Shown here piece after piece: positions 1 through 64,000 of a stretch of 64,000 bases of DNA (positions are counted from its first letter, which is position 1; every line of letters begins with the position of its first letter). A program made the translations under genes and the position numbers. The notes beneath the pieces are model-generated. The model saw only the letters and a program-made list of their open reading frames with translations. It ran no database searches and was not told where the DNA came from. Origin of the DNA: a virus; the IMG/VR virus record IMGVR_UViG_3300025138_000026, positions 15,644-79,643 of that record. One strand, given 5' to 3'.

Positions 1-7
1 ATAAATG

Positions 8-39
8 AAAACACGATAGCTAAAAAGCTACCGTGTTTT
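8..39 (-). terminator. Intrinsic terminator after 84..281
   Basis: Minus-strand RNA AAAACACGGUAGC-UUUUUA-GCUAUCGUGUUUU forms a 13-bp stem (one G-U) ending in a U run. Confidence 0.6.
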
Positions 40-83
40 CATTACCTTGTTTTTATGAACTGATAAATCTCAGTAGATTGGAA

Positions 84-281
84 TTAATCCGATACTACTT
101 CTGCTTCTTCAGCAAACTTGGGTTCAGAATCAACTTCAGGGGGGGGAGAAGCCGCTTCGCGAACTTTATCCGCTAAGATTACACCAGCTTGAGCTACGTT
201 CAAGCCTTGAGATTTAATCGCGATATCGATTAATTGCATAAGAGCATTAAGCTCTTCATCACTAAATTCAATAGAGTTCAT
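84..281 (-). CDS. Hypothetical protein (65 aa, acidic C-terminus)
   Basis: ORF with its own sigma70-like promoter and a downstream terminator. Confidence 0.7.
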   Translation of the reverse strand: MNSIEFSDEELNALMQLIDIAIKSQGLNVAQAGVILADKVREAASPPPEVDSEPKFAEEAEVVSD

Positions 282-289
282 ATGTGATT

Positions 290-318
290 ATTATATGATT
301 TATAGAATGTAATATCAA
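290..318 (-). promoter_or_regulatory. sigma70-type promoter
   Basis: TTGATA-17 nt-TATAAT, 8 nt before ATG 281 (near-leaderless). Confidence 0.7.
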
Positions 319-335
319 CTATTTCTTAAAAGAAA

Positions 336-581
336 TTAAGAAAAAGTGGAACCATCGCCCGTATACCTCAAGCCAGCATCATAAGGAGCTATATAAAGAG
401 ATTCTGGTTGGCCCAAATCTCTTATTTTTTTGTTGAATTCCCTACAGACATGTGCGTCTAAATCACTGCTAGAATAATCATTGTAAAGACCTGTTACTTC
501 AACCCTATAACCAGTCCATGTTCCAGAAGTAATTGAGAAATTAGAGTGTATGTCTCCTTTTGTGTTATTTGGATCAGGCAT
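336..581 (-). CDS. Hypothetical protein, possibly virion-associated
   Basis: 81-aa ORF with 4 [ST]G dipeptides; GTGTAG motif upstream (612-617). Confidence 0.6.
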   Translation of the reverse strand: MPDPNNTKGDIHSNFSITSGTWTGYRVEVTGLYNDYSSSDLDAHVCREFNKKIRDLGQPESLYIAPYDAGLRYTGDGSTFS

Positions 582-627
582 ATAAATTTAAAGTTAGTGT
601 ATATACAAGATCTACACTTAAAAAACT

Positions 628-897
628 CTATTTCACGCTGGGAAAATAAAGCTGCCTCTCAAGTTTCCTAAATCTAGCATCAGAATGCCAAACTTCATCT
701 GTCTGGGGGGTATATATACCTTTACTTGTCTGAACTGGAATCCCGTTCTGAAGACTTAGAGTAGAAGGTTGATAAATGTTTAAAGGATTTGTCTTCACTG
801 ATGAGTTGTTCCCGCAAGAGATCAGCCCTGTCAGCATCACCGTCATTAGACCTAATATCTTCAATCTCTTGGATGATTTTTTTTCGTTTTTTTTCAT
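628..897 (-). CDS. Lipoprotein, putative o-spanin (Rz1-like)
   Basis: Basic N-region, hydrophobic stretch and lipobox (KRLKILGLMTVMLTGLIS-C); overlaps 722..988 in another frame. Confidence 0.6.
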   Translation of the reverse strand: MKKNEKKSSKRLKILGLMTVMLTGLISCGNNSSVKTNPLNIYQPSTLSLQNGIPVQTSKGIYTPQTDEVWHSDARFRKLERQLYFPSVK

Positions 898-988
898 GGT
901 TATTTGTTAATTCAAAGAAGAATAGTTTATTCTTTAAAGTTAAATATAACTCTACTGACTTTAATACTGATTTAACTAGAGAGAGCAT
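722..988 (-). CDS. Putative i-spanin (Rz-like)
   Basis: Amphipathic/hydrophobic N-terminus then a charged coiled coil; overlapped by a lipoprotein gene as in Rz/Rz1. The TM segment is weak. Confidence 0.45.
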   Translation of the reverse strand: MLSLVKSVLKSVELYLTLKNKLFFFELTNNHEKKRKKIIQEIEDIRSNDGDADRADLLREQLISEDKSFKHLSTFYSKSSERDSSSDK

Positions 989-1853
989 TTAAATTTTCTT
1001 CTACATAATCCTTTACACTCTTCCATTTATAATCACCAATAACTTTCAACAACTTAGAGTTATTTGCTTTAGTAAATCTCTGATATTGTCCCACAAGCTG
1101 TTTCGGCATAGGTATTTCCTTGATTTCACATGTCATGTTTGATTGTATTATCTCAGCGACATCAGTAAACGAAATAGGATTGCCAGTTCCAACATTAAAT
1201 ATACCCGATTCATCTTTAAGAAGCATTTCGTAATGAATCTCACAAATATCATCGACACAAACAAAATCCCTTTTTATCCTGTCGCTTTTTTCAAATAAAC
1301 TTATCTCTCCGTCTTTGTAAGCTTGCTTAATAAACTTGGACACAGGACTCGCCTGATCTCCCTTCTTATTTTCTCCTAAGCCATAAACATTAAAATACCT
1401 AAAACCTTGGTATGGATAATCTTGATTCAATAACCAGCAATCAAACATATATTTACTAAAGGCATACGGACTTATAGGTTTACAGAAGTCATCTTCATTA
1501 AAATTCCTTCCCACTCCATAAACAGAGGCGCTGCTTGCATACTGGAACTTAATATCTACGCTCGCACATAGCTCAAATAGTTTTTTGGAAAATTCAAAAT
1601 TCTGCTTGAGAATTTTCTTTAAATTTCTCTCTGTTGTGCTGGAATTTGCCCCAAGGTGAATAACAATATCTTGGTCAAGGACATTTGGCAACCCAACATC
1701 CCCAAGGTGAATATCAAATTTTGTTACATTATATCCCCTGTGAGATAAATAGGCGGCTAAATTGCCGCCTATGAATCCACCTGCGCCAGTAATTAATACT
1801 CTATTCGCTTTCACAATTACATCTACATCCACTATCAGAATTACATTCTTCAA
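972..1853 (-). CDS. hldD: ADP-L-glycero-D-manno-heptose 6-epimerase-like extended SDR (true start probably GTG 1814)
   Basis: TGAGGFIG, HLGANSSTTE, YASSASVYG, YAFSK, RYFNVYG and RDFVCVDD match HldD/RfaD motifs. Confidence 0.8.
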   Translation of the reverse strand: MKNVILIVDVDVIVKANRVLITGAGGFIGGNLAAYLSHRGYNVTKFDIHLGDVGLPNVLDQDIVIHLGANSSTTERNLKKILKQNFEFSKKLFELCASVDIKFQYASSASVYGVGRNFNEDDFCKPISPYAFSKYMFDCWLLNQDYPYQGFRYFNVYGLGENKKGDQASPVSKFIKQAYKDGEISLFEKSDRIKRDFVCVDDICEIHYEMLLKDESGIFNVGTGNPISFTDVAEIIQSNMTCEIKEIPMPKQLVGQYQRFTKANNSKLLKVIGDYKWKSVKDYVEENLNALSS

Positions 1854-2247
1854 TAAGATTCTTGATCAGTTGCTCGCTAAAATCAGATTCTTTAATCTTA
1901 GCTAGTTCTTTATTAAGACTCTCATCTCCAGTATCGTCTTCTAGATCAGATTTACAAAAGAAATCAAAGTTATCATGCAGAGTATAATGCTGAATAACCT
2001 CTACAACTAACTCATTATTTTTAAATGACTTACTTAAAGAATAAGAAGAATACCTATTTACAGCGTTTTTCTTATTTTCAGTTTCAATTTCAGAATTAGT
2101 CAACTCTACTTTTCCTCCCTGACTTTTATATTTTTTTAAAACCCAGATTTTTTTAGCATATTCCGTACCCTGTTGAAACTTGATATCAGCGTCAAAAGAT
2201 AAACTGCGATATAACTCATCATCTAAAAACTCAACTATATAAGGCAT
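1801..2247 (-). CDS. Hypothetical protein
   Basis: 148-aa ORF; GTGTAA 10 nt upstream of ATG. Confidence 0.7.
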   Translation of the reverse strand: MPYIVEFLDDELYRSLSFDADIKFQQGTEYAKKIWVLKKYKSQGGKVELTNSEIETENKKNAVNRYSSYSLSKSFKNNELVVEVIQHYTLHDNFDFFCKSDLEDDTGDESLNKELAKIKESDFSEQLIKNLIEECNSDSGCRCNCESE

Positions 2248-2257
2248 TATAAGTGTC

Positions 2258-2263
2258 TTACAC
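2258..2263 (-). promoter_or_regulatory. GTGTAA phage promoter-like motif
   Basis: 10 nt before ATG 2247; recurs before several operon-first genes. Confidence 0.55.
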
Positions 2264-2491
2264 CTATTCTTCTAAATTACCATCTGTATTTTCAACTGAT
2301 GCTGACTCAACTTTGGATTGAAGCTCCTCTAGAGCCGAAACCTTTTCTTCTTCCGACATCTGCTCTATATTCTGCTCTACTTCTTGAACAGCTAGATTGT
2401 GCATAATGTTAATAGCTTCCGCCAAAGTAATCCGAGAAACCATCTCAGAAGTCAAAAAAGACTTTAGCTTATTTGTGTCTTCTTTGGTCAT
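2264..2491 (-). CDS. Hypothetical helical protein (75 aa; start ATG 2491, not 2614)
   Basis: MTKEDTNK...; this start avoids overlap with the upstream gene. Confidence 0.65.
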   Translation of the reverse strand: MTKEDTNKLKSFLTSEMVSRITLAEAINIMHNLAVQEVEQNIEQMSEEEKVSALEELQSKVESASVENTDGNLEE

Positions 2492-2492
2492 A

Positions 2493-2705
2493 TCAGTCTT
2501 TCTCTTTACTCGCGTAAATCCTAATATCTGGCTGGTTTGAACCCTTTTCTTTAAAAGAGTTTGGGAAACAGACAATTTTAAGCTCATTACCGTCTGCGTC
2601 CTTGATAGAACCACTATAGTAAGATTGCTTCTGACCGTCTACTCTCCAAAGAGCGCCTAATTCGCGCTGCTTCCATTCATCGTTTTGTTTAGTGTTTTCA
2701 CTCAT
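2493..2705 (-). CDS. DUF736-like small protein (70 aa; start ATG 2705)
   Basis: ELGALW...YYSGSI...F.N..K...PDIRIY pattern. Confidence 0.55.
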   Translation of the reverse strand: MSENTKQNDEWKQRELGALWRVDGQKQSYYSGSIKDADGNELKIVCFPNSFKEKGSNQPDIRIYASKEKD

Positions 2706-2871
2706 AATCTTTGTTTGTAAATCTTCCTTGAACGCTTTTCCAATATTCTTCGTCGCCCAACTCAATGTAACGTTTTTTCTGGATCTTGTAAAGCTTTTTT
2801 TGGATGTGGTTGCTATTTTTTTTGTCGTAGCCAATCAATTCACGTATTCTCTTAGCAGTGGAACCACTCAT
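2698..2871 (-). CDS. Small basic hypothetical protein (57 aa, not in ORF track)
   Basis: Hand translation MSGSTAKRIRELIGYDKKNSNHIQKKLYKIQKKRYIELGDEEYWKSVQGRFTNKDYE; fills the gap and overlaps the next start (ATGAGTGA). Confidence 0.65.
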   Translation of the reverse strand: MSGSTAKRIRELIGYDKKNSNHIQKKLYKIQKKRYIELGDEEYWKSVQGRFTNKDYE

Positions 2872-2885
2872 AATGTATGATCATG

Positions 2886-5210
2886 TTAGTGTCCACATTT
2901 TTCAACAAAAAGTTTAATGTTTTTCTCTCCAGATAAGACTCTTTCTGAAACAAATGGTGTTATTTCCGATAGGATCTTCTTGCTTAGAGCGTCTACTTTT
3001 ACTTTCTCACTTTTAATTTGAGATACGATATCTTTAATATAATTAAAATTAAAAGTCAACTCTATATTATTGTCTTTTAATCTATTTTTTAATCTACTCA
3101 ATTTAGACCAAAGCAATCTTCTTAGACCTTTGCTATCCAATTCTTTTAGAGAGAAGCATTCATCTACAAGAGATAATATATCTGGGTGTATGACTAAATT
3201 GTCCTTATCTAACGTTGACTCTTGGAAACCCATAGATGATTGACTACTAGAAACAGCACTTGTTAGGAATATTTTGCAATTTGTGAAATCAGCTATATCT
3301 CCATTACTCATTTGAAGCTGCCCATGCTTGAATATCTGATTAAATAAAGGAATGGATACTGGGCTAACTTTATGGAAATCATCTATAATTATCACACTAT
3401 TCGGAGAAATTAAAACTTTTTCGCAAATAGATGTATTGTGTCCATCTGATGATGCTATTTTATGAGCGGAATAAGAATCTGAAAAATGAACACCACTATA
3501 AGATAGTACATTTACTGAATTTTTATCCAAACTATCTTCAAGTAGCTCTACAAAATAAGATTTACCACTAAACCTTGACCCACTAACCACGAAACAATCT
3601 GGAGATGCGAAATTATCTGTCTTACGAATACCAAGTCCAGAAAGAATCATCTTCTCCCTTAAATTTTTAATAAATGTCTTTTGACCAATCAGGGATTCAC
3701 TGATACAATCAAAAACTTTGTTTGTTATAGACCTATTATTTAGAGGATTTTTCTTGCGATCAAAGAAATCTCTTAGATGACAGAGCTTTACCTCTGGAGT
3801 TTTTTGAGAAACATCTCCTGTCCACTTCTCTAATGCACTGTTTAACTTCTCTAAAAGCTGTAGATGATCTTTTTCAGGATCTAGTGCTGCTGCCATAGCT
3901 TCTATTTGCTGATCTTTTATAGATGAATCTACCTCGTTATGGCTAACCTTTGATTGAGCACCGCAATGATCGATAATGTCAATCGCCTTATCTGGATAAA
4001 ACTTATTCGGAATGTATTTCTCACAATAGTCTATAACATTATTTAAAAAACCGTCTGTATAAATAACCCCATGAAAGTCCTCATAATATGAAGTTATTGT
4101 AGGTAAGATCTCCTGCATCTGAAATTTAGATGGCTCACGAATTGAAATCCTCTCAAACCTACGGTCAAGAGCTGAGTCTTTCTTAATCGTGTTCGTATAC
4201 TCGTTAATCGTTGTGGCCCCAATACAACTAATTGTTCCGCGAGCCAACTCAGGCTTTAGTATATTTGAAGCTTCTAAGGAATTATTTGTAGCCCCTCCAG
4301 CCCCAACTAAGGTGTGAACTTCGTCAATAAATAAAACTAGATTAGTGTATTTCTTAGCTTCAGAAACAAAATCCTCTAAGCGCTTCTCAAACTGACCCCG
4401 ATACTCTGTGCCAGCCACCATACTAGACAAACTAACAGAGTAAATAACTTTATTGGCTATTAGCTCTGGAGCATGTCCAGAAACTATTTTAGAAGCTAAA
4501 CCCTCTACCAACGAGGTCTTACCTGTCCCAGCTGGCCCTACAAGTAATGCGTTTGGCTTTTTCTTCCTACAGAGCACTGTCGCGATCTCATCTATCTTCC
4601 CATCAAAATCAACAATAGTATCAAAATCTTCATTTAAAGCTTTTAAGTTTAAATTCTCAGCAAATTGAGATAGTATCTCGTTTTTAGAAAACATATCAAT
4701 CCAATCCTCTGGAGTTTTAGCGGAAGAATCTACAAAATCACTGCCAAAATCAATATCTTTGACAATTAAAGATGATTCAGTAATAAAACCCAACACTACT
4801 TCTGCAGAAGCCTCGTCTCCTACAGGGAATAATTTTTTAATAACCTTCGGAGAATAACCCTCTTCAAAGAAGACCATTAATATAACTTCTGGAGGTATAT
4901 AGTCCAAAGAAAAACTATCCCTTGAAACTCTTTCCGCTTCTTGCAGGAGTTTTCTAACCTCTGTTTTTAAAAATTTCTTCGTATACTTATTCTTTCTCTT
5001 TTTACTTAAAACCTTGCGAGACTCTTTTAAAAGATCTATTGGATCAACATCCACCTTCTTGAAAATAGAAGAGCAAGACTCACTTAAGTCATTGAGAAAA
5101 CAGTGAAAAAACAAGTCTGTATCCGCTCCATTCCTATACAAAACATCACACAACTCTTCTGTCGTTTTGATGACACCCTCTATATGTGGGGTAAAAGGAA
5201 GATTAGTCAT
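2886..5210 (-). CDS. ClpA/ClpC-like Hsp100 AAA+ ATPase with degenerate second domain
   Basis: D1: RKKKPNALLVGPAGTGKT, AGTEYRGQFE, LFIDEVH, LDRRF, PDKAIDIID. D2: GSRFSGKS, IIIDDFHK, DFTNCKIFLTS..MGF. Confidence 0.85.
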   Translation of the reverse strand: MTNLPFTPHIEGVIKTTEELCDVLYRNGADTDLFFHCFLNDLSESCSSIFKKVDVDPIDLLKESRKVLSKKRKNKYTKKFLKTEVRKLLQEAERVSRDSFSLDYIPPEVILMVFFEEGYSPKVIKKLFPVGDEASAEVVLGFITESSLIVKDIDFGSDFVDSSAKTPEDWIDMFSKNEILSQFAENLNLKALNEDFDTIVDFDGKIDEIATVLCRKKKPNALLVGPAGTGKTSLVEGLASKIVSGHAPELIANKVIYSVSLSSMVAGTEYRGQFEKRLEDFVSEAKKYTNLVLFIDEVHTLVGAGGATNNSLEASNILKPELARGTISCIGATTINEYTNTIKKDSALDRRFERISIREPSKFQMQEILPTITSYYEDFHGVIYTDGFLNNVIDYCEKYIPNKFYPDKAIDIIDHCGAQSKVSHNEVDSSIKDQQIEAMAAALDPEKDHLQLLEKLNSALEKWTGDVSQKTPEVKLCHLRDFFDRKKNPLNNRSITNKVFDCISESLIGQKTFIKNLREKMILSGLGIRKTDNFASPDCFVVSGSRFSGKSYFVELLEDSLDKNSVNVLSYSGVHFSDSYSAHKIASSDGHNTSICEKVLISPNSVIIIDDFHKVSPVSIPLFNQIFKHGQLQMSNGDIADFTNCKIFLTSAVSSSQSSMGFQESTLDKDNLVIHPDILSLVDECFSLKELDSKGLRRLLWSKLSRLKNRLKDNNIELTFNFNYIKDIVSQIKSEKVKVDALSKKILSEITPFVSERVLSGEKNIKLFVEKCGH

Positions 5211-7764
5211 TTTTTACCTCCTTCAGTTTCATATATATATCCGTATTAATTGAATTGATCTTATCCACAAAGTAAGCGTCACTACTTCTTGAACCATTTA
5301 TAACAATAACTTGATTTTTGGCAATCTTTTCCCCACTTCCAAGAAAATTAGAAAGTTTCTGTTCCCTGCTATTATCCATAAATAAAAAATTCTTTGTCGC
5401 AGTGTTATCGCAAATTGTTAGTATCATATATTTATTATCATTGGATGATACTCTAACAAAGAAATCTTTTACCTCCCCCACTACTTGAAAAGTCTCTCTT
5501 TCACTAAAAAACTCTAACTCTTTTATATCAACCAAAGAGGAAAACCTATCTATGAAGCAGTCACGTAGATTATGAGAATAACTATATCCTAGTAGGGTCG
5601 TTTCGTACCTCCAGTTTGAAAACATTTCATGCTTCCTATTCTGATTGTATATTTTCTTATAACCTGCGTATTTTTTCTCAAATGTCGTGAAACGTTTATC
5701 TTTCATTATCGGACGATTGTCATCCGCCAAGGTCTGACTCTTAACAACCTCTGATATAGCATCTAAGATATCATAACCAAATCTTTCCCCCATCTTCACA
5801 AAGTTCCTCTTCTCTCTATCTGTTAATAGATTGAATGATTGAGCTTCCAAAACTAAGCGAGTCCTATTTGTTCCCGTATCATCCATTGTCCCAGCTTGTA
5901 CAAGAGCCGCTAAAACAGAAATATTGATCCCACACTGCTTCGCTGCAAGAAAAACTTCATATTTATTATGAAATTTTTTCCCTCTGAAATCTATTAGGCT
6001 TTGTATGGATTTTAAAGAAATACCTTTAATACTATTTAATCCATACCTAATGTCTTTACCCTCAATTTTAAAATTAAAATCGGATTTAAACAAACAAGGA
6101 GGTAGCATTTTGATACCAAAGTCTGCTAATTCTTCATTTACCCCAGATATTACTTCTAGTGGCTCTGGATCAAATTCAGAACACTCCAAGATTGAAAGGA
6201 AGAATTCCTGAGGATAAGTGTGTTTAAGATAAACTGTCTTAGCTGCTAAGTCGGCATAAGCAAAGCTATGAGACTTGTTAAAAGAGTAATGAGACGCTGC
6301 AACCAGAGAATTCCAATAGAAGTCAGCTATTTCTTCAGTTAAACTTTTTGATTCGGCTGCATCATAAATTCTATCCTTCCACTTCGGCATTTCATCCACC
6401 TTTTTCTTTCCCACTATCCTTCTGAGAACCTCCGCTTCTTCAAGACTTAATCCAAAAACATTGTGGGCAATTTGCATCAATTGCTCTTGATACAAGATAA
6501 CATTTTTTGACCAAGATAAAATATCATCTAGCTCTGGATTTAAGTTTAATTCTGTAGGGTGGTCTTTCTGGTTCTTGTAAGAATCTACAAACTGTAGGGC
6601 TGCTGGTCTAGCAAGAGCGACAACATCTGAAAGCTCATTAATATCTACAGGTTTAACTTTTTTACAAACTTTAAAGTTGGTCTCAGCTGAAATCTGGAAC
6701 AATCCCATTGGGTGCTTGAAGTCTTGTAGTATATCGTAAATTAATTTATCATTTGGATCAATATCCTCAAGGTCTACCTCTACTTTATCACATGTCTTGT
6801 GAGCAATAGTCAGTGTCCTTAGACCTAGAATATCAAACTTAACCATTAGATCTGCTACGTCATTCATGTCGTATCCAGTAATTAGATCTCCGTCCTTAGT
6901 TCTTTGGAGAGGGACCATATCCTCAATTTTCTTAGAACAAATAGCAATCCCAGAGGGATGAACCCCAGAGTTCTTAGGTAAACCCTCTACCTTCAAAGCA
7001 TTTTCAAATGTTTTCTTGTGACTCTTAACCCAAGATTTAAAACTTTCCCCCTCCTCTCTCGCCTGATTCAAAGAAAAAACTTTTCCATGAATTTTAGGTA
7101 TCATATCCGAAACTCTATTAGCTTCAATCTCTTTCGCTCCATCAAAGTATTTAGTGGCCTCTCTAATACAGAGCTTGGAGCTAAAAGTATTAAAGGTAAG
7201 TATTTTCGCTGTCCTGCCCTCGTGTTTCCTCTCGATATATTCTATGACCTTATGCCTTTGATCATAAGAGATATCAGAATCAACATCTGGGAGGAGGCTC
7301 CCAACAAGAAATTTATTACCCCTTTTGTCTTCAACCTTCTTTGCTCTTGATTTAGACACGAATCGCTCAAAAAAAAGATTATTAGGTATGGGGTCAATAT
7401 TAGTAACTCCTAGCAAATATAAAACAAGAGAACCTGCAGCAGAACCTCGACCAGCACCAGTGGGAATATCATTGTCATGGCAGAAATTAAGGACATCCCA
7501 GTTGAGTAAGATGTAATCTGTAAAATCCAAATCTACCAGAGTCTCTAACTCTTGTTGTGTTCTAGAAAAATAAACTTCTTTATTTTCGTACCGTACAATA
7601 CCACGATCTTTTAATCCCTTCCTTGCAAGCTCATATAGGATCTCCTTATTCGTGCTATCTAAATCCAGACCTAGCTCGTTTAACTTTGATTCGTTAACAA
7701 CTGTTTTCGGAAGCTCAACTCCAGCTGGCTCGCAATCATCATATGGTGTGAAATCTTCAAACAT
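5203..7764 (-). CDS. dnaE: DNA polymerase III alpha catalytic core (no PHP domain)
   Basis: GRGSAAGSLV, LFFERF, PDVDSD, HPSGI, KFDILGL, YQEQLM, YSFNKSH; C-terminal OB fold. Confidence 0.93.
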   Translation of the reverse strand: MFEDFTPYDDCEPAGVELPKTVVNESKLNELGLDLDSTNKEILYELARKGLKDRGIVRYENKEVYFSRTQQELETLVDLDFTDYILLNWDVLNFCHDNDIPTGAGRGSAAGSLVLYLLGVTNIDPIPNNLFFERFVSKSRAKKVEDKRGNKFLVGSLLPDVDSDISYDQRHKVIEYIERKHEGRTAKILTFNTFSSKLCIREATKYFDGAKEIEANRVSDMIPKIHGKVFSLNQAREEGESFKSWVKSHKKTFENALKVEGLPKNSGVHPSGIAICSKKIEDMVPLQRTKDGDLITGYDMNDVADLMVKFDILGLRTLTIAHKTCDKVEVDLEDIDPNDKLIYDILQDFKHPMGLFQISAETNFKVCKKVKPVDINELSDVVALARPAALQFVDSYKNQKDHPTELNLNPELDDILSWSKNVILYQEQLMQIAHNVFGLSLEEAEVLRRIVGKKKVDEMPKWKDRIYDAAESKSLTEEIADFYWNSLVAASHYSFNKSHSFAYADLAAKTVYLKHTYPQEFFLSILECSEFDPEPLEVISGVNEELADFGIKMLPPCLFKSDFNFKIEGKDIRYGLNSIKGISLKSIQSLIDFRGKKFHNKYEVFLAAKQCGINISVLAALVQAGTMDDTGTNRTRLVLEAQSFNLLTDREKRNFVKMGERFGYDILDAISEVVKSQTLADDNRPIMKDKRFTTFEKKYAGYKKIYNQNRKHEMFSNWRYETTLLGYSYSHNLRDCFIDRFSSLVDIKELEFFSERETFQVVGEVKDFFVRVSSNDNKYMILTICDNTATKNFLFMDNSREQKLSNFLGSGEKIAKNQVIVINGSRSSDAYFVDKINSINTDIYMKLKEVKND

Positions 7765-8378
7765 TATAAATTCATATGTTTCTTTAATTTTAAGAAAATT
7801 TCATAACACTTCTTGATATCATACATGGCATTATGAAGCTTTTCCTCCTCAAACTCTATACCGAAAAATTTCAATAGCTGATTTTGTGAGACCTTAGCCT
7901 TAAGGCTTCGGTCATTAATAATCTTGTATTGCCAACTCAACATGTCACTCTTCGGCTTATCTAACTCTTCTCTATATGCTTTACCTAAAGCTCTTGTATC
8001 ATAGATTCTAGGTAAATAAGAGTAATCAGGCTCTTGACTTAACATCCTCTGTAAGAGAGCCACCATATAAACATCAAAGCCAAGTAAGTTTTGTCCAACC
8101 ACAATATATTGGGGGTCAAATAAGTAGCTTTCAAATTTAGACCAAACCTCTGAAAGCGATCTGGATTTTTTATTATAATGATCCCAGTTGAACCCCGTCA
8201 TTTCTTTTACAACCTTCGGGATGTTAAGCTCTTTATGAGAGATGAATTCATCATGCTCTTCTAAAACTTTGTTGCCTTGGCAAATTATCCAAGACAGCTG
8301 CCAAGGTTTAGAGGAATGTAAATTTAAACCTTCGGTTTCTGTATCAAAGACTAGATATTTTTGGTTACTTGGCAACAT
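7764..8378 (-). CDS. DEDDh 3'-5' exonuclease (DnaQ/epsilon-like)
   Basis: VFDTETEG, GQNLLGFD, YDT, HNAMYD. Confidence 0.88.
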   Translation of the reverse strand: MLPSNQKYLVFDTETEGLNLHSSKPWQLSWIICQGNKVLEEHDEFISHKELNIPKVVKEMTGFNWDHYNKKSRSLSEVWSKFESYLFDPQYIVVGQNLLGFDVYMVALLQRMLSQEPDYSYLPRIYDTRALGKAYREELDKPKSDMLSWQYKIINDRSLKAKVSQNQLLKFFGIEFEEEKLHNAMYDIKKCYEIFLKLKKHMNL

Positions 8379-9063
8379 GTTCTAAAAAGGATTCGTATGA
8401 AAATTCATTGGAGCAAAAGTCGTCCAATCTTGGGTTACTGTAAGTCGGTACTCTGCCTTGTTTTCTACTGCAAACAGCTTTGTACATTTGGAATGCCTCA
8501 AAGTCTTCTTTGTCTCTGTAATAAATACTTTTCGCCTTCTCTGTTTTGACCTGAAGCTTCTTTAAAGCAGCACTAATTTGAAAATCAAATGGATGCTGGT
8601 TTGACTCTTCTATGTAAAAATGATCATAATTACTTAAGGAAAGTTCGCAAAGACCAAAGTGAAAAATATTATTGTAGACATAAGAGTCATAAAACGGGAC
8701 TCCGATACTAACATCATCAAGCTCTGCGTCCCCCAACTCAGATAAATGTAAACAGTCTCCTTCACTAGTAAAGCACTTAGTATATAATTTCCTCACAACT
8801 GAGACTCCCTTGTTATTCTTTGGGAAAAACACTAGTTTGCTAGGTCTTTCAGACAGGTTTGATTGTACCACAGGTAATCTAACTCCATAAATCATGGGTA
8901 TGCCGATTTCTAAGAAAGCTTTATTCACGACTCTAAACCCGTAGAAGTTATCCTCTACCAGAATCATTTTATTTATGTCTCCTGATTGAGCAATCTCTAC
9001 TAGATCCTCTACTCTTAAGAGAGATCTTCCTATGCTGAAGTTACTTTTGAATAACGGTATCAC
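8365..9063 (-). CDS. Stand-alone PHP domain of Pol III alpha (degenerate metal site)
   Basis: PLFKSNFSIGRSLL..VEDLVEIA, LVEDNFYGF, IPMIYGV and KNNKG align with the DnaE N-terminal PHP domain, but the His ligands are missing. Confidence 0.75.
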   Translation of the reverse strand: MIPLFKSNFSIGRSLLRVEDLVEIAQSGDINKMILVEDNFYGFRVVNKAFLEIGIPMIYGVRLPVVQSNLSERPSKLVFFPKNNKGVSVVRKLYTKCFTSEGDCLHLSELGDAELDDVSIGVPFYDSYVYNNIFHFGLCELSLSNYDHFYIEESNQHPFDFQISAALKKLQVKTEKAKSIYYRDKEDFEAFQMYKAVCSRKQGRVPTYSNPRLDDFCSNEFSYESFLEHVAK

Positions 9064-9072
9064 TCTTGTAAA

Positions 9073-10113
9073 TTACAAAAGTTCTACTCGCTTGTCAAAT
9101 GAAAAAGCAGGGCATCCTGCATATTTTAACTTTTTAATTTTGAGTCCTTCTCTAAGACGATCTTGTAAGTCTTCCTTATTGTCAGATGAAGCAATAAATT
9201 TCCCTTCACCATCCTCTAGATGATAATAATCTCTCGCGAACTTAAATGGACAATACCACATTGGATTACCATCCTTTTTCAGTTGGCCAGCAAAATCAGC
9301 TCTACCACAAACGATTCTACCCGCAAACCCTTCTTCTTTTTTAGGATATCCTTTCTCCCAAGCTAACCCACTTTTTCCAACTTTTTCACTAAAATTATTT
9401 ATAACCTGTTGGACCTCAGTTAAAAAATACTCAAAGCCTTCTAAATCTAATTCCTCTAACGGCTCCATCTCTAAAAGACCTTCTCCGTTTAAATCAAATT
9501 TAAGGAATAAAAATTCCATTCGTCTCTTCAAATATTCTGGGTAAAGATACTTAACTGCAAGACAATACATATAATCCTGCATATTATCAGAATATTCTTT
9601 TCCCTCAAAAATGCTTTTTGAAGTTTTGAAATCTCGTATAACAGCGGTCTTTTTACGTTTAAATAAAAACAACTTGTCTATAAACCCTAGTATCCTATAA
9701 TTTTTGTCGCCATCATTTACCTTGATATCAAAATCTTTTTCTGAAATAGACTCAGTCGGCTTACTATCCGTATCTCCAAAAAAATCATAATTTAAACCCT
9801 CAACAGTCATTTTGTTGATAAGGTCCATGTTTTCAAAGTCATCTATCTCGTACTTTTTGGCATAAGCATCGACCATCCTTTTGATTGAAGGGCTGACATT
9901 TATATCTTGAGCCTTAAGAATCGCCTTGTAATGCTTCCTATGGCGAGGGTTTCCTAGATTTTCAAATACTGCATGGCATATTGTTCCTCTCAAAGATCCA
10001 TGATTAGACTTATCAGGGAGTCTCAAGTGGTATTTGCACCAATATTGCCAAGAACATGTCTGTAACGTCTTAATTCGTGACGCTGACAGGGGTTTATTAT
10101 CAAAAGTCTCCAT
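9073..10113 (-). CDS. PD-(D/E)XK nuclease (AddB/Cas4-like exonuclease)
   Basis: LSASRIKTLQTC, GTICHAVFE, GFIDKL, IRDFKT, C-terminal Cys residues. Confidence 0.8.
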   Translation of the reverse strand: METFDNKPLSASRIKTLQTCSWQYWCKYHLRLPDKSNHGSLRGTICHAVFENLGNPRHRKHYKAILKAQDINVSPSIKRMVDAYAKKYEIDDFENMDLINKMTVEGLNYDFFGDTDSKPTESISEKDFDIKVNDGDKNYRILGFIDKLFLFKRKKTAVIRDFKTSKSIFEGKEYSDNMQDYMYCLAVKYLYPEYLKRRMEFLFLKFDLNGEGLLEMEPLEELDLEGFEYFLTEVQQVINNFSEKVGKSGLAWEKGYPKKEEGFAGRIVCGRADFAGQLKKDGNPMWYCPFKFARDYYHLEDGEGKFIASSDNKEDLQDRLREGLKIKKLKYAGCPAFSFDKRVELL

Positions 10114-11146
10114 AATAGAATGAGTTTTTCTTCACTAATTTATTTAGTGATGAGGAAAAACTTTTATTAACTCCTTTTTTATCCATGTCTCTCGCAATCT
10201 TTAAAACATGGGACATCGAGTTTTGATGTTGTTTATTATAACACTCAGTCGTGTATTTTTCTATTTGGATTTGATCCATCTCCCCAAAATCATTTTCTTC
10301 TGGGGGAATAAAATATACTTTATCAAAGTCTATTGAATCTACTAATTTAAAGACAGACTTAATAGCCCCCTCAAACCCCCTGTTAACAGAAGACGTTTGA
10401 TCATTATTAAATGATATAAAAATCTTTTTAATAGGTAAGAGGGCCAATCTAGATATAAAAGTCGGAGATATATTAAGGCCAAAAGAAACTAAAACATTTT
10501 TTACCCCCTTTTCATAAAGAGATAAGCAGTCTCCTACAGACTCTACAATATGGACTGATTCTTTCTCCATTATAGCATCTCTAACTGAATCTATATTATA
10601 ATATGGGAATAACCAATTAGAAGACTTCCCCATATGTAACCACTTGGGCCTACTATCTTGTGTTACCTTCCTACCAGAGAAACCATGGATACGTCCGTCT
10701 TTTCTAAAAATAGGAAATATAACTCTCTGATACATTTTACCAGACATAGCTAAACCACACTTAAAATCCTCAAGGGTCTCCCTACTAATCCCTTTTTCTA
10801 AATAAAAATCGTAATGAGGAACAAGCTTTCTTAATGCCCGTTCTGGATATGTTTTTTCCTCTTTCAAAAGATATTTCTGTTTAATTCTCTCTCCTATACT
10901 TACACCATTATCTTTCAGATAATGGTTCACGGCCTTATCATCATTCGTGTTTAAAGTCTTTTTCAGTAGAGCCTCAAACGGCATAAATTGAGACTCCTCG
11001 ACATAATCTTTCCAGACTCCAGTGTCTTTGTATATTTGAAGAGCTGTAGAATTATCTCCAGATCTGTAAACCGCATTCGTTCTCCAGTATGACCCATGGT
11101 CTTTCAGTCGATAACCAAGATTTTCAAGAACCTCTTTGTAGTTCAT
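10100..11146 (-). CDS. DnaG-type DNA primase
   Basis: RVIFPI..GRIHGFSGR, PKW, Toprim IVESVGD; sits next to the helicase. Confidence 0.8.
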   Translation of the reverse strand: MNYKEVLENLGYRLKDHGSYWRTNAVYRSGDNSTALQIYKDTGVWKDYVEESQFMPFEALLKKTLNTNDDKAVNHYLKDNGVSIGERIKQKYLLKEEKTYPERALRKLVPHYDFYLEKGISRETLEDFKCGLAMSGKMYQRVIFPIFRKDGRIHGFSGRKVTQDSRPKWLHMGKSSNWLFPYYNIDSVRDAIMEKESVHIVESVGDCLSLYEKGVKNVLVSFGLNISPTFISRLALLPIKKIFISFNNDQTSSVNRGFEGAIKSVFKLVDSIDFDKVYFIPPEENDFGEMDQIQIEKYTTECYNKQHQNSMSHVLKIARDMDKKGVNKSFSSSLNKLVKKNSFYYGDF

Positions 11147-12672
11147 TACATCGGTATTTGTTCCAAATCATTTTGGCGAACCTCAATTCCTCCCCCATTA
11201 GATGAATTTACAATATCTTGCAAGTCTCCACACTCATCAATCCTAAAGTTTTCTAACTTAAGGTTAACAAAGTTTTGCCTCTTCGTCCCATCTGGCATCT
11301 CTACAGGATGGATAGCTCGTAAAGCATCTCTTCCTAAATGCCTAGCCTTTAAATTAATAAGCTTATGAGTACCAAAATTAGAACCCTCGTCATGGATCTC
11401 TTCTGCCACCTTCCTCCTAAGCAAGAACAAATGTGAACAGAACTGGGTAATTCCATCTGAAAGAGAGACTACGCTCTCATCATCAACAATAGCTCCCGCA
11501 TTTCTATTATTCGTAATGCCAAGTCTATTAGACTGAACCGAAGTTAACATAGAAACACATGGTTTTCCATCAAAGGATAAATCTCTATGAATTGTCTGTT
11601 TAAATTTATGGACTAAATAAGAGACTTGCTGCCAACCATCTACCTTGCCAATACTTCCAAAATCACTCTTGATGTAATCAAAACTAAATATTAAACGGTT
11701 TCCTCTTCCTATTTTTGAGAAATAGAACCTCTTTAATAAAGAACACATTTCGTCAGGTGATAACCCTGCGACATTTTCATAATAAAATTCCATGTCCTTT
11801 ATCTTTCCCCAAGCCGACCTAACTTTCTCGACAACCTCCTCTACACTCCAGTCTTTGTAAGCTGTTGTTCTCCACTTCCCTGTTTGCAAGAGCCATACTG
11901 GAATGCCTGTCATAGCGGAGCACTGCCTGAAAATTAATTCATCTTCACTCATCTCTCCATTATCAAAATGGAGAACTGGAACCCCATGCTCTGCAGAAAC
12001 CTTTGTTGTATAATCCATACAAAAGTTTGTCTTACCAACTCCAGACCTAGCTACAATAACAGAAATATTACCCGCTAGAAGTAGAGATCCATACATCTCA
12101 TTAACTCTTGGGTGAGGTCCAAGCATTCCGAAATCTTCAACAGGATTATTCCCCCTGTCCTCTACAAGCTCTTCCATCATATCAAACAAATTGACTGGTC
12201 CAGCCTCTGTCATTTCAAAATCCTTAATGTTCTGATTATAGATTTGATCTGACTGCTCAACAATATCTCCATATTTAAGATTTGGATCTGCCTTTTTAAC
12301 AAAATCAGCTACATTTTTACAGCTATTATAAATTTCTCTACGAGCTGTAAACTTTTTCAACTCCCGAACAGAACTTAAAAAGATATTCTCTGTGATCTTG
12401 TAGAAGGCAAGTGAATAAATATACTCTGCAACATCGACACTATCGGGGAATGTTGCCTTCAATTGATTAATTCTTTGAACTAAAATCGTTTCATCAATAT
12501 TCTCTGCATTATTCAATGCGTTCTTAAGTAGCTTAAATATAGATACATTAACCTTTGAATCATCAGAATAAAAATCTCTCTCATTTAAAAAACTAGAGAT
12601 TTCCTCCCACTTATGCTGGTGTTGAAGAACACCACTTAAAACCTTCTTTTCTAAATCAAATGAATGGATCAT
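11146..12672 (-). CDS. dnaB: Replicative DnaB-like helicase
   Basis: N-terminal DnaB domain (LEKKVLSG, DFY), VARSGVGKT, GEM, FDYI, SVQSNR, KARH. Confidence 0.88.
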   Translation of the reverse strand: MIHSFDLEKKVLSGVLQHQHKWEEISSFLNERDFYSDDSKVNVSIFKLLKNALNNAENIDETILVQRINQLKATFPDSVDVAEYIYSLAFYKITENIFLSSVRELKKFTARREIYNSCKNVADFVKKADPNLKYGDIVEQSDQIYNQNIKDFEMTEAGPVNLFDMMEELVEDRGNNPVEDFGMLGPHPRVNEMYGSLLLAGNISVIVARSGVGKTNFCMDYTTKVSAEHGVPVLHFDNGEMSEDELIFRQCSAMTGIPVWLLQTGKWRTTAYKDWSVEEVVEKVRSAWGKIKDMEFYYENVAGLSPDEMCSLLKRFYFSKIGRGNRLIFSFDYIKSDFGSIGKVDGWQQVSYLVHKFKQTIHRDLSFDGKPCVSMLTSVQSNRLGITNNRNAGAIVDDESVVSLSDGITQFCSHLFLLRRKVAEEIHDEGSNFGTHKLINLKARHLGRDALRAIHPVEMPDGTKRQNFVNLKLENFRIDECGDLQDIVNSSNGGGIEVRQNDLEQIPM

Positions 12673-12905
12673 ATGGAAATATCGTCATCTTTTTTAGTCA
12701 TTGCTATCTCTATCAACTTGCTAAGAGCCATATCTACACAAGGATTTTCTGTTTTAGTTGTAACTGTTGGACAACCATCTTTATTAACGTAAATTAACAT
12801 AAACCCTCTATTACCGCCATTCACAGACCCAGTTGAGTCATAAATCTTATCCAACAAAGATTGTGGGATATTGTCAGCAGGATCTTCTTCTTCAAGGTAA
12901 CTCAT
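12669..12905 (-). CDS. Hypothetical protein
   Basis: 78-aa ORF coupled by 4-nt overlaps on both sides. Confidence 0.7.
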   Translation of the reverse strand: MSYLEEEDPADNIPQSLLDKIYDSTGSVNGGNRGFMLIYVNKDGCPTVTTKTENPCVDMALSKLIEIAMTKKDDDISI

Positions 12906-13318
12906 TTTAAAAGTTTTATTAAATTCTTTGGGTAGTTTTCTGAGTCCATAATTTCTGATTCTAGAACTCTAATTAATTTTATATTATTAATATCACAAAA
13001 ATATTCCTTCTTCTCATCCCTGTTTAATTGACGAAGGAAATTCTGCCTTGAATTAGAATGGAAAAATTTGTTATACTTATAGTGTTGATTTCCATCAACC
13101 TCAATTGCAATATTGAGTGTTGCATTAAAGAAGTCAAGAGTCATTCTTGTTCCTGCGACAGGAAATTCTTCAAAAACGACATCCGCAAACCAATATGGTT
13201 TAATATTATTTTTTACATCTTTCTGTATGCCACTCCTACACTTTGACTCCCAGTCGATCAAATACTTGGTAATATTTTTAATCTTCTTCTCTCTACCATT
13301 TGCACACAAGAAAGTCAT
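12902..13318 (-). CDS. DUF559/Vsr-like endonuclease
   Basis: EEFPV..LDFF..IAIEVDGNQH..RDEKK..IKLIRV. Confidence 0.8.
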   Translation of the reverse strand: MTFLCANGREKKIKNITKYLIDWESKCRSGIQKDVKNNIKPYWFADVVFEEFPVAGTRMTLDFFNATLNIAIEVDGNQHYKYNKFFHSNSRQNFLRQLNRDEKKEYFCDINNIKLIRVLESEIMDSENYPKNLIKLLK

Positions 13319-14454
13319 ACTAATTTTTTATTTAAGATATTATCTCTTACAAAATCTGTCAATAAAGACGTTACCTTTTCATCATTTTCCAAAAACTCGT
13401 AGAACGCACGACTACCCTGATAAGACTCTTTGAAATCGATTTTTTTGCTAGTAAGGTATCCCTTCAACTCTTCATCAAGCTTAATCCAAGCTCCAGCTTT
13501 TTCTAAATAGCCCCACATAAGAAGCATTTCTACAATCTCCCTCTCTATCCAAATAGACTTGCCATCCATGCGTCCATGTTTAATTGGGTAACTAACTACT
13601 TGGCCTGTAGATTCATTTGTTGATTTCAAAATAGCGACCTTAGCAAGATGTCCATAAATCTTGTTATCTGGAGTTATCTGTTCATTAGGTTTTTCTAAAA
13701 TCTTGTCAGACTTGTTCTGCTTCAAAAATTGAAGAATCCAATCTGGATAATGGAGAATAGCATTACCTCCGCTACTGTTTGTTTGGTTATTTGGATCTGC
13801 TTTAGCGTATTGACTAACATTAATTGAGCTACGAACTTGAGAAATCATAATACACATATGCCCGAATTTACTCATTCCCAAGCTAACCCGTCTTAAAAAA
13901 TCAGAACACATCAACGCTCCTCCTGCGACCTTTCTCGCGTCAGAAGAACTTTTTTCTAGATCTTCTTTGCTTATTAGACCGTCCATACTATCGATTACGA
14001 TACAAAACTTTTCTTGATCATGGTTATTCTTCAATAACCCCCTCAAAAAATCTACCACAGTATCTGTAATATTACACTCCCACACCAAACAAGTTCCAGT
14101 TACCCAATCTTCTGGATTGTTAACAAATTTAATTCCAGCTCTATTCCTTATGTCTTCACTGAGGCGACCCTCTGCCATTACGAACAATCCTTTTGAGTTT
14201 TTTACTCCCTTCATCATATTATGCATTACATGTAATGCTTCGTTCGTTTTGCCTCCCTCGTTGGCTCCAATGAATCTATGTAAGCCTGAACCCAACCCTC
14301 CCCCTAAAACCTTATCAAGAATCATAGATCCGCTAGACACAAGATATTGCTCAGCGGCTTCTTCAAAATTAAGGTGATACTCTTGGTTTGACTTAAAGTA
14401 TGCTTCTGTATATTCCTTTGAACTATTTAAGTTCTTGCTCTTCTTTTTACTCAT
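13315..14454 (-). CDS. recA: RecA/UvsX-like recombinase
   Basis: SSGSMILDKVLGGG, GANEGGKT, VIDS, ISQVR, SGGNAILHY. Confidence 0.85.
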   Translation of the reverse strand: MSKKKSKNLNSSKEYTEAYFKSNQEYHLNFEEAAEQYLVSSGSMILDKVLGGGLGSGLHRFIGANEGGKTNEALHVMHNMMKGVKNSKGLFVMAEGRLSEDIRNRAGIKFVNNPEDWVTGTCLVWECNITDTVVDFLRGLLKNNHDQEKFCIVIDSMDGLISKEDLEKSSSDARKVAGGALMCSDFLRRVSLGMSKFGHMCIMISQVRSSINVSQYAKADPNNQTNSSGGNAILHYPDWILQFLKQNKSDKILEKPNEQITPDNKIYGHLAKVAILKSTNESTGQVVSYPIKHGRMDGKSIWIEREIVEMLLMWGYLEKAGAWIKLDEELKGYLTSKKIDFKESYQGSRAFYEFLENDEKVTSLLTDFVRDNILNKKLV

Positions 14455-14890
14455 TTAAAAAATCTTTTAAGGTTTTCTTCTTCGTCTCTAAGATATCTTC
14501 TCCCGCTTTCTCCTTCGTGTCAATAAATTTATCCTTATCTGGAGGCTTATAATAAAATTCCTTATGCTTCTTAAGTAAATACTCCTTGCCCTCTCTAGTT
14601 AAAAAGTATTTTATTGTATTTTTAAATAAAAACGGCGGTTTCACCTTCTCTAAAAAATCTAGATCGTTATTAAATTGATTAAAGACTGTCGTTGCTGCAT
14701 GCATCTCCATGCGCCAATCTGTAGCCTTAGAGCCACCTAACATTCTTTTCACAAAGTCTCTCCGATCTTTAAAAAAAGGTTTCGGAGCCTTCTTCTTGGT
14801 AGGCTTAAATATGTAACCACATTCACATGAGCCTGCTCTAGCTCCAACTAGGACACTACATGAAGGACAGGTCTTTTTACCTCTAGGCAT
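14447..14890 (-). CDS. Zinc-ribbon protein
   Basis: CPSC-x9-CECG at the N-terminus. Confidence 0.65.
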   Translation of the reverse strand: MPRGKKTCPSCSVLVGARAGSCECGYIFKPTKKKAPKPFFKDRRDFVKRMLGGSKATDWRMEMHAATTVFNQFNNDLDFLEKVKPPFLFKNTIKYFLTREGKEYLLKKHKEFYYKPPDKDKFIDTKEKAGEDILETKKKTLKDFLNE

Positions 14891-14893
14891 GGA

Positions 14894-15928
14894 TTAAACC
14901 ATACTCAACTTCAAATCATTGTCAACCATTTTTCTTACGAGACCAATAAAGTCTGTTTTAGGCTTCCAACCCAAGTGCCTTCTAGCCTCCGAAGAATCAC
15001 CCCAAAGAACTTCTACTTCAGCGGGTCGATAGAAATCTGGATTAATTTTCATTAGGGTCCGACCTTCATGTAAATATTTTTCCTCCACACCCTTTCCAAC
15101 CCACTTGCACTCTTCTACAGCGAAGCCAGCGAAGTTAAACGCTTGTTCTACGAACTCTCTAATAGTATGAGTTTCATTAGAGGATAGAACATATTCCTTA
15201 GGCTCTTCTTGGCTCAGCATTAGCCAAATACCTTCTACGAAGTCCTCAGAATCACTCCAATCTCTTTTCGCGTCAATATTCCCCAACTCAAGAGGTTTAA
15301 AATCATTTAAAATATACTCTTTTTTAATGCGAGCTACATTCTTTGTGATCTTACGAGTAACAAACTCTTCACCACGACGAGTCCCTTCATGATTAAATAA
15401 CCAGCCCTGTACAGCAAACAAGTCGTAAGAGTCTCTCCAGACTTTCACCATATGCCTCGCGCTAGCCTTAGAAACCCCATATGGGCTTCTTGGGCGCAGA
15501 GGATGAAGTTCTGACTGGGGAGAATATAAAACGTCCCCAAACTCTTCTGAGGAGCCAGCATTATAATAACGACAATTAGGGCAATGCTTCCTTATAGCTT
15601 CCAACTGGTATAAAACAGCCATTGTGTTCGTTTCCATGTGATTGACTGGCATCTTCCAGCTAACCCCGACAAAAGAATTAGCAGCAAAGTTAATAAAATA
15701 ATCTGGCTTCTCTTCTGAAATCACAAGATCTGTATTTGCTTGGTCTGCAACATCAAGATCAATTAATTTAAATCTAGGATTATCCTTAAGATGAGAAATA
15801 TTCTCATGGTTTTTGACACTAAGGCGGCGGACTCCCGCAATAATAGTATGTTCCGTATTCTCCAAAAGATAGTCTGTCATGAAACTACCGTCTTGACCTG
15901 TAACTCCTGTAATTATTACTTTTTTCAT
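14894..15928 (-). CDS. gmd: GDP-mannose 4,6-dehydratase
   Basis: ITGVTGQDGS, AANSFV, SSEEFG, PRSPYGVSK, LFNHE, FVTRKIT, LGNIDAKRDW, RPAEV. Confidence 0.93.
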   Translation of the reverse strand: MKKVIITGVTGQDGSFMTDYLLENTEHTIIAGVRRLSVKNHENISHLKDNPRFKLIDLDVADQANTDLVISEEKPDYFINFAANSFVGVSWKMPVNHMETNTMAVLYQLEAIRKHCPNCRYYNAGSSEEFGDVLYSPQSELHPLRPRSPYGVSKASARHMVKVWRDSYDLFAVQGWLFNHEGTRRGEEFVTRKITKNVARIKKEYILNDFKPLELGNIDAKRDWSDSEDFVEGIWLMLSQEEPKEYVLSSNETHTIREFVEQAFNFAGFAVEECKWVGKGVEEKYLHEGRTLMKINPDFYRPAEVEVLWGDSSEARRHLGWKPKTDFIGLVRKMVDNDLKLSMV

Positions 15929-17086
15929 TTAAATATTATTTAATTTAGAAACCAGTTTTTCAATTTTTGTTTCTCTTAAATTATGGAAAAGGCCCACGTA
16001 AAAGCCATTGTGATGTAGATTAATCGAGTTGACATAGTCAATTCCATCTTGGAAAAACTCTTTATAGCAAGTTTGATAGCCTAAAAATCCAGATATAATA
16101 GGTCTGTATTCTATATCTAGATCTTCACATATACTCAATGCTTTCTTTTTTTTATTACCTTTACATATAATAGGCAGACAAAATGGAACATGTTCTCCGT
16201 CTTCTAATTCAGAAGGTAAGTAAAATTTACTTAAGTCTAGCTTTGATTTAAATACATTATACAATTTCTTTCTAGATTCCGTGTATTTCTGCACTCTTTT
16301 CAGATCGAGCATACCAACAAAAGCATTGAAATCTGAGTTTCTAAAATTATTACCGAGAGTATGGAAATCAAAAAGACTGTCCACTAATTTGTTCTCATAG
16401 CTAGAGGTATCTATATTGTAAGCCTTTAAACTCCTAACCATGCCATGATTTCTGTTGATTAGATAATATTCATATTCCTTTTTTGAATTAGTGAATATAA
16501 AGCCACCCTCAATAGATTGTATTTGATGACCAAAGTAAGTTGAGGTTGTAGACGTAAAAAACGAAGATACATTTCTGTTATTATAAGTGCCAAATGTATT
16601 TTCACAATTATCAAAATTTATATTTACTCCATATTTTCTTTGCAACCTCTGATATTCGCTCATTTTCGGCGTAAATCCAATCAGTGAAGTTGGGAAAACA
16701 CAAGCTATTCTGTCTTTATTCTCGATAATGAAATCTTCCAGTTTAGATAAATCCATAGAAAAATCAGACAAGCACACATCAATAAATTTAGGATTGAACC
16801 CCGCTTTAATCCAAGGAGAACAAGATGTCTGCCAAGTAGTTGAGGGTAATACTATAATATCCCTATCTTTACAAATAGATTTTTGATAATCTGCCAAAAG
16901 AGAATTGGCAGTAGACCCGCTTGAAACATAAACAGAATATTTGCACCCTACATAATCTGCCATTTTGGATTCAAACTCTTTAACTCTATCTCCTTGAGTC
17001 CATCTATTAGCAGGATTCAATATAAATTTGCAGATCTTGAGCCGATCTAAAAAAGAAAAATTATTAATATTTAAAGGCCAATTCAT
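15929..17086 (-). CDS. DegT/DnrJ family PLP enzyme, ColD-like GDP-4-keto-6-deoxymannose 3-dehydratase
   Basis: VSSGSTAN, DNCE, STYFGHQIQSIEGG (His at the usual Lys position), HG, RPII; directly upstream of gmd. Confidence 0.75.
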   Translation of the reverse strand: MNWPLNINNFSFLDRLKICKFILNPANRWTQGDRVKEFESKMADYVGCKYSVYVSSGSTANSLLADYQKSICKDRDIIVLPSTTWQTSCSPWIKAGFNPKFIDVCLSDFSMDLSKLEDFIIENKDRIACVFPTSLIGFTPKMSEYQRLQRKYGVNINFDNCENTFGTYNNRNVSSFFTSTTSTYFGHQIQSIEGGFIFTNSKKEYEYYLINRNHGMVRSLKAYNIDTSSYENKLVDSLFDFHTLGNNFRNSDFNAFVGMLDLKRVQKYTESRKKLYNVFKSKLDLSKFYLPSELEDGEHVPFCLPIICKGNKKKKALSICEDLDIEYRPIISGFLGYQTCYKEFFQDGIDYVNSINLHHNGFYVGLFHNLRETKIEKLVSKLNNI

Positions 17087-18018
17087 AATTTATTATATTG
17101 TTCTATTATATTTCTAGCTATAGATACTTTGCTAAACCTATTCTTATATTCATCACTAAATTTATCTACAAAATCTTTACAATTTTTGTTCCATATTGGA
17201 TCATTTATTAATTTAGCTATCTTGTCTGAGCAAGCAGGAACAGAGATACCTGACCAAAATTCTTCACTTGTTGGGTCGTCATCGCAAACAATTATTTTTG
17301 TTCGTGCTACAACTGATTCCAAAGCTGGTAAACCGACTGATTTAAATGCAGAAGGAAAAAATATATATTCTACAGAGTTGTAAAGAATATTTAAAATTTC
17401 ATCACTAACTATACCATAATAATTTCCAAACCTTGGATTTTCTGAACCCACTACAGCCAAAGATTGAGCAGTATCTCCTGACTTTATAATAGTATCTGAA
17501 ACAATATTGAATCTTTTATTTGGATCGTTGGCCCTGCCCACATAAAGATATTTGTAATTATCTCCATTTTGATTTTTTATTTTATCATTATCATCTATAT
17601 CTAGATATGAAACTTCTTTAATTGGATTATAAATAACTTCACTCTGTAGGCCACACCAGTTCAATATCTGCCACTGCACTTCCTTGCATATGCATGTTAT
17701 TAAATCACAATCTTTTAATTTTTTCTTCAGATCTGAGGGGTCATAGTTTCTACCATACGGGTTATCTATATAAGGATATCTAGAAATATCGTAGTTCCTG
17801 CCATCAATACAATGAGGAGGCAAATCTAAAACATTGTAAATAATTTTAGCTTTAGAATTTTTTATCCTAAAATCTGAGTCATAAGATGATGGATCATTGC
17901 AGTAGATTATATCAGCGTCTTCCACCCTTGTTATATTGCACCCAAATTCTATAAAACCTTCTCTTATCCTATCTATTTGATTTATGTAGTGCTCAGCTCC
18001 AGCGCAGTAAATATTCAT
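17083..18018 (-). CDS. Glycosyltransferase, GT-B (GT4-like)
   Basis: VIYNPI, YLYVGR..PNKR, FPSAFKSVGLPALES. Confidence 0.75.
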   Translation of the reverse strand: MNIYCAGAEHYINQIDRIREGFIEFGCNITRVEDADIIYCNDPSSYDSDFRIKNSKAKIIYNVLDLPPHCIDGRNYDISRYPYIDNPYGRNYDPSDLKKKLKDCDLITCICKEVQWQILNWCGLQSEVIYNPIKEVSYLDIDDNDKIKNQNGDNYKYLYVGRANDPNKRFNIVSDTIIKSGDTAQSLAVVGSENPRFGNYYGIVSDEILNILYNSVEYIFFPSAFKSVGLPALESVVARTKIIVCDDDPTSEEFWSGISVPACSDKIAKLINDPIWNKNCKDFVDKFSDEYKNRFSKVSIARNIIEQYNKL

Positions 18019-18019
18019 T

Positions 18020-18793
18020 TTAAATTATTTTAATCTCTGGTTTAATTTGATTGAATCTACAATAGAAATCGTCGTTAAAACATAATTTGTTTTTTTCTTG
18101 ATCCCATTTATATGAACAAACTCCATTATATCTTTTTAGCTGATATTCCACTTTTGCTTTCAAAAACTCATCGGAACCAATCCAAGAATAATGATCAGGA
18201 AAACAACTTTCTTTAGGAATTTGCGAGACAGAAAGGCTTTTATAATCTACAAGATTATTATCGATATTATAAGCAACATCATTTTCATAATAAAAATGAC
18301 TAAGAGATGTTTTCCCATTAACTTTCGTAGAGAAAATTCTCGGAGGATTAAAATCTTCTATATATTGATTTTTTGAAAAAACAAAATTTTTAAAGTTTAT
18401 TTTATATGTCTGACTCTTGGGATTTTCTTTTATATATTGGATAGCTTTCTTTATATCTTCTTCTGAATAAAACTCATCTTGATCTAATAGCCATATATAA
18501 TCAAGATCGTAAGCCATTAAATGTTGTAGAGGAGAGTTTCTAGAAAAAGAATCATTTGATTCCTTACCCAAACAAATGTAATCTACAAAACCTCTATGCT
18601 CTTTCAATAACTGCATGGGAGTTTCTGTATCATCAATATCCCATCCGCACTCAACATACTGAGGATACTGATAACTTGAAACAGCAACTTTATTTATCTC
18701 TGGTATATTTTTCCAATTTTCTAAACACCTATTTGTGTATTGAGGAAATCCATAAAAATTGCACAGTAACCCTATTTTCATACTTTTTCCCAA
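18020..18793 (-). CDS. Glycosyltransferase, GT-A (GT2-like)
   Basis: RN..L, DYIWLLDQDEFY (DxD), PRIF, HYSW. Confidence 0.7.
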   Translation of the reverse strand: MGKSMKIGLLCNFYGFPQYTNRCLENWKNIPEINKVAVSSYQYPQYVECGWDIDDTETPMQLLKEHRGFVDYICLGKESNDSFSRNSPLQHLMAYDLDYIWLLDQDEFYSEEDIKKAIQYIKENPKSQTYKINFKNFVFSKNQYIEDFNPPRIFSTKVNGKTSLSHFYYENDVAYNIDNNLVDYKSLSVSQIPKESCFPDHYSWIGSDEFLKAKVEYQLKRYNGVCSYKWDQEKNKLCFNDDFYCRFNQIKPEIKII

Positions 18794-19572
18794 AGTTTTA
18801 ATCCATGTTTAACCCTACCTCTGGCTTTTAATTCTTCTTCTGTAACATCGTGTGTATTAGGATCTCCTCCTGTTGCCTCCACCCAAAAACTATGCCAGAA
18901 TTTATTAACTTTAAGTCTTTCTTTTAAATCTACATAACCTAAATGATATACAAAAGGCGCACCACTTAAGCAATATTGGAGAGCTTTCTTTTCATCATTA
19001 AAATCACAGAGAGGGTAAGTTTGAAGTAGCTCTCCTTTATCATTAATTAACTCGTCAGTACTAGTCTTATTATAATCTGGTCTACCATCTTTCTTTATGG
19101 CGAAATTGACTGGACCCCTTTTTAAGCCTCTTTTATGGATATACCATTTAGCAGCTATGTCTATATAATGATCATAATCTCCATATAAATTTATAACAGG
19201 AACAAAGAAAGAAGCATAATCATCAGAAGAAAGAAGTTGTTCTCCCAGATCTTCAATTATAAACTTCTCTCCTCCTAAACGTTCGTCTAGATTTTGTTGT
19301 ATTAGCAAATCTCCAGAACAAGCTTGAAGAGCTAAGTCTTCAGTTTTGCCGTAACAATATGGATCATCGTAAGGAATATTTACAGAAATAACTTTTAAGT
19401 TATAATTTTTCTCTTCTCCATACTTCCTAATAACAGACTCTGTATCATCAACACTTTTATTAACTGCAATACAAACTTCATCTGCGTAATAAAACCAGTT
19501 ATCTAAAGCATCCTTGTGATCAAATGCTTTATCTAAAATATTGAACGCCGTTGAGTATATGCTAATTTTCAT
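18778..19572 (-). CDS. Glycosyltransferase, GT-A (GT2-like)
   Basis: MKISIYSTAFN, DEVCI..SVDDT, ALQACSGD..NLDE, VYHLGY. Confidence 0.7.
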   Translation of the reverse strand: MKISIYSTAFNILDKAFDHKDALDNWFYYADEVCIAVNKSVDDTESVIRKYGEEKNYNLKVISVNIPYDDPYCYGKTEDLALQACSGDLLIQQNLDERLGGEKFIIEDLGEQLLSSDDYASFFVPVINLYGDYDHYIDIAAKWYIHKRGLKRGPVNFAIKKDGRPDYNKTSTDELINDKGELLQTYPLCDFNDEKKALQYCLSGAPFVYHLGYVDLKERLKVNKFWHSFWVEATGGDPNTHDVTEEELKARGRVKHGLKLWEKV

Positions 19573-19574
19573 TA

Positions 19575-20417
19575 TTAAAATTTAATTTGCTTGAAGCAGT
19601 TAAAATCATGTTTATCTATAAATCCTTCTTTTTGTTCTTGTATATTGTATCTATACCAATCATTTAAAAATTTGTCAAAATTTATACACTCTTTTATTTC
19701 ATCATTTAACCTAAATCTAAAACACTCTTCTACAGAAGATATACAAAAAGGATTTAAACCCTCTTTTTTAATAAGCTCTATTAATCTATTGCGGTTTTCA
19801 TATCTTTTATTTACTAATTCTAAATCGTCTTCAAATCCCAATAAAAGATGATTGGTGTTATAAAAAAAATAATATTTAAAATTATGATTAATAAAGTGCA
19901 AGGGGTCTTGTCTTTTTTCTTCTCTAATATTTTTTTGATAACCTTCTTCCCAAAAAGGTTGATTTGATAACTCAATTGATTTATTGACTCCGACAATACC
20001 TTCGTGAGGATTATTCACAAAAGCAGTTCGTTCATTAAATTTAAATAATAATCTTTTGTTATGCAGATATACTCCATTTACTCCCGAATAATCTAGATGG
20101 CCGCAAATGTGTTTCAATTTGCATGTAAAATCTGGAGAAAGTCTCTCCAAAGTATCTATTGTAAGAAACCAATCGCCAACTTGCATCCGACTCTGAAATA
20201 ACGAGTGATTCCTACTGAAGTCTAACCTATTACACCATTTGGTATAAATTATTTCTCCCTGACCCTTTACGCTTTCCAGATAATCTGCACCATCATCTTT
20301 AGGATAATGAAAGGTCCAAATCAAACCATCAAAGTGATCTTTAATTGGCTCAATCAATTCTTGAAGATCTTGTTTATGACCTTCTGTAGTTATACCTATT
20401 AACCAAAGTTTATTCAT
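19575..20417 (-). CDS. Glycosyltransferase, GT-A (GT2-like)
   Basis: DDGADYL, DFSRNHSL, GDWFLTIDTLE, PHE. Confidence 0.65.
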   Translation of the reverse strand: MNKLWLIGITTEGHKQDLQELIEPIKDHFDGLIWTFHYPKDDGADYLESVKGQGEIIYTKWCNRLDFSRNHSLFQSRMQVGDWFLTIDTLERLSPDFTCKLKHICGHLDYSGVNGVYLHNKRLLFKFNERTAFVNNPHEGIVGVNKSIELSNQPFWEEGYQKNIREEKRQDPLHFINHNFKYYFFYNTNHLLLGFEDDLELVNKRYENRNRLIELIKKEGLNPFCISSVEECFRFRLNDEIKECINFDKFLNDWYRYNIQEQKEGFIDKHDFNCFKQIKF

Positions 20418-21148
20418 CCTATATGTTCAGAGTATAATTTTTCTGGATTAAAGAAAGAAAACGGAGTATTGCTATTGCTCATGGGTTTCAAAAGATCTCC
20501 AGACATCAACTCACAATGATAAGATCCAAGTTTATCTAAATGTTGTTGAGCCGCCTTCCACGCAATAAATATTTCGTTAGTCCTACTAATATTAGGTTGG
20601 AAAGTAAAGGTGGGGCCATATTGAGTATAATTTATAGCTTGAGTTAAAATATCTCCAGTCTCGTTATTATGATCTCCATCTGGAGGTCCATATTCTTTAC
20701 CCCGATTAAATCTAACACAAAGTTGGTCAGGATTATTGTCCAGAAATTCTAAGCTTTCTTCAAGGACTTCATTTAAAGATATTTTTGAATTGATCAACCA
20801 ATCGTCTTCCAACCACAAAGAATATTTTTGTTTTCTAACTTCTTGATCAGAATACGCTTTATAAATATCCTTGAAATAACCAGCCGAGTGAGATAAATGA
20901 TTTTCACTGTGATGCACAATCGACTCTTTAGTCTCGATGACTCTTATACCATACACACAGCAGAAAGATTTTATTTTGTCTGCTACTGATTCCTCTTCGT
21001 CTCTAGTCTTTAAATGTAAAACTTTGTTTGAGAAAAGATTGGGATCTACTTTTTTAAATAGATCTTCAATAACATCTCTGTAAGTATGCTGACCACCATG
21101 ACCCATGGTAGTGCTAAATAAGATTAAATTTAACGGTAGTTTTTTCAT
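20414..21148 (-). CDS. Glycosyltransferase, GT-A-like
   Basis: YSLWLEDDW, FTFQP and C-terminal HIG, as seen in phage GT-A proteins. Confidence 0.6.
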   Translation of the reverse strand: MKKLPLNLILFSTTMGHGGQHTYRDVIEDLFKKVDPNLFSNKVLHLKTRDEEESVADKIKSFCCVYGIRVIETKESIVHHSENHLSHSAGYFKDIYKAYSDQEVRKQKYSLWLEDDWLINSKISLNEVLEESLEFLDNNPDQLCVRFNRGKEYGPPDGDHNNETGDILTQAINYTQYGPTFTFQPNISRTNEIFIAWKAAQQHLDKLGSYHCELMSGDLLKPMSNSNTPFSFFNPEKLYSEHIG

Positions 21149-21222
21149 AAACCTCTGGGCCTTGTATGGAAAAGTTAAGACCCAGAGGCTACTATGACCT
21201 CAAGGAGGCAAATCCTTGACCT
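21149..21222 (-). ncRNA. Candidate structured RNA or 5' leader (two hairpins)
   Basis: UCAAGGA-UUUGCC-UCCUUGA, then CCUCUGGGUCUU-13 nt-AAGGCCCAGAGG-UUU, just downstream of a promoter. Confidence 0.45.
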
Positions 21223-21227
21223 CCCTT

Positions 21228-21256
21228 ATTGTATTGAGAAAATTATCTAAAATCAA
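21228..21256 (-). promoter_or_regulatory. sigma70-type promoter
   Basis: TTGATT-17 nt-TACAAT. Confidence 0.6.
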
Positions 21257-21373
21257 CTAATCTTCGGCAATATGTTCGTTTATTTTGCCCAAAATATAAG
21301 CTAAAGTCTCATCATATTCTAATTCAACATTTTCAATGTCTTCCTTCTCAATTATAGGTTCTGCAATAGTCAT
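21257..21373 (-). CDS. Small acidic hypothetical protein (38 aa, not in ORF track)
   Basis: MTIAEPIIEKEDIENVELEYDETLAYILGKINEHIAED; GTGTAG 12 nt upstream. Confidence 0.55.
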   Translation of the reverse strand: MTIAEPIIEKEDIENVELEYDETLAYILGKINEHIAED

Positions 21374-21411
21374 AGTAATGACTATCTACACTAAAATATA
21401 TATATCGGAAA

Positions 21412-23055
21412 TTAACCCTCACACGATTTGCATTGCATCAAGGATCTTGAAAGCTCTTGACTTGGATTAGCGCTCCTTTGGTAATACAAGCCTTTTACTC
21501 CATTTTCCCAAGCATAAATCATAAGTTGATTAACTTCTTTCGCAGGAGTATTTGGGGGTATCATTAAATTTAATGATTGTCCTTGATCTAAATATTTCTG
21601 CCTCTGGGCAGCTTGAATAACAACTTCTTTCTGAGAAATCTCTTCAAATGTCTTAAATATACCCTTATCATCATCAGACATAAAGCTCAAATTTTGAACA
21701 GATCCTCCTGTTTTAAGTATACTCAACCAGACTTCGTCATTATCTTTCCCATATTCTCGTAATACATTTTTCAAGTAAGGGTTCTTGTAAGTGAATTTCC
21801 CCTTAGCCAAATTCTTGACAAAATAATTTGAATTCAAGGGTTCAATAGAAGGAGATACTTGACCCAAAATAAAAGAACTACTGGTTGTCGGAGCTATAGC
21901 TAGAGTAGTTGTATTTCTGCGACCGTAATCTTTAGCATACAAGGGACCGCCTAAAATGTTAAAAAGATCCCCTGTTGCTTTGTCACTAGATTTTCTAATC
22001 TTTTTGAATATAGAACTATTAGCTAGCTTGGCCTCCATACTCTCAAAAGTAATACTCTTACTCTGTAGGTAAGAGTGCCAACCAAGGACTCCCATGCCTA
22101 AAGCCCTGTGCCGTTTAGCGAAATTATGAGAAGATTCCATAAATGGAATATCTTTAGTTTTAATAATATACTCTTCCATTACCGCATCGAGAAACATAGT
22201 CAAAACCTCAATAGCGTCAGTTTTAATAATTTCATCCCATTGAACTAGATTAAGGGAAGACAAACAACAAACAAAGGATTCATCTTCTTTTGAAGGAAGG
22301 CTTATCTCATTACAAAGATTAGAAGCGAATATCTCCATCGCATTATCTTTGTAACAGTCTGGGGCTTGATTATTAGCAGTATCTTTGAAAAATAAATATG
22401 GGTATCCCGTTTCAAACCTTTTTTTAATTACTGAAGCCCAGATCTGACGTTTATCTGAATCTCCATCAATCATAGATTTCATCCAATCATCTCCAACAGT
22501 AATCCCAAAAGACATCTCTTGGATTGCATTACCCTCACTCCTTATACGCAAAAATTCTTTGATATCAGGATGATCAATAGGTAAATAAGCAGCGAAAGAA
22601 CCCCTACGGACATTACCTTGAGAAACTACAGCTGCCACCTTATCAAAAAGTTCCATAAAATGGACTGCCCCAGAAGATTCCCCACCTGAATTTATTTTAG
22701 CTCCCCTACCACGGAGTTCTCCAAAATAAGCTGAAGTCCCAGAACCGTGTTTGGTTTGCATTCCAACCTCACTTTGCTTTGACAAAATTCCATCCATTCT
22801 GTCAGGAACATATACCCCATTACAAGAAATAGGGAGACCCCTCTTCCTCCCGAAATTAGACCAAACAGGAGAAGCGAGGGAATAAAACCCTTGCTTCATA
22901 TAAGAAATGAATTTATCAGAAAATCCCTCAATACCCAAATATCCTTGGGCAGTATTAGCTATATCTTCAATCCTTTCTTCTGGAGTTTCTCCTTTTAAAT
23001 AGCCCCTTTCAAGGAAAATCCTTGAATCTTCATTTAGCCAATAGTATTCAGTCAT
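21412..23055 (-). CDS. nrdA: Ribonucleotide reductase class I alpha subunit (no ATP cone)
   Basis: SPVW, PISC, RRG, ETGYPY, SNLCNEI, CCLSS, APTTSSS, DQGQS, YYQR, C-terminal CxxC. Confidence 0.93.
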   Translation of the reverse strand: MTEYYWLNEDSRIFLERGYLKGETPEERIEDIANTAQGYLGIEGFSDKFISYMKQGFYSLASPVWSNFGRKRGLPISCNGVYVPDRMDGILSKQSEVGMQTKHGSGTSAYFGELRGRGAKINSGGESSGAVHFMELFDKVAAVVSQGNVRRGSFAAYLPIDHPDIKEFLRIRSEGNAIQEMSFGITVGDDWMKSMIDGDSDKRQIWASVIKKRFETGYPYLFFKDTANNQAPDCYKDNAMEIFASNLCNEISLPSKEDESFVCCLSSLNLVQWDEIIKTDAIEVLTMFLDAVMEEYIIKTKDIPFMESSHNFAKRHRALGMGVLGWHSYLQSKSITFESMEAKLANSSIFKKIRKSSDKATGDLFNILGGPLYAKDYGRRNTTTLAIAPTTSSSFILGQVSPSIEPLNSNYFVKNLAKGKFTYKNPYLKNVLREYGKDNDEVWLSILKTGGSVQNLSFMSDDDKGIFKTFEEISQKEVVIQAAQRQKYLDQGQSLNLMIPPNTPAKEVNQLMIYAWENGVKGLYYQRSANPSQELSRSLMQCKSCEG

Positions 23056-24027
23056 TTAGAATAAGTCGTCTGCATTATAAGTCTGAGAATTTTTTGAGTA
23101 TTCTACAGGTCGGGAATAAAAAAAGTCCGTGGCATTGTTCCCAAGTAACTCCTCTTCAAACCAGATTGTATCTTTTAGCAGGTTTTTGTCAACTTCAAAA
23201 GGTTGTTTAAAACCAATTTGTTGCATGGACTCATTAATTCTATTTTTAATGAACTCTTTCAATACAATAGCATTCAACCCTTTTTGACGAATTCCGTTGA
23301 TCATCCAATCAATAATCTTACTTTCAGCTTCAAAAGCACATACTGCTTCTTGAGCTATTTTTTCCCCAAGCTCTTCATCAAAAAATTCTGGGTGTTCTTC
23401 CCGAATAGTATTAATCAGCTTCATGCCTACGAGAGCGTGAATATTCTCTTCATTCCTTGTATACTTCACTTGCTGGTCAGTATCTTTTAAGACATTTTTG
23501 TTACGAGCAAACCAGTTTATCACGTAAAATTGAGAAAACAACGATACATTCTCTACAAAAAGAGTGAATAGGATTAAAGCATAAACATATTGCTTCTTGT
23601 TATTTTTGTAAAACTTGTGTGTATATTTACGCAAATAGTTTACTCGACCCTGTATGAAGTCTAGCTTAAGATTTTCTTCAAAAACCTCTTCTAGTCCGAG
23701 TACCTCAAGGAGTCTCTCATAAGCATTATTGTGAATAACTTCAACATTGGCCATAACAAAGCCCAAATCACTAAGAGACGGATGAGGTAAATTATCACCT
23801 AATTTACTCCAAAATTTCTTAACAGCTACCTCAATTTGACCAATCGCTGAAAGAGTTCTTATAATAATCTCTTTTTCTTGATCGTCTAAAACCACGTTAA
23901 AGTCTTGAATATCTGAAGCAAAACTGAATTCTTTATCAGTCCAGAACCCATTATGCATTGCCTCGATAAATTCTCCCGCCCATGAATAATGGTCAGGCTT
24001 TCTGGAAATTTGTTCGTCAAAGATCAT
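23056..24027 (-). CDS. nrdB: Ribonucleotide reductase class I beta subunit (class Id-like)
   Basis: QIEVAVK, EVIHNNAY, ENVSLFSQF, EENIH, DFF..RPVEY. Confidence 0.92.
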   Translation of the reverse strand: MIFDEQISRKPDHYSWAGEFIEAMHNGFWTDKEFSFASDIQDFNVVLDDQEKEIIIRTLSAIGQIEVAVKKFWSKLGDNLPHPSLSDLGFVMANVEVIHNNAYERLLEVLGLEEVFEENLKLDFIQGRVNYLRKYTHKFYKNNKKQYVYALILFTLFVENVSLFSQFYVINWFARNKNVLKDTDQQVKYTRNEENIHALVGMKLINTIREEHPEFFDEELGEKIAQEAVCAFEAESKIIDWMINGIRQKGLNAIVLKEFIKNRINESMQQIGFKQPFEVDKNLLKDTIWFEEELLGNNATDFFYSRPVEYSKNSQTYNADDLF

Positions 24028-24036
24028 CTTGTAATT

Positions 24037-24042
24037 TTACAC
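24037..24042 (-). promoter_or_regulatory. GTGTAA motif
   Basis: 9 nt before the nrdB ATG. Confidence 0.55.
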
Positions 24043-24117
24043 AGAATATCGCCTCGTCAGAACTGAGTCAACTCTATTTTTAATAAAAAGAGCAAAGCTC
24101 ATTTAAATTAATATAAA

Positions 24118-24163
24118 CGTATGGGTAACGTATGGAATATTATTTAAATACGTATCCCATACG
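24118..24163. repeat. 16-bp imperfect inverted repeat with AT-rich spacer (origin or operator candidate)
   Basis: CGTATGGGTAACGTAT-14 nt-ATACGTATCCCATACG, 14/16 complementary. Confidence 0.75.
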
Positions 24164-24241
24164 AGCGTTTCCAATACGATATATTTCTTATATTAAGATA
24201 AGATTCTAGCCTGTCAAGAACAAAATTTTATGAGATTTTAC

Positions 24242-24269
24242 TTGATTTTTTTGACTTTTTACTTATAGT
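24242..24269 (+). promoter_or_regulatory. sigma70-type promoter of the plus-strand island
   Basis: TTGATT-16 nt-TATAGT, 9 nt before GTG 24279. Confidence 0.55.
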
Positions 24270-24278
24270 AAGAAAAAA

Positions 24279-24875
24279 GTGATCAATAATCTCTCAGATT
24301 CCGATTTAACTGTATTAATTAGAGAAGATAATGACGAAATAGCCTTGAACGAGCTAATCTCTAGACATTCAGGTATTTACGTTGACATGCTTAAAAAGTT
24401 TGGTTCAAATTGCCTGACCAGAAATCAAGTCTGCGATATAATGGGCGAAAAAGATTATGTAATCTACAAAGCTGCTCTAGAATATGATGAAAATAGGGCT
24501 AAGTTTTCCACTCATTTGGCAAATAAGACGAAATATATGTGCCTTACTCAGAAGACTAAAAACAAGAATAATAGGGTCACTTCAAATTTTGATGAAATAC
24601 AATTTTGTCAAAAAGACAAGAGTCACACTCCAGACCAGTCTTGTAATATGAATGATTCGTTTTCTAGGATCATTAATCTGATTGAAAAACATCAAGATAG
24701 CCGCTTAAAAATAATCTTTCACGAGAGGTATTTTTGTGGTAAGAGGGGCAAATTAAAACCTTGGAAGGAAGTTGCTGATATATTAAATCTCTCAGCACAA
24801 GGTTGCATAAATATTCATGACAAAGCAGTGTTAGAATTAAATCAAAAAATAGATAATGAAAAGATTAAATTTTGA
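24279..24875 (+). CDS. Phage sigma70-family sigma factor
   Basis: SDSDL..IR...ALNELI, YDENRAKFSTHL (region 2), PWKEVADILNLSAQGC (region 4 HTH). Confidence 0.8.
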   Translation: MINNLSDSDLTVLIREDNDEIALNELISRHSGIYVDMLKKFGSNCLTRNQVCDIMGEKDYVIYKAALEYDENRAKFSTHLANKTKYMCLTQKTKNKNNRVTSNFDEIQFCQKDKSHTPDQSCNMNDSFSRIINLIEKHQDSRLKIIFHERYFCGKRGKLKPWKEVADILNLSAQGCINIHDKAVLELNQKIDNEKIKF

Positions 24876-25941
24876 AGGGCCAATAAACTCACTCAGTTTA
24901 GGGAATGTAACAGTAAATATTCTAAGAGAACTAAAAGAAAGAGACCTTGAAATATCCTTCTTTCCCGTAGGAGATAAAGGTGATTTTTCCGCTTACGACA
25001 AAATATCCAAAGATTTCCAGCAATGGGTTAGTAATATTTCAGCTACTAGACTTAAAAAATTAGACAAAAATACGCCATCCTTAAAAGTTTGGCATATTAA
25101 TGGTTCAGAAAAAGTTCTGCCTAATCAATTCCTTTATACTTTTTATGAACTTGATTCCCCTACGGAAGAAGAAGTAAATATAGTCAAACTACAAAAACAT
25201 GTATTTTTCTCATCATCAGAAGCCTCGCAAGCCTTCAAAGACAAAGGCTGCAATAATGTTAGTCATGTCCCTCTTGGTTTTGATCAGGATTTCCAAGAAA
25301 CGAAAAAAGAATATCTAAAGGATACAATCCATTTTGGTTTAGTGGGTAAATTTGAAAGAAGGAAAAATACTCAGGCTATTATAAAATTGTGGACTCAGAA
25401 ATTTGGTAATAACCCCAAATATCAATTATCCTGTCTTGTCGCGAACCCATTTTTAAATGGAGACCAAATGAATCAAGCGATTAATAATTCTCTTAGTGGG
25501 CAAACTTGGTCAAACATTAATTTTTTACCTCACTTAAAAACAAATTCTGAAGTAAACGATTTTACAAATTCAATTGATATCGATCTTTCTGGACTTTCAA
25601 ATGGAGAAGGTTGGAATCTTCCCGCTTTCAATGCAACAGCTCTTGGTAAATGGTCTGTAGTTAGCAATTGTTCCTCCCATAAAGATTGGGCAACGGAAGA
25701 TAATAGTATTCTTGTAGATCCAATTGGCAAACAACCTTGTTATGATAACTTCTTTTTTAAAGAAGGGATGCCTTTTAATCAGGGAGAATATTATAAATTA
25801 AATGCAGATGATATTGAAAAAGGTTTTGACAAAGCCCTAGAGAAAGTGGGACAAAAAAACACAGATGGGACAAAATTGCGCGACATGTTTACATATTCTA
25901 AGAGCGTAGATGCTATTTTATCTCGTATCTATGAGGATTAG
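24856..25941 (+). CDS. Glycosyltransferase GT-B (GT4-like)
   Basis: TFYE, VPLGFD, FGLVGKFERRKN, SNGEGWNLP. Confidence 0.8.
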   Translation: MKRLNFEGPINSLSLGNVTVNILRELKERDLEISFFPVGDKGDFSAYDKISKDFQQWVSNISATRLKKLDKNTPSLKVWHINGSEKVLPNQFLYTFYELDSPTEEEVNIVKLQKHVFFSSSEASQAFKDKGCNNVSHVPLGFDQDFQETKKEYLKDTIHFGLVGKFERRKNTQAIIKLWTQKFGNNPKYQLSCLVANPFLNGDQMNQAINNSLSGQTWSNINFLPHLKTNSEVNDFTNSIDIDLSGLSNGEGWNLPAFNATALGKWSVVSNCSSHKDWATEDNSILVDPIGKQPCYDNFFFKEGMPFNQGEYYKLNADDIEKGFDKALEKVGQKNTDGTKLRDMFTYSKSVDAILSRIYED

Positions 25942-25973
25942 ATCCTTGGCATGAGTTGTGTTATATAGTAAAT

Positions 25974-26261
25974 ATGAATTACTCATATAATACAAATAAA
26001 ACTGAAATTAAAGACAACGGAGACGATTATATCGCCCAATTTGAACTAGCAGGTTTCTCAAAAAAAGACCTTGATGTTACAGCTACAAATTCAAAATTAA
26101 TCATTGATGCGAAGAATGAAGATAGACAAAGTCATTTTAAATTAAATTTATATGGAATTGTTTCTATTGAAAATATAGTATCAAATATGAAGAACGGTCT
26201 TCTTACAGTAACTCTTCCCAAAAAGAGTGTAATAGGACGAAGAAAAATAGAAGTTATATAA
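25974..26261 (+). CDS. Small heat-shock protein (Hsp20); start probably ATG 25974
   Basis: ELAGFSKKDLDV and MKNGLLTVTLPK alpha-crystallin motifs; C-terminal IEV. Confidence 0.85.
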   Translation: MNYSYNTNKTEIKDNGDDYIAQFELAGFSKKDLDVTATNSKLIIDAKNEDRQSHFKLNLYGIVSIENIVSNMKNGLLTVTLPKKSVIGRRKIEVI

Positions 26262-26641
26262 TGTCAATATACCTATATAAACACCCCACGAAAGACGAGT
26301 ATGAAGAGGTTATTCAGGGAATGAATGACCCCCATACTTTCTCAAAAGATGGAGAGGAATGGCGAAGAGTATTCACAGTTCCACATGCCTCGATATCAAG
26401 TAACGATGACCCTTTTAACTCTAACGCCTTCGTCGAGAAGACAGGTAAAATGAAGGGTACTGTGGGAGATATGATGAGCTATTCTGAAGAGTTGAGCCAG
26501 AAACGAGCAGATAAACATGGAGGACAAGACCCCGTTAAGACTAAACACTTCAAAGACTACGAAAGGGACATCGGCAAAAAGCACATTGCAGATAAGCAAA
26601 CTAGTTTTGAGAATAAATCAATAAAGATTGATATGGATTAA
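26261..26641 (+). CDS. FmdB-like N-terminus (no Cys), hypothetical protein
   Basis: MSIYLYK...EEVIQGM..WRRVFTVP. Confidence 0.55.
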   Translation: MSIYLYKHPTKDEYEEVIQGMNDPHTFSKDGEEWRRVFTVPHASISSNDDPFNSNAFVEKTGKMKGTVGDMMSYSEELSQKRADKHGGQDPVKTKHFKDYERDIGKKHIADKQTSFENKSIKIDMD

Positions 26642-27474
26642 ATGGAGGTTAAACCGATTCCAGCCCAACTCCCTCCAATAAATACACATAAAGTAGATCC
26701 TGAAATCGCTAATGCTCCAGTTGCTTCCACTGAAGGAGAACCATCAGAAGAACCCATACTATTACCTAACCATTTAGGGAGGGCAAATCCCGTCTGATAT
26801 CTTACAATGCCCGTTACAGTGTGAGGACCGTTAAACATTTCTTCATTGACAATGGTGCTGCCGCTTAATACCGCATCGCTCAAAACATCTAATTGACCAC
26901 TAAATATGCCAGTTCCGTCTACACTTAAGCTCTGTTGGAAATAAGTGTCTCCACCTTGGAAGAAATGACCAGAACTAAATTTCGCATATAAGGCGTCTTG
27001 CTGACTTACGGTAATTGAGTTTGTAGTTAGGTTATCTTTTAAGACGACACTACCCGTTGCAGTTTCAGTAAACGTTATACCATGCCCAGCTAAGCAAACA
27101 TTTTCTTGACTTCCCGTTCTGAATTCTACAGAATCTGCGCGAAAAACAGCATTATTAATCCCGCTAATGCTACTGTCATTGCATGAAATTGCAAAATTAT
27201 TATATGCGTTTAGTCCATCTCCTATTTCAGTATCACTACCTAGAAACAAAAAGTTTCCACTATTTGTATTATAGATGTTATCGATTTTCTGAGCAAAACT
27301 TGCAATTGATTTACCGTTATTAGTCAAATCTCCTGTAAAAGAAAAATCACCTGTCAAGTTCCTAGAAACATTGATTTGAACTCCCGTATTTGTTTGAGTT
27401 ATATTTAGATCTCCAGAATCACTAAAGAAAGTGTGCAATTGGATCTGTTCAGGTTGAATTTTATTAAAAGCCAT
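26638..27474 (-). CDS. Putative virion fibre or decoration protein, [ST]G-rich
   Basis: Beta-rich S/T/G composition, 16 [ST]G; own GTGTAA motif at 27500-27505. Confidence 0.55.
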   Translation of the reverse strand: MAFNKIQPEQIQLHTFFSDSGDLNITQTNTGVQINVSRNLTGDFSFTGDLTNNGKSIASFAQKIDNIYNTNSGNFLFLGSDTEIGDGLNAYNNFAISCNDSSISGINNAVFRADSVEFRTGSQENVCLAGHGITFTETATGSVVLKDNLTTNSITVSQQDALYAKFSSGHFFQGGDTYFQQSLSVDGTGIFSGQLDVLSDAVLSGSTIVNEEMFNGPHTVTGIVRYQTGFALPKWLGNSMGSSDGSPSVEATGALAISGSTLCVFIGGSWAGIGLTSI

Positions 27475-27512
27475 GATACAATAGATTATCTTCTATAAAT
27501 TACACAAATTCA

Positions 27513-28106
27513 ATGAAATTTACTCTTTATAAGCCAAACTCTAAAAATGCAGGATCTGCATTCAGTTTTGATATCGCAAAAGACAAGAAGGGAAATGCAG
27601 TTATGTACGTCTCTATGATTCAACAACATAGCTGGAATGATCAAACTAAAAGCGGGTCTTTTAAAGAAAATGCTAAAAATCCAGAAAAGTCTGGAACCAT
27701 TAAGTTAACAGCTAATGAAGCTGGAGAAATTTTATCTTCACTAAAAACCAGAATCCCTTTTGTAGCATTCCATAGACGGGATAAAGACACTACGATCATT
27801 AAATTCACCCCTTGGGACAAAAAAAGAAAAATCATGAATAAAAATGGGGAAGAATGGCTTGAAACCCCTGCATTTGGGTTCACGGTAACGAGAAATTCTT
27901 CTCAGATATTCAAGCTTCCTCTAGAAGCTGGAGAAACAGAAGTTCTTGGAGAACTAATGAAAAAGTATATTTTAGACTCTTTTTTTGTCGCTGACGCTTA
28001 TCAGAATCAAAAACCCAAATACGAAAAGAAAGAATACGAAAAAAAACAATACGAAGAGCCAAAACAAGAGGTAACTGAAGACGAAGATGACGGAGTCCCA
28101 TTCTAA
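27513..28106 (+). CDS. Single-stranded DNA-binding protein (PC4/Whirly-like core suspected)
   Basis: Acidic tail EDEDDGVPF resembles the SSB tail DDDIPF; beta-beta-helix repeat pattern. Confidence 0.6.
   Translation: MKFTLYKPNSKNAGSAFSFDIAKDKKGNAVMYVSMIQQHSWNDQTKSGSFKENAKNPEKSGTIKLTANEAGEILSSLKTRIPFVAFHRRDKDTTIIKFTPWDKKRKIMNKNGEEWLETPAFGFTVTRNSSQIFKLPLEAGETEVLGELMKKYILDSFFVADAYQNQKPKYEKKEYEKKQYEEPKQEVTEDEDDGVPF
28020..28058 (+). repeat. 15-nt tandem repeat (about 2.6 copies) in the SSB linker
   Basis: TACGAAAAGAAAGAA-TACGAAAAAAAACAA-TACGAAGAG encodes YEKKE YEKKQ YEE. Confidence 0.6.
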
Positions 28107-29802
28107 AAAACTAAGGGTCTTAATACACTCTAATCATAGCAGACTTGTTACGGGGTTTGGGAAAAATGCTAAAAATATTTTGTTAGCATTACATAATGAC
28201 CCACACATTGAAGTGATTGAAGCTGGAAATGGCGCGAAATTTGGAGCCGACTTACTGACTCCTTGGGAGTCTTATGGGACTCACCCCAGTGATCCATCAT
28301 TCTTAAGATCAATCCGAGGGGACGGGCCGAAAGAAAGAATGGCTCAATATGGTTACTATACGATAGATGAAATTGTAGAAAAATCTAAACCAGATGTATA
28401 TCTTGGGATTGAAGATATTTGGGCCTTTGCCGAATATCACAAAAAACCTTGGTGGAATAAAATTAACAAAGTTCTTTGGACGACTTTAGATAGCCTCCCG
28501 ATATTGGATCAAGCAAAACAAATGGAGCCTCACTGTGATAAGATGTTAGTGTGGGCATCATTTGCAGAGGAAGAAATGAAGAAGCTTGGACACAAAAATG
28601 TAGAGACAATTCATGGTGCTGTCGATTACTCTCATTTCAAACCAATGGATTATAGATCTGCTGTAAGAAAGAGATTTGGTTTAGACTCAAGTTATGTAAT
28701 AGGATTTGTTTTCAAGAACCAATTGAGGAAATCAGTACCGAATCTTTTAGAAGGATTTAAGATTTTCAAAGAAGAAAACCCGAATGTTAATGCAAAATTA
28801 CTATTGCATACAGATTGGGGGGAAACATCTCATGGCTGGGACATACCAAGGTATCTTAAAGAAATGGATATTGATCAGGATGATGTATTGTCCACTTACC
28901 TTTGCCATGCTTGTGATTATTACCACATTGCACCTTATCAAGGAGAAGACAAGGACTGTCCACGTTGTAAAAAAGAAAAATCGTTTAAAACTAAAAATAG
29001 CGCAAAGGGGATTAATGAAAAACAGTTGAACGAACTCTATAATTGTATGGACGTTTATTGTCATCCATTTACAAGCGGAGGGCAAGAGTTACCGATTCAA
29101 GAGGCTAAAGCAGCGGGTCTAGTGACTTTAGTCACGGAATATTCCTGTGGAACAGATTCGTGCTATGAACATCAAGGAGGAATCCCTCTTAAATGGAATT
29201 CATATAGAGAACCCAGCACCCAGTTTATTAAAGCATCGACTTGTCCGAAGGATATAGCTGCAAAGTTAAAAATGGCGCGAGGGATGACAGAAGTTGATAC
29301 TATGGTTCTAGCGGAGAAGGGGATAGAATACGTAAAGAAGGAGTTTTCAGTACAATCTACAGTAGAAAAACTGAAGAAAGTCCTATTAAACCTAAAAAAA
29401 CCCGAAGTTAAAGAAGAAGAGGCTAAAGACTCCCCCAAGACTTTAGGGATTGAAGATGTATTAGGCGATGAAGGCATTTCTAATAGAATCGCCGTTGTTC
29501 TTCCTGAATCAGCTGGAGATATTCTCATCCTAAATTCTTTAATGAAAAATCTTAAAGATTTATATCCAGAAAAAAATATATACGTATTTACTAAACCCCA
29601 GTTTTATCAAATGATTGAGGATAATCCAAGCGTTCATAAAATCCTTCCATATCAAGATAGTCTTCAAAACCTATTAATGCTAGAAGGGAAGGGAGACCAT
29701 CAGGGGTATTTTGACATGGCTTTTTTACCTAATATCGGGACGCAAAAACATTTAAACTATCTTCATAACGGTAAAGATAAAACACAATTTGAGTTACGAT
29801 GA
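28087..29802 (+). CDS. GT4-like glycosyltransferase with Cys4 insertion, fused to an N-terminal GT9-like domain
   Basis: TGFG, IHGAVD, NQLRK, CHAC..CPRC, LYNCMDVY..GGQELPIQEA; C-terminal PESAGDILIL...EDNPSV. Confidence 0.8.
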   Translation: MTESHSKKLRVLIHSNHSRLVTGFGKNAKNILLALHNDPHIEVIEAGNGAKFGADLLTPWESYGTHPSDPSFLRSIRGDGPKERMAQYGYYTIDEIVEKSKPDVYLGIEDIWAFAEYHKKPWWNKINKVLWTTLDSLPILDQAKQMEPHCDKMLVWASFAEEEMKKLGHKNVETIHGAVDYSHFKPMDYRSAVRKRFGLDSSYVIGFVFKNQLRKSVPNLLEGFKIFKEENPNVNAKLLLHTDWGETSHGWDIPRYLKEMDIDQDDVLSTYLCHACDYYHIAPYQGEDKDCPRCKKEKSFKTKNSAKGINEKQLNELYNCMDVYCHPFTSGGQELPIQEAKAAGLVTLVTEYSCGTDSCYEHQGGIPLKWNSYREPSTQFIKASTCPKDIAAKLKMARGMTEVDTMVLAEKGIEYVKKEFSVQSTVEKLKKVLLNLKKPEVKEEEAKDSPKTLGIEDVLGDEGISNRIAVVLPESAGDILILNSLMKNLKDLYPEKNIYVFTKPQFYQMIEDNPSVHKILPYQDSLQNLLMLEGKGDHQGYFDMAFLPNIGTQKHLNYLHNGKDKTQFELR

Positions 29803-30929
29803 GCCATCTAGCAGAGGAATACGCCAAATCATGCGGAGTAAAGATTGGTAAACCAGTATTGAATCCTCATTATTTCCCAGTTTTATACGATAAGTATATT
29901 ACAATTCATAATGACAAGAAAGTTCAGGCGAAAGAATATGACATGTGGGTTGATGTTGTTGAACTTCTTAAAACGCATTTGGGAGATATTAAAATCATCC
30001 AAGTCGGAGCTAAAGGAGAAAAAACAATTGACGGCGTAGATGCTCATATGCCCACAGAAACTCTGAAGCAATCTGCATATATTATAAAAAACTCTCTGGG
30101 ACATGTCGGGATTGATAGCGTCCCTGTTCACATAGCTTCTGCATTAGATAAGCCCGTTGTAGGTATCTATGCTCACACATATGCAGACACATGTTCTCCG
30201 CTTTGGAATGATAAAACAAAAGCGATAACAATTGAATCAGATAGGGGTGGAAAAAAACCCTCATTTTCTTTAGAGGAAAATCCAAAAACAATTAATTTCA
30301 TAAAACCAGAGGAGATCGCTCAAGCTGTTCTTGATGTTTTAGAGATCGATGAAAAAGTTGTTCATGAAACTATTTTCATTGGGGGTAATTATAAGTCAGA
30401 TTTTTACGAGGTTGTACCGATAAAGCGCACAAATATTGTGTCTGATCATATCGATGTAAGGATGGACTACGCTCATAACGAAGAAGTCCTGTATCATATT
30501 CTACAAAGAAATAAAGTTGAAGTTACTACTTCAAAACCCATTAGCGAGAGCCTGATTAAATCCAAGAGAATAAAAAAGTTAATATATAAAGCGGATTTGT
30601 TTGATCTTGATTTCTGTAAACTTGTAAAAGATCAGGGTATACCCACTATCACAATATGCACCTCTTCAGATAACCTCACTGAAGAAAGATCAAAAAACTT
30701 TGATCAGCTAATTAATTATCTAGATACTGAGGCTATTATTGAGAATAATAAAAAAAGGATTGATATCGACGATTTTAATACAATTAAAATTAAAAGTAAT
30801 AAAAAAATTGTTTGTGGAGACGAGATTTATCCTAGCTATTTTGATTTAAATGAACGAAAAAATTTAGATCATTTTTATCTTGACTTAGAATTTTTTAGAG
30901 TTTACCGTGAGCCACATGAGCAAGAATAG
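29799..30929 (+). CDS. GT9 (heptosyltransferase)-like C-terminal domain protein
   Basis: HLAEEY, YITIH, IIQVG, GHVGIDSVPVHIASALDKPVVGIY, IKPEEI. Confidence 0.72.
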   Translation: MSHLAEEYAKSCGVKIGKPVLNPHYFPVLYDKYITIHNDKKVQAKEYDMWVDVVELLKTHLGDIKIIQVGAKGEKTIDGVDAHMPTETLKQSAYIIKNSLGHVGIDSVPVHIASALDKPVVGIYAHTYADTCSPLWNDKTKAITIESDRGGKKPSFSLEENPKTINFIKPEEIAQAVLDVLEIDEKVVHETIFIGGNYKSDFYEVVPIKRTNIVSDHIDVRMDYAHNEEVLYHILQRNKVEVTTSKPISESLIKSKRIKKLIYKADLFDLDFCKLVKDQGIPTITICTSSDNLTEERSKNFDQLINYLDTEAIIENNKKRIDIDDFNTIKIKSNKKIVCGDEIYPSYFDLNERKNLDHFYLDLEFFRVYREPHEQE

Positions 30930-31689
30930 TGTTTACGGTCCAGATATTTACAAAAGAAACGAGCACGGCCTTTTAGAGAATGCTTCGTATTGTTTTAATG
31001 AAGACGGATCTGTTGATTGGAGATCCATGATCAAAGACGATTTCCTTTATCCTAATAAAGGTTGGTTTGAAGCAAGAAAGAAGCCTGTCCCAAGCTCTAC
31101 TGATGGATTGAAAGATAATCAACTCCTAATCATGCTTGGAGGCATTAAAGAACTAGCCAAGCTAAGAGGTTTTGAATCAGTGTCATTTGAAACAGAGAAC
31201 ATTTCCGATGGATATGTCAAAGCAACTTGTAGAATTATTTGGGGAAAGAATTACGAAAGCTCTGGAATCAACACAATTTACGAAGATGTCGCCAATGCCT
31301 CATTAGATAATACGGATGATTTTTGCGCTAAATTCCTAGAGACTATTGCTTGTAATAGGGCTTTTGTTCGTTGTGTCCGTAATTTCTTAAATATCCATAT
31401 CGTAGGGGCAGACGAGATTGATAAGTCAAAAGGAGCGAATAATTCTAATAGTGTGGAATATGATGCCTCTAGTGACTCAGTAATGCTCCCATTAACCCCC
31501 TCAGGATCGCTCCAGAAGGCTTTGAACGAGAATCATGGAGTAAAGTCCTTTGAGGAGTTTAAAACGTTTCTAAGGTCATTGTGGAAGAAGGAGTCTTACC
31601 GAAATGAAGAGGCCGCGAATTGGATGTCTTATGAGGACATCCCAGCCAAAGAATGCAGGAAATTGATGGCAATCTGCAAAAAATCATAG
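30916..31689 (+). CDS. Putative ssDNA-annealing protein (Rad52/Sak-like); start probably ATG 30916
   Basis: LGGIKELA..RG, ATCRI, ANAS, ETIACNRAFVRCVR; upstream TTGACT-17-TACCGT. Confidence 0.55.
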   Translation: MSKNSVYGPDIYKRNEHGLLENASYCFNEDGSVDWRSMIKDDFLYPNKGWFEARKKPVPSSTDGLKDNQLLIMLGGIKELAKLRGFESVSFETENISDGYVKATCRIIWGKNYESSGINTIYEDVANASLDNTDDFCAKFLETIACNRAFVRCVRNFLNIHIVGADEIDKSKGANNSNSVEYDASSDSVMLPLTPSGSLQKALNENHGVKSFEEFKTFLRSLWKKESYRNEEAANWMSYEDIPAKECRKLMAICKKS

Positions 31690-34179
31690 ACCTAGAGTGT
31701 TCCTCTGTCTCGCATTAAAGGAGCTTGGAAGCATTGATTTCGGAGTCAGCGCCTCCATTCCTTCTGTAATCTGGAAACCTTGATCTGGTGGAATTAGCTT
31801 TATCGTAGACTCACTCACTGTAGTTGTAATACCATCTGGACCGATAGAGATAGAAACAGAATTCATTGTTGGAGAAAACTCTGGGATCTGAAGGCCATAG
31901 AAAGTCCTACTAGAAGATTCAGGCTTATCAAAGCGATTACGGTATTTACCTCTAATTTTTTGGAGAACCTTCATTTCTGCAGTTGAACCAGAAGCAGATG
32001 ATAGACTGAGCTTGTTTAACATATTATGAGGTGGGCTTTCAATTGAATTATATTTCAAATCATAACGATCAAAAAGTTCAGCGATCTTCTGATCGTCTTC
32101 TGAAGCTTCTGCCAATTCATCGTCTTCAGCTTCTTCTCCATCTTCGCTTGTTTTATTGACCCGTGTCTTACTTCGTTTATAGGTTAATCGTAAAGTCGTT
32201 TTTTTCTTTATGGCTCTATAATAATTGTCAATTGATTGATTCATCAAATGTTTCATTCCCTCAACAAGAGTTTTATCGATAAGGTTGTTGGGGAAAGTTG
32301 GTCCACCTACAAGTAATCCTTCTGTGTGATTAGGATCTTCATAAATTTCATAATATTCCTGCAAAGGAGAAAAATCTACCTTCGCATCTTTTTGAACTAT
32401 TTTCTGATTGTTCGTGGATTTAACTCTTTCTAACTTAGGTATAGACCTAATAGCTATGAAATGATGCTCATGAGTGCTTTTTGCTGGGACTCCTCCAATA
32501 CGATTTTCTGCTTGAGTCAAATTAGCTAGACCTTTGACTGTCACATCTTGGTCTATGCCCAAAGAGTCAAAAAAGTCTGTTATGGGGGATAATTCCGAAA
32601 TTTCGTTTATTTTATCAGAGGCTTTTAAAGGACCAACAACATTGACATTGTTACTATTTGAGAACTCCATTCTCTCTACCTTATATTCTGAATAGCCATT
32701 TGAAATGTAAATACCTCCAGCTATTTGATAAAATAATTTCAGAAAGCTATATAATTGACTTCCATGGGGTCTAGGCATTTTTTTAAGATCGGTTCCTTCA
32801 AAGTGTTGGAATCTCACATACTTAAATTTGTTTGTGATCCTATTCATATTAAGAAGAGATGTTTTCTTCGCTTCTTTTTTCGCTTCTGCATCGTTAATAG
32901 CGAATACTGCTCTGTATTTTTCATCAGCATCTCCCCCATGCTCTTCTAGGAAAGGAATTAGTGGTAGAGCAGTTCCTTCTGGATTTAAAACAGGTTCATA
33001 ATCATATAGTTTACTTAAATCAAACGGATGATCATTTAATTTTTCTTTACCAAAAACTTCATTTTTCAAAGCTTTATTTTTAGCTATTGCAGTTGCGAAA
33101 TAGGTAAATTTATCAAAAACATCAACACTTTCCTCCTGATCAAACAAACTGAAAAAAGCAGCCAAAACAGTTCTAGATGCTTTTTTATGTATCCCTAGAG
33201 TCTCAAATCGACATCTTTTAAAGAAAATCGGTCTAGGTCTATCGTCATCTTTAGGATTGTTTGAATCTTTTTCTGTAGATCCATTATAAACGTTAACTAT
33301 TTTATTAGAAACGATACTCTCAGTGAAAGATGCACTTACAATATCGGAATTGGTTGTATCTGTATAATTATCAATTGGTATTTGACTAGCTATTTCACTG
33401 TTAATTAAGTTAATACTTCCATTTCTAGGGTCTACATACCAATAATAACCCAAATAACTTGCTATACTACTAACAACACTACTTAGAGTGCCACTGGTCT
33501 CAAATAAAGTATTATTGCTTGAGGGTAATCCATTTATAGATATGCCAACACTATTTAAAGCTGATCTAAAATCAGAAAGGGTATAACCAAATTTCAAATC
33601 GTATTGAGATAAATCTGGAGCAGCCTTATAAGTGCCATTTACAAACTCAGTGTTTAAACTAAGATCTTCTTTTAATTTCTTATTGTGATAGACAAGGCTA
33701 ATCTTAACTCCTTGAAAGTTGGCTGCAGACTCTACATTATAAACTTTTCCCATGTAGATAACAGACCCTTCAACTCTTGGTCCCTGAGATCTAAAAGATG
33801 TTAGGGGAGTATTTGCAACCTCTGTAAAATATGGAACTGGACCTTCAAAATCACTACCTCCATTTGGACCAGAATTGATACCCCGAACTAAAACCACATA
33901 AGATTCTAAAAGTAAGGACGTTCTATCCACATACCTTCTGGTGATCGCTTTTTTTGTAGGGCCAGCCGAAGTAGTTTTCTGAGTGCAGATAAAATTACCA
34001 AGCATCTCAGTAATTTTAGGATTAGAAAAGTTATTGATCTCACCTAGCCCACCGACGACAATGCCCAAATCTTCCCCAGTCTCTACAGATTTGGGGTTCA
34101 AGAAAGAAGTTACAGACGCTGTGTGACCTCCTCCAGCGTTTGTAAAATTCAAATCTACTTTTGTTATGCCTTCTCTCAT
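31684..34179 (-). CDS. Tail tip / baseplate hub-like protein
   Basis: Last gene of the tail module; large; TLSSVVSSIASYLGYYWYVD resembles hub proteins. Confidence 0.5.
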   Translation of the reverse strand: MREGITKVDLNFTNAGGGHTASVTSFLNPKSVETGEDLGIVVGGLGEINNFSNPKITEMLGNFICTQKTTSAGPTKKAITRRYVDRTSLLLESYVVLVRGINSGPNGGSDFEGPVPYFTEVANTPLTSFRSQGPRVEGSVIYMGKVYNVESAANFQGVKISLVYHNKKLKEDLSLNTEFVNGTYKAAPDLSQYDLKFGYTLSDFRSALNSVGISINGLPSSNNTLFETSGTLSSVVSSIASYLGYYWYVDPRNGSINLINSEIASQIPIDNYTDTTNSDIVSASFTESIVSNKIVNVYNGSTEKDSNNPKDDDRPRPIFFKRCRFETLGIHKKASRTVLAAFFSLFDQEESVDVFDKFTYFATAIAKNKALKNEVFGKEKLNDHPFDLSKLYDYEPVLNPEGTALPLIPFLEEHGGDADEKYRAVFAINDAEAKKEAKKTSLLNMNRITNKFKYVRFQHFEGTDLKKMPRPHGSQLYSFLKLFYQIAGGIYISNGYSEYKVERMEFSNSNNVNVVGPLKASDKINEISELSPITDFFDSLGIDQDVTVKGLANLTQAENRIGGVPAKSTHEHHFIAIRSIPKLERVKSTNNQKIVQKDAKVDFSPLQEYYEIYEDPNHTEGLLVGGPTFPNNLIDKTLVEGMKHLMNQSIDNYYRAIKKKTTLRLTYKRSKTRVNKTSEDGEEAEDDELAEASEDDQKIAELFDRYDLKYNSIESPPHNMLNKLSLSSASGSTAEMKVLQKIRGKYRNRFDKPESSSRTFYGLQIPEFSPTMNSVSISIGPDGITTTVSESTIKLIPPDQGFQITEGMEALTPKSMLPSSFNARQRNTLGL

Positions 34180-35036
34180 AAAATAATATCTTCTACTAAT
34201 GTTTTTACAGTGAACTCATTCCCCTCGATAGATCCACTAATCAAAGCATTAACTCCTGACTTTATTATACTTACACCTGTATAAAGCTCTAGATAGTTAG
34301 ATTGAAGCTCTGAGACTCCATTAATATAATAATTTGTTCTTTTCTCTATAAATCCAGAACCAAAAACATCAGGATTTACCCCTGTTACAGAGTCTGACCT
34401 AAATCTCTTCTTGTAAGCAGAGTATTTAAATTTATTTTTATTATTTGTTGTGACTACACCTCCGACATTTTGGGCTTCTGATCCAGCTCCTCCAAAAAGA
34501 GGTATGAAATTAGACTCTGTCCCAACAGAAACTCCAACGCCAACACCAGAATAAACCTTTTGACCATTTAAAAAATAATCACAATCTGAGAAACTAACCG
34601 ACCCCACAGAATTTACGATGGAAGCTTTTAAAGTTTCCCCTAAATCACCTGTCGCAGCAATTATCCCAGAGCCAGAAACTAGATTATAAGAAATATCATC
34701 CGAAGCATTTGCTGGAGTGGTCTGATCAAAAAATATCCTACTCTTATCAATCGGATCACTCTCCTCATCTTTAATAAAGAAATCTCCAGTATTTATTTGG
34801 TAAGATATTTCATTAATCGCTAACCCAGTTATCGGAATCTCCTGAGTTAAAGTTTGCCCATTTAAAGATAATTGAAATCTCCGATCCTCAAGAGATACTC
34901 TTCGGTCATAATAAACGATGTCTTGAGACCCCGCTACATCTTTATTTAATAAAAGAAAATTATCTGTATGCAAATCCAAGGAAGAGCATCCAGAAATCGT
35001 AGCGTCACCAGTAAATATAACAGAGTCGTAAATCAT
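34176..35036 (-). CDS. Virion structural protein, [ST]G-rich
   Basis: Repeated (L/Y/F)xNG-Q/V beta motifs; 13 [ST]G. Confidence 0.55.
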   Translation of the reverse strand: MIYDSVIFTGDATISGCSSLDLHTDNFLLLNKDVAGSQDIVYYDRRVSLEDRRFQLSLNGQTLTQEIPITGLAINEISYQINTGDFFIKDEESDPIDKSRIFFDQTTPANASDDISYNLVSGSGIIAATGDLGETLKASIVNSVGSVSFSDCDYFLNGQKVYSGVGVGVSVGTESNFIPLFGGAGSEAQNVGGVVTTNNKNKFKYSAYKKRFRSDSVTGVNPDVFGSGFIEKRTNYYINGVSELQSNYLELYTGVSIIKSGVNALISGSIEGNEFTVKTLVEDIIL

Positions 35037-36421
35037 ATCCTATCTCCTAAATAATAAATGTAATCTTTCTTCAAGTATTCTCCACTTACGTCCATTCTAA
35101 TTCCTGAATCATTAGACTTGGGGGTATCTATTACAGTCTCATACATAGGCTCTTGAATAACTCCACTTATTTTATCCAAAAACCCTGTTTGTATTCTAGA
35201 CCCAAATAACTGAACAGAAACAGTAGCGGCTCCAGATATACCCCTTTGTTCTATATACTCTGCTACTGCTCCCTCGACATCTTGTAATCCCAAGGTATCA
35301 AATGCAGAAGTGTCTCCAGTCGGCAAGTATTGATAACCAGAATCTGGATGTAGAAACCCGACCTCTTCTTTTACAAACCCAGTTACTTGGTTTACATCAA
35401 AAGATCTATAAATAAAATATCTATCACCCTCTCCCGTGTTAGTATTTGAATCAAAAGAGAAGTTTCCTGTAAGCATCCCTCTTCCCGTAGACAGGTTAAG
35501 ACTTCCAGTATTCTCATAGTCGTACCCAGTTATACCCGTTTCATAAACTGTGGTTTGATGATATCCTGTAATTCTAGTCTCCGTTGTAGCTGATTCAGAA
35601 GAGGTGAAGTAATTTCCTATCATTCCACTACCCAGACCAAATATAGTATTAGGAGAAATATAACCCGACAGTAAAGCGAAGGAATTTAGGCTTACATTAG
35701 AAGTCTTAAATTCTCCGTTTGTCCCTCTAAAATATTGATTAGAACCCCCGATGTAAAAATCTTCATTATTAGCGATAAAAGATGTGTCAACATTGAAATC
35801 ATCCTTATCAATTTGTTGATTGAAGAAATCATATTTGCACATGGTGACTTGATTAAATCCAAGGGAAAAACTAATTATGTTTCTTTTAGATAATTCTAAA
35901 TCACTAGAAGTATATATGAAATCCCCGTCTTTGCCAAACCCTTGGTAAAAAAGCTTCCCCCTATCTGTTATGCCGAAATTAAATCCTTTTGCTCCTGTTA
36001 TAACTTGATCATTGATAGTTGTTGAACTCTTCTCAAGAGAACCAAATAATACGCAATCATTCACTTCTCCATTAAATTCAAAGTCCATGATAACAGAGCA
36101 GTTAGAATAAGGCAGTGTCTCAGTACCTGTAATTTGCAAGTTTGATTCAGACAAGTCGGCTTTATCATTAATTAAAAATGTTCCTGTAGTTAGCTGTTTA
36201 GCCCCTGCATTTGTGGTAGAACCTAACCCAACTACAATTCCGCTATATATTCCTGTATCATTTGCTGGCTCGCAATTTTCTATAACAGAATATTTGGTTC
36301 CTGCTCTATTATCAATTCCAATATGCCTACCACTAAGCCCAGAAAAATCATAAAAGACAAGTAAGTCATTATTATTTCCTAATGATTCTGTTAAAGAGTA
36401 ATTTAAACCTTTTTCGCTCAT
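35033..36421 (-). CDS. Tail protein with LamG/concanavalin-like domain, [ST]G-rich
   Basis: LLVFYDF, GFNFGI, FYIGG; 24 [ST]G. Confidence 0.55.
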   Translation of the reverse strand: MSEKGLNYSLTESLGNNNDLLVFYDFSGLSGRHIGIDNRAGTKYSVIENCEPANDTGIYSGIVVGLGSTTNAGAKQLTTGTFLINDKADLSESNLQITGTETLPYSNCSVIMDFEFNGEVNDCVLFGSLEKSSTTINDQVITGAKGFNFGITDRGKLFYQGFGKDGDFIYTSSDLELSKRNIISFSLGFNQVTMCKYDFFNQQIDKDDFNVDTSFIANNEDFYIGGSNQYFRGTNGEFKTSNVSLNSFALLSGYISPNTIFGLGSGMIGNYFTSSESATTETRITGYHQTTVYETGITGYDYENTGSLNLSTGRGMLTGNFSFDSNTNTGEGDRYFIYRSFDVNQVTGFVKEEVGFLHPDSGYQYLPTGDTSAFDTLGLQDVEGAVAEYIEQRGISGAATVSVQLFGSRIQTGFLDKISGVIQEPMYETVIDTPKSNDSGIRMDVSGEYLKKDYIYYLGDRI

Positions 36422-36422
36422 A

Positions 36423-38027
36423 TTAATAGTATCTACTTACATTATAAGAAATAGAATTGTCATTTAAACTACTTGACTCAGAAAATATATATACTCCTGT
36501 CATATATCCACTCACAACATCCTTTAGTTCTTGCAACTGTCCTGTGGAGGCTTCACAAACAGCAGACGCAGAAAACTCTCCTGCACTACGGTTATTTATT
36601 TTTTGTTTTGCAAACCCCCCTAAACTTGGAACTATTCCACTTCGCTCCAATGGTTGTTTATCAGTTAAAGTAACTTTTAAACCCGTCAGGGTTCCATTAG
36701 AAAGATCTGGCCTATTATCAAATTCTAATGAGTAATTAATTATACTATCAGATGGATTTTTAGAAATGGACCTACTAAGCGGCTCAGGGTTAATATAGTC
36801 TCCACTTATATAGTATCCAGTTGCATACCCTGTAAAGTCTTGCAAAGCCTCAATAGCTAAATTTAAAAACCCAGACCCAGTAGCTATCCCACTATATTGC
36901 TCATCTATTTCAATAAACCTTTGCCCAGTAGCTGGGTCTCCAGTAGGGATAACTTCAAAAGGAGAATTATATTTAAATTCTCCCTGAATTGAAACTTTAA
37001 CTTTTGAATCATCTTTGCTAGCATTCACAGAAGAATTTCTCTTATGTGAAACATTTCCGACTTGGTCTGTATTTTCAGGGTCAGAGAATACATAGGAAAA
37101 GTTAATAACATTAGTTCCTGTATCTATATCATAAGATACTGTTTTCGGACCTCTATCCATAAAGGTATAGATTCCGCTTTCATAATCAGATAGGGAAGAT
37201 GCGATGGCGTTAACTGCAATTTCTTGAGCTTGAGATGCTGTAAATAGTCCTGTAGTCACAAGACCCTCCGAGTTTCTAATGGAGTCAAAGTCCCCTTGAA
37301 TACTAGCGTTAACGTTCACGCTTAAACCAGCTTCTTTCTCGTAAGATATAGAACAGTTTGATGAAAAAACTCCAGATAAGCCAGTCTTCATATACTCGCT
37401 TGAGTTATAACGATAAGTTTCTTGCAGCCCGTAGATATTCTGGCTCTTGTCTATATTCTCTGTCCTAGACATCAAATAGCCTGTCGCTCCAGTCAAAAAT
37501 AGACTTAAATCACGATAACCTGTTGTTCTACCAGTGACGAAGTGTCTAGCATTTACCAATGGAGAGGTCGCATCAACTTTTAACCCTTGTGCCGAAACAT
37601 TGTGGCTAGCCTCTACCACACGACCATCTTGTTCATTAAAAGACCAAGTATCGGTAGGATTATTTATTCCAAAAAATTCAGAAAAGTCTTCCGATTTATA
37701 ACAGCTAAAAGATACAGAATAAGGCAAGACAGTACTCAAATCAGAATCGGAAAAAGAAATTGTCTCAGGCTTTGCTTGTGTAAAAGTCTTATTACCTGCG
37801 TCATGAGAAACAGTAAGAGTTTCAAATGTTGACATTAAACCACTAACCATTTGCATCTTCTGCAAGTGTAAACCACTTAAATTTTCTCCAGTTAAGTTGC
37901 CTACGAGTTCAACCGTATTTCTAAAGTGGTCAGCCTTGCCTCCAAGGTAAACAGGCTCAACCCCTTGTCCAACGAAAGGGAAAGGAGTTGGGAAAGTATA
38001 AGTTCCATATGTAATTTGTTCAGACAT
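36423..38027 (-). CDS. Distal tail / baseplate protein, [ST]G-rich
   Basis: Position after TMP; beta-rich; 25 [ST]G. Confidence 0.55.
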   Translation of the reverse strand: MSEQITYGTYTFPTPFPFVGQGVEPVYLGGKADHFRNTVELVGNLTGENLSGLHLQKMQMVSGLMSTFETLTVSHDAGNKTFTQAKPETISFSDSDLSTVLPYSVSFSCYKSEDFSEFFGINNPTDTWSFNEQDGRVVEASHNVSAQGLKVDATSPLVNARHFVTGRTTGYRDLSLFLTGATGYLMSRTENIDKSQNIYGLQETYRYNSSEYMKTGLSGVFSSNCSISYEKEAGLSVNVNASIQGDFDSIRNSEGLVTTGLFTASQAQEIAVNAIASSLSDYESGIYTFMDRGPKTVSYDIDTGTNVINFSYVFSDPENTDQVGNVSHKRNSSVNASKDDSKVKVSIQGEFKYNSPFEVIPTGDPATGQRFIEIDEQYSGIATGSGFLNLAIEALQDFTGYATGYYISGDYINPEPLSRSISKNPSDSIINYSLEFDNRPDLSNGTLTGLKVTLTDKQPLERSGIVPSLGGFAKQKINNRSAGEFSASAVCEASTGQLQELKDVVSGYMTGVYIFSESSSLNDNSISYNVSRYY

Positions 38028-39574
38028 TACTCTTCAATAAATAAATAAGTTAAGTTTCTAGTAGCTTTCCCGTCCCCTAGGTTTAGACTTGTTGTATCCG
38101 AGGTAATATGAATAACATCCTCATCAACCAATTCATTTAATTCCGCAGTTTTTGATTGCAAAATTTCTTTGGCTTTGAGTATTCCTGCACTTTGACTAAC
38201 TGTAGCTTCAGCTGACACGCTCGCTTGTCCGACAGTTTTTAGATTACTCTGTACAATCTGATCTGTTAAATCTTCTAAATTTAAAAATTTCTCCAATCTA
38301 TTAATTTGATTTGTTTTATTTAAAGTCTTTTTAAATTTAAGTAATCCATCGTCAGATGATTGATATGCATCATCACTAGTGAATACTACACTCTCAGTAA
38401 TCTTTCCCTCGGTTTTTAAGAAGTTTGTTGACCTACTCTTTTCAAAAAATTGAAATGTAGGATGAAATAATCTACGAATTTTTAATGAATATAGAGGCTG
38501 CTCGTTTCCCCAAGAAGCCCTAGTATTTTTAAATTTATCTATATTGTTCTTTCCATCCGATACGTATTCTATAGATAATGAATAACTTATAAATCTTCCA
38601 TCTTTACTCTCAGTTCCAGAATATGATATCACATTCTCTTGAGATTTTTTGGGATCTGTTGAAAAAGAAAGGGAGATAGTTGCTTTATTTCCGTCTGTAG
38701 AGACTGCTTTAGATATAGAGTGTGGGTTGCCAAATTCAACTTGTTCTTCAGCCTTCTTCGCGTCAATAATATTTGCTATAGCTGCATTGATAACATTTTC
38801 AGAATCTAATCTAAGAGAAGTAAGATCTATATTTATAGTTTTGTTTAAGTAACCTCTTTCATCAATACTCAAGTTTTGAGTCTCTTTTTTACTGACCTTA
38901 TTTGCATCATCAACTATTGAAGAATTCACATTCTCCTCTAAAGAAACGCTTAGCCCAATAAGATCATAAGTCTCACTTATCAAGCCCCGAAAATTATTGC
39001 TAATTTTAGCGTTTTCAGATATTCCATCTTCTTGATAACCAAAGTCAGGTCTATTCCCGAAATAATAATTAGTTAAAAAGGTCTTGGCATTATTGAGAAA
39101 TTGATCTCCCGCATCTTGAATATATGTTAAGGATATCTTTCTACTTGAGCTGTAATCAGAGCCATTTCTAGAGAAATCATAAGACTCAGAAAAACTAGAT
39201 ATTGCATGAGGGTTTGGAATGTATTTTGCAAACTCAGAAGAAGAATAATCATCTAATCTTCTATACTCTTCTATTGTAACAGATACAACTTCAGATCCTA
39301 CTAGAGTCCCAGCATCAAAACTATATGAAGTTATTTGACCATTTATATAATCATCAGCTCCGATTCTTGCTGTAATGTTTGGCCTGTTGTAGGCGCTTTC
39401 AATAGCGTCCCTGCCTTTAACTAAAGTAGTGTCTTCTTGTTCAATATTAATATCAGAAACGTCAATCTGATAAGATCCAACAACCTTATAGCCAAATAGC
39501 TCCTCAGTGTTCAGATAAGAATATTCTATCTGAACCGAAGAAGTTAAAACATTTGTTACTATTAAGCTAGCCAT
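38027..39574 (-). CDS. Distal tail protein
   Basis: Immediately downstream of TMP; beta-rich; only 1 [ST]G. Confidence 0.55.
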   Translation of the reverse strand: MASLIVTNVLTSSVQIEYSYLNTEELFGYKVVGSYQIDVSDINIEQEDTTLVKGRDAIESAYNRPNITARIGADDYINGQITSYSFDAGTLVGSEVVSVTIEEYRRLDDYSSSEFAKYIPNPHAISSFSESYDFSRNGSDYSSSRKISLTYIQDAGDQFLNNAKTFLTNYYFGNRPDFGYQEDGISENAKISNNFRGLISETYDLIGLSVSLEENVNSSIVDDANKVSKKETQNLSIDERGYLNKTINIDLTSLRLDSENVINAAIANIIDAKKAEEQVEFGNPHSISKAVSTDGNKATISLSFSTDPKKSQENVISYSGTESKDGRFISYSLSIEYVSDGKNNIDKFKNTRASWGNEQPLYSLKIRRLFHPTFQFFEKSRSTNFLKTEGKITESVVFTSDDAYQSSDDGLLKFKKTLNKTNQINRLEKFLNLEDLTDQIVQSNLKTVGQASVSAEATVSQSAGILKAKEILQSKTAELNELVDEDVIHITSDTTSLNLGDGKATRNLTYLFIEE

Positions 39575-39591
39575 TTTAAATTTTATTATCT

Positions 39592-42500
39592 TTACTCAAG
39601 ATCTGTTTCTGTAGTAAGCTTCCCAACTTTCAACTTTAAGGAGGCTAACTCTTTAGTTAATGTAGTTATTAAGGCTTTCTGAGTTGATACAAATTCAGCG
39701 TTTGTCTCAATTAAACCACTTGTGTCAACAACTGTTTGAGTTATCTTGGCTGAAAATTTATTTAAATTAGCTACATTTGCAGCTGCATTGTTCATTTCAT
39801 CCAACAAGCTATTTATATTCTTAGCTAACCCAGCAGTATCTGCGTCCGTTTCTAATCTTTTGTAATTTTCTTTTGTTATCTCAAGTTGTCTTCTTAAATC
39901 TTCTTGAGTTTTAGTCAATTCATCTATCGCTTTTTTCTCTGACATCCCTTCTCCAGCAAGGAGATCGTCAACAACACTCTCCCCTTTGTAACCTCCTTTT
40001 CTAGCTGCTCTTTCTAGCGCCTCTCTAGACTCTTTATCCCCGAAATAAACTCTAGCTCTGGATTTAGCTCCCATAGCCCCCTCTCCAGAAAATATTTTAG
40101 AAAGTTCAGGCGCTAGTTTCTTAATTAGTTCAGAGAAGTTTTGAGTCAACCCTGCATTCTCTCCACCCTGCTGAACAGCGGCTTGCATTTGAGCTAATTT
40201 ACGGACCTCTTCTCTTGTCATTTCAAAAGTCCCTCCTCTTCTTTCTACAGCAGACTTCCTAGCTTGGATATCTTTTGTAAAAGCTCTTAGATTGGTCATA
40301 GAGTCCATTAAGAAATTCAATGATCCCCCCCCTTTATTTCCCGCTACGGCTTTTTGAATAAAGTTTTCTGAAGCTTGAACTTCTTTTTCTTTTAGTTTTG
40401 ATTTTTGCTTCTCTATATCTAATATACCTTTTTCAAGAGCTACCATTTTATTCTTAAATGAAATAGCCGACTTATTCACAATTGAATCAAAGTTTTCTCC
40501 AGCTGAAGTTACAGCATCCTGAAGCCCCTTTAAATCTTCTTCCGAAATTCCAGATCCAAACTTATTGGCTTCATCAAATTGTTTTTGAGCTATTGCTTTT
40601 TCATTTCTGGCTGCATTAATATCCCTAAACATTAAGTTTTGTTCAGAGGCTAATCCTACAGCGCCAGCGAAGGGACCAGAGACAGATTCAGATAACTGGG
40701 TTCTTAGTGTACCCTGAGTTTGCTCTGATTTAATTCTATCACCCACAAGAGCGCCCATAGCTAGAGCTTCTCTAGCCTTAGCTAACTTAAAACTTGCGAC
40801 TCCTATAGCATCATTTGCCTTAATTATGTTTTCTTGATTTTTTAGTTCTGCCTTTTCGGTTAAGAATCTAGTACCCGCTAGCCTCATCGCAGCTTGATTT
40901 AAATTATGTTGAACTATTTCTCTCTCTTTATCCGAAATCTCTTCTCCCCTTTTGCCCCGCTCAAGGATTTCTGTTTTGGCTGCTAAAGCTGCTGAATAAG
41001 CGTTTTCAAGACCTACAGAGGCTGCAAAACCATCTGACTGTTTAACAAATTCTAAATTCTTTTTTACTTCTTCATTAAATGTAGATACGTCAAAATCTAA
41101 AACTCCAGATTCTCTAGCCTCTCTAGAGGAAGCCTGTTTCCTAAGCTTTACTTCTTGGTCTGCTCCTTCAGAGTCTCCTAATTTGCCGCCTAAGTATCCT
41201 CCTATTGCTCCCCCTATAATAGTCCCAACAACAGGTACTACAGAACCAATCAGTCCACCTATCAAAGCTCCACCCGTAGAGCCAGCGGCACTTTTATATC
41301 TCTCGTCTTTTTGAGACTGTTCTAAATCTTTATCAAAGAAAGCTGAACCAGCTTGAAATGCTCCCACCCCAATTGCTCCGACAGTTCCGAGTCTTTTAGC
41401 CGCCACACCCGCTTGAGAACCCTTCATTGCAGCTTGTGGGCCAAGTCCCATTTTTCTAAACTTGCCATAATCTCTCATTTGAGACATCTGACCCTTTCCT
41501 CCTCTTCCTAGATTGCCCAGAAAACCTGTTGAAGCAGCACCTCCTAAACCAGCTCCTCCTCCCAAAAGGAATTTCCCAGCTGCACCAGCCCCCCCTCCAG
41601 TAACGAGATTTAGGGTACTTAAAGTTATTAGTGCGTTAGCTGCTATTGAAGCACCCTCTGCTAGACTCTGCATTGCTGATTTTGCTCCTACTCTAGCCTT
41701 GCCTTCTTCTTTAATAGCTTTGATGCCAGATTTTATGTCTGCATAACTTTTTTTACTTTGTTTTAAAGATTCTATTTCCTCTGAAGTACTAGCATCTACA
41801 GCGTTTTTATTTTGTTCGTAACTTGATGTTACGCCTCCCAAGATACCTTGTAGTGAGAAAAGACCAATCATTAATGCACCAGTCGGACCAGTTTCGCCGC
41901 CTCCACCAGTATCCCCTTTAGCCCCTTTAGCCCCTTTAGTCCCTTTAGCAAACTTAGGCATATAGCCTCCAGCAAAACTTTTCTTAGAAAACTTGGGCCT
42001 CTTAACCGTAGTATATCTCCCTTGGTTAGCTAATTTTTTAGCAAAACTAGAATAACTATTCTTTCCAGCATTCTCCTTATAATCATACAGGTTTGTCGCT
42101 TGGTTTTTAACTCCAAACATGGTGTTAACATCTTTGCGTTTCTCTCCACTAACCCCCTTAATATCAAAATCTCCCCCATCGACCTTTCGGGCTGGACTAA
42201 TTCCTAATCCAACATTAACAGCAGCTTCAAATGCCGCGCCAACAACTCCTCTGAGTGCTCCTTTACCACCACCCTGTCTTTGTAGCATTTTGCTAATTTG
42301 AGATGGTTTAGGCTTACCTAGAATAGGATTTAACGATCCAGCATAGTTTGCTGCACTTGTAGTAACCCCTCTTGTTATATTCTTCCTCAGTCTTTCGTCT
42401 TGAGGGTTGGCTGCTCCATCAACAGTTTCTGGAACCTTGGGTCCATAAACACCCAATCCCGCCCCGTATTCAAACCCCATGTTCTTACCCTTGAATTTAA

Positions 42501-44511
42501 ATCTACCTCTAGTCCCCTTATTTATTCTAGAGGTTTTACCTATATTCGGAACAAGCATAGCTGATCCAGTAGGATTAACTTGAATTACATCCTCCATTTT
42601 TTGAGTAGGCGCAACCTTCGGGGCTGCTCCGAATCTACTACTGGCAGCAGCTCCACTATATCCAGCATCTATAGCTTGTTGCCTAGTTGTTATATCTGTC
42701 CTATTCTTGAGGGGAGATAAAAACCCTCTGTTATATTTGGGTAGATTTCCTCCAGCATACATGGGGATAACAGCAGAATTTCCTCCTGCAAAATTAGGTA
42801 TCTCTACCTCATTGTCATTCATGACAAATCTACGGCCACCAATAGTCCCCTTACCGAAATGAGCTTGCACATTATTAGGAGCGCCAAGCATTCTAGCGGT
42901 AGCCTCTTCCTCCATAAATCCAGAAGCATAACGCTTGCCCCGCCGACCCTTAAAAGTCCCAGAAGTAGCACTAAACCCAGTAACACCTTTCGCGGCAGCA
43001 GAGGTCGCAATTTGCCTCACCAACTGGGCTTGTCGCTCCAAAAGTTTGTTTTCGCTCCTTATAGCATTTAAAACTAATTGTTCTTTTTGGGCTTGAGTTA
43101 TTGTCGAGCTTGTAATTGCATTTCTAAGGCTTTCATCCTTTTGCAGCAAACCGACGATCCCCCCTTCAATATTTTTAATCCTCTCTGTCTGGGTTCCAAT
43201 CGCGAACAAGGATTTTAATCCGTCTCCAGCGAACCTAGCGACTAATTTGAAAATCTTAATAAAAGCAGCTGTAAAGATGACTACAGCGGGGCCACTCAGG
43301 AAACTACCTATGGCTTTAAACAATCCTTTAATAAACGTATTGCCCTTATCTGGATCAAGAGCCTTATCCAAAAACTCTGTAAACTTATTGGCTAAACCAA
43401 TTAGGTTTTGTAGAAGAGGCCCAAAAGTAATTGTCCCTATCTTTTCAGAAAGACTGGTTAAACCCTGAACAAGTACATTTATTTGAGATGATATTGATTT
43501 GCTTAACTCTGCGTTCTTTTGAAAAGCTTCATTTGTGGCTTGAGAGGCTGTTCTCGCTGCACTGGCAAATATAGAAGTATCAGAACCCAAGTCTTTTAAA
43601 GCAGCACTAACAACGTTAATTTGGAATACGCCACCTGCGAGTTCTTTGATTTGAGAAGCCACAGTTGGATCGGAGACATTCTGCAAGGCTACAGATAAAG
43701 CGTTGAGTTTTTGAATTCCTGTTTGAGTCGCATCAATTTCAACCCCCAACTCTTTAAGTTTGTCAATTGTACTTCCCCTAGATATTCTAGTGAAAATAGA
43801 TTTAAATGCGTTACCAATAACCGCTCCTCCCCTAGCTGTCTTTTGTTCTACAGCTGTCACAAGCCCCAAGAGCTGATCAAAACTAACTCCAGCATCCTCC
43901 GCTGTAGATCCAGCACGACTAAATGCCTCTGCCAAATCCTGAGCAGATACAGCGAAAGCTGTGTCAACAGCAACCAATTTATTAACGATTTGATTTGCGT
44001 TTAATCCAGCAGATGCAAACCCGTTAATCGCAGCAGTGAGGGCTTTAACAGATTTCTCTGCATCTAATCCAGAGATTCTCGTTAGGACTAAAGACGCTTT
44101 TAGTCTTTTAGCGGTCTCTTCTGCGCTTAGACCTTGCCTAGCTAATTCAGCAGCACCATCTGCAACGGTCGCAAATGATTGGCCAGTTTCTTTTGCAACC
44201 TTAAATATTGAATTCCTAAATTTATTGAATGTCGCGTCAGTAGCTTGAAAAATAGAGTTTATTTCAATTAATCGTTTTTCTACTTCAATAGTTGAAGAAA
44301 CTAATTTTTTAAAAGATTGAGTTACTCCGTTTAGAACGGCGGTAGTAGCTCCAAATGCAAAGACACGAGCCGTGGAAGCATCCAGAGATTTCTGGAACTC
44401 CGAGGCTTGTCCCGTGATTCTCCCTAAAGCCTGTTGAACCTGCTTCGTAGAAGAATTCAGGCTCTGCGGGTTTAGAGAGACATTTAGGGATGCATTTAGA
44501 CTGGTAGCCAT
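39592..44511 (-). CDS. Tail tape measure protein
   Basis: 1639 aa, Ala/Gly-rich helical; TP901-type core (ELARQGL, KLVAVD, GAVIGNAFKSIFTRI); follows the chaperone pair. Confidence 0.9.
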   Translation of the reverse strand: MATSLNASLNVSLNPQSLNSSTKQVQQALGRITGQASEFQKSLDASTARVFAFGATTAVLNGVTQSFKKLVSSTIEVEKRLIEINSIFQATDATFNKFRNSIFKVAKETGQSFATVADGAAELARQGLSAEETAKRLKASLVLTRISGLDAEKSVKALTAAINGFASAGLNANQIVNKLVAVDTAFAVSAQDLAEAFSRAGSTAEDAGVSFDQLLGLVTAVEQKTARGGAVIGNAFKSIFTRISRGSTIDKLKELGVEIDATQTGIQKLNALSVALQNVSDPTVASQIKELAGGVFQINVVSAALKDLGSDTSIFASAARTASQATNEAFQKNAELSKSISSQINVLVQGLTSLSEKIGTITFGPLLQNLIGLANKFTEFLDKALDPDKGNTFIKGLFKAIGSFLSGPAVVIFTAAFIKIFKLVARFAGDGLKSLFAIGTQTERIKNIEGGIVGLLQKDESLRNAITSSTITQAQKEQLVLNAIRSENKLLERQAQLVRQIATSAAAKGVTGFSATSGTFKGRRGKRYASGFMEEEATARMLGAPNNVQAHFGKGTIGGRRFVMNDNEVEIPNFAGGNSAVIPMYAGGNLPKYNRGFLSPLKNRTDITTRQQAIDAGYSGAAASSRFGAAPKVAPTQKMEDVIQVNPTGSAMLVPNIGKTSRINKGTRGRFKFKGKNMGFEYGAGLGVYGPKVPETVDGAANPQDERLRKNITRGVTTSAANYAGSLNPILGKPKPSQISKMLQRQGGGKGALRGVVGAAFEAAVNVGLGISPARKVDGGDFDIKGVSGEKRKDVNTMFGVKNQATNLYDYKENAGKNSYSSFAKKLANQGRYTTVKRPKFSKKSFAGGYMPKFAKGTKGAKGAKGDTGGGGETGPTGALMIGLFSLQGILGGVTSSYEQNKNAVDASTSEEIESLKQSKKSYADIKSGIKAIKEEGKARVGAKSAMQSLAEGASIAANALITLSTLNLVTGGGAGAAGKFLLGGGAGLGGAASTGFLGNLGRGGKGQMSQMRDYGKFRKMGLGPQAAMKGSQAGVAAKRLGTVGAIGVGAFQAGSAFFDKDLEQSQKDERYKSAAGSTGGALIGGLIGSVVPVVGTIIGGAIGGYLGGKLGDSEGADQEVKLRKQASSREARESGVLDFDVSTFNEEVKKNLEFVKQSDGFAASVGLENAYSAALAAKTEILERGKRGEEISDKEREIVQHNLNQAAMRLAGTRFLTEKAELKNQENIIKANDAIGVASFKLAKAREALAMGALVGDRIKSEQTQGTLRTQLSESVSGPFAGAVGLASEQNLMFRDINAARNEKAIAQKQFDEANKFGSGISEEDLKGLQDAVTSAGENFDSIVNKSAISFKNKMVALEKGILDIEKQKSKLKEKEVQASENFIQKAVAGNKGGGSLNFLMDSMTNLRAFTKDIQARKSAVERRGGTFEMTREEVRKLAQMQAAVQQGGENAGLTQNFSELIKKLAPELSKIFSGEGAMGAKSRARVYFGDKESREALERAARKGGYKGESVVDDLLAGEGMSEKKAIDELTKTQEDLRRQLEITKENYKRLETDADTAGLAKNINSLLDEMNNAAANVANLNKFSAKITQTVVDTSGLIETNAEFVSTQKALITTLTKELASLKLKVGKLTTETDLE
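41913..41948 (-). repeat. 9-nt tandem repeat x4 in TMP
   Basis: (c/t)ccctttag x4 encodes AKG-TKG-AKG-AKG. Confidence 0.85.
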
Positions 44512-44521
44512 ATAGTGTAAT

Positions 44522-44527
44522 TTACAC
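44522..44527 (-). promoter_or_regulatory. GTGTAA motif (within the dyad GTGTAAATTACAC)
   Basis: 10 nt before the TMP ATG. Confidence 0.55.
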
Positions 44528-44530
44528 CTA

Positions 44531-45400
44531 TCAGCTTAAAAAGTCCTCTGCTTTAAGTTCTCCCCCTCTTACTTGAGATTTACGTCTTAGATCATCTAGA
44601 CCATGAGAAACCTTTGTGTCCTTCTCTTCTTTCTCCTCGTAATTCATCATTCTTACTGGGTCTCCATAAATTTCCTCGGGTATTCTTGTGTTTTTAATCT
44701 TATTTAATAACCCATTGGAGACTACGATTAGATATTTTTGAAAGTTTGTTATATCCTCAAATGTCTTACCCAAGAGCGTTAAAGGATTCCCATCTTGAGC
44801 AGAGAATAAATCAAAAAACCCACCAAAATAAGAGGCTTTTAATATTGATTCTCGATTATTGAGTTCCCCATACCTAGAGAACATAGCTGTAGTAAAAACA
44901 AGCTCTTGCTCTTGAGTCGGAGATTCTGTAAAATCTAAATCCATAAAAATAGACTGTTTAAACATCCTCTTAACTCTTTTTACTTCAGATAAGTGCTCCG
45001 CACTATAAGAAGTTATATTGGCTCTTTTAACCCTGATTTCTTTGAGTTCGTCTTCTTGACTATCTATCTGCCTCTTGAATATTTCCTTTTGCTTGGGATC
45101 TTCAATCTTACCGAAAGCTGTAAGTGATTTTTTTATAGTCCACTCTAAGGACTTTATTTTATCCTCTTTCTGCACTGACCAAGACTTTCTTTTAATAGCG
45201 GTCTCAACTAGATCTTTCTCGGTCTTAATACCTGATTTTATAGATCGACTAATATCAAGCTCTTGTAGGTTATCTAATTCAAGAAGTTCAAGCACAGTAA
45301 AGTGCTTGAAATAGCATTGACTATCAGAACTTGTTAAAACACTGTATCCACGAACTATGTCTAATAAGTCAATAGAGTATTTATTCTCCTTGTTGTTCAT
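44531..45400 (-). CDS. Putative tail assembly chaperone 2
   Basis: Charged helical protein directly upstream of TMP. Confidence 0.5.
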   Translation of the reverse strand: MNNKENKYSIDLLDIVRGYSVLTSSDSQCYFKHFTVLELLELDNLQELDISRSIKSGIKTEKDLVETAIKRKSWSVQKEDKIKSLEWTIKKSLTAFGKIEDPKQKEIFKRQIDSQEDELKEIRVKRANITSYSAEHLSEVKRVKRMFKQSIFMDLDFTESPTQEQELVFTTAMFSRYGELNNRESILKASYFGGFFDLFSAQDGNPLTLLGKTFEDITNFQKYLIVVSNGLLNKIKNTRIPEEIYGDPVRMMNYEEKEEKDTKVSHGLDDLRRKSQVRGGELKAEDFLS

Positions 45401-46193
45401 CTAAAGCTTCTGCTTCAGGTTCAAACAGGTCTTTTAGAGCTTCATCAATTGATTTCTGATCATTGCCCATTTTATTATACCAAATACTAGCAACCCTAAT
45501 AAGCTTCTCAAAACACTCGTCGTAAATCTTTTTGGCTCTTAAGAATGTAGCGTCTTCAATGTCTTCGTCTTCAGCTTCTTGTAGTCTAATCAAGAACATC
45601 CGTTTTTGCTCAAATTCGTCTCCTTCAAAAATATCAAACAAATCTTTCTTGTCATTGATACTATCTTCAAAATAAGAGAAGTTTAACACCAGCCACTCAA
45701 TAACTTTTATCTCAGCTTTTGAGTCTGCAGTTTGACTGAATTGAGACCTTAGAGAAGTTTCATATTCATGTAGTTGAACTCTAGTATGCGTGAACAGTTT
45801 TTTAGCTTCTTCTAACTGCTCTTTTTGCTCTTCAGACAAATCTTTTGCACCAGCAAAAAACTCAATTGTTCTTGAGGATTCCATATTATCAATGATAATC
45901 TGGTTCATGGCTTCTTGGGACGTTTTAGAAGTAAGCCCGCCCATGTCTCCAAGTTTCTTAGACAGCATAGCTTTAGTTAAAAATCCAGCGTTAATATATT
46001 CGTTGTATTTCTGCCCGTAGAAGAACTCGGCGTCTTCAAGGTCTAGAATAGATGGCTTCCGAAAAACAATTCTATTCTTAATGGTGTTTTTTACTTTTTT
46101 AGTAGTTTCAACTGGACCATTTTTAGTTTTTTTGACATGAGGAACCTCTTTCTCAATGGTTCTCTTTACATCAAACGAGTATAGCTCTTTCAT
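45381..46193 (-). CDS. Putative tail assembly chaperone 1
   Basis: Acidic helical protein between the tube genes and TMP. Confidence 0.5.
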   Translation of the reverse strand: MKELYSFDVKRTIEKEVPHVKKTKNGPVETTKKVKNTIKNRIVFRKPSILDLEDAEFFYGQKYNEYINAGFLTKAMLSKKLGDMGGLTSKTSQEAMNQIIIDNMESSRTIEFFAGAKDLSEEQKEQLEEAKKLFTHTRVQLHEYETSLRSQFSQTADSKAEIKVIEWLVLNFSYFEDSINDKKDLFDIFEGDEFEQKRMFLIRLQEAEDEDIEDATFLRAKKIYDECFEKLIRVASIWYNKMGNDQKSIDEALKDLFEPEAEALDEQQGE

Positions 46194-46200
46194 GTATATT

Positions 46201-46228
46201 ATTATATAAATATACAGAAAAAAATCAA
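46201..46228 (-). promoter_or_regulatory. sigma70-type promoter
   Basis: TTGATT-16 nt-TATAAT, 7 nt before ATG 46193. Confidence 0.6.
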
Positions 46229-46626
46229 CTTATACAACCTGTGGCCTCTAAAGAAAGTACCGAGTCCCCATGTTTAGTGAACATAACTAGATTTGACCTT
46301 CCATTCAAAACGCTATCTCCCGTCACATCTAATCCATTAGCTATTAAAATATCATCTTTATAATAAGAAAACGTGGAGTTTAGAAAATCATGATGTATTT
46401 CAAGGTCAAAGGGGACTCCGCTTCTATAACCCCCAAAGAAATTACCACTTTGGTCAAATATATAACCTTCCGCTCCAGAAAACGTCATTAAGTTAGCTGT
46501 TTTAAAACCTCCGTCTATACCTGTCTCCATAATGGAAAACTCAAAACCACTGATAGGAGAATCAATCGTTACATCTACATTGTAGATACAATTTTTATAA
46601 TTTGGTAGGTTTCCGCTAGTAATCAT
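46225..46626 (-). CDS. Small virion protein, [ST]G-rich
   Basis: 8 [ST]G in 133 aa; in the tail operon. Confidence 0.55.
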   Translation of the reverse strand: MITSGNLPNYKNCIYNVDVTIDSPISGFEFSIMETGIDGGFKTANLMTFSGAEGYIFDQSGNFFGGYRSGVPFDLEIHHDFLNSTFSYYKDDILIANGLDVTGDSVLNGRSNLVMFTKHGDSVLSLEATGCIS

Positions 46627-47468
46627 TTTATTATTGGGAAATAGTAAGAGAAACTTACAGAAGTATTATCGTCTAGAGAAGTCGATTCCTCAACAGATTC
46701 TAAACAACAGCCACTTGTAGTAAAATCTAAAATAGATTCATTGTCTCTACCTTTTAAGTCGATAGTAATCACCCCGCTTTCGCAAACTAGACTGGAAATA
46801 TTAATTCCAGTAACATCTGTCTTTAAAACATTAAAATTAAGACTCCCCTGAGCTGGCATCTGAGGATATCTGTATTGAGGGACTCTAGTACCCAACCTAG
46901 TTACAGGAGTCTTTTGAAGAGAAACTGATATAGAAAAATCTTGTATATTTAAGCCAGTAGTATCTATTCCTTCGTCGCCGTTAGAAGATGTGTAGATCTC
47001 GATATCTTCAGGTCTAAAGAACCCGTCAAATATATCGTTAGATTCACTTGTTAAAGCTCCAGCGTTAGTAAAAATAGCTCCATCTCCCTCGTAAGAAGAA
47101 GATCCCTTAACAATATCCCCCACAGATCCATTAATAGAATAAGATGTTAAAGCTGCTCCAGAAATAGTGGTCACACCAACAGAGTCCTTTGCTTTAAATT
47201 CAAAAAAACCAGTAGATAAAAAACCTGACTTCATATTTTGGTAGCTGTAAATAGGGTCAATCCCAGTAGCTCCAGTTGTTAAATTAACGTCATAGGTTAA
47301 TGTGGTAGATTGGTTGGAGGTTAATATTCTGTCTACAGAGTGGGAAGCTCCTAATCTTTGGATATCAACAACACTCTTAGGAGATGAAATAGATAGCGAG
47401 GTTACAGAAGGAATCCGCTGATCATCTACAAAAAGCTGAACATCACTAGAATGAATCCTATCTGGCAT
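46623..47468 (-). CDS. Minor tail tube-like protein (paralog of major tail protein)
   Basis: Shares RI.S, IQRLG/IREFG, SYSIN.SVG, RPEDI/RPEDV, IQ..SI.V.L.TP..LG and LDDN with 47532..48812. Confidence 0.7.
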   Translation of the reverse strand: MPDRIHSSDVQLFVDDQRIPSVTSLSISSPKSVVDIQRLGASHSVDRILTSNQSTTLTYDVNLTTGATGIDPIYSYQNMKSGFLSTGFFEFKAKDSVGVTTISGAALTSYSINGSVGDIVKGSSSYEGDGAIFTNAGALTSESNDIFDGFFRPEDIEIYTSSNGDEGIDTTGLNIQDFSISVSLQKTPVTRLGTRVPQYRYPQMPAQGSLNFNVLKTDVTGINISSLVCESGVITIDLKGRDNESILDFTTSGCCLESVEESTSLDDNTSVSFSYYFPIIK

Positions 47469-47476
47469 ATAGTAGT

Positions 47477-47482
47477 TTACAC
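47477..47482 (-). promoter_or_regulatory. GTGTAA motif
   Basis: Directly after the terminator, 8 nt before ATG 47468. Confidence 0.6.
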
Positions 47483-47513
47483 AAAAAAGCCCCGCATTCC
47501 TGCGAGGCTTTTT
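47483..47513 (-). terminator. Intrinsic terminator after the major tail gene
   Basis: GCCUCGCA-GGAA-UGCGGGGC-UUUUUU. Confidence 0.85.
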
Positions 47514-47531
47514 CTAGATATAATAGTTATA

Positions 47532-48812
47532 TTAAGACCCAGCTCCGTCTTCCGAGGAATAAGGTGATATGGTATTGTTCTTTTTATACATGAATCCTTC
47601 TCCAAATTTTTGAGAAGCAGTAGTGCTATATACATCAGGTTGATTTGCATTAATTCCAGAGTAAAAGAATCCTTGATCAGTTTGGTTTACTCCTCCAACC
47701 TGAGTGGAGAATGTCAATTCAATTGATTCATTATCATCTAAGCCTTGAGAGAATCCCTGTGAATCCATCACAGCCTTCTGCATAGTGTATTGATGTTTAG
47801 TTTTCCCGTCACTTCCCTTTACGGTAAGAGAGATATTTGTCGTCTCATTTCCAGCGTTTCCAGTCAAGATCTTATCTATTTGACCTGATTGAATATTTTT
47901 GAGCAGCGCACTCACAGACATGGTGACGTTGATTGGGAAATCCAAGGGCTTAGCAACAGCCTTGGCTGATCCTAGGGCTTCAATAGGAGTCCTAGAAAGA
48001 GGGACTTCAATAGAAGCACTCTGAACATGCATATCTCCGAGATCAGTTCCTCCAAAAGAAAATTCTTCTGTGGAAAAAGCTAGAGTTACATCTTCTGGGC
48101 GTAGAACAAGAACATCCATATTACCTGTACTAGGAGTACCAAGCATAAATTGACCCGTATCTGCGCGGCCACCAGCTCTATTCAAAGATGGGTTATAAAG
48201 GCCAGAACTTGTTGTATCAAATGTAATGTTTTCTGCAGTTCCATCAATATCTACCCTTGGGATCTCTCCAACAGCAAAGTTAACAGAATAACTCTCAAAG
48301 TTACAGTTCCCGAGAGAAACAACATCATGACCAGCTCTTTCCGCTGTAGAGAATCTCCCAGTTGGGTTATCAATAAATGAACTAGTAGATGCAAAAGCAT
48401 CTTCGCCCTCTTTAACAGTCAAAACAAAAAGGTTCTTCTCTCTTTTGGCTGGATCTTCAGCAATGATCCCAGAGATAAATTGATCTTGAAGAACGCCAGC
48501 GTTATTCTTACCGAGACCATTAAATCCTAAATTACCCTCGTTTTCTCCATTCCCAAGATAATACCCAAGGGAAAAAGAGGGGTTAAGATCACCTAAAGTG
48601 ATCGTTCCAATTCGTGCTAGTTGACCAAATTCTCTAATGTCCTGTCGCCCTCCAGCGATATCAACGTCAAAAGATAAAGTGTCTACTCGATGTAGCTGTT
48701 GAGGCATAACGCCAGTGAGTGATGCTTGAGGCGCTGTAAGGCCACCAAGTGTACCAGTAGGGGATACATAAACAGCTTTGCTTTGTGAAATTATTCTAGT
48801 TCTAGAAGCCAT
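47532..48812 (-). CDS. Major tail tube protein
   Basis: Position, size, own terminator; two upstream GTGTAA (48840-45, 48850-55). Confidence 0.72.
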   Translation of the reverse strand: MASRTRIISQSKAVYVSPTGTLGGLTAPQASLTGVMPQQLHRVDTLSFDVDIAGGRQDIREFGQLARIGTITLGDLNPSFSLGYYLGNGENEGNLGFNGLGKNNAGVLQDQFISGIIAEDPAKREKNLFVLTVKEGEDAFASTSSFIDNPTGRFSTAERAGHDVVSLGNCNFESYSVNFAVGEIPRVDIDGTAENITFDTTSSGLYNPSLNRAGGRADTGQFMLGTPSTGNMDVLVLRPEDVTLAFSTEEFSFGGTDLGDMHVQSASIEVPLSRTPIEALGSAKAVAKPLDFPINVTMSVSALLKNIQSGQIDKILTGNAGNETTNISLTVKGSDGKTKHQYTMQKAVMDSQGFSQGLDDNESIELTFSTQVGGVNQTDQGFFYSGINANQPDVYSTTASQKFGEGFMYKKNNTISPYSSEDGAGS

Positions 48813-48859
48813 AAGATTTTAAGTTAAAAATGTAAAGGTTTACACCTTCTTACACAGAT

Positions 48860-49744
48860 TTAAGCCCTAGGGAAACGATAAGTGCATAATTCAAAGTCAA
48901 TATAGCCAATTGAGATATTTTTATTTAAGTTTTCCCTGATTCTTTCTGACACGATCTTTGATACAGAAACATCTTTGATATGAGACTTCACAGGATCTGA
49001 TTGCCCTGAAATTAAATTATTATAATTATAAGGGAAATCTTTAATGGAAAAAGAGAAACCGTATGGGAAATCTTCATATGGGACATGAGTCATGTCTTTT
49101 CTGACAGAGTCTCTAAATAAAGATAAAACGGAATCTAGAGTATAATTATCAAAGGATAATACCATAACTCTGATTCTAGTAGTAGTGTCTTCCTCTCCCC
49201 CGAAAGAAAATTCCTTGTTATCTGAAGAAGCTACAGATATGAAACATGCTGGCAAAAAGTAAGTGGTCTCATCAAACTCTCCCGTTTTACCATACTGATA
49301 AGGTAACTCTGTAGCGCTATCTTTGAAATCAGAATGAATGATGATTTGAGCATCAGTATCATTTGTGATATAGGTATTTACTTCTTTTACTGTAGAATTT
49401 GCCGTCAAAGCATTGCTTGCTATCTCTGCACCAGAGGCTTGCGGGAAAATAAGTCTACCATTTTCGTAATCTGTAAAAATACCTCCATTTTCGTCATAAT
49501 CACCTGTAATAAAATTATTCCCTAAGAAAAAACCTGAGTTTGGATTATCAACTCCATATTCTCCTACAAGAGATCGGTACTTGCCTTGAAATCCTATATG
49601 AGTTGATGGTATATCAGAAAAAGATCCTGATACAAAAGCATTATCTAAATCTATTTTATAAGCCTTAGCCGAATCACTCAACAAGCGATTTTCAAACCAT
49701 AGGTAAAAACTGGATAAAATATTCTGATCAAATTGTGCTTTCAT
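48860..49744 (-). CDS. Tail terminator / completion protein
   Basis: Position; LPACFIS..FSFGG and IDFEL patterns. Confidence 0.55.
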   Translation of the reverse strand: MKAQFDQNILSSFYLWFENRLLSDSAKAYKIDLDNAFVSGSFSDIPSTHIGFQGKYRSLVGEYGVDNPNSGFFLGNNFITGDYDENGGIFTDYENGRLIFPQASGAEIASNALTANSTVKEVNTYITNDTDAQIIIHSDFKDSATELPYQYGKTGEFDETTYFLPACFISVASSDNKEFSFGGEEDTTTRIRVMVLSFDNYTLDSVLSLFRDSVRKDMTHVPYEDFPYGFSFSIKDFPYNYNNLISGQSDPVKSHIKDVSVSKIVSERIRENLNKNISIGYIDFELCTYRFPRA

Positions 49745-50382
49745 CTATCTAACCTTAACAAATTCTTTTTAAAATTCTCTATTAACTGCCCAATATACGG
49801 AGTCCTAGTAAACTTTACACCAGAAGATCTATTTTTGACCTGTATCCCCGTACCAGAAGAAGATTGCCCAAAACCAGCAGAGCTGTATAGAAACTGCCCT
49901 AAGTTTGTTATACCTCCTTCTTCAACGCTTTTCGCCCAACTCTTTCCTGTCATCCAAGGGATCGGAGTCAAATTATATATGTCATCTGTAGAGGGTATAT
50001 AAAAAGTAACGTTGTATTGCCCTTTGTTATTCCTTTTCCGTACCGTAAACCTAATCTTTTGTCTAAAAATCTCAGATATAATTTCCGTTGGATTATCTCC
50101 TCCTGAGAACCCTATAAAAGAAAAAAGGTTACCGTATCCTCCCAAGCTTCCACTAGTATTAGACGCAGTCGGACCAGCATCTAATTCAACTGTGATTGGG
50201 TGTACTTTAAATTCTTTTTGTAGGTCTTTCTGCCTATCCTCTATTTTTGGAGCGATAACCTGCCGAATAGCCATCGCCATAGATTTACTATTCGGGCTAT
50301 CTGCAGTAAGCTCTCTTAGTAGTTCTTTGGCGTTTATAGTCACCACGGGCTTTGAAACCCTCATGAAATTCTTTTTTGCCAT
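49741..50382 (-). CDS. Neck / tail completion protein
   Basis: Basic protein in the head-tail joining block. Confidence 0.45.
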   Translation of the reverse strand: MAKKNFMRVSKPVVTINAKELLRELTADSPNSKSMAMAIRQVIAPKIEDRQKDLQKEFKVHPITVELDAGPTASNTSGSLGGYGNLFSFIGFSGGDNPTEIISEIFRQKIRFTVRKRNNKGQYNVTFYIPSTDDIYNLTPIPWMTGKSWAKSVEEGGITNLGQFLYSSAGFGQSSSGTGIQVKNRSSGVKFTRTPYIGQLIENFKKNLLRLDR

Positions 50383-50828
50383 TAGTTTTCACGTTTCAAA
50401 AAGATCGAGTAAAATTGAGTATCAAATGGTCCGATGATTTTTGCATCTCCATCAATTACAAAGAGTTGATCATCAACTTCTATCTTTGAACAAATCTTAA
50501 GTTTCTCGTATGCGTCAGCTTTTATTTTGACTCTAATTTGGCCTTCTGATCCTACAAGATTCATTTGTCCGTTCCCATCTAGTATATCTTCTTTTTGTTC
50601 GTTTTTATAATAAATGCGAGCAGGGAACGTGTACTTGGTTAGAGTTATCTCAGAAGAGATTTTGGCTGCGTTTTTATTTCTGCCATACAAAGGGTTGAAA
50701 TTAAGCTCAGCTGGGACCACAGAAGCCTCCTTGACGTAGATAAAGATATTTCTAGCAAATGTATCATGGACGTTACTTAAAGCTGAATTAATAGCGGATT
50801 TTTCAGCGTCTGTGAGTAAGGAGGGCAT
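50382..50828 (-). CDS. Head closure (stopper)-like protein
   Basis: Position; beta-rich ARIY, KIEVDDQLF. Confidence 0.5.
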   Translation of the reverse strand: MPSLLTDAEKSAINSALSNVHDTFARNIFIYVKEASVVPAELNFNPLYGRNKNAAKISSEITLTKYTFPARIYYKNEQKEDILDGNGQMNLVGSEGQIRVKIKADAYEKLKICSKIEVDDQLFVIDGDAKIIGPFDTQFYSIFLKREN

Positions 50829-50829
50829 A

Positions 50830-51318
50830 TTAAACTAATTGACCAGACAAGTTAAAAGTTCCATCTGTCCCTGCGACTTGAACGGGGGAAGATTTTTGAT
50901 AGTTATACTGGAAAAGGAGTCCATCAAGAGCTTCTTGAGCTTGTTCTCCTAAATCCTTATATGTTTTGGCTACAGAGTTTTTATTCTGTCTCTGGATTGT
51001 CGTATCACCTTCTTTAATGGTCACCCAATCTACAGAATCAGAATAAGTAAATGATCTTAGAGATTCTCTTGCTGATTTTTGGTAATACCAGATCTCATAC
51101 AATTTAGAAAAAATATTCTTTTCTACTTCAGCTAGACCTGTATTATCCATTAAGATCGCTCCAGTAGAGTCTACTGAAAATTCTTCATGTATAAGGCCAT
51201 TAAACTCTCCAATATTAGTTTCCAGCCACCCAGAAACAAATCCAACATTATATGACCCCGTATCATTAGGGAAATCATATGTGACAATATCAGTAGCTAA
51301 AACTCCAAGATCATTCAT
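50830..51318 (-). CDS. Head-tail adaptor-like protein
   Basis: Position; helical with TIKEGDTTI hairpin. Confidence 0.5.
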   Translation of the reverse strand: MNDLGVLATDIVTYDFPNDTGSYNVGFVSGWLETNIGEFNGLIHEEFSVDSTGAILMDNTGLAEVEKNIFSKLYEIWYYQKSARESLRSFTYSDSVDWVTIKEGDTTIQRQNKNSVAKTYKDLGEQAQEALDGLLFQYNYQKSSPVQVAGTDGTFNLSGQLV

Positions 51319-51321
51319 TAA

Positions 51322-51744
51322 TTAAAAACCTTCTTTAAATAACCTTACAGTAGATTCGTAGTCTGGGGAACTTGGATCTAAAATTGGTTTAGATGAACCT
51401 TGAACTGTTACGTTGTGTTTCTGGACATAAAAATCAAAAGATTTCATCAAAGATTTCCTAAGTAGGTTCATATTTCTCTCTCTTGGGATGCCAACTCTAG
51501 CTGCTAAATCAGTTAATTCAGAAGCATTACAAGAATCTAGACGTTGCCTGAAAACGTCTCGATGTAGTGTCCCATAAGGATTCATTTGAGGCATACCCAA
51601 TAGATCTTCTAATTCTTTTACATGTTCAATCTGTTCCTCCTTAGAACTCCTGTGTTTACCATCAGTGACATCAAACTCTTCTAAGTGTTTCTTTTCAATT
51701 CCCTTTGAAGCTTTCATTTTCTTTGCTGGTTTTTTCTCACTCAT
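51322..51744 (-). CDS. Hypothetical protein
   Basis: 140 aa; own promoter TTGATT-17-TATTAT (51750-51778). Confidence 0.7.
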   Translation of the reverse strand: MSEKKPAKKMKASKGIEKKHLEEFDVTDGKHRSSKEEQIEHVKELEDLLGMPQMNPYGTLHRDVFRQRLDSCNASELTDLAARVGIPRERNMNLLRKSLMKSFDFYVQKHNVTVQGSSKPILDPSSPDYESTVRLFKEGF

Positions 51745-51776
51745 AATACATAATAGTTAAAATTTAGATAAAAATC

Positions 51777-51812
51777 AAAAAAAAAGAGCCGCCCCTTATG
51801 GAGCGACTCTCT
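51777..51812 (-). terminator. Intrinsic terminator after the major capsid gene
   Basis: AGAGUCGCUCC-AUAA-GGGGCGGCUCU followed by a long U run. Confidence 0.85.
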
Positions 51813-51833
51813 TTATAAGTAACATCAGGTTGA

Positions 51834-52973
51834 TTATACCACCAAGCCGATAAGAGCTGTATTGTCGATGCAAATACGACCCTCTTCAACTTTACCGTAG
51901 TATCCAATCTTGTTCTGACGAACAGAGAACTGATCGTCAACAAGGACTTGGAATTCAGATGGTGATCCCTCACCAACAACGGTAGGACGGATAAGAGCAT
52001 CCTTAGAACGGTCGATACCGATGAGAATTTCATCATCACCAGTTACCCAAGTTCCAGATCCTCCACCACCGATAACAGTAGCACCTTCGGAAGCAACAAC
52101 AGCACCAAAGAGCTTATTGAAGCGTTGTCCGATGCCCATCTCGTTGATCTCCATAACATTAATTCCGTAGAAAGAAGGAAGACCAGCAGCACTGAAGAGT
52201 TCTTGACGAAGAGCGTCAGGAGCAGGAAGACTGTCCTTAACTGCAGATCCGTAAGGGGCTTCAGCGGTGTTGATTGGGTTATAAGCCATTGCCCGAAGCT
52301 CCTCGACCATTTCTGGAGAAATAAGGAGATCAGAAATACCAGATTTAATGCCTCCAACAGGAGTTCCTCCACTGAAGGAACTATTGATACGCTTACTCTT
52401 GGTAATCAGGTTATTAAAGTCTGCAAGGACAAAACGGTCAGCCGCAGAAGAACCAATGATGCTTCCACCAGCGGTTGTTCCAGTTCCAGTTCCTTTTACC
52501 AAAGCGGTAGCGAGAACGTTGAAAGCGGTAGTCGTTTGCTTGAGCAGGACTTCTTGAGCCATCCGAGTGAAAGTCTTACTTACAACATCGAGGCGAGCCT
52601 TACGGACGTACTTGCGATCAAACGCAAGAGCACTGTCCAAAGTGTAAGTGCTGAACTTCAACTCATTGTGAGCGGGGAAGACTTGACTGTATGGGAGTCC
52701 ACCAGCAACCTGTTGAGAATACACTTCAATGTAGTCTTGGTCGGTAATGTCGTGGAAAAGGTCCAAGGGAAGAGAAGGATTATCATCTTCTCCATAAGAA
52801 ATCGTCGTATAGAGATTTCCAATGGTAGGAGCATTGTTGATAACTTCAGATACAACAGGTCCAAGCAGTTCTGCAACTGCTGCCTGAGCCTCATAAGCCT
52901 CTTCACGATTATTAGATCCCATTGCTCTAATAAGAGCCAACTGATCTTCAGTTCTTTTAATTGTGATTTTCAT
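51834..52973 (-). CDS. Major capsid protein
   Basis: 379 aa after scaffold and decoration genes; strong terminator; LLISPE and GYYG..EEG pattern consistent with HK97 fold. Confidence 0.8.
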   Translation of the reverse strand: MKITIKRTEDQLALIRAMGSNNREEAYEAQAAVAELLGPVVSEVINNAPTIGNLYTTISYGEDDNPSLPLDLFHDITDQDYIEVYSQQVAGGLPYSQVFPAHNELKFSTYTLDSALAFDRKYVRKARLDVVSKTFTRMAQEVLLKQTTTAFNVLATALVKGTGTGTTAGGSIIGSSAADRFVLADFNNLITKSKRINSSFSGGTPVGGIKSGISDLLISPEMVEELRAMAYNPINTAEAPYGSAVKDSLPAPDALRQELFSAAGLPSFYGINVMEINEMGIGQRFNKLFGAVVASEGATVIGGGGSGTWVTGDDEILIGIDRSKDALIRPTVVGEGSPSEFQVLVDDQFSVRQNKIGYYGKVEEGRICIDNTALIGLVV

Positions 52974-52984
52974 TTTCGTAAATA

Positions 52985-53614
52985 TTAGCAGTTAAGTTTA
53001 AGAATTGCGTAAGCACCTGCGAAAGCATCAGTCGTTCCACCTTGTGACTCACGAAGTCCAGTTCCAATGAAGGTTCCGATTGAATGAGTGTGATGTTGAC
53101 CGTGGTTAGCTGCAGTACTAGTGATACCAGTAATAGTTCCATTCAAAGAAGGCACAGCGAACTGATTAACAGTAGGTGCGACTCCATTTGTGAGACCATT
53201 TGCATTGATTGTGAAGATACCTTTTGTAGCGATAGGAACCGCTTCGCCAGATACAACACACTGAAGTTCTTCCTTCTTCTGTGGGTAGTATAGAAGGTTC
53301 TCTCCGTTTTCATCTTTAGCGCGGACATCGCGCAAAAGAATTCCGAGAGCTTTAGCATTACCTCCAGTAGCGACCATTTTGGTCACCTTGTAAGGTACTT
53401 CTGGGTAAAGGGAAAGACCTTTGCCCATAGTGGATTGATACGAGTCGGCATCGCCTCGTTCAACATAACTGACAGGATCGTCGGAAAGGTTAGCAGCGCT
53501 TACCTTTACAACAGAACCAGCCTCACCCGTTTCGGCATCAAGAGAATAGAAGTTGATAACATCATTCTCGTCATATTGACGAAAGGGCAATAAACGTGTA
53601 ATTTCGTTAGCCAT
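52985..53614 (-). CDS. Capsid decoration / cement protein
   Basis: Between scaffold and MCP; LGILL..V, VVSGEAVPIATKG. Confidence 0.6.
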   Translation of the reverse strand: MANEITRLLPFRQYDENDVINFYSLDAETGEAGSVVKVSAANLSDDPVSYVERGDADSYQSTMGKGLSLYPEVPYKVTKMVATGGNAKALGILLRDVRAKDENGENLLYYPQKKEELQCVVSGEAVPIATKGIFTINANGLTNGVAPTVNQFAVPSLNGTITGITSTAANHGQHHTHSIGTFIGTGLRESQGGTTDAFAGAYAILKLNC

Positions 53615-53634
53615 AATATATAATTGTTAATTTT

Positions 53635-55134
53635 TTAGTTTGCAACTTCTACAGAGAAGTTCTTCTTAAGCCTCTCGACAAAAGAAATTTGTTCGCTTGC
53701 TTCAGCGTTGTTATTAGGGATAGAAGCTTCAGCCTCTTCTCCTTCAACTTCAAGCTCTTCTTCCGACTCTTCTTCGTTAGCAGCCTCTTCTTCAGGTTCG
53801 TCACCTTCTTCACGGCTAGCAATAGCTTCGTCGATACGAGCTTTAATTTCTGCTTCTTTTGACTCAATATTCTTTTTGAGTTTGTGAGCAAAAATCACTT
53901 CAAGCTTTTCCTTATAGGAATTAAAATTTTCTTCGGAAGAACCTAGGTCTTTTACTTCAGCAGTAACCAAAGCGAGTTCTTTCTCGTTAAGGTCATAATC
54001 GCTATCAATAAAATTCATACGGTCATTGAAAAGGTCAACAGCAGCTTTTGCTTCAACCTCACCCCTAAGAGCGTCTAGTTCTTCTTTTGTTTGCTTAAAA
54101 GAGTCTTGCAACTCATTAAGCTCAGCTTCGGCTTTAGCCTTAGCTTCCTGCTCAACTTTCATCTTGGAAGTCCAAGACTCGTTGTGTTCTACGAGAGTAT
54201 CGCGGATACTTTCGCTAACAGTTTTAGCCTCAGAGCCTTCCTTCACAGCAGAAGCAACACTCTTGGTCAACTGACAGATTAATTGATCAAATTGTTCGTT
54301 ATCCATATTAAAAATACTTTTTAATTTGTTTGAGTTTACATTAATATTACTATTTCGGGAAATTTTTTCTACTTTTTTATTATCTAAATCATTTTTTGTT
54401 GTATAAACTCCCTTTACTGCGGCGGCAGGATTTTTAGTTAATGCTGCCCCTAAAGGATAAGTTTGGCCGACAATTAATCTATTCACAGGATTGCCGTTTT
54501 TATCGACTCCCTTCCCTCCTAACCCTCTAATATATTGTTTTAAATCTTCTTTTTCAGCACCTTCTGCGATGATAGATTCGTTTAGATATTTAGAGCCAAC
54601 AGCCACTTCAAACTGCTTGAATGCTAGTTCCCAGCTGGTAGAGATACTTTGATAAGACGGCTCCTCTTCTTCAGAAGCTTCTGTGATAGCCTCGGCTAAT
54701 TCAGGATAAACAGATTTATAAATCAATCCAGCAGCATTAATATAAAAAGGCTCTGTTTTATCAGCATAAGATTCAATATCATTATCTTTAAAATCAAACT
54801 CTTTATCAGAGAATGAAGCATTAATCATATGACCAACTATTTTATCTTTTTTGTGCTCAATATTGATTGGCTTATTAATAAAACGTTTTACAGCTGCGAT
54901 AGCTGTTTCCGCATCAATGCCGTCTCCATTTTTATTAAACTCGTTCACCTTGGCCAAATTAAAGACCACAGGCAAAACATCGATATTCTCTTCTGGATTA
55001 AAGTCTTCTGGCAACAAAGATTCTGCGGCTTCTTGAATAGAACCTTTAGAAAGCCCAAATAATTCAAACTCTTCGTTTTTTATCTCCCTTACTTTTCCTT
55101 CAAATAAGCAAATGTTAAAATCATCCAACAACAT
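53635..55134 (-). CDS. Prohead protease-scaffold fusion
   Basis: NKNGD, KPINIEH, IVGH, STSWEL, GAALTKNPAA, then an acidic coiled coil. Confidence 0.75.
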   Translation of the reverse strand: MLLDDFNICLFEGKVREIKNEEFELFGLSKGSIQEAAESLLPEDFNPEENIDVLPVVFNLAKVNEFNKNGDGIDAETAIAAVKRFINKPINIEHKKDKIVGHMINASFSDKEFDFKDNDIESYADKTEPFYINAAGLIYKSVYPELAEAITEASEEEEPSYQSISTSWELAFKQFEVAVGSKYLNESIIAEGAEKEDLKQYIRGLGGKGVDKNGNPVNRLIVGQTYPLGAALTKNPAAAVKGVYTTKNDLDNKKVEKISRNSNINVNSNKLKSIFNMDNEQFDQLICQLTKSVASAVKEGSEAKTVSESIRDTLVEHNESWTSKMKVEQEAKAKAEAELNELQDSFKQTKEELDALRGEVEAKAAVDLFNDRMNFIDSDYDLNEKELALVTAEVKDLGSSEENFNSYKEKLEVIFAHKLKKNIESKEAEIKARIDEAIASREEGDEPEEEAANEEESEEELEVEGEEAEASIPNNNAEASEQISFVERLKKNFSVEVAN

Positions 55135-55142
55135 ATTATGTC

Positions 55143-57098
55143 TTACACGGAAATTTGAGTTGAATGATATAAAATTGCAGAAGCCAAGTCATCCAATTGA
55201 TGTTGACATCCTAATTCTAGAACTTTTTGGTTGACTGCGAGAGAAGACAGCTTGTCTAAATCTTGAACTATTTCTGATAAAGTAGGCTCCCAATCAATAC
55301 TGTCTTTAGCGATAACAATAGATTCACAAACTTGAGTCACCATCTCCTTCTTTTGCTTAGACATTCTTTTGAGTCCAAACTTTGAAGCGAATTCTCTAAA
55401 AGCTAAAATTTCAAGTTCATTGATTCTTTTAGTGGCTTCCACGATGTTTTTCTTTGAGTAAGAGGAATTAGAGACCCCAATCGGTCTTCCCCCAGACGGT
55501 GCAACAGCTTGAGGTTTATTAGGTTCTGGAGAACCACCCTCTTCTTCATTATACAAATTAATTGTATTTACAAGAGGCATATAATGCCCTTTTTCACGCT
55601 CTTCCTTAAATTTATCTTGAGCTACTTGCATATCAGAAGCCTTAGGGAAAACTCCAGTGTGGACAACCTTCATGCCTTGTTCTGGGGTAAGGACTCCCAA
55701 CTCCATCAATCTTGTGGCCAACTTTGACAGGTTATTGTCATCCATTGTATCTGTCCTAACAAATTTAGCTTCTGGCCAAGAACGAAGGCCAGCAGCCTTG
55801 CATATTCTTCTGATCTCAGGATTAATAAAGTCATTTAGGAAGGCTCTACGAGACTCTTCTAATCTCTGGAAGAAAACCTTCATTTTGATTTGAGTATCCG
55901 AATATTTGGATTCTCCTATAAGAATGTTCTGCAAACCCTGTTCAATATCTCTGTTTAAGACTTCGTATTTTTCTGGGCCTACGACTTTCCGAATATCTGG
56001 AATGATAAAATCTGCTTTTGTTGTATAGTCAGAAACAAGAACACGACCAACACTCTGATTCTTAAATATTTGCTGCATGGCAGCTAGGTTTCGGTGATTG
56101 ACTCCGCCCTTATCTGGCTCATTGCCCATTGTCACTAATAAAACTACATTCTCAATAGAACGACTAATTGCCTGATCAATATTCTTCAATTCTATTTTTC
56201 TATTAATATCATCAAGAACAGAATAACCTAAGGGGATCGCCAAAGGCTCGTAATCTTGCTTTTTAGCGAAAACAACGTGCAATAATTGTGGGTCAAGTTT
56301 AATTTGAACTCTAGTCATTGCATAAGAACTTTTTCCTGATTTAAGGGCTTGTTGGACATCTTCGGGCAAAGATTTAAACATTTCTAACTCATGTTCTGTC
56401 TCTGGCTTTTGCAGCCGAGAAATTTCAAATGGAGATAATACCTTAAAATATTCATAGCCACTAAATGAAACAGAGCCTTTTGTTGCGATATCTGTGGGGT
56501 TGATCAAAAGATATCTAATAGGGATTTCTTTCCTAGAACTAGCCCCATAAGCTTCTAGCATTTTTTGTGAATTTTTAAGAGGTATTTTCCCATCTACTCT
56601 ATAAAAGAAGACGTTACCTGATCGGTAATACTCTCTGAAGTATTGTTGTTTTAAATCATGCATCTTGATTCTTTTGAACCAAGCGTCGATAAATTTTCTA
56701 GATTTTTCTGTACCCCCCTCAAGATATACTTCTGAGTCAGCAAATTCAGACAAAAGATCAATCGTGCCTTTAAAAGAAGAAATATTAAAATAAGCTTTTT
56801 GACAAAGTTCTACTGCTTCTTTAGCGTCTGCAGAGTCTTTCTCATAGTTAAACGGTAAGATTCCGTTTTTGATATTTTCAAATTTATTACCTAAGCCTGA
56901 AGTGGCAACAGCATTGGTACGAGCTTTCGTTCTAGCTGTAGGAGAGTCTAAACGAGAAGACTCTGAGCTGAAAACAGGTTCTCCAATTAGTTCTGGCTGA
57001 AAACCCTCGTCTTGAGGTTGAATTAGGTTTTCAAGTGGAATTTTTTTCTTATTGAACTTTTCCCAATATTCAGAGCGTTTAGTATATCTACGAGCCAT
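55143..57098 (-). CDS. Portal protein
   Basis: Between TerL and protease; REYYRSGNVFFY, KKQDYEPLAIP. Its last codon plus stop (GTG TAA) doubles as the GTGTAA motif for the next gene. Confidence 0.8.
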   Translation of the reverse strand: MARRYTKRSEYWEKFNKKKIPLENLIQPQDEGFQPELIGEPVFSSESSRLDSPTARTKARTNAVATSGLGNKFENIKNGILPFNYEKDSADAKEAVELCQKAYFNISSFKGTIDLLSEFADSEVYLEGGTEKSRKFIDAWFKRIKMHDLKQQYFREYYRSGNVFFYRVDGKIPLKNSQKMLEAYGASSRKEIPIRYLLINPTDIATKGSVSFSGYEYFKVLSPFEISRLQKPETEHELEMFKSLPEDVQQALKSGKSSYAMTRVQIKLDPQLLHVVFAKKQDYEPLAIPLGYSVLDDINRKIELKNIDQAISRSIENVVLLVTMGNEPDKGGVNHRNLAAMQQIFKNQSVGRVLVSDYTTKADFIIPDIRKVVGPEKYEVLNRDIEQGLQNILIGESKYSDTQIKMKVFFQRLEESRRAFLNDFINPEIRRICKAAGLRSWPEAKFVRTDTMDDNNLSKLATRLMELGVLTPEQGMKVVHTGVFPKASDMQVAQDKFKEEREKGHYMPLVNTINLYNEEEGGSPEPNKPQAVAPSGGRPIGVSNSSYSKKNIVEATKRINELEILAFREFASKFGLKRMSKQKKEMVTQVCESIVIAKDSIDWEPTLSEIVQDLDKLSSLAVNQKVLELGCQHQLDDLASAILYHSTQISV

Positions 57099-57106
57099 AT
57101 CAAAGT

Positions 57107-57112
57107 TTACAC
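57107..57112 (-). promoter_or_regulatory. GTGTAA motif
   Basis: 8 nt before the portal ATG; adjacent hairpin ctaaagtta/tgactttag. Confidence 0.6.
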
Positions 57113-57141
57113 TAAAGTTATAAAAGTGACTTTAGAACTTT

Positions 57142-59031
57142 TCAAATAGCAAAAGGAATAAATGTTCCTTCTGGCTTTCTCTCTTCATTAGCATTTTCTG
57201 AATCAAAGAACACCTTGGCAAACCAATTGCCCAGAACCAAGGCAGAATAAGAATCTTTTCTTGCTCTATTCGGCCCTTTCTGTCTCCTGAGGTTTTGAGG
57301 CAAGTTAAATGCCTGTGATCCTTGTGGGTTCCCTATGACCTCAATGTTAGCGCATTCAGACTTTGTAAGTTCTACTACATACTTTTGATGATCAATCAGA
57401 TCAATCATCATGGCCCCTTTGGACGCCTTTGGTGTTTTGATATCCCATTTAAGCTTATCTATAGGAATATTCTTTTTCCTTTGTGAATCAAAGTGGCTAT
57501 CTATCGCTCTAGAAGCAAATAAAATTCTTTTATGATCTATCGCCGCCTGTAGCATCTCGTTAGCATTTCTAATCCAGTTGGAGGTAGGTTTTCTTAAAAT
57601 GCAATAATTTCTCTCTCTTAGATTATATTGATTTTTAAAATTTAATATATCTGAGTTCCAATTCTCTGGTTTCTCTAGATCAACTTCAACTACTCCGATT
57701 TTCACTTTAGCGTCTTTAAATAAAGCGCTTTCATTACAAGAATTTATAAACTGAACTCCTCCATTGTAGTCTCCACATATACCGACAATATTAAAGTGTT
57801 GTATTAGGTATAGGAAGTAATCCATGTGTTGTTTTAGAGAAACACCAGCAATAGCATAACTATGTACTAAACAGATTTTCTGAGCGTCTCTATCGACTTT
57901 GAAGACATGCATTGCAAAATGGTCAGCACTTGTATTACCAGCCCAGTTGGGGTCAAAAGCAAGTATATATTCATCACTAGAGTTCCCAATAATTTCTACA
58001 GCAGGAGATTCACCATCAGGTATAGTGCAAGCAGCCATTTTTGATAATCTAAAGTAGCCATCGCTCTCATCAATAAATTGTGCGCCAAACTCCCTCTTGA
58101 ACTGCATTTCTGACATTGTAGCTTTAGCTTGCTTGAGTAGGTTTTGGTCATATAGTCTTTTCGGAGCACAATCATAGCTTAACTGCATAATGAGTCTATA
58201 AGCATCATCTTTTGAGTCTTCATCCTCGTTATCTTCTATATCTTGCCCGAAGATAAGGTCTTCATATTTTTTGTATAATTTATACATATACTCAAATTTA
58301 AATGATGGAGATGATAAGATGATAAGCTTGTTGTTTGGCCATACGTATCTATCCTTTTCTTTCATCTCGCCTTTGTCGATTACTCTCGATTCTAGATTGT
58401 ATAGTTCTTCCCTCTCGATAGGATTTTCTACCACACCAAGGAATGGTATGATAACTTCGTTAAAAATCTTTTCTGGAATAGTTAAGAACTCATCCAATAC
58501 AATCCGATTAAAACGAAATCCACGAAGCCTTTCTCCATTAGCTAGAGGCAAGGCTATCGCCCTAGCTTTACCCAAAGTCATTGTCCATTGGTCAGTTCCC
58601 TTCTGAATCCTGAAACCACACTCTTTAATTAGACTAGCCTCGGGCTTACTCACAATATCTTCCATTTTTTGAAAAATTTGCTTAGATTGCCTAAAACTAC
58701 CTGCGATAACACCAATGTTAGCATTCGGGTTGAGCAAGCATTCCATCAATACGTAGACCGCAGTAGAGAACGTCTTAGACATACCACGGGAAAAAACAAA
58801 CATAGAATAATCAGAAACCATCATTCCTTTAATTGCCATAGCCTGAAAGGGGAAGAGCTTGACTCCCAAAAAAAGTTCCGAAGTAAAAGCAATGTTATTT
58901 CTTAGAAACTTATATAATAAATATTTAGCTTCTTCTTCTTTAATTGTGCCTTCTATTTTTTTCAGAGAGTTATTCAACTCCTGAGAGGAGTGCTCAAACC
59001 GAAATCCTTGTTTCCCTTTTTTCCAAGCCAT
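57142..59031 (-). CDS. terL: Terminase large subunit
   Basis: LFPFQ, SRGMSKT, LRGFR..IVLDE, LSS, FKREFGAQF; RNase H-like AFDP...KDSYSA. Confidence 0.9.
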   Translation of the reverse strand: MAWKKGKQGFRFEHSSQELNNSLKKIEGTIKEEEAKYLLYKFLRNNIAFTSELFLGVKLFPFQAMAIKGMMVSDYSMFVFSRGMSKTFSTAVYVLMECLLNPNANIGVIAGSFRQSKQIFQKMEDIVSKPEASLIKECGFRIQKGTDQWTMTLGKARAIALPLANGERLRGFRFNRIVLDEFLTIPEKIFNEVIIPFLGVVENPIEREELYNLESRVIDKGEMKEKDRYVWPNNKLIILSSPSFKFEYMYKLYKKYEDLIFGQDIEDNEDEDSKDDAYRLIMQLSYDCAPKRLYDQNLLKQAKATMSEMQFKREFGAQFIDESDGYFRLSKMAACTIPDGESPAVEIIGNSSDEYILAFDPNWAGNTSADHFAMHVFKVDRDAQKICLVHSYAIAGVSLKQHMDYFLYLIQHFNIVGICGDYNGGVQFINSCNESALFKDAKVKIGVVEVDLEKPENWNSDILNFKNQYNLRERNYCILRKPTSNWIRNANEMLQAAIDHKRILFASRAIDSHFDSQRKKNIPIDKLKWDIKTPKASKGAMMIDLIDHQKYVVELTKSECANIEVIGNPQGSQAFNLPQNLRRQKGPNRARKDSYSALVLGNWFAKVFFDSENANEERKPEGTFIPFAI

Positions 59032-59947
59032 TTATTCTTTTGTCTATAAAATATTGTAAGTCTACATTCCATAAGTCTTTCCCGTGGTATAAGATTAATG
59101 GTATGAGTTTTTTTGCTCCAGCCCTATTGTGAGCGAAAACAATTTGAAGGTTTTTCGGGTAATCTATTATTAAATTTCTTACATTATGCCACAAATAACC
59201 CAAGTTAGATTTGAACTTAGAAGTTTTATTGTGTTCTTCTAGTTTGTCTATCGAGGTCTCTGCGACAATGAACATATATGAATTAAACTCAACACATCTA
59301 TCCATCTCTCTTCTGAAACGCTCTATATCTTTACCGAAAGTTTGTCTAAAATCGTCTTGCGCTTTTCTGTCTACGAAAGTCTTAGAATAAAGGTCTCCTC
59401 GTGCAGTATAATCCCCGAAGTCTAATTTATTTGTTATGGAGTCCTCAAATATTAATGGAGCCTTCTCTCTCGTGTCTGTGAATAGAGGAATACTCTTATG
59501 AGACGATTCCCAGAAATTTGAGGGAAGATTATTGTTGTAATAATTTTCTACTTTAAATTCTTTTAAAAAATCTGAATACGAACCCCAAAACTTTTTATAA
59601 TAAAAAATATTCGCCATTTCAGACAAGTCATAAAAAAGATTAGGTGGGGAAACCTTGATATCCTTTAATTCAAATTTTTCTTTTGTTCTCTGTTTGATAT
59701 AATCTTTAACCTCCTTTTTCGGAGCATATTCCATCCAAGAAACAAAATTATCGTAAGTGTTGAAGTTGTCGCGCATATATTGGTCATAATTTCTAAAAGC
59801 TAGCTTTTCATTAGTATACAAGTCTCTTTTGTCATAATGTTTTACATAGTAGTCTCCTATAGTAAGTGTATGTGCTTTCAGGTGAGCATGGAAACTCCTT
59901 TTCTTATCAAACTTCTTACCACACTCTAAACAAACAAATTCACTCAT
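58994..59947 (-). CDS. C2H2 zinc finger plus ERCC4 (XPF/Mus81)-type nuclease
   Basis: CLEC..FHAHLKAH; DTREKAPL, KLDFGDY, VDRKAQDDF, RFRREMDR. Confidence 0.72.
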   Translation of the reverse strand: MSEFVCLECGKKFDKKRSFHAHLKAHTLTIGDYYVKHYDKRDLYTNEKLAFRNYDQYMRDNFNTYDNFVSWMEYAPKKEVKDYIKQRTKEKFELKDIKVSPPNLFYDLSEMANIFYYKKFWGSYSDFLKEFKVENYYNNNLPSNFWESSHKSIPLFTDTREKAPLIFEDSITNKLDFGDYTARGDLYSKTFVDRKAQDDFRQTFGKDIERFRREMDRCVEFNSYMFIVAETSIDKLEEHNKTSKFKSNLGYLWHNVRNLIIDYPKNLQIVFAHNRAGAKKLIPLILYHGKDLWNVDLQYFIDKRINGLEKRETRISV

Positions 59948-61005
59948 AAAATTTCCTTCTTAGATATTCCTAAAATGCGAGCCTTATATTCGTCCATGGA
60001 CTCTAATCGATCTGCCTCTTCTTCAATTAGCTTATTTTGCATCTCCGCCATTAAAATCATGCGTTCTCGCTCTTCTTTCTCTTGAAACGCTTCCACTAAA
60101 GCCGCAATACTTCCATTTTGCTCCCCCCTTGCCTTTAAACGCGCCTGACGGCTCCCGTTAAGGTCTTTGGTCAAAGATTCAATTCTCTTCTCACATTGAT
60201 TCAACTCCTCGCTGGTGGCCTTTATAAGCTCAGTAAGACGCATTGTTAAATCTCGCTCATTATCAGTGTCGTTGAGCATTGTATTCAATTTATCAATTCT
60301 TTGTTGAATATGTTTCTGTCTAACGTAGTTTGTGCAGACCGTAATATACAAATTTAACTCATCATTAGTTAGATCTGGCTTATCCCAAACTGTTCTTACA
60401 AATTCACTCTCAAATAAATCTCGATCTGCTATTGTCGAGTATTGATTAATAAAATGTACGAACCTAGGGCTTTTGAGATAAAAAAGCAACTTTTCGCACA
60501 TTCTTTTCTGCTTGGTCTGGATGGTTATTTCATCAAAATTTTGTCCAGCCCACTCATTTACTTTTTTTATTGATTTAGATAGGGATTTGGGAGATAGCCA
60601 TTTATCACTAGTCAACATTTCATTATCATCAACAATTTCTGGCCTATATCGGCGTAAATATTCCATTACTGTCCTATGTTGTTGACTTAGGGGTTGAATT
60701 CCTCTATCCTTAAATGTCAAACGGGTTACTTCAAGGGCGTTCATGCCTCTTTCAACATTGTTACCCATCAAAAACTGTTTCTGCTCACCTGTTAAGTCAA
60801 CTTCTTCCGCTTTCGGCGCAAGAGAGGTTGTAAAATCCAAGCTTTTGGTAATTAAAAACTTCCTCACACATCTCCCCTCCTTTGAACGACCGTCCAAAGA
60901 GTCATTATTAAATACAATTTGAGTAATATGCTTTAAATCGGGGTTCTTTGCAAACTCAACCTCGATTTTTTGTTTTTGTTCCTCTGTTAACTCAATATCA
61001 TTCAT
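59944..61005 (-). CDS. Coiled-coil protein, possible terminase small subunit
   Basis: Two HTH-like N-terminal units and a long coiled coil; upstream of TerL. Confidence 0.4.
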   Translation of the reverse strand: MNDIELTEEQKQKIEVEFAKNPDLKHITQIVFNNDSLDGRSKEGRCVRKFLITKSLDFTTSLAPKAEEVDLTGEQKQFLMGNNVERGMNALEVTRLTFKDRGIQPLSQQHRTVMEYLRRYRPEIVDDNEMLTSDKWLSPKSLSKSIKKVNEWAGQNFDEITIQTKQKRMCEKLLFYLKSPRFVHFINQYSTIADRDLFESEFVRTVWDKPDLTNDELNLYITVCTNYVRQKHIQQRIDKLNTMLNDTDNERDLTMRLTELIKATSEELNQCEKRIESLTKDLNGSRQARLKARGEQNGSIAALVEAFQEKEERERMILMAEMQNKLIEEEADRLESMDEYKARILGISKKEIL

Positions 61006-61679
61006 AAAATATCGTTATCCTTCATAATTCTAACCGCAATTTGATAAAATTTCTTTTTTAAATTTGCTATTTGTTTATATCTGGGTTTTTTCCTCTTCAC
61101 CGAATCAGCTTTAAACCCAAATTTCTCTGCTACTTCATTTTCATCTCTATTCTCAACATAAAGAAGATAATAAATCTTTTTATGCTTCTCATTCAATTCT
61201 CCCATGACTAATTTGTGAAGTCGCTTAGATGAATCTTTATAATCAAGGTGATCTTTTAATGTAGTCGTCCCTGTAAATAACCCCTCCTCTAAAGCCAATG
61301 GAAGTTTAATATTATAGGCTTTTTCTTTTTTATTCTTCCACTTAGCAAAATCAGGGCAACTAATATCTTGCCCCTTACTCTTTGTTAAAGCACAACTATC
61401 TGACCCCATATTATGAGGACATCTTAAACAAGGCTTGGCAAAACTTGAATAATTATTCCTAATCAAATTCTTAATCTGATTGGAGATAATCATGGAAGCC
61501 CAAGGCTTAAAGGGTCGCTCTTGATCCCAAAGATGCCACTTCTTAAAAATATGTAATCGGATTATTTGACATACATCATCGTAATCCATCCACGCTATGG
61601 CACTCAATTGCCACTTCGGTCGATATTTTTTTAAAAGGTCTTCTAAATCAGGGCTTTGACTTTCAAAATCATTCTCCAT
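61002..61679 (-). CDS. Sigma factor-like protein with Cys4 insertion
   Basis: DYDDVCQ..WDQERPFKPW..NQIKNLIR (region 2); CLRC..C..C; ENEVAEKFGF HTH. Confidence 0.7.
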   Translation of the reverse strand: MENDFESQSPDLEDLLKKYRPKWQLSAIAWMDYDDVCQIIRLHIFKKWHLWDQERPFKPWASMIISNQIKNLIRNNYSSFAKPCLRCPHNMGSDSCALTKSKGQDISCPDFAKWKNKKEKAYNIKLPLALEEGLFTGTTTLKDHLDYKDSSKRLHKLVMGELNEKHKKIYYLLYVENRDENEVAEKFGFKADSVKRKKPRYKQIANLKKKFYQIAVRIMKDNDIL

Positions 61680-62034
61680 CTATATCCCTCATACGTGAGG
61701 ACGAACAATCTCTAATAGTCTTATCCAAAAGCTCTTGCCCGTCAGGATCTCTCGATTCAGGACGGGAAAAATTTTCCTGAGGGCCATTCGCCTCCGAAGA
61801 AGTGACAGAACCCCAAATATCCTCAATTTTTGTTTTTTGTTTGTCATTCTCGACAACAATATCTCTTTTTAACTTGCTTAAATTAATATCAAGATCAGAA
61901 ACCTCTTCTACTTCTTCCCTTTTGGCTGCAGAAGAAATAGAACCCAGACTATGACCGCAACTAGAGCAGAATTTAGGCTTAGCGATCTCATATAAGATCT
62001 TAAAACCACAGGATACACAGAAAATCTTATTCAT
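61669..62034 (-). CDS. Zinc-ribbon protein
   Basis: FCVSCG...KFCSSCG. Confidence 0.7.
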   Translation of the reverse strand: MNKIFCVSCGFKILYEIAKPKFCSSCGHSLGSISSAAKREEVEEVSDLDINLSKLKRDIVVENDKQKTKIEDIWGSVTSSEANGPQENFSRPESRDPDGQELLDKTIRDCSSSRMRDIDGE

Positions 62035-62042
62035 GGCTAATT

Positions 62043-62723
62043 TTATTGTTTTATTTCACTTTTTTCAATTTTATCTACTAAATAGCTTATGATTTTATCT
62101 CTCATAACGTCTTCCTTACCAAATTTTAAATGATGAATTCCGAAAGACTGGCTTTCTTCATCATCAAATATATTACAAAACTTATTAAAACCAGAAGACC
62201 TAATATCACTTTGCATTGTATCTCCACATAAGAACAATGTAGTGTTAGTTGAAATGCGGGTTATGATAGTTGTAAGTTCTCTTGTTGTCATATTTTGTGC
62301 CTCATCCACTATAACCATCTTGTTTTTCCATGTAGCGCCTCTCAAAAAGTTAATCGGGGCCGCTTCCAACACTTTCCTGTCTTGTATTTGTTTTTTTTCT
62401 GGACCATTTAATAATTCATCCAATTTATCTTCTAACGGACCCAAATACGGATTGAACTTCTCATCCATGCTTCCTTTCAGAAAACCCATCCCCTTATCCG
62501 CACTCTCAGCCAAACTCCTCAAATATAATATATTAAGCAACTTGTCCTCATTGTATTTATATAACGCCGTATATACAGATAAAAATGTCTTCGCAGTCCC
62601 CGCTGGCCCACTAATAAATACAACCCTTGTTTCAGGGTCACGCATTATCTTGTGGAATTTACTTTGTTTCTCTGTCAATTCTATATGACCCAACAATAAT
62701 GAGTTTTTATTTCCAAACGTCAT
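62043..62723 (-). CDS. phoH: PhoH-like ATPase
   Basis: GPAGTAKT, GFLKG, FLRG, DEAQN, GD..QSD. Confidence 0.92.
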   Translation of the reverse strand: MTFGNKNSLLLGHIELTEKQSKFHKIMRDPETRVVFISGPAGTAKTFLSVYTALYKYNEDKLLNILYLRSLAESADKGMGFLKGSMDEKFNPYLGPLEDKLDELLNGPEKKQIQDRKVLEAAPINFLRGATWKNKMVIVDEAQNMTTRELTTIITRISTNTTLFLCGDTMQSDIRSSGFNKFCNIFDDEESQSFGIHHLKFGKEDVMRDKIISYLVDKIEKSEIKQ

Positions 62724-62735
62724 TTGTGTTATTTG

Positions 62736-62741
62736 TTACAC
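62736..62741 (-). promoter_or_regulatory. GTGTAA motif
   Basis: 12 nt before the phoH ATG; heads the leftward operon. Confidence 0.55.
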
Positions 62742-62870
62742 GCATTAACTCTCAATTGGCCGCTTGTTTATAGAATACACCACCCCCCCGCCGAAATCCA
62801 GTCAAGTTAAAAGTTCAAAATTCTCAAAAAACCCTCCCCCCTCTGCGGCTAAAAAAAATGAATTTTTATA

Positions 62871-62909
62871 CAGAAAAAGCTTTTAAAAAATCTTATCTCA
62901 GTATATAAT
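62871..62909 (+). promoter_or_regulatory. Early promoter 1 (leaderless)
   Basis: CAGAAAAAGCTTTT...TATAAT-6 nt-ATG. Confidence 0.65.
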
Positions 62910-62915
62910 TCCCCC

Positions 62916-63326
62916 ATGAAAGAGATCACCTCAATCACCACAAAGTCAGTCCAAGATCTTACTTTTGATGTTATCGCTGAACAAATTGAAACTAGCTATA
63001 TGTCTGAGGAGTTCACTTGGCATTGCGAGTTTATATATAAAGGTAAATGCTATGAAGGTATCATCGCAGCTTGTGCAGTTGACCCAAAGGAAAACCACGC
63101 CGATGAGATCACCGACATCAAAGAGAGAGCGTTCACCTATGGCGAAGTCAAGGACTCCATAGAGTTTGGGGAAGTAGTTGAGCAGGATGGCTGCTGGGCT
63201 ACTCACTTAGTGGCTTTCACCCATGAGGGCAAGGAATACACTGGCGGTATACAGTCAGACCCATACTTGAATGGGACTATCCACGATGACGAGGTTATAG
63301 AATACCCTGAAATAAATTCAAAATAA
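62916..63326 (+). CDS. Early hypothetical protein with internal duplication
   Basis: Two ~65-aa units sharing F.(Y/H).GK.Y.G.I...DP...H.DE. Confidence 0.8.
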   Translation: MKEITSITTKSVQDLTFDVIAEQIETSYMSEEFTWHCEFIYKGKCYEGIIAACAVDPKENHADEITDIKERAFTYGEVKDSIEFGEVVEQDGCWATHLVAFTHEGKEYTGGIQSDPYLNGTIHDDEVIEYPEINSK

Positions 63327-63329
63327 TAG

Positions 63330-63367
63330 CAGAAAAAGCTTTTTTAAATCAATTTATAATGTATAAT
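63330..63367 (+). promoter_or_regulatory. Early promoter 2 (leaderless)
   Basis: CAGAAAAAGCTTTT...TATAAT-6 nt-ATG. Confidence 0.65.
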
Positions 63368-63373
63368 ACCCAC

Positions 63374-63538
63374 ATGACAGCAAACAACACAGGACGCACT
63401 TACCACGAAAGAGTTTTAGATGCTCGCGAGTCACTTGCCAAGGACACAATGAAGCGCGAAGTAGAGCGCGAGGCCAACCCTATCGACTGGAAAGCTACTA
63501 TGGAGACTGGCAAAGTGGTCTTTAAAAAATCAAAATAA
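63374..63538 (+). CDS. Early hypothetical protein (54 aa, not in ORF track)
   Basis: MTANNTGRTYHERVLDARESLAKDTMKREVEREANPIDWKATMETGKVVFKKSK. Confidence 0.7.
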   Translation: MTANNTGRTYHERVLDARESLAKDTMKREVEREANPIDWKATMETGKVVFKKSK

Positions 63539-63541
63539 ATC

Positions 63542-63571
63542 TTTACACCAGCCCCAACTCTACACTAGAAT
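63542..63571 (+). promoter_or_regulatory. Early promoter 3 (leaderless)
   Basis: TTTACA-18 nt-TAGAAT-6 nt-ATG. Confidence 0.6.
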
Positions 63572-63577
63572 ACTCCC

Positions 63578-63775
63578 ATGACTGCGACACACATCAACAT
63601 TCAAAGAGAAAAAGACTGCACCATGTACGACAACCAAAACCTCGCCATCAGAGTCTATGATACTGAGAGAGTAGCTTTAATCTACCGTGTCGCACCTGCC
63701 ACATTCAGCACAATCACCATTAGCAGAGAGCAAGCAGCAAAAGCATTGCGCGATATGCGTAATGCTCGCAAGTAA
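63578..63775 (+). CDS. Early hypothetical protein
   Basis: 65-aa ORF behind promoter 3. Confidence 0.7.
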   Translation: MTATHINIQREKDCTMYDNQNLAIRVYDTERVALIYRVAPATFSTITISREQAAKALRDMRNARK

Positions 63776-63795
63776 AACCCAAACACACTAACACT

Positions 63796-64000
63796 ATGAA
63801 CCTACATAACTTCAAAGACCAAGATACCAAAGGCAAAGCCATTCTCATTCTCACTTACCCTTTCGCCATTGGTATTCACTTGGGTGAATGGCTTAGGATG
63901 CGGAAGCTCCAGCGCATGATCAGAAAGTGGATCGGTGCAGCTTGCAAGAATCCACAAGGGGTCGAGGCTGAGATGGTCAAGGAGTGGAGCGATGAACTTC
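63796..64000 (+). CDS. Early hypothetical protein (partial, runs off the window)
   Basis: MNLHNFKDQDTKGKAILILTYPFAIG..., open to the window end; A/C-rich leader without SD. Confidence 0.65.
   Translation, partial: MNLHNFKDQDTKGKAILILTYPFAIGIHLGEWLRMRKLQRMIRKWIGAACKNPQGVEAEMVKEWSDEL

What the first reader, a model, noticed from the sequence alone, without database searches (positions are those of the whole stretch)
26638..51318. [S/T]-G dipeptide signature on a subset of virion proteins: candidate sequon for phage-encoded virion O-glycosylation
Seen (hand counts, +/-2): 36423..38027 has 25 [ST]G among about 46 Gly but only 4 of the reverse G[ST]. 35033..36421 has 24 (reverse about 10). 26638..27474 has 16 in 278 aa, 34176..35036 has 13 in 286, 46225..46626 has 8 in 133, minor tube 9, major tube 10, adaptor 5 in 162. 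The adjacent, similarly S/T-rich tail protein 38027..39574 has 1 among about 27 Gly, and DnaE (853 aa) and NrdA (547 aa) have about 6 each. The bias is therefore directional and protein-specific, not just compositional. The same genome encodes about 8 glycosyltransferase ORFs plus HldD-, Gmd- and ColD-like enzymes. Established: Ser-Gly is the acceptor for proteoglycan xylosylation; Aah/TibC heptosylate Ser in SGG-type repeats of autotransporters; some mycobacteriophages glycosylate capsid and tail tube with their own GTs. Inference: the phage coats exposed tail, neck and tip proteins with glycans at dispersed [ST]G sites, as a shield or for receptor interaction.
Basis: partly seen in the sequence, partly recalled or inferred. 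Interest (0 to 1): 0.88.

Follow-up and report, generated by a model that had tools for sequence, protein, structure and literature searches.

The report
Ser/Thr-Gly tag on phage tail-tip proteins
Five unrelated tail-end proteins of this uncultured marine phage carry the residue pair Ser/Thr-Gly two to three times too often. The excess is kept by selection across its relatives, so it is probably a tag for a modification, most plausibly sugar attachment by the phage's own transferases, but no chemistry shows this.

Summary
The counts are exact and not chance. Five proteins (26638-27474, 34176-35036, 35033-36421, 36423-38027, 46225-46626, all minus strand) have z 3.7-5.6 against shuffles. TG (48 vs 14.8) and SG (38 vs 20.3) are the top two of 400 dipeptides; the other 55 proteins sit at expectation. 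The tube and adaptor proteins are not significant.

- The signal is at amino-acid level: eight different Ser/Thr codons occur at the sites.
- It is hydroxyl-specific: N-G, D-G and G-G are under-represented.
- The five families are not homologous to each other.
- The excess persists in orthologues down to about 25% identity, with about half the sites shared and the rest new.
- In the 534-aa hub family the same fold carries 1 to 29 sites, so the fold does not need them.
- Ser/Thr before a conserved Gly keeps its hydroxyl in 93% of sequences, against 70% for other Ser/Thr.

Every enriched relative keeps a GT4 (invariant Cys4 insert) and a split GT9-like gene beside the tail genes. A sister clade lacking both shows no enrichment. 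But only 8 of 51 other GT-bearing loci show enrichment, and ordinary phage tail proteins have a mild excess.

Glycosylation is plausible, not shown. Earlier notes of this scan report the same kind of excess in other phage genomes.

The parts
36423..38027 (-). 534-aa tail-tip hub protein, third gene after the tape measure, with a Dit/tube-like N-terminal domain. It has 25 [ST]G among 46 Gly.
   Evidence: z 5.6. AF2 pLDDT 75; residues 1-120 match Dit/hub/tube chains at VIA Z 9.5-11.2 (6v8i, 8fqc, 2x8k); homologues carry 1 to 29 sites; hydroxyl retention 93% vs 70%.
35033..36421 (-). 462-aa baseplate protein with 24 [ST]G, densest in residues 285-446.
   Evidence: Orthologues have median z 4.5 (n=36) and still z 5-6 at 34-38% identity (L005, G005C1). 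The AF2 model is poor (pLDDT 52).
34176..35036 (-). 286-aa baseplate or fibre-like protein with 13 [ST]G. It starts with a TGDxxxSG fibre-type motif.
   Evidence: Orthologues have median z 3.2 (n=37) and z 5.4-6.0 at 23-27% identity.
26638..27474 (-). 278-aa fibre-like protein encoded antisense inside the glycosyltransferase island, with 16 [ST]G.
   Evidence: Orthologues have median z 3.9 (n=40) and pooled observed/expected 2.22.
46225..46626 (-). 133-aa protein between the minor tube gene and the tail chaperone genes. It has 8 [ST]G and no G[ST].
   Evidence: z 3.7. Orthologues reach z 2.8-4.0.
28087..29802 (+). 571-aa GT4-type transferase with an invariant CxxC-x14-CxxC insert and an EX7E motif. 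Its C-terminal part resembles the N-domain of GT9.
   Evidence: It is present in all group A loci and in groups B, L096 and L099/L153, and absent from group C. The family has 691 clusters at E<=1e-30.
29799..30929 (+). 376-aa protein whose residues 82-146 match the nucleotide-sugar-binding C-domain of GT9 heptosyltransferases. This is the second half of a split GT9, followed by an unknown tail.
   Evidence: PF01075 36.9 bits against a cut-off of 22; 1psw E 2.4e-5.
24856..25941 (+). 361-aa GT1/GT4-like transferase in the same island. It is also missing from group C.
   Evidence: 23.3 bits, just under the cut-off..
38027..39574 (-). 515-aa protein directly after the tape measure. It is Ser/Thr-rich yet depleted in [ST]G, so it serves as an internal contrast.
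   Evidence: 1 vs 5.3; pooled observed/expected 0.54 over 33 orthologues.
31684..34179 (-). 831-aa distal tail protein that is not enriched (contrast).
   Evidence: 4 vs 9.2; pooled observed/expected 0.91.
14894..17086 (-). Gmd (GDP-mannose 4,6-dehydratase) and a DegT/ColD-type aminotransferase, a possible sugar-donor supply.
972..1853 (-). NAD-dependent epimerase, HldD-like.

Best explanation
[ST]G, with Thr preferred over Ser, is a short linear motif kept and multiplied by selection on a defined subset of distal-tail proteins: a hub, two baseplate proteins, a fibre-like protein and a small tail protein. The most likely use is as the acceptor site for cytoplasmic O-glycosylation of these proteins before or during tail assembly. 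The candidate enzymes are the phage's own GT4 (Cys4 insert) and split GT9-like transferases, encoded next to the tail genes, with phage-made nucleotide sugars as donors. The hydroxyl residue would sit at the end of a strand or helix, and the Gly would open the loop that presents it.

Shown: the excess, its protein-level nature, its conservation with turnover, its independence of fold, and its co-occurrence with the GT pair in this clade.

Inferred: that the motif is modified at all, that the modification is a sugar, which enzyme does it, and what the coat is for (shielding or host binding).
For: - Statistics. T-G is 3.2 times and S-G 1.85 times expectation. N-G (0.79), D-G (0.50) and G-G (0.49) are under-represented, so this is not a generic turn preference.
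- Codons at the sites are diverse.
- The five families are not homologous to each other: BLAST E>0.1, hhalign probability <=1.3%.
- The excess is kept in 30-40 orthologues per family. Pooled observed/expected is 2.1-2.3, against 0.54-0.96 for the neighbouring tail proteins. At 25-35% identity about half the sites are shared and the rest lie in new columns.
- The hub family carries 1 to 29 sites on one fold. In the site-poor homologues the same columns read NG, DG, GG or have no Gly.
- Ser/Thr before a conserved Gly keeps its hydroxyl in 93% of sequences (median 99%), against 70% before other conserved residues (p=7e-7). Those Gly are 95.5% conserved against 82.8%.
- Sites lie in loops, at helix caps and at strand starts. 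12 of 25 fall in low-pLDDT blocks that hold 24% of residues.
- 45 of 49 group A loci have a protein with z>=4, and all carry the GT4/GT9 pair.
- Group C (9 loci) keeps the flanking genes and a homologous hub but lacks the GTs, and has none. Controls have none in 185 ORFs.
- Unrelated tail-tip proteins are enriched in other GT-bearing lineages: J-like L082 z 5.8, L099 z 6.5, G005C1 848 aa z 7.9.
- Precedents: Aah/TibC heptosylate a residue at the start of a loop between strands, and one of two mapped TibA sites is N-S-G-G (PMC3835316; PMC4358343). Mycobacteriophages glycosylate virions with their own GTs (PMC12363180, citing Freeman 2023).
Against: - There is no chemical evidence of any modification.
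- Only 8 of 51 GT-bearing loci outside group A show z>=4 within 10 kb. Some homologous tail proteins there are depleted (L053 z -2.9).
- In L005 the hub has a single site although the GTs are present.
- The GT-less clade is a single phylogenetic contrast and shares only the hub family with the window, at 21-25% identity.
- Control tail proteins show a mild excess (T5 pb4 observed/expected 1.85, z about 3).
- Classical fibre motifs ([ST]GDxxx[ST]GxL) contain [ST]G for structural reasons.
- The GT pair could equally act on host envelope sugars. In group B it lies next to the replication genes.
- No TibC-like similarity was found, and BAHT enzymes modify Ser only, not Thr (PMC4358343).
Confidence: 0.42

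Rival explanations
1. Structural motif. Thr/Ser at the end of a strand or as a helix cap, followed by Gly, is simply the way these beta-rich tail-tip proteins build turns and caps. The excess would be an exaggerated, lineage-specific form of a bias common to phage tail proteins, and the neighbouring glycosyltransferases would be unrelated (for example host-surface modification).
For: - Control phage proteins have a median observed/expected of 1.24, and T5 pb4 reaches 1.85.
- Classical fibre motifs with two [ST]G open the 278-aa and 286-aa proteins.
- The G005C1 848-aa fibre repeats a TGQFY..NPSG[FY]ITG unit.
- Many sites are helix N- or C-caps or strand starts.
- Most GT-bearing loci outside group A show no excess.
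Against: - Five non-homologous folds share the bias, while their Ser/Thr-rich neighbours are depleted.
- The hub fold tolerates 1 to 29 sites.
- The usual turn formers N, D and G before Gly are under-represented rather than enriched.
- The structural contexts are heterogeneous.
- None of 185 control ORFs reaches z 4. Among the 105 controls of 250 aa or more, none has 44% or more of its Gly preceded by Ser/Thr.
Confidence: 0.3
2. The motif is functional but not a glycosylation site. It could be the target of another modification (phosphorylation, acylation, cross-linking), a recognition site for an assembly chaperone, or a host-glycan-binding loop type rich in aromatic residues around [ST]G.
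For: - Strong purifying selection on the hydroxyl and the Gly, with site turnover, fits any enzyme- or partner-recognised linear motif.
- An Hsp20 gene (25956-26261) and conserved unknown genes lie in the same island.
- Flanks are mildly hydrophobic or aromatic.
- The enriched proteins in other lineages are receptor-binding types: Phage-tail_3/J, BppL_N and fn3.
Against: - No kinase, acyltransferase or other candidate enzyme was found among the window's ORFs scanned with Pfam.
- The genes whose presence tracks the excess between groups A and C are the glycosyltransferases. Both groups keep the 24279-, 26261-, 27513- and 30907-like genes.
Confidence: 0.2
3. Chance, composition or a DNA-level artefact such as a nucleotide motif, codon-pair bias or repeats.
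For: Repeat-rich fibres in group B give large z-scores in both directions (-6.1 to +5.8), which shows that shuffles can mislead on repetitive proteins.
Against: - The five window proteins are not repetitive.
- Eight different Ser/Thr codons and all four Gly codons are used at the sites, at roughly genome-typical frequencies.
- The pooled z-scores are 9.5 for TG and 4.1 for SG.
- The bias is conserved in more than 100 homologues.
Confidence: 0.02

Closest known systems
Bacterial autotransporter heptosyltransferases (Aah/TibC, BAHT) acting on AIDA-I/TibA
   Same: - They are cytoplasmic and add many sugars to dispersed hydroxyl residues of a beta-rich surface protein.
[quoted passage not shown]
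- One mapped TibA site is N-S-G-G (PMC4358343).
- The enzyme has a GT9-related GT-B fold with a Cys4 metal finger inserted in the C-lobe, which helps bind the substrate (PMC4358343).
- Here there is a GT9-like C-domain, an invariant Cys4 insert in the adjacent GT4 domain, and an HldD-like gene.
   Different: - No sequence similarity to TibC was detected.
- The GT9-like fold is split over two genes and fused to a GT4.
- The Cys4 insert is in the GT4 part and looks like a zinc ribbon.
- BAHT enzymes modify Ser but not Thr, whereas here Thr-Gly is the stronger signal.
- The substrates are phage tail proteins, not autotransporter beta-helices.
Virion O-glycosylation of mycobacteriophages Che8, Corndog and Myrna (Freeman et al. 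2023, as cited in PMC12363180)
   Same: Phage-encoded glycosyltransferases modify the phage's own structural proteins.
   Different: - The targets there are the capsid and tail tube. Here the capsid and tube are not enriched, and the candidates are tail-tip proteins.
- No dipeptide sequon is described there to my knowledge (from memory; the paper is not held).
- Host phylum, phage family and GT families all differ.
Ser-Gly acceptor of proteoglycan xylosyltransferase
   Same: A hydroxyl residue followed by Gly serves as a minimal O-glycosylation acceptor.
   Different: That system is eukaryotic, works in the Golgi lumen, is Ser-only and uses a different enzyme family. No such enzyme was seen here. 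The resemblance is formal only.
GtfA/GtfB (GT4) O-GlcNAcylation of serine-rich repeat adhesins
   Same: A cytoplasmic GT4 enzyme with an extra inserted domain glycosylates many Ser/Thr residues of a surface protein before export (from memory, not tested here).
   Different: Its acceptors are low-complexity Ser-rich repeats, not dispersed [ST]G in folded domains. No similarity was tested.

Membership tests
BAHT (Aah/TibC) protein heptosyltransferases | GT9-related GT-B catalytic domain that binds ADP-heptose | tested here: inconclusive
   Residues 82-146 of 29799-30929 match the GT9 C-domain: PF01075 36.9 bits against a cut-off of 22, and 1psw E 2.4e-5. The N-domain match, at the C-terminus of 28087-29802, is weak (3tov E 0.27). 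The donor sugar is not determinable.
BAHT (Aah/TibC) protein heptosyltransferases | Detectable sequence relationship to TibC/Aah | tested here: inconclusive
   No TibC chain appears among the PDB sequence hits at E<=1 with single sequences or profiles.
BAHT (Aah/TibC) protein heptosyltransferases | Four-Cys iron finger inserted in the catalytic C-lobe | tested here: inconclusive
   An invariant C273, C276, C291, C294 insert exists, but it lies in the GT4 domain and weakly resembles ribosomal zinc ribbons. The metal and its role are unknown.
BAHT (Aah/TibC) protein heptosyltransferases | Serine-specific modification of autotransporter passenger repeats | tested here: not met
   The candidate sites favour Thr (48 TG vs 38 SG; observed/expected 3.2 vs 1.85), and the candidate substrates are tail proteins. 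TibC modifies Ser but not Thr (PMC4358343).
Phage-encoded virion glycosylation (mycobacteriophage type) | Glycans demonstrated on virion proteins | not testable with these tools
   This needs mass spectrometry or glycan staining of virions. No isolate of this clade exists in the phage collection.
Phage-encoded virion glycosylation (mycobacteriophage type) | Phage-encoded glycosyltransferases co-conserved with the structural genes | tested here: met
   The GT4 and GT9-like genes lie between tail genes in all group A loci.
Phage-encoded virion glycosylation (mycobacteriophage type) | Capsid and tail tube are the targets | tested here: not met
   The candidate capsid protein 51834-52973 (z 0.3) and the tube proteins (z 0.4 and 1.7) show no significant excess.
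GT4 glycosyltransferases | GT-B fold with an EX7E motif in the C-terminal domain | tested here: inconclusive
   The invariant block H326-P-F-x-S-G-G-Q-E334...E339 fits EX7E. Pfam Glycos_transf_1 scores 20.6 bits, under the 26.4 cut-off. The profile against PDB 2jjm gives E 0.044.
Distal tail / hub proteins with a tail-tube fold (Dit-like) | N-terminal tube-like beta-sandwich that forms the ring under the tail tube | tested here: met
   Residues 1-120 of the 534-aa model align to Dit or hub chains of 80alpha, Milano, SPP1, p2 and TP901-1 at Z 9.1-11.2, rmsd 2.4-3.3 A over 106-111 residues. The gene is the third after the tape measure.

The most novel reading that the evidence does not exclude
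A sequon-directed, phage-encoded protein O-glycosylation system. Thr/Ser-Gly would be a minimal acceptor written selectively into tail-tip proteins and avoided in their neighbours. It would be read by a widespread GT4 (Cys4 finger) plus split GT9-like transferase pair (691 clusters at 50% identity at E<=1e-30). The phage would thereby coat its host-recognition apparatus with sugars, possibly heptose. This would be the first dipeptide O-glycosylation sequon in a virus of bacteria and a general feature of abundant marine phages.
Probability: 0.33. Interest if true: 0.85.

Novelty: new variant of a known kind. Interest (0 to 1): 0.66.

Why it matters
Virion glycosylation by phage-encoded enzymes is known so far from a few mycobacteriophages, where it changes antibody recognition. 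If the [ST]G pairs are acceptor sites, three things follow.
- Abundant uncultured marine phages, probably of Flavobacteriia, would decorate their receptor-binding apparatus with their own glycans. This would affect host range, resistance to proteases and grazers, and stickiness to marine polysaccharides.
- A two-residue sequon would make phage glycoproteins predictable from sequence alone.
- The GT4 (Cys4) and split-GT9 pair would be a new cytoplasmic protein glycosylation tool.

Even if the motif is not glycosylated, a hydroxyl-Gly pair that is gained, kept and avoided protein by protein in one tail complex points to an unrecognised recognition code in tail assembly.

Tried and rejected
- **DNA-level motif:** rejected, because codons at the sites are diverse.
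- **Paralogy of the five proteins:** rejected.
- **Generic turn preference:** not supported, because N-G, D-G and G-G are under-represented.
- **Avoidance of deamidation-prone N-G/D-G:** no depletion beyond that of the other non-hydroxyl residues.
- **Extended sequon:** only a mild hydrophobic bias at -1, -2, +2 and +3, and no [ST]-G-S preference.
- **PHROG and Pfam annotation of the enriched proteins:** nothing usable.
- **Isolate phages with homologues of the hub, the 260-aa protein or the locus DNA:** none. The GT4 finds only distant cyanophage and Pontimonas phage GTs.
- **AF2 model of the 462-aa protein:** too poor to use (pLDDT 52).
- **Foldseek of the hub:** only weak tube-like hits. 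VIA-align gave the Dit/tube match.
- **The four-gene 'cassette' as one unit:** dropped. The 27513- and 30907-like genes persist without the GTs in group C. The 260-aa protein has only a weak Rad52/Sak lead.
- **The 100-kb contig G004C6 as a counter-example (GT4 present, no enriched ORF):** not clean, because the genes next to the GTs run off the contig end.
- **The look-up of encoding contigs:** Contexts came from the search for related loci and the fetch from genomes instead.
- **Freeman et al. 2023:** not held.


Full report
**Setting.** The window is bases 15644-79643 of a single 79.6-kb viral contig. It has GC about 36% and nearly all genes on the minus strand. Pfam identifies:
- terminase (57142-59031) and tape measure (39592-44511);
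- RNR, DnaB- and DnaG-like genes, a PHP/DnaE set, RecA-like, PhoH and a sigma factor;
- Gmd, a DegT/ColD-like aminotransferase and an HldD-like epimerase.

After the tape measure come genes for proteins of 515, 534, 462, 286 and 831 aa. A plus-strand island (24279-31689) converges on them. The island holds a GT1-like gene, Hsp20, a GT4, a GT9-like gene and unknowns, with a 278-aa fibre-like gene antisense inside it. No isolate phage matches the locus. More than 100 homologues come from marine metagenomes. Related contigs are repeatedly binned with Flavobacteriales MAGs.

**The observation.** Five proteins exceed composition-preserving shuffles at z 3.7-5.6.
- The reverse pair G[ST] is at or below expectation.
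- Pooled, TG is 48 against 14.8 (z 9.5) and SG is 38 against 20.3 (z 4.1). These are the top two of 400 dipeptides; the next highest z is 3.4 (a single K-W).
- In the other 55 proteins SG and TG sit at expectation.
- Forty-eight per cent of Gly follow Ser/Thr, against 13% elsewhere.
- The sites use TCT, AGT, AGC, ACA, ACT, ACG and all four Gly codons at roughly genome-typical frequencies, so the signal is in the protein.
- Before Gly only Thr (3.2x) and Ser (1.85x) are enriched. Asn (0.79), Asp (0.50) and Gly (0.49), the usual turn formers, are under-represented.
- Flanks are only mildly hydrophobic.

**Controls.** Lambda, 49 kb of T5 and 20 random IMG/VR loci give 185 ORFs of 150 aa or more. 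Their mean z is 0.39 and none reaches 4. Among the 105 controls of 250 aa or more, median observed/expected is 1.24, and the highest fraction of Gly preceded by Ser/Thr is 0.39, against 0.44-0.54 for the five proteins. T5 pb4 is the nearest large control (observed/expected 1.85). A mild excess is therefore normal in phage structural proteins. The excess here is about twice that.

**Not one fold, not needed by the fold.** The five families show no similarity to each other (BLAST E>0.1, hhalign probability <=1.3%). The hub model (pLDDT 75) has a Dit/tail-tube-like N-terminal domain (Z 9.5-11.2 to 80alpha, Milano and SPP1 Dit). Its 25 sites lie at helix C-caps, helix N-caps, strand starts and long loops. 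Twelve of them fall in low-confidence blocks that hold 24% of residues. Among hub homologues the count runs from 22-29 (>=48% identity), through 11-20 (38-46%) and 7-8 (about 37-39%), down to 1 (35%). The same columns then read NG, DG, GG, EG or have no Gly.

**Selection.** In related loci the orthologues of the 278-, 286-, 462- and 534-aa proteins have median z of 3.9, 3.2, 4.5 and 4.6 (n=36-40). Their pooled observed/expected is 2.1-2.3. The 515-aa neighbour is at 0.54, the 831-aa protein at 0.91 and the tape measure at 0.96. At 25-35% identity about half the sites are shared and as many sit in new columns. In 96 hub sequences, Ser/Thr before a conserved Gly retains a hydroxyl in 93% (median 99%). 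Ser/Thr before any other conserved residue retains it in 70% (Mann-Whitney p=7e-7). Gly after Ser/Thr is 95.5% conserved, against 82.8% for other Gly.

**Link to the transferases.**
- All group A loci keep the GT4 and GT9-like genes beside the tail genes, and 45 of 49 have a protein with z>=4.
- The GT4 has an invariant CxxC-x14-CxxC insert and an EX7E block. Its C-terminus weakly resembles a GT9 N-domain. Residues 82-146 of the next gene's product match the GT9 C-domain, so this is a split GT9.
- The GT4 family is large: 691 clusters at E<=1e-30.
- A sister clade, group C (9 loci, about 6 distinct contigs), keeps homologues of 24279, 26261, 27513 and 30907 and a hub at 21-25% identity. It has no GT1-like, GT4 or GT9 gene, and none was found in the whole MAG that holds L100. 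None of its tail proteins is enriched.
- Other lineages that carry the GT pair have enriched, unrelated tail-tip proteins: J-like proteins in group B (L082 z 5.8, L046 z 4.0), L084 (z 5.7), L099/L153 (z 6.5 and 5.3), L096 (z 4.1) and an 848-aa BppL_N-containing fibre in G005C1 (z 7.9).
- Their sequences have the same look, with dense hydrophobic-[ST]G-aromatic clusters.

**Against.**
- Only 8 of 51 GT-bearing loci outside group A show z>=4 within 10 kb.
- Some homologous group B tail proteins are depleted, and repeat-rich fibres give extreme z in both directions.
- L154 and L155 carry the GTs next to 3300-aa proteins with no excess, even locally.
- In L005 the hub has one site although the GTs are present.
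- The group A versus group C contrast is one evolutionary event.
- In group B the GT pair lies next to replication genes, and its acceptor cannot be read from sequence.
- No TibC similarity was found, and TibC modifies Ser but not Thr (PMC4358343).

[quoted passage not shown] One mapped TibA site is N-S-G-G, and a Cys4 finger inserted in the catalytic domain helps bind the substrate (PMC4358343). These are functional parallels, not evidence of membership. Mycobacteriophage virion glycosylation (PMC12363180, citing Freeman 2023) is the only established case of phage-encoded virion glycosylation that I could cite. Its targets (capsid and tube) differ.

**Earlier notes.** Notes of this scan report the same kind of Ser/Thr-Gly or Ser-Gly-Ser excess on tail proteins of at least seven other uncultured phage genomes. 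I treat these as leads, not support.

**Verdict.** A real, selected, hydroxyl-specific dipeptide motif sits on a defined subset of tail-tip proteins. O-glycosylation by the adjacent GT4 and split-GT9 pair is the best single explanation (about 0.4). A structural bias (about 0.3) and another motif function (about 0.2) remain open.

Noticed in passing
window 30907-31689 (+): This 260-aa protein of unknown function is the most conserved gene of the region, at 47-77% identity across phage groups A, B and C. It persists where the glycosyltransferases are absent. The only lead is a weak Atlas resemblance to Rad52/Sak single-strand annealing proteins (score 0.89).
   Followed up: partly
window 28087-30929 (+): A GT9-like fold appears split over two overlapping genes. 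The N-domain is fused to the C-terminus of a GT4 that carries an invariant CxxC-x14-CxxC insert. The arrangement is conserved in more than 100 full-length clusters.
   Followed up: partly
window 38027-39574 (-): The Ser/Thr-rich 515-aa protein directly after the tape measure is consistently depleted in [ST]G (pooled observed/expected 0.54 in 33 orthologues). The motif looks avoided there.
   Followed up: partly
whole window, proteins other than the five: The dipeptide Asp-Phe is strongly over-represented across the rest of the proteome (106 vs 65.5 expected, z 5.7). Asn-Pro is also high (61 vs 36.6).
   Followed up: no
L143:8917-11463 (+) (G005:C1:68917-71463): This 848-aa fibre has a BppL_N hit and 47 [ST]G against 19.2 expected (z 7.9). 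It is built around a repeated TGQFY..NPSG[FY]ITG / SSYATI..TGISG unit and lies far from the main tail module of a 139-kb relative.
   Followed up: partly
L083:12905-19786 (-), L087:12932-15895 (-), L090:12247-16470 (-): These giant group B fibres, with GNVGIGT-type or NTEFDYLDGV-type repeats, are strongly depleted in [ST]G (z -4.7 to -6.1). Shuffle z-scores are unreliable on such repeats.
   Followed up: no
window 25956-26261 (+): An Hsp20/alpha-crystallin gene sits inside the glycosyltransferase island next to the tail genes. It is present in 22 of the group A loci.
   Followed up: no
L100, L108/L147, L148-L152: In group C phages a minus-strand gene of 372-443 aa occupies the place of the glycosyltransferase genes. 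It has only a sub-threshold tetraspanin-like Pfam hit, so it may be a membrane protein.
   Followed up: no
L004:450-1715 (+): In one close relative the 133-aa [ST]G-rich protein is part of a 421-aa ORF. This could be a fusion with a downstream domain or an assembly difference.
   Followed up: no
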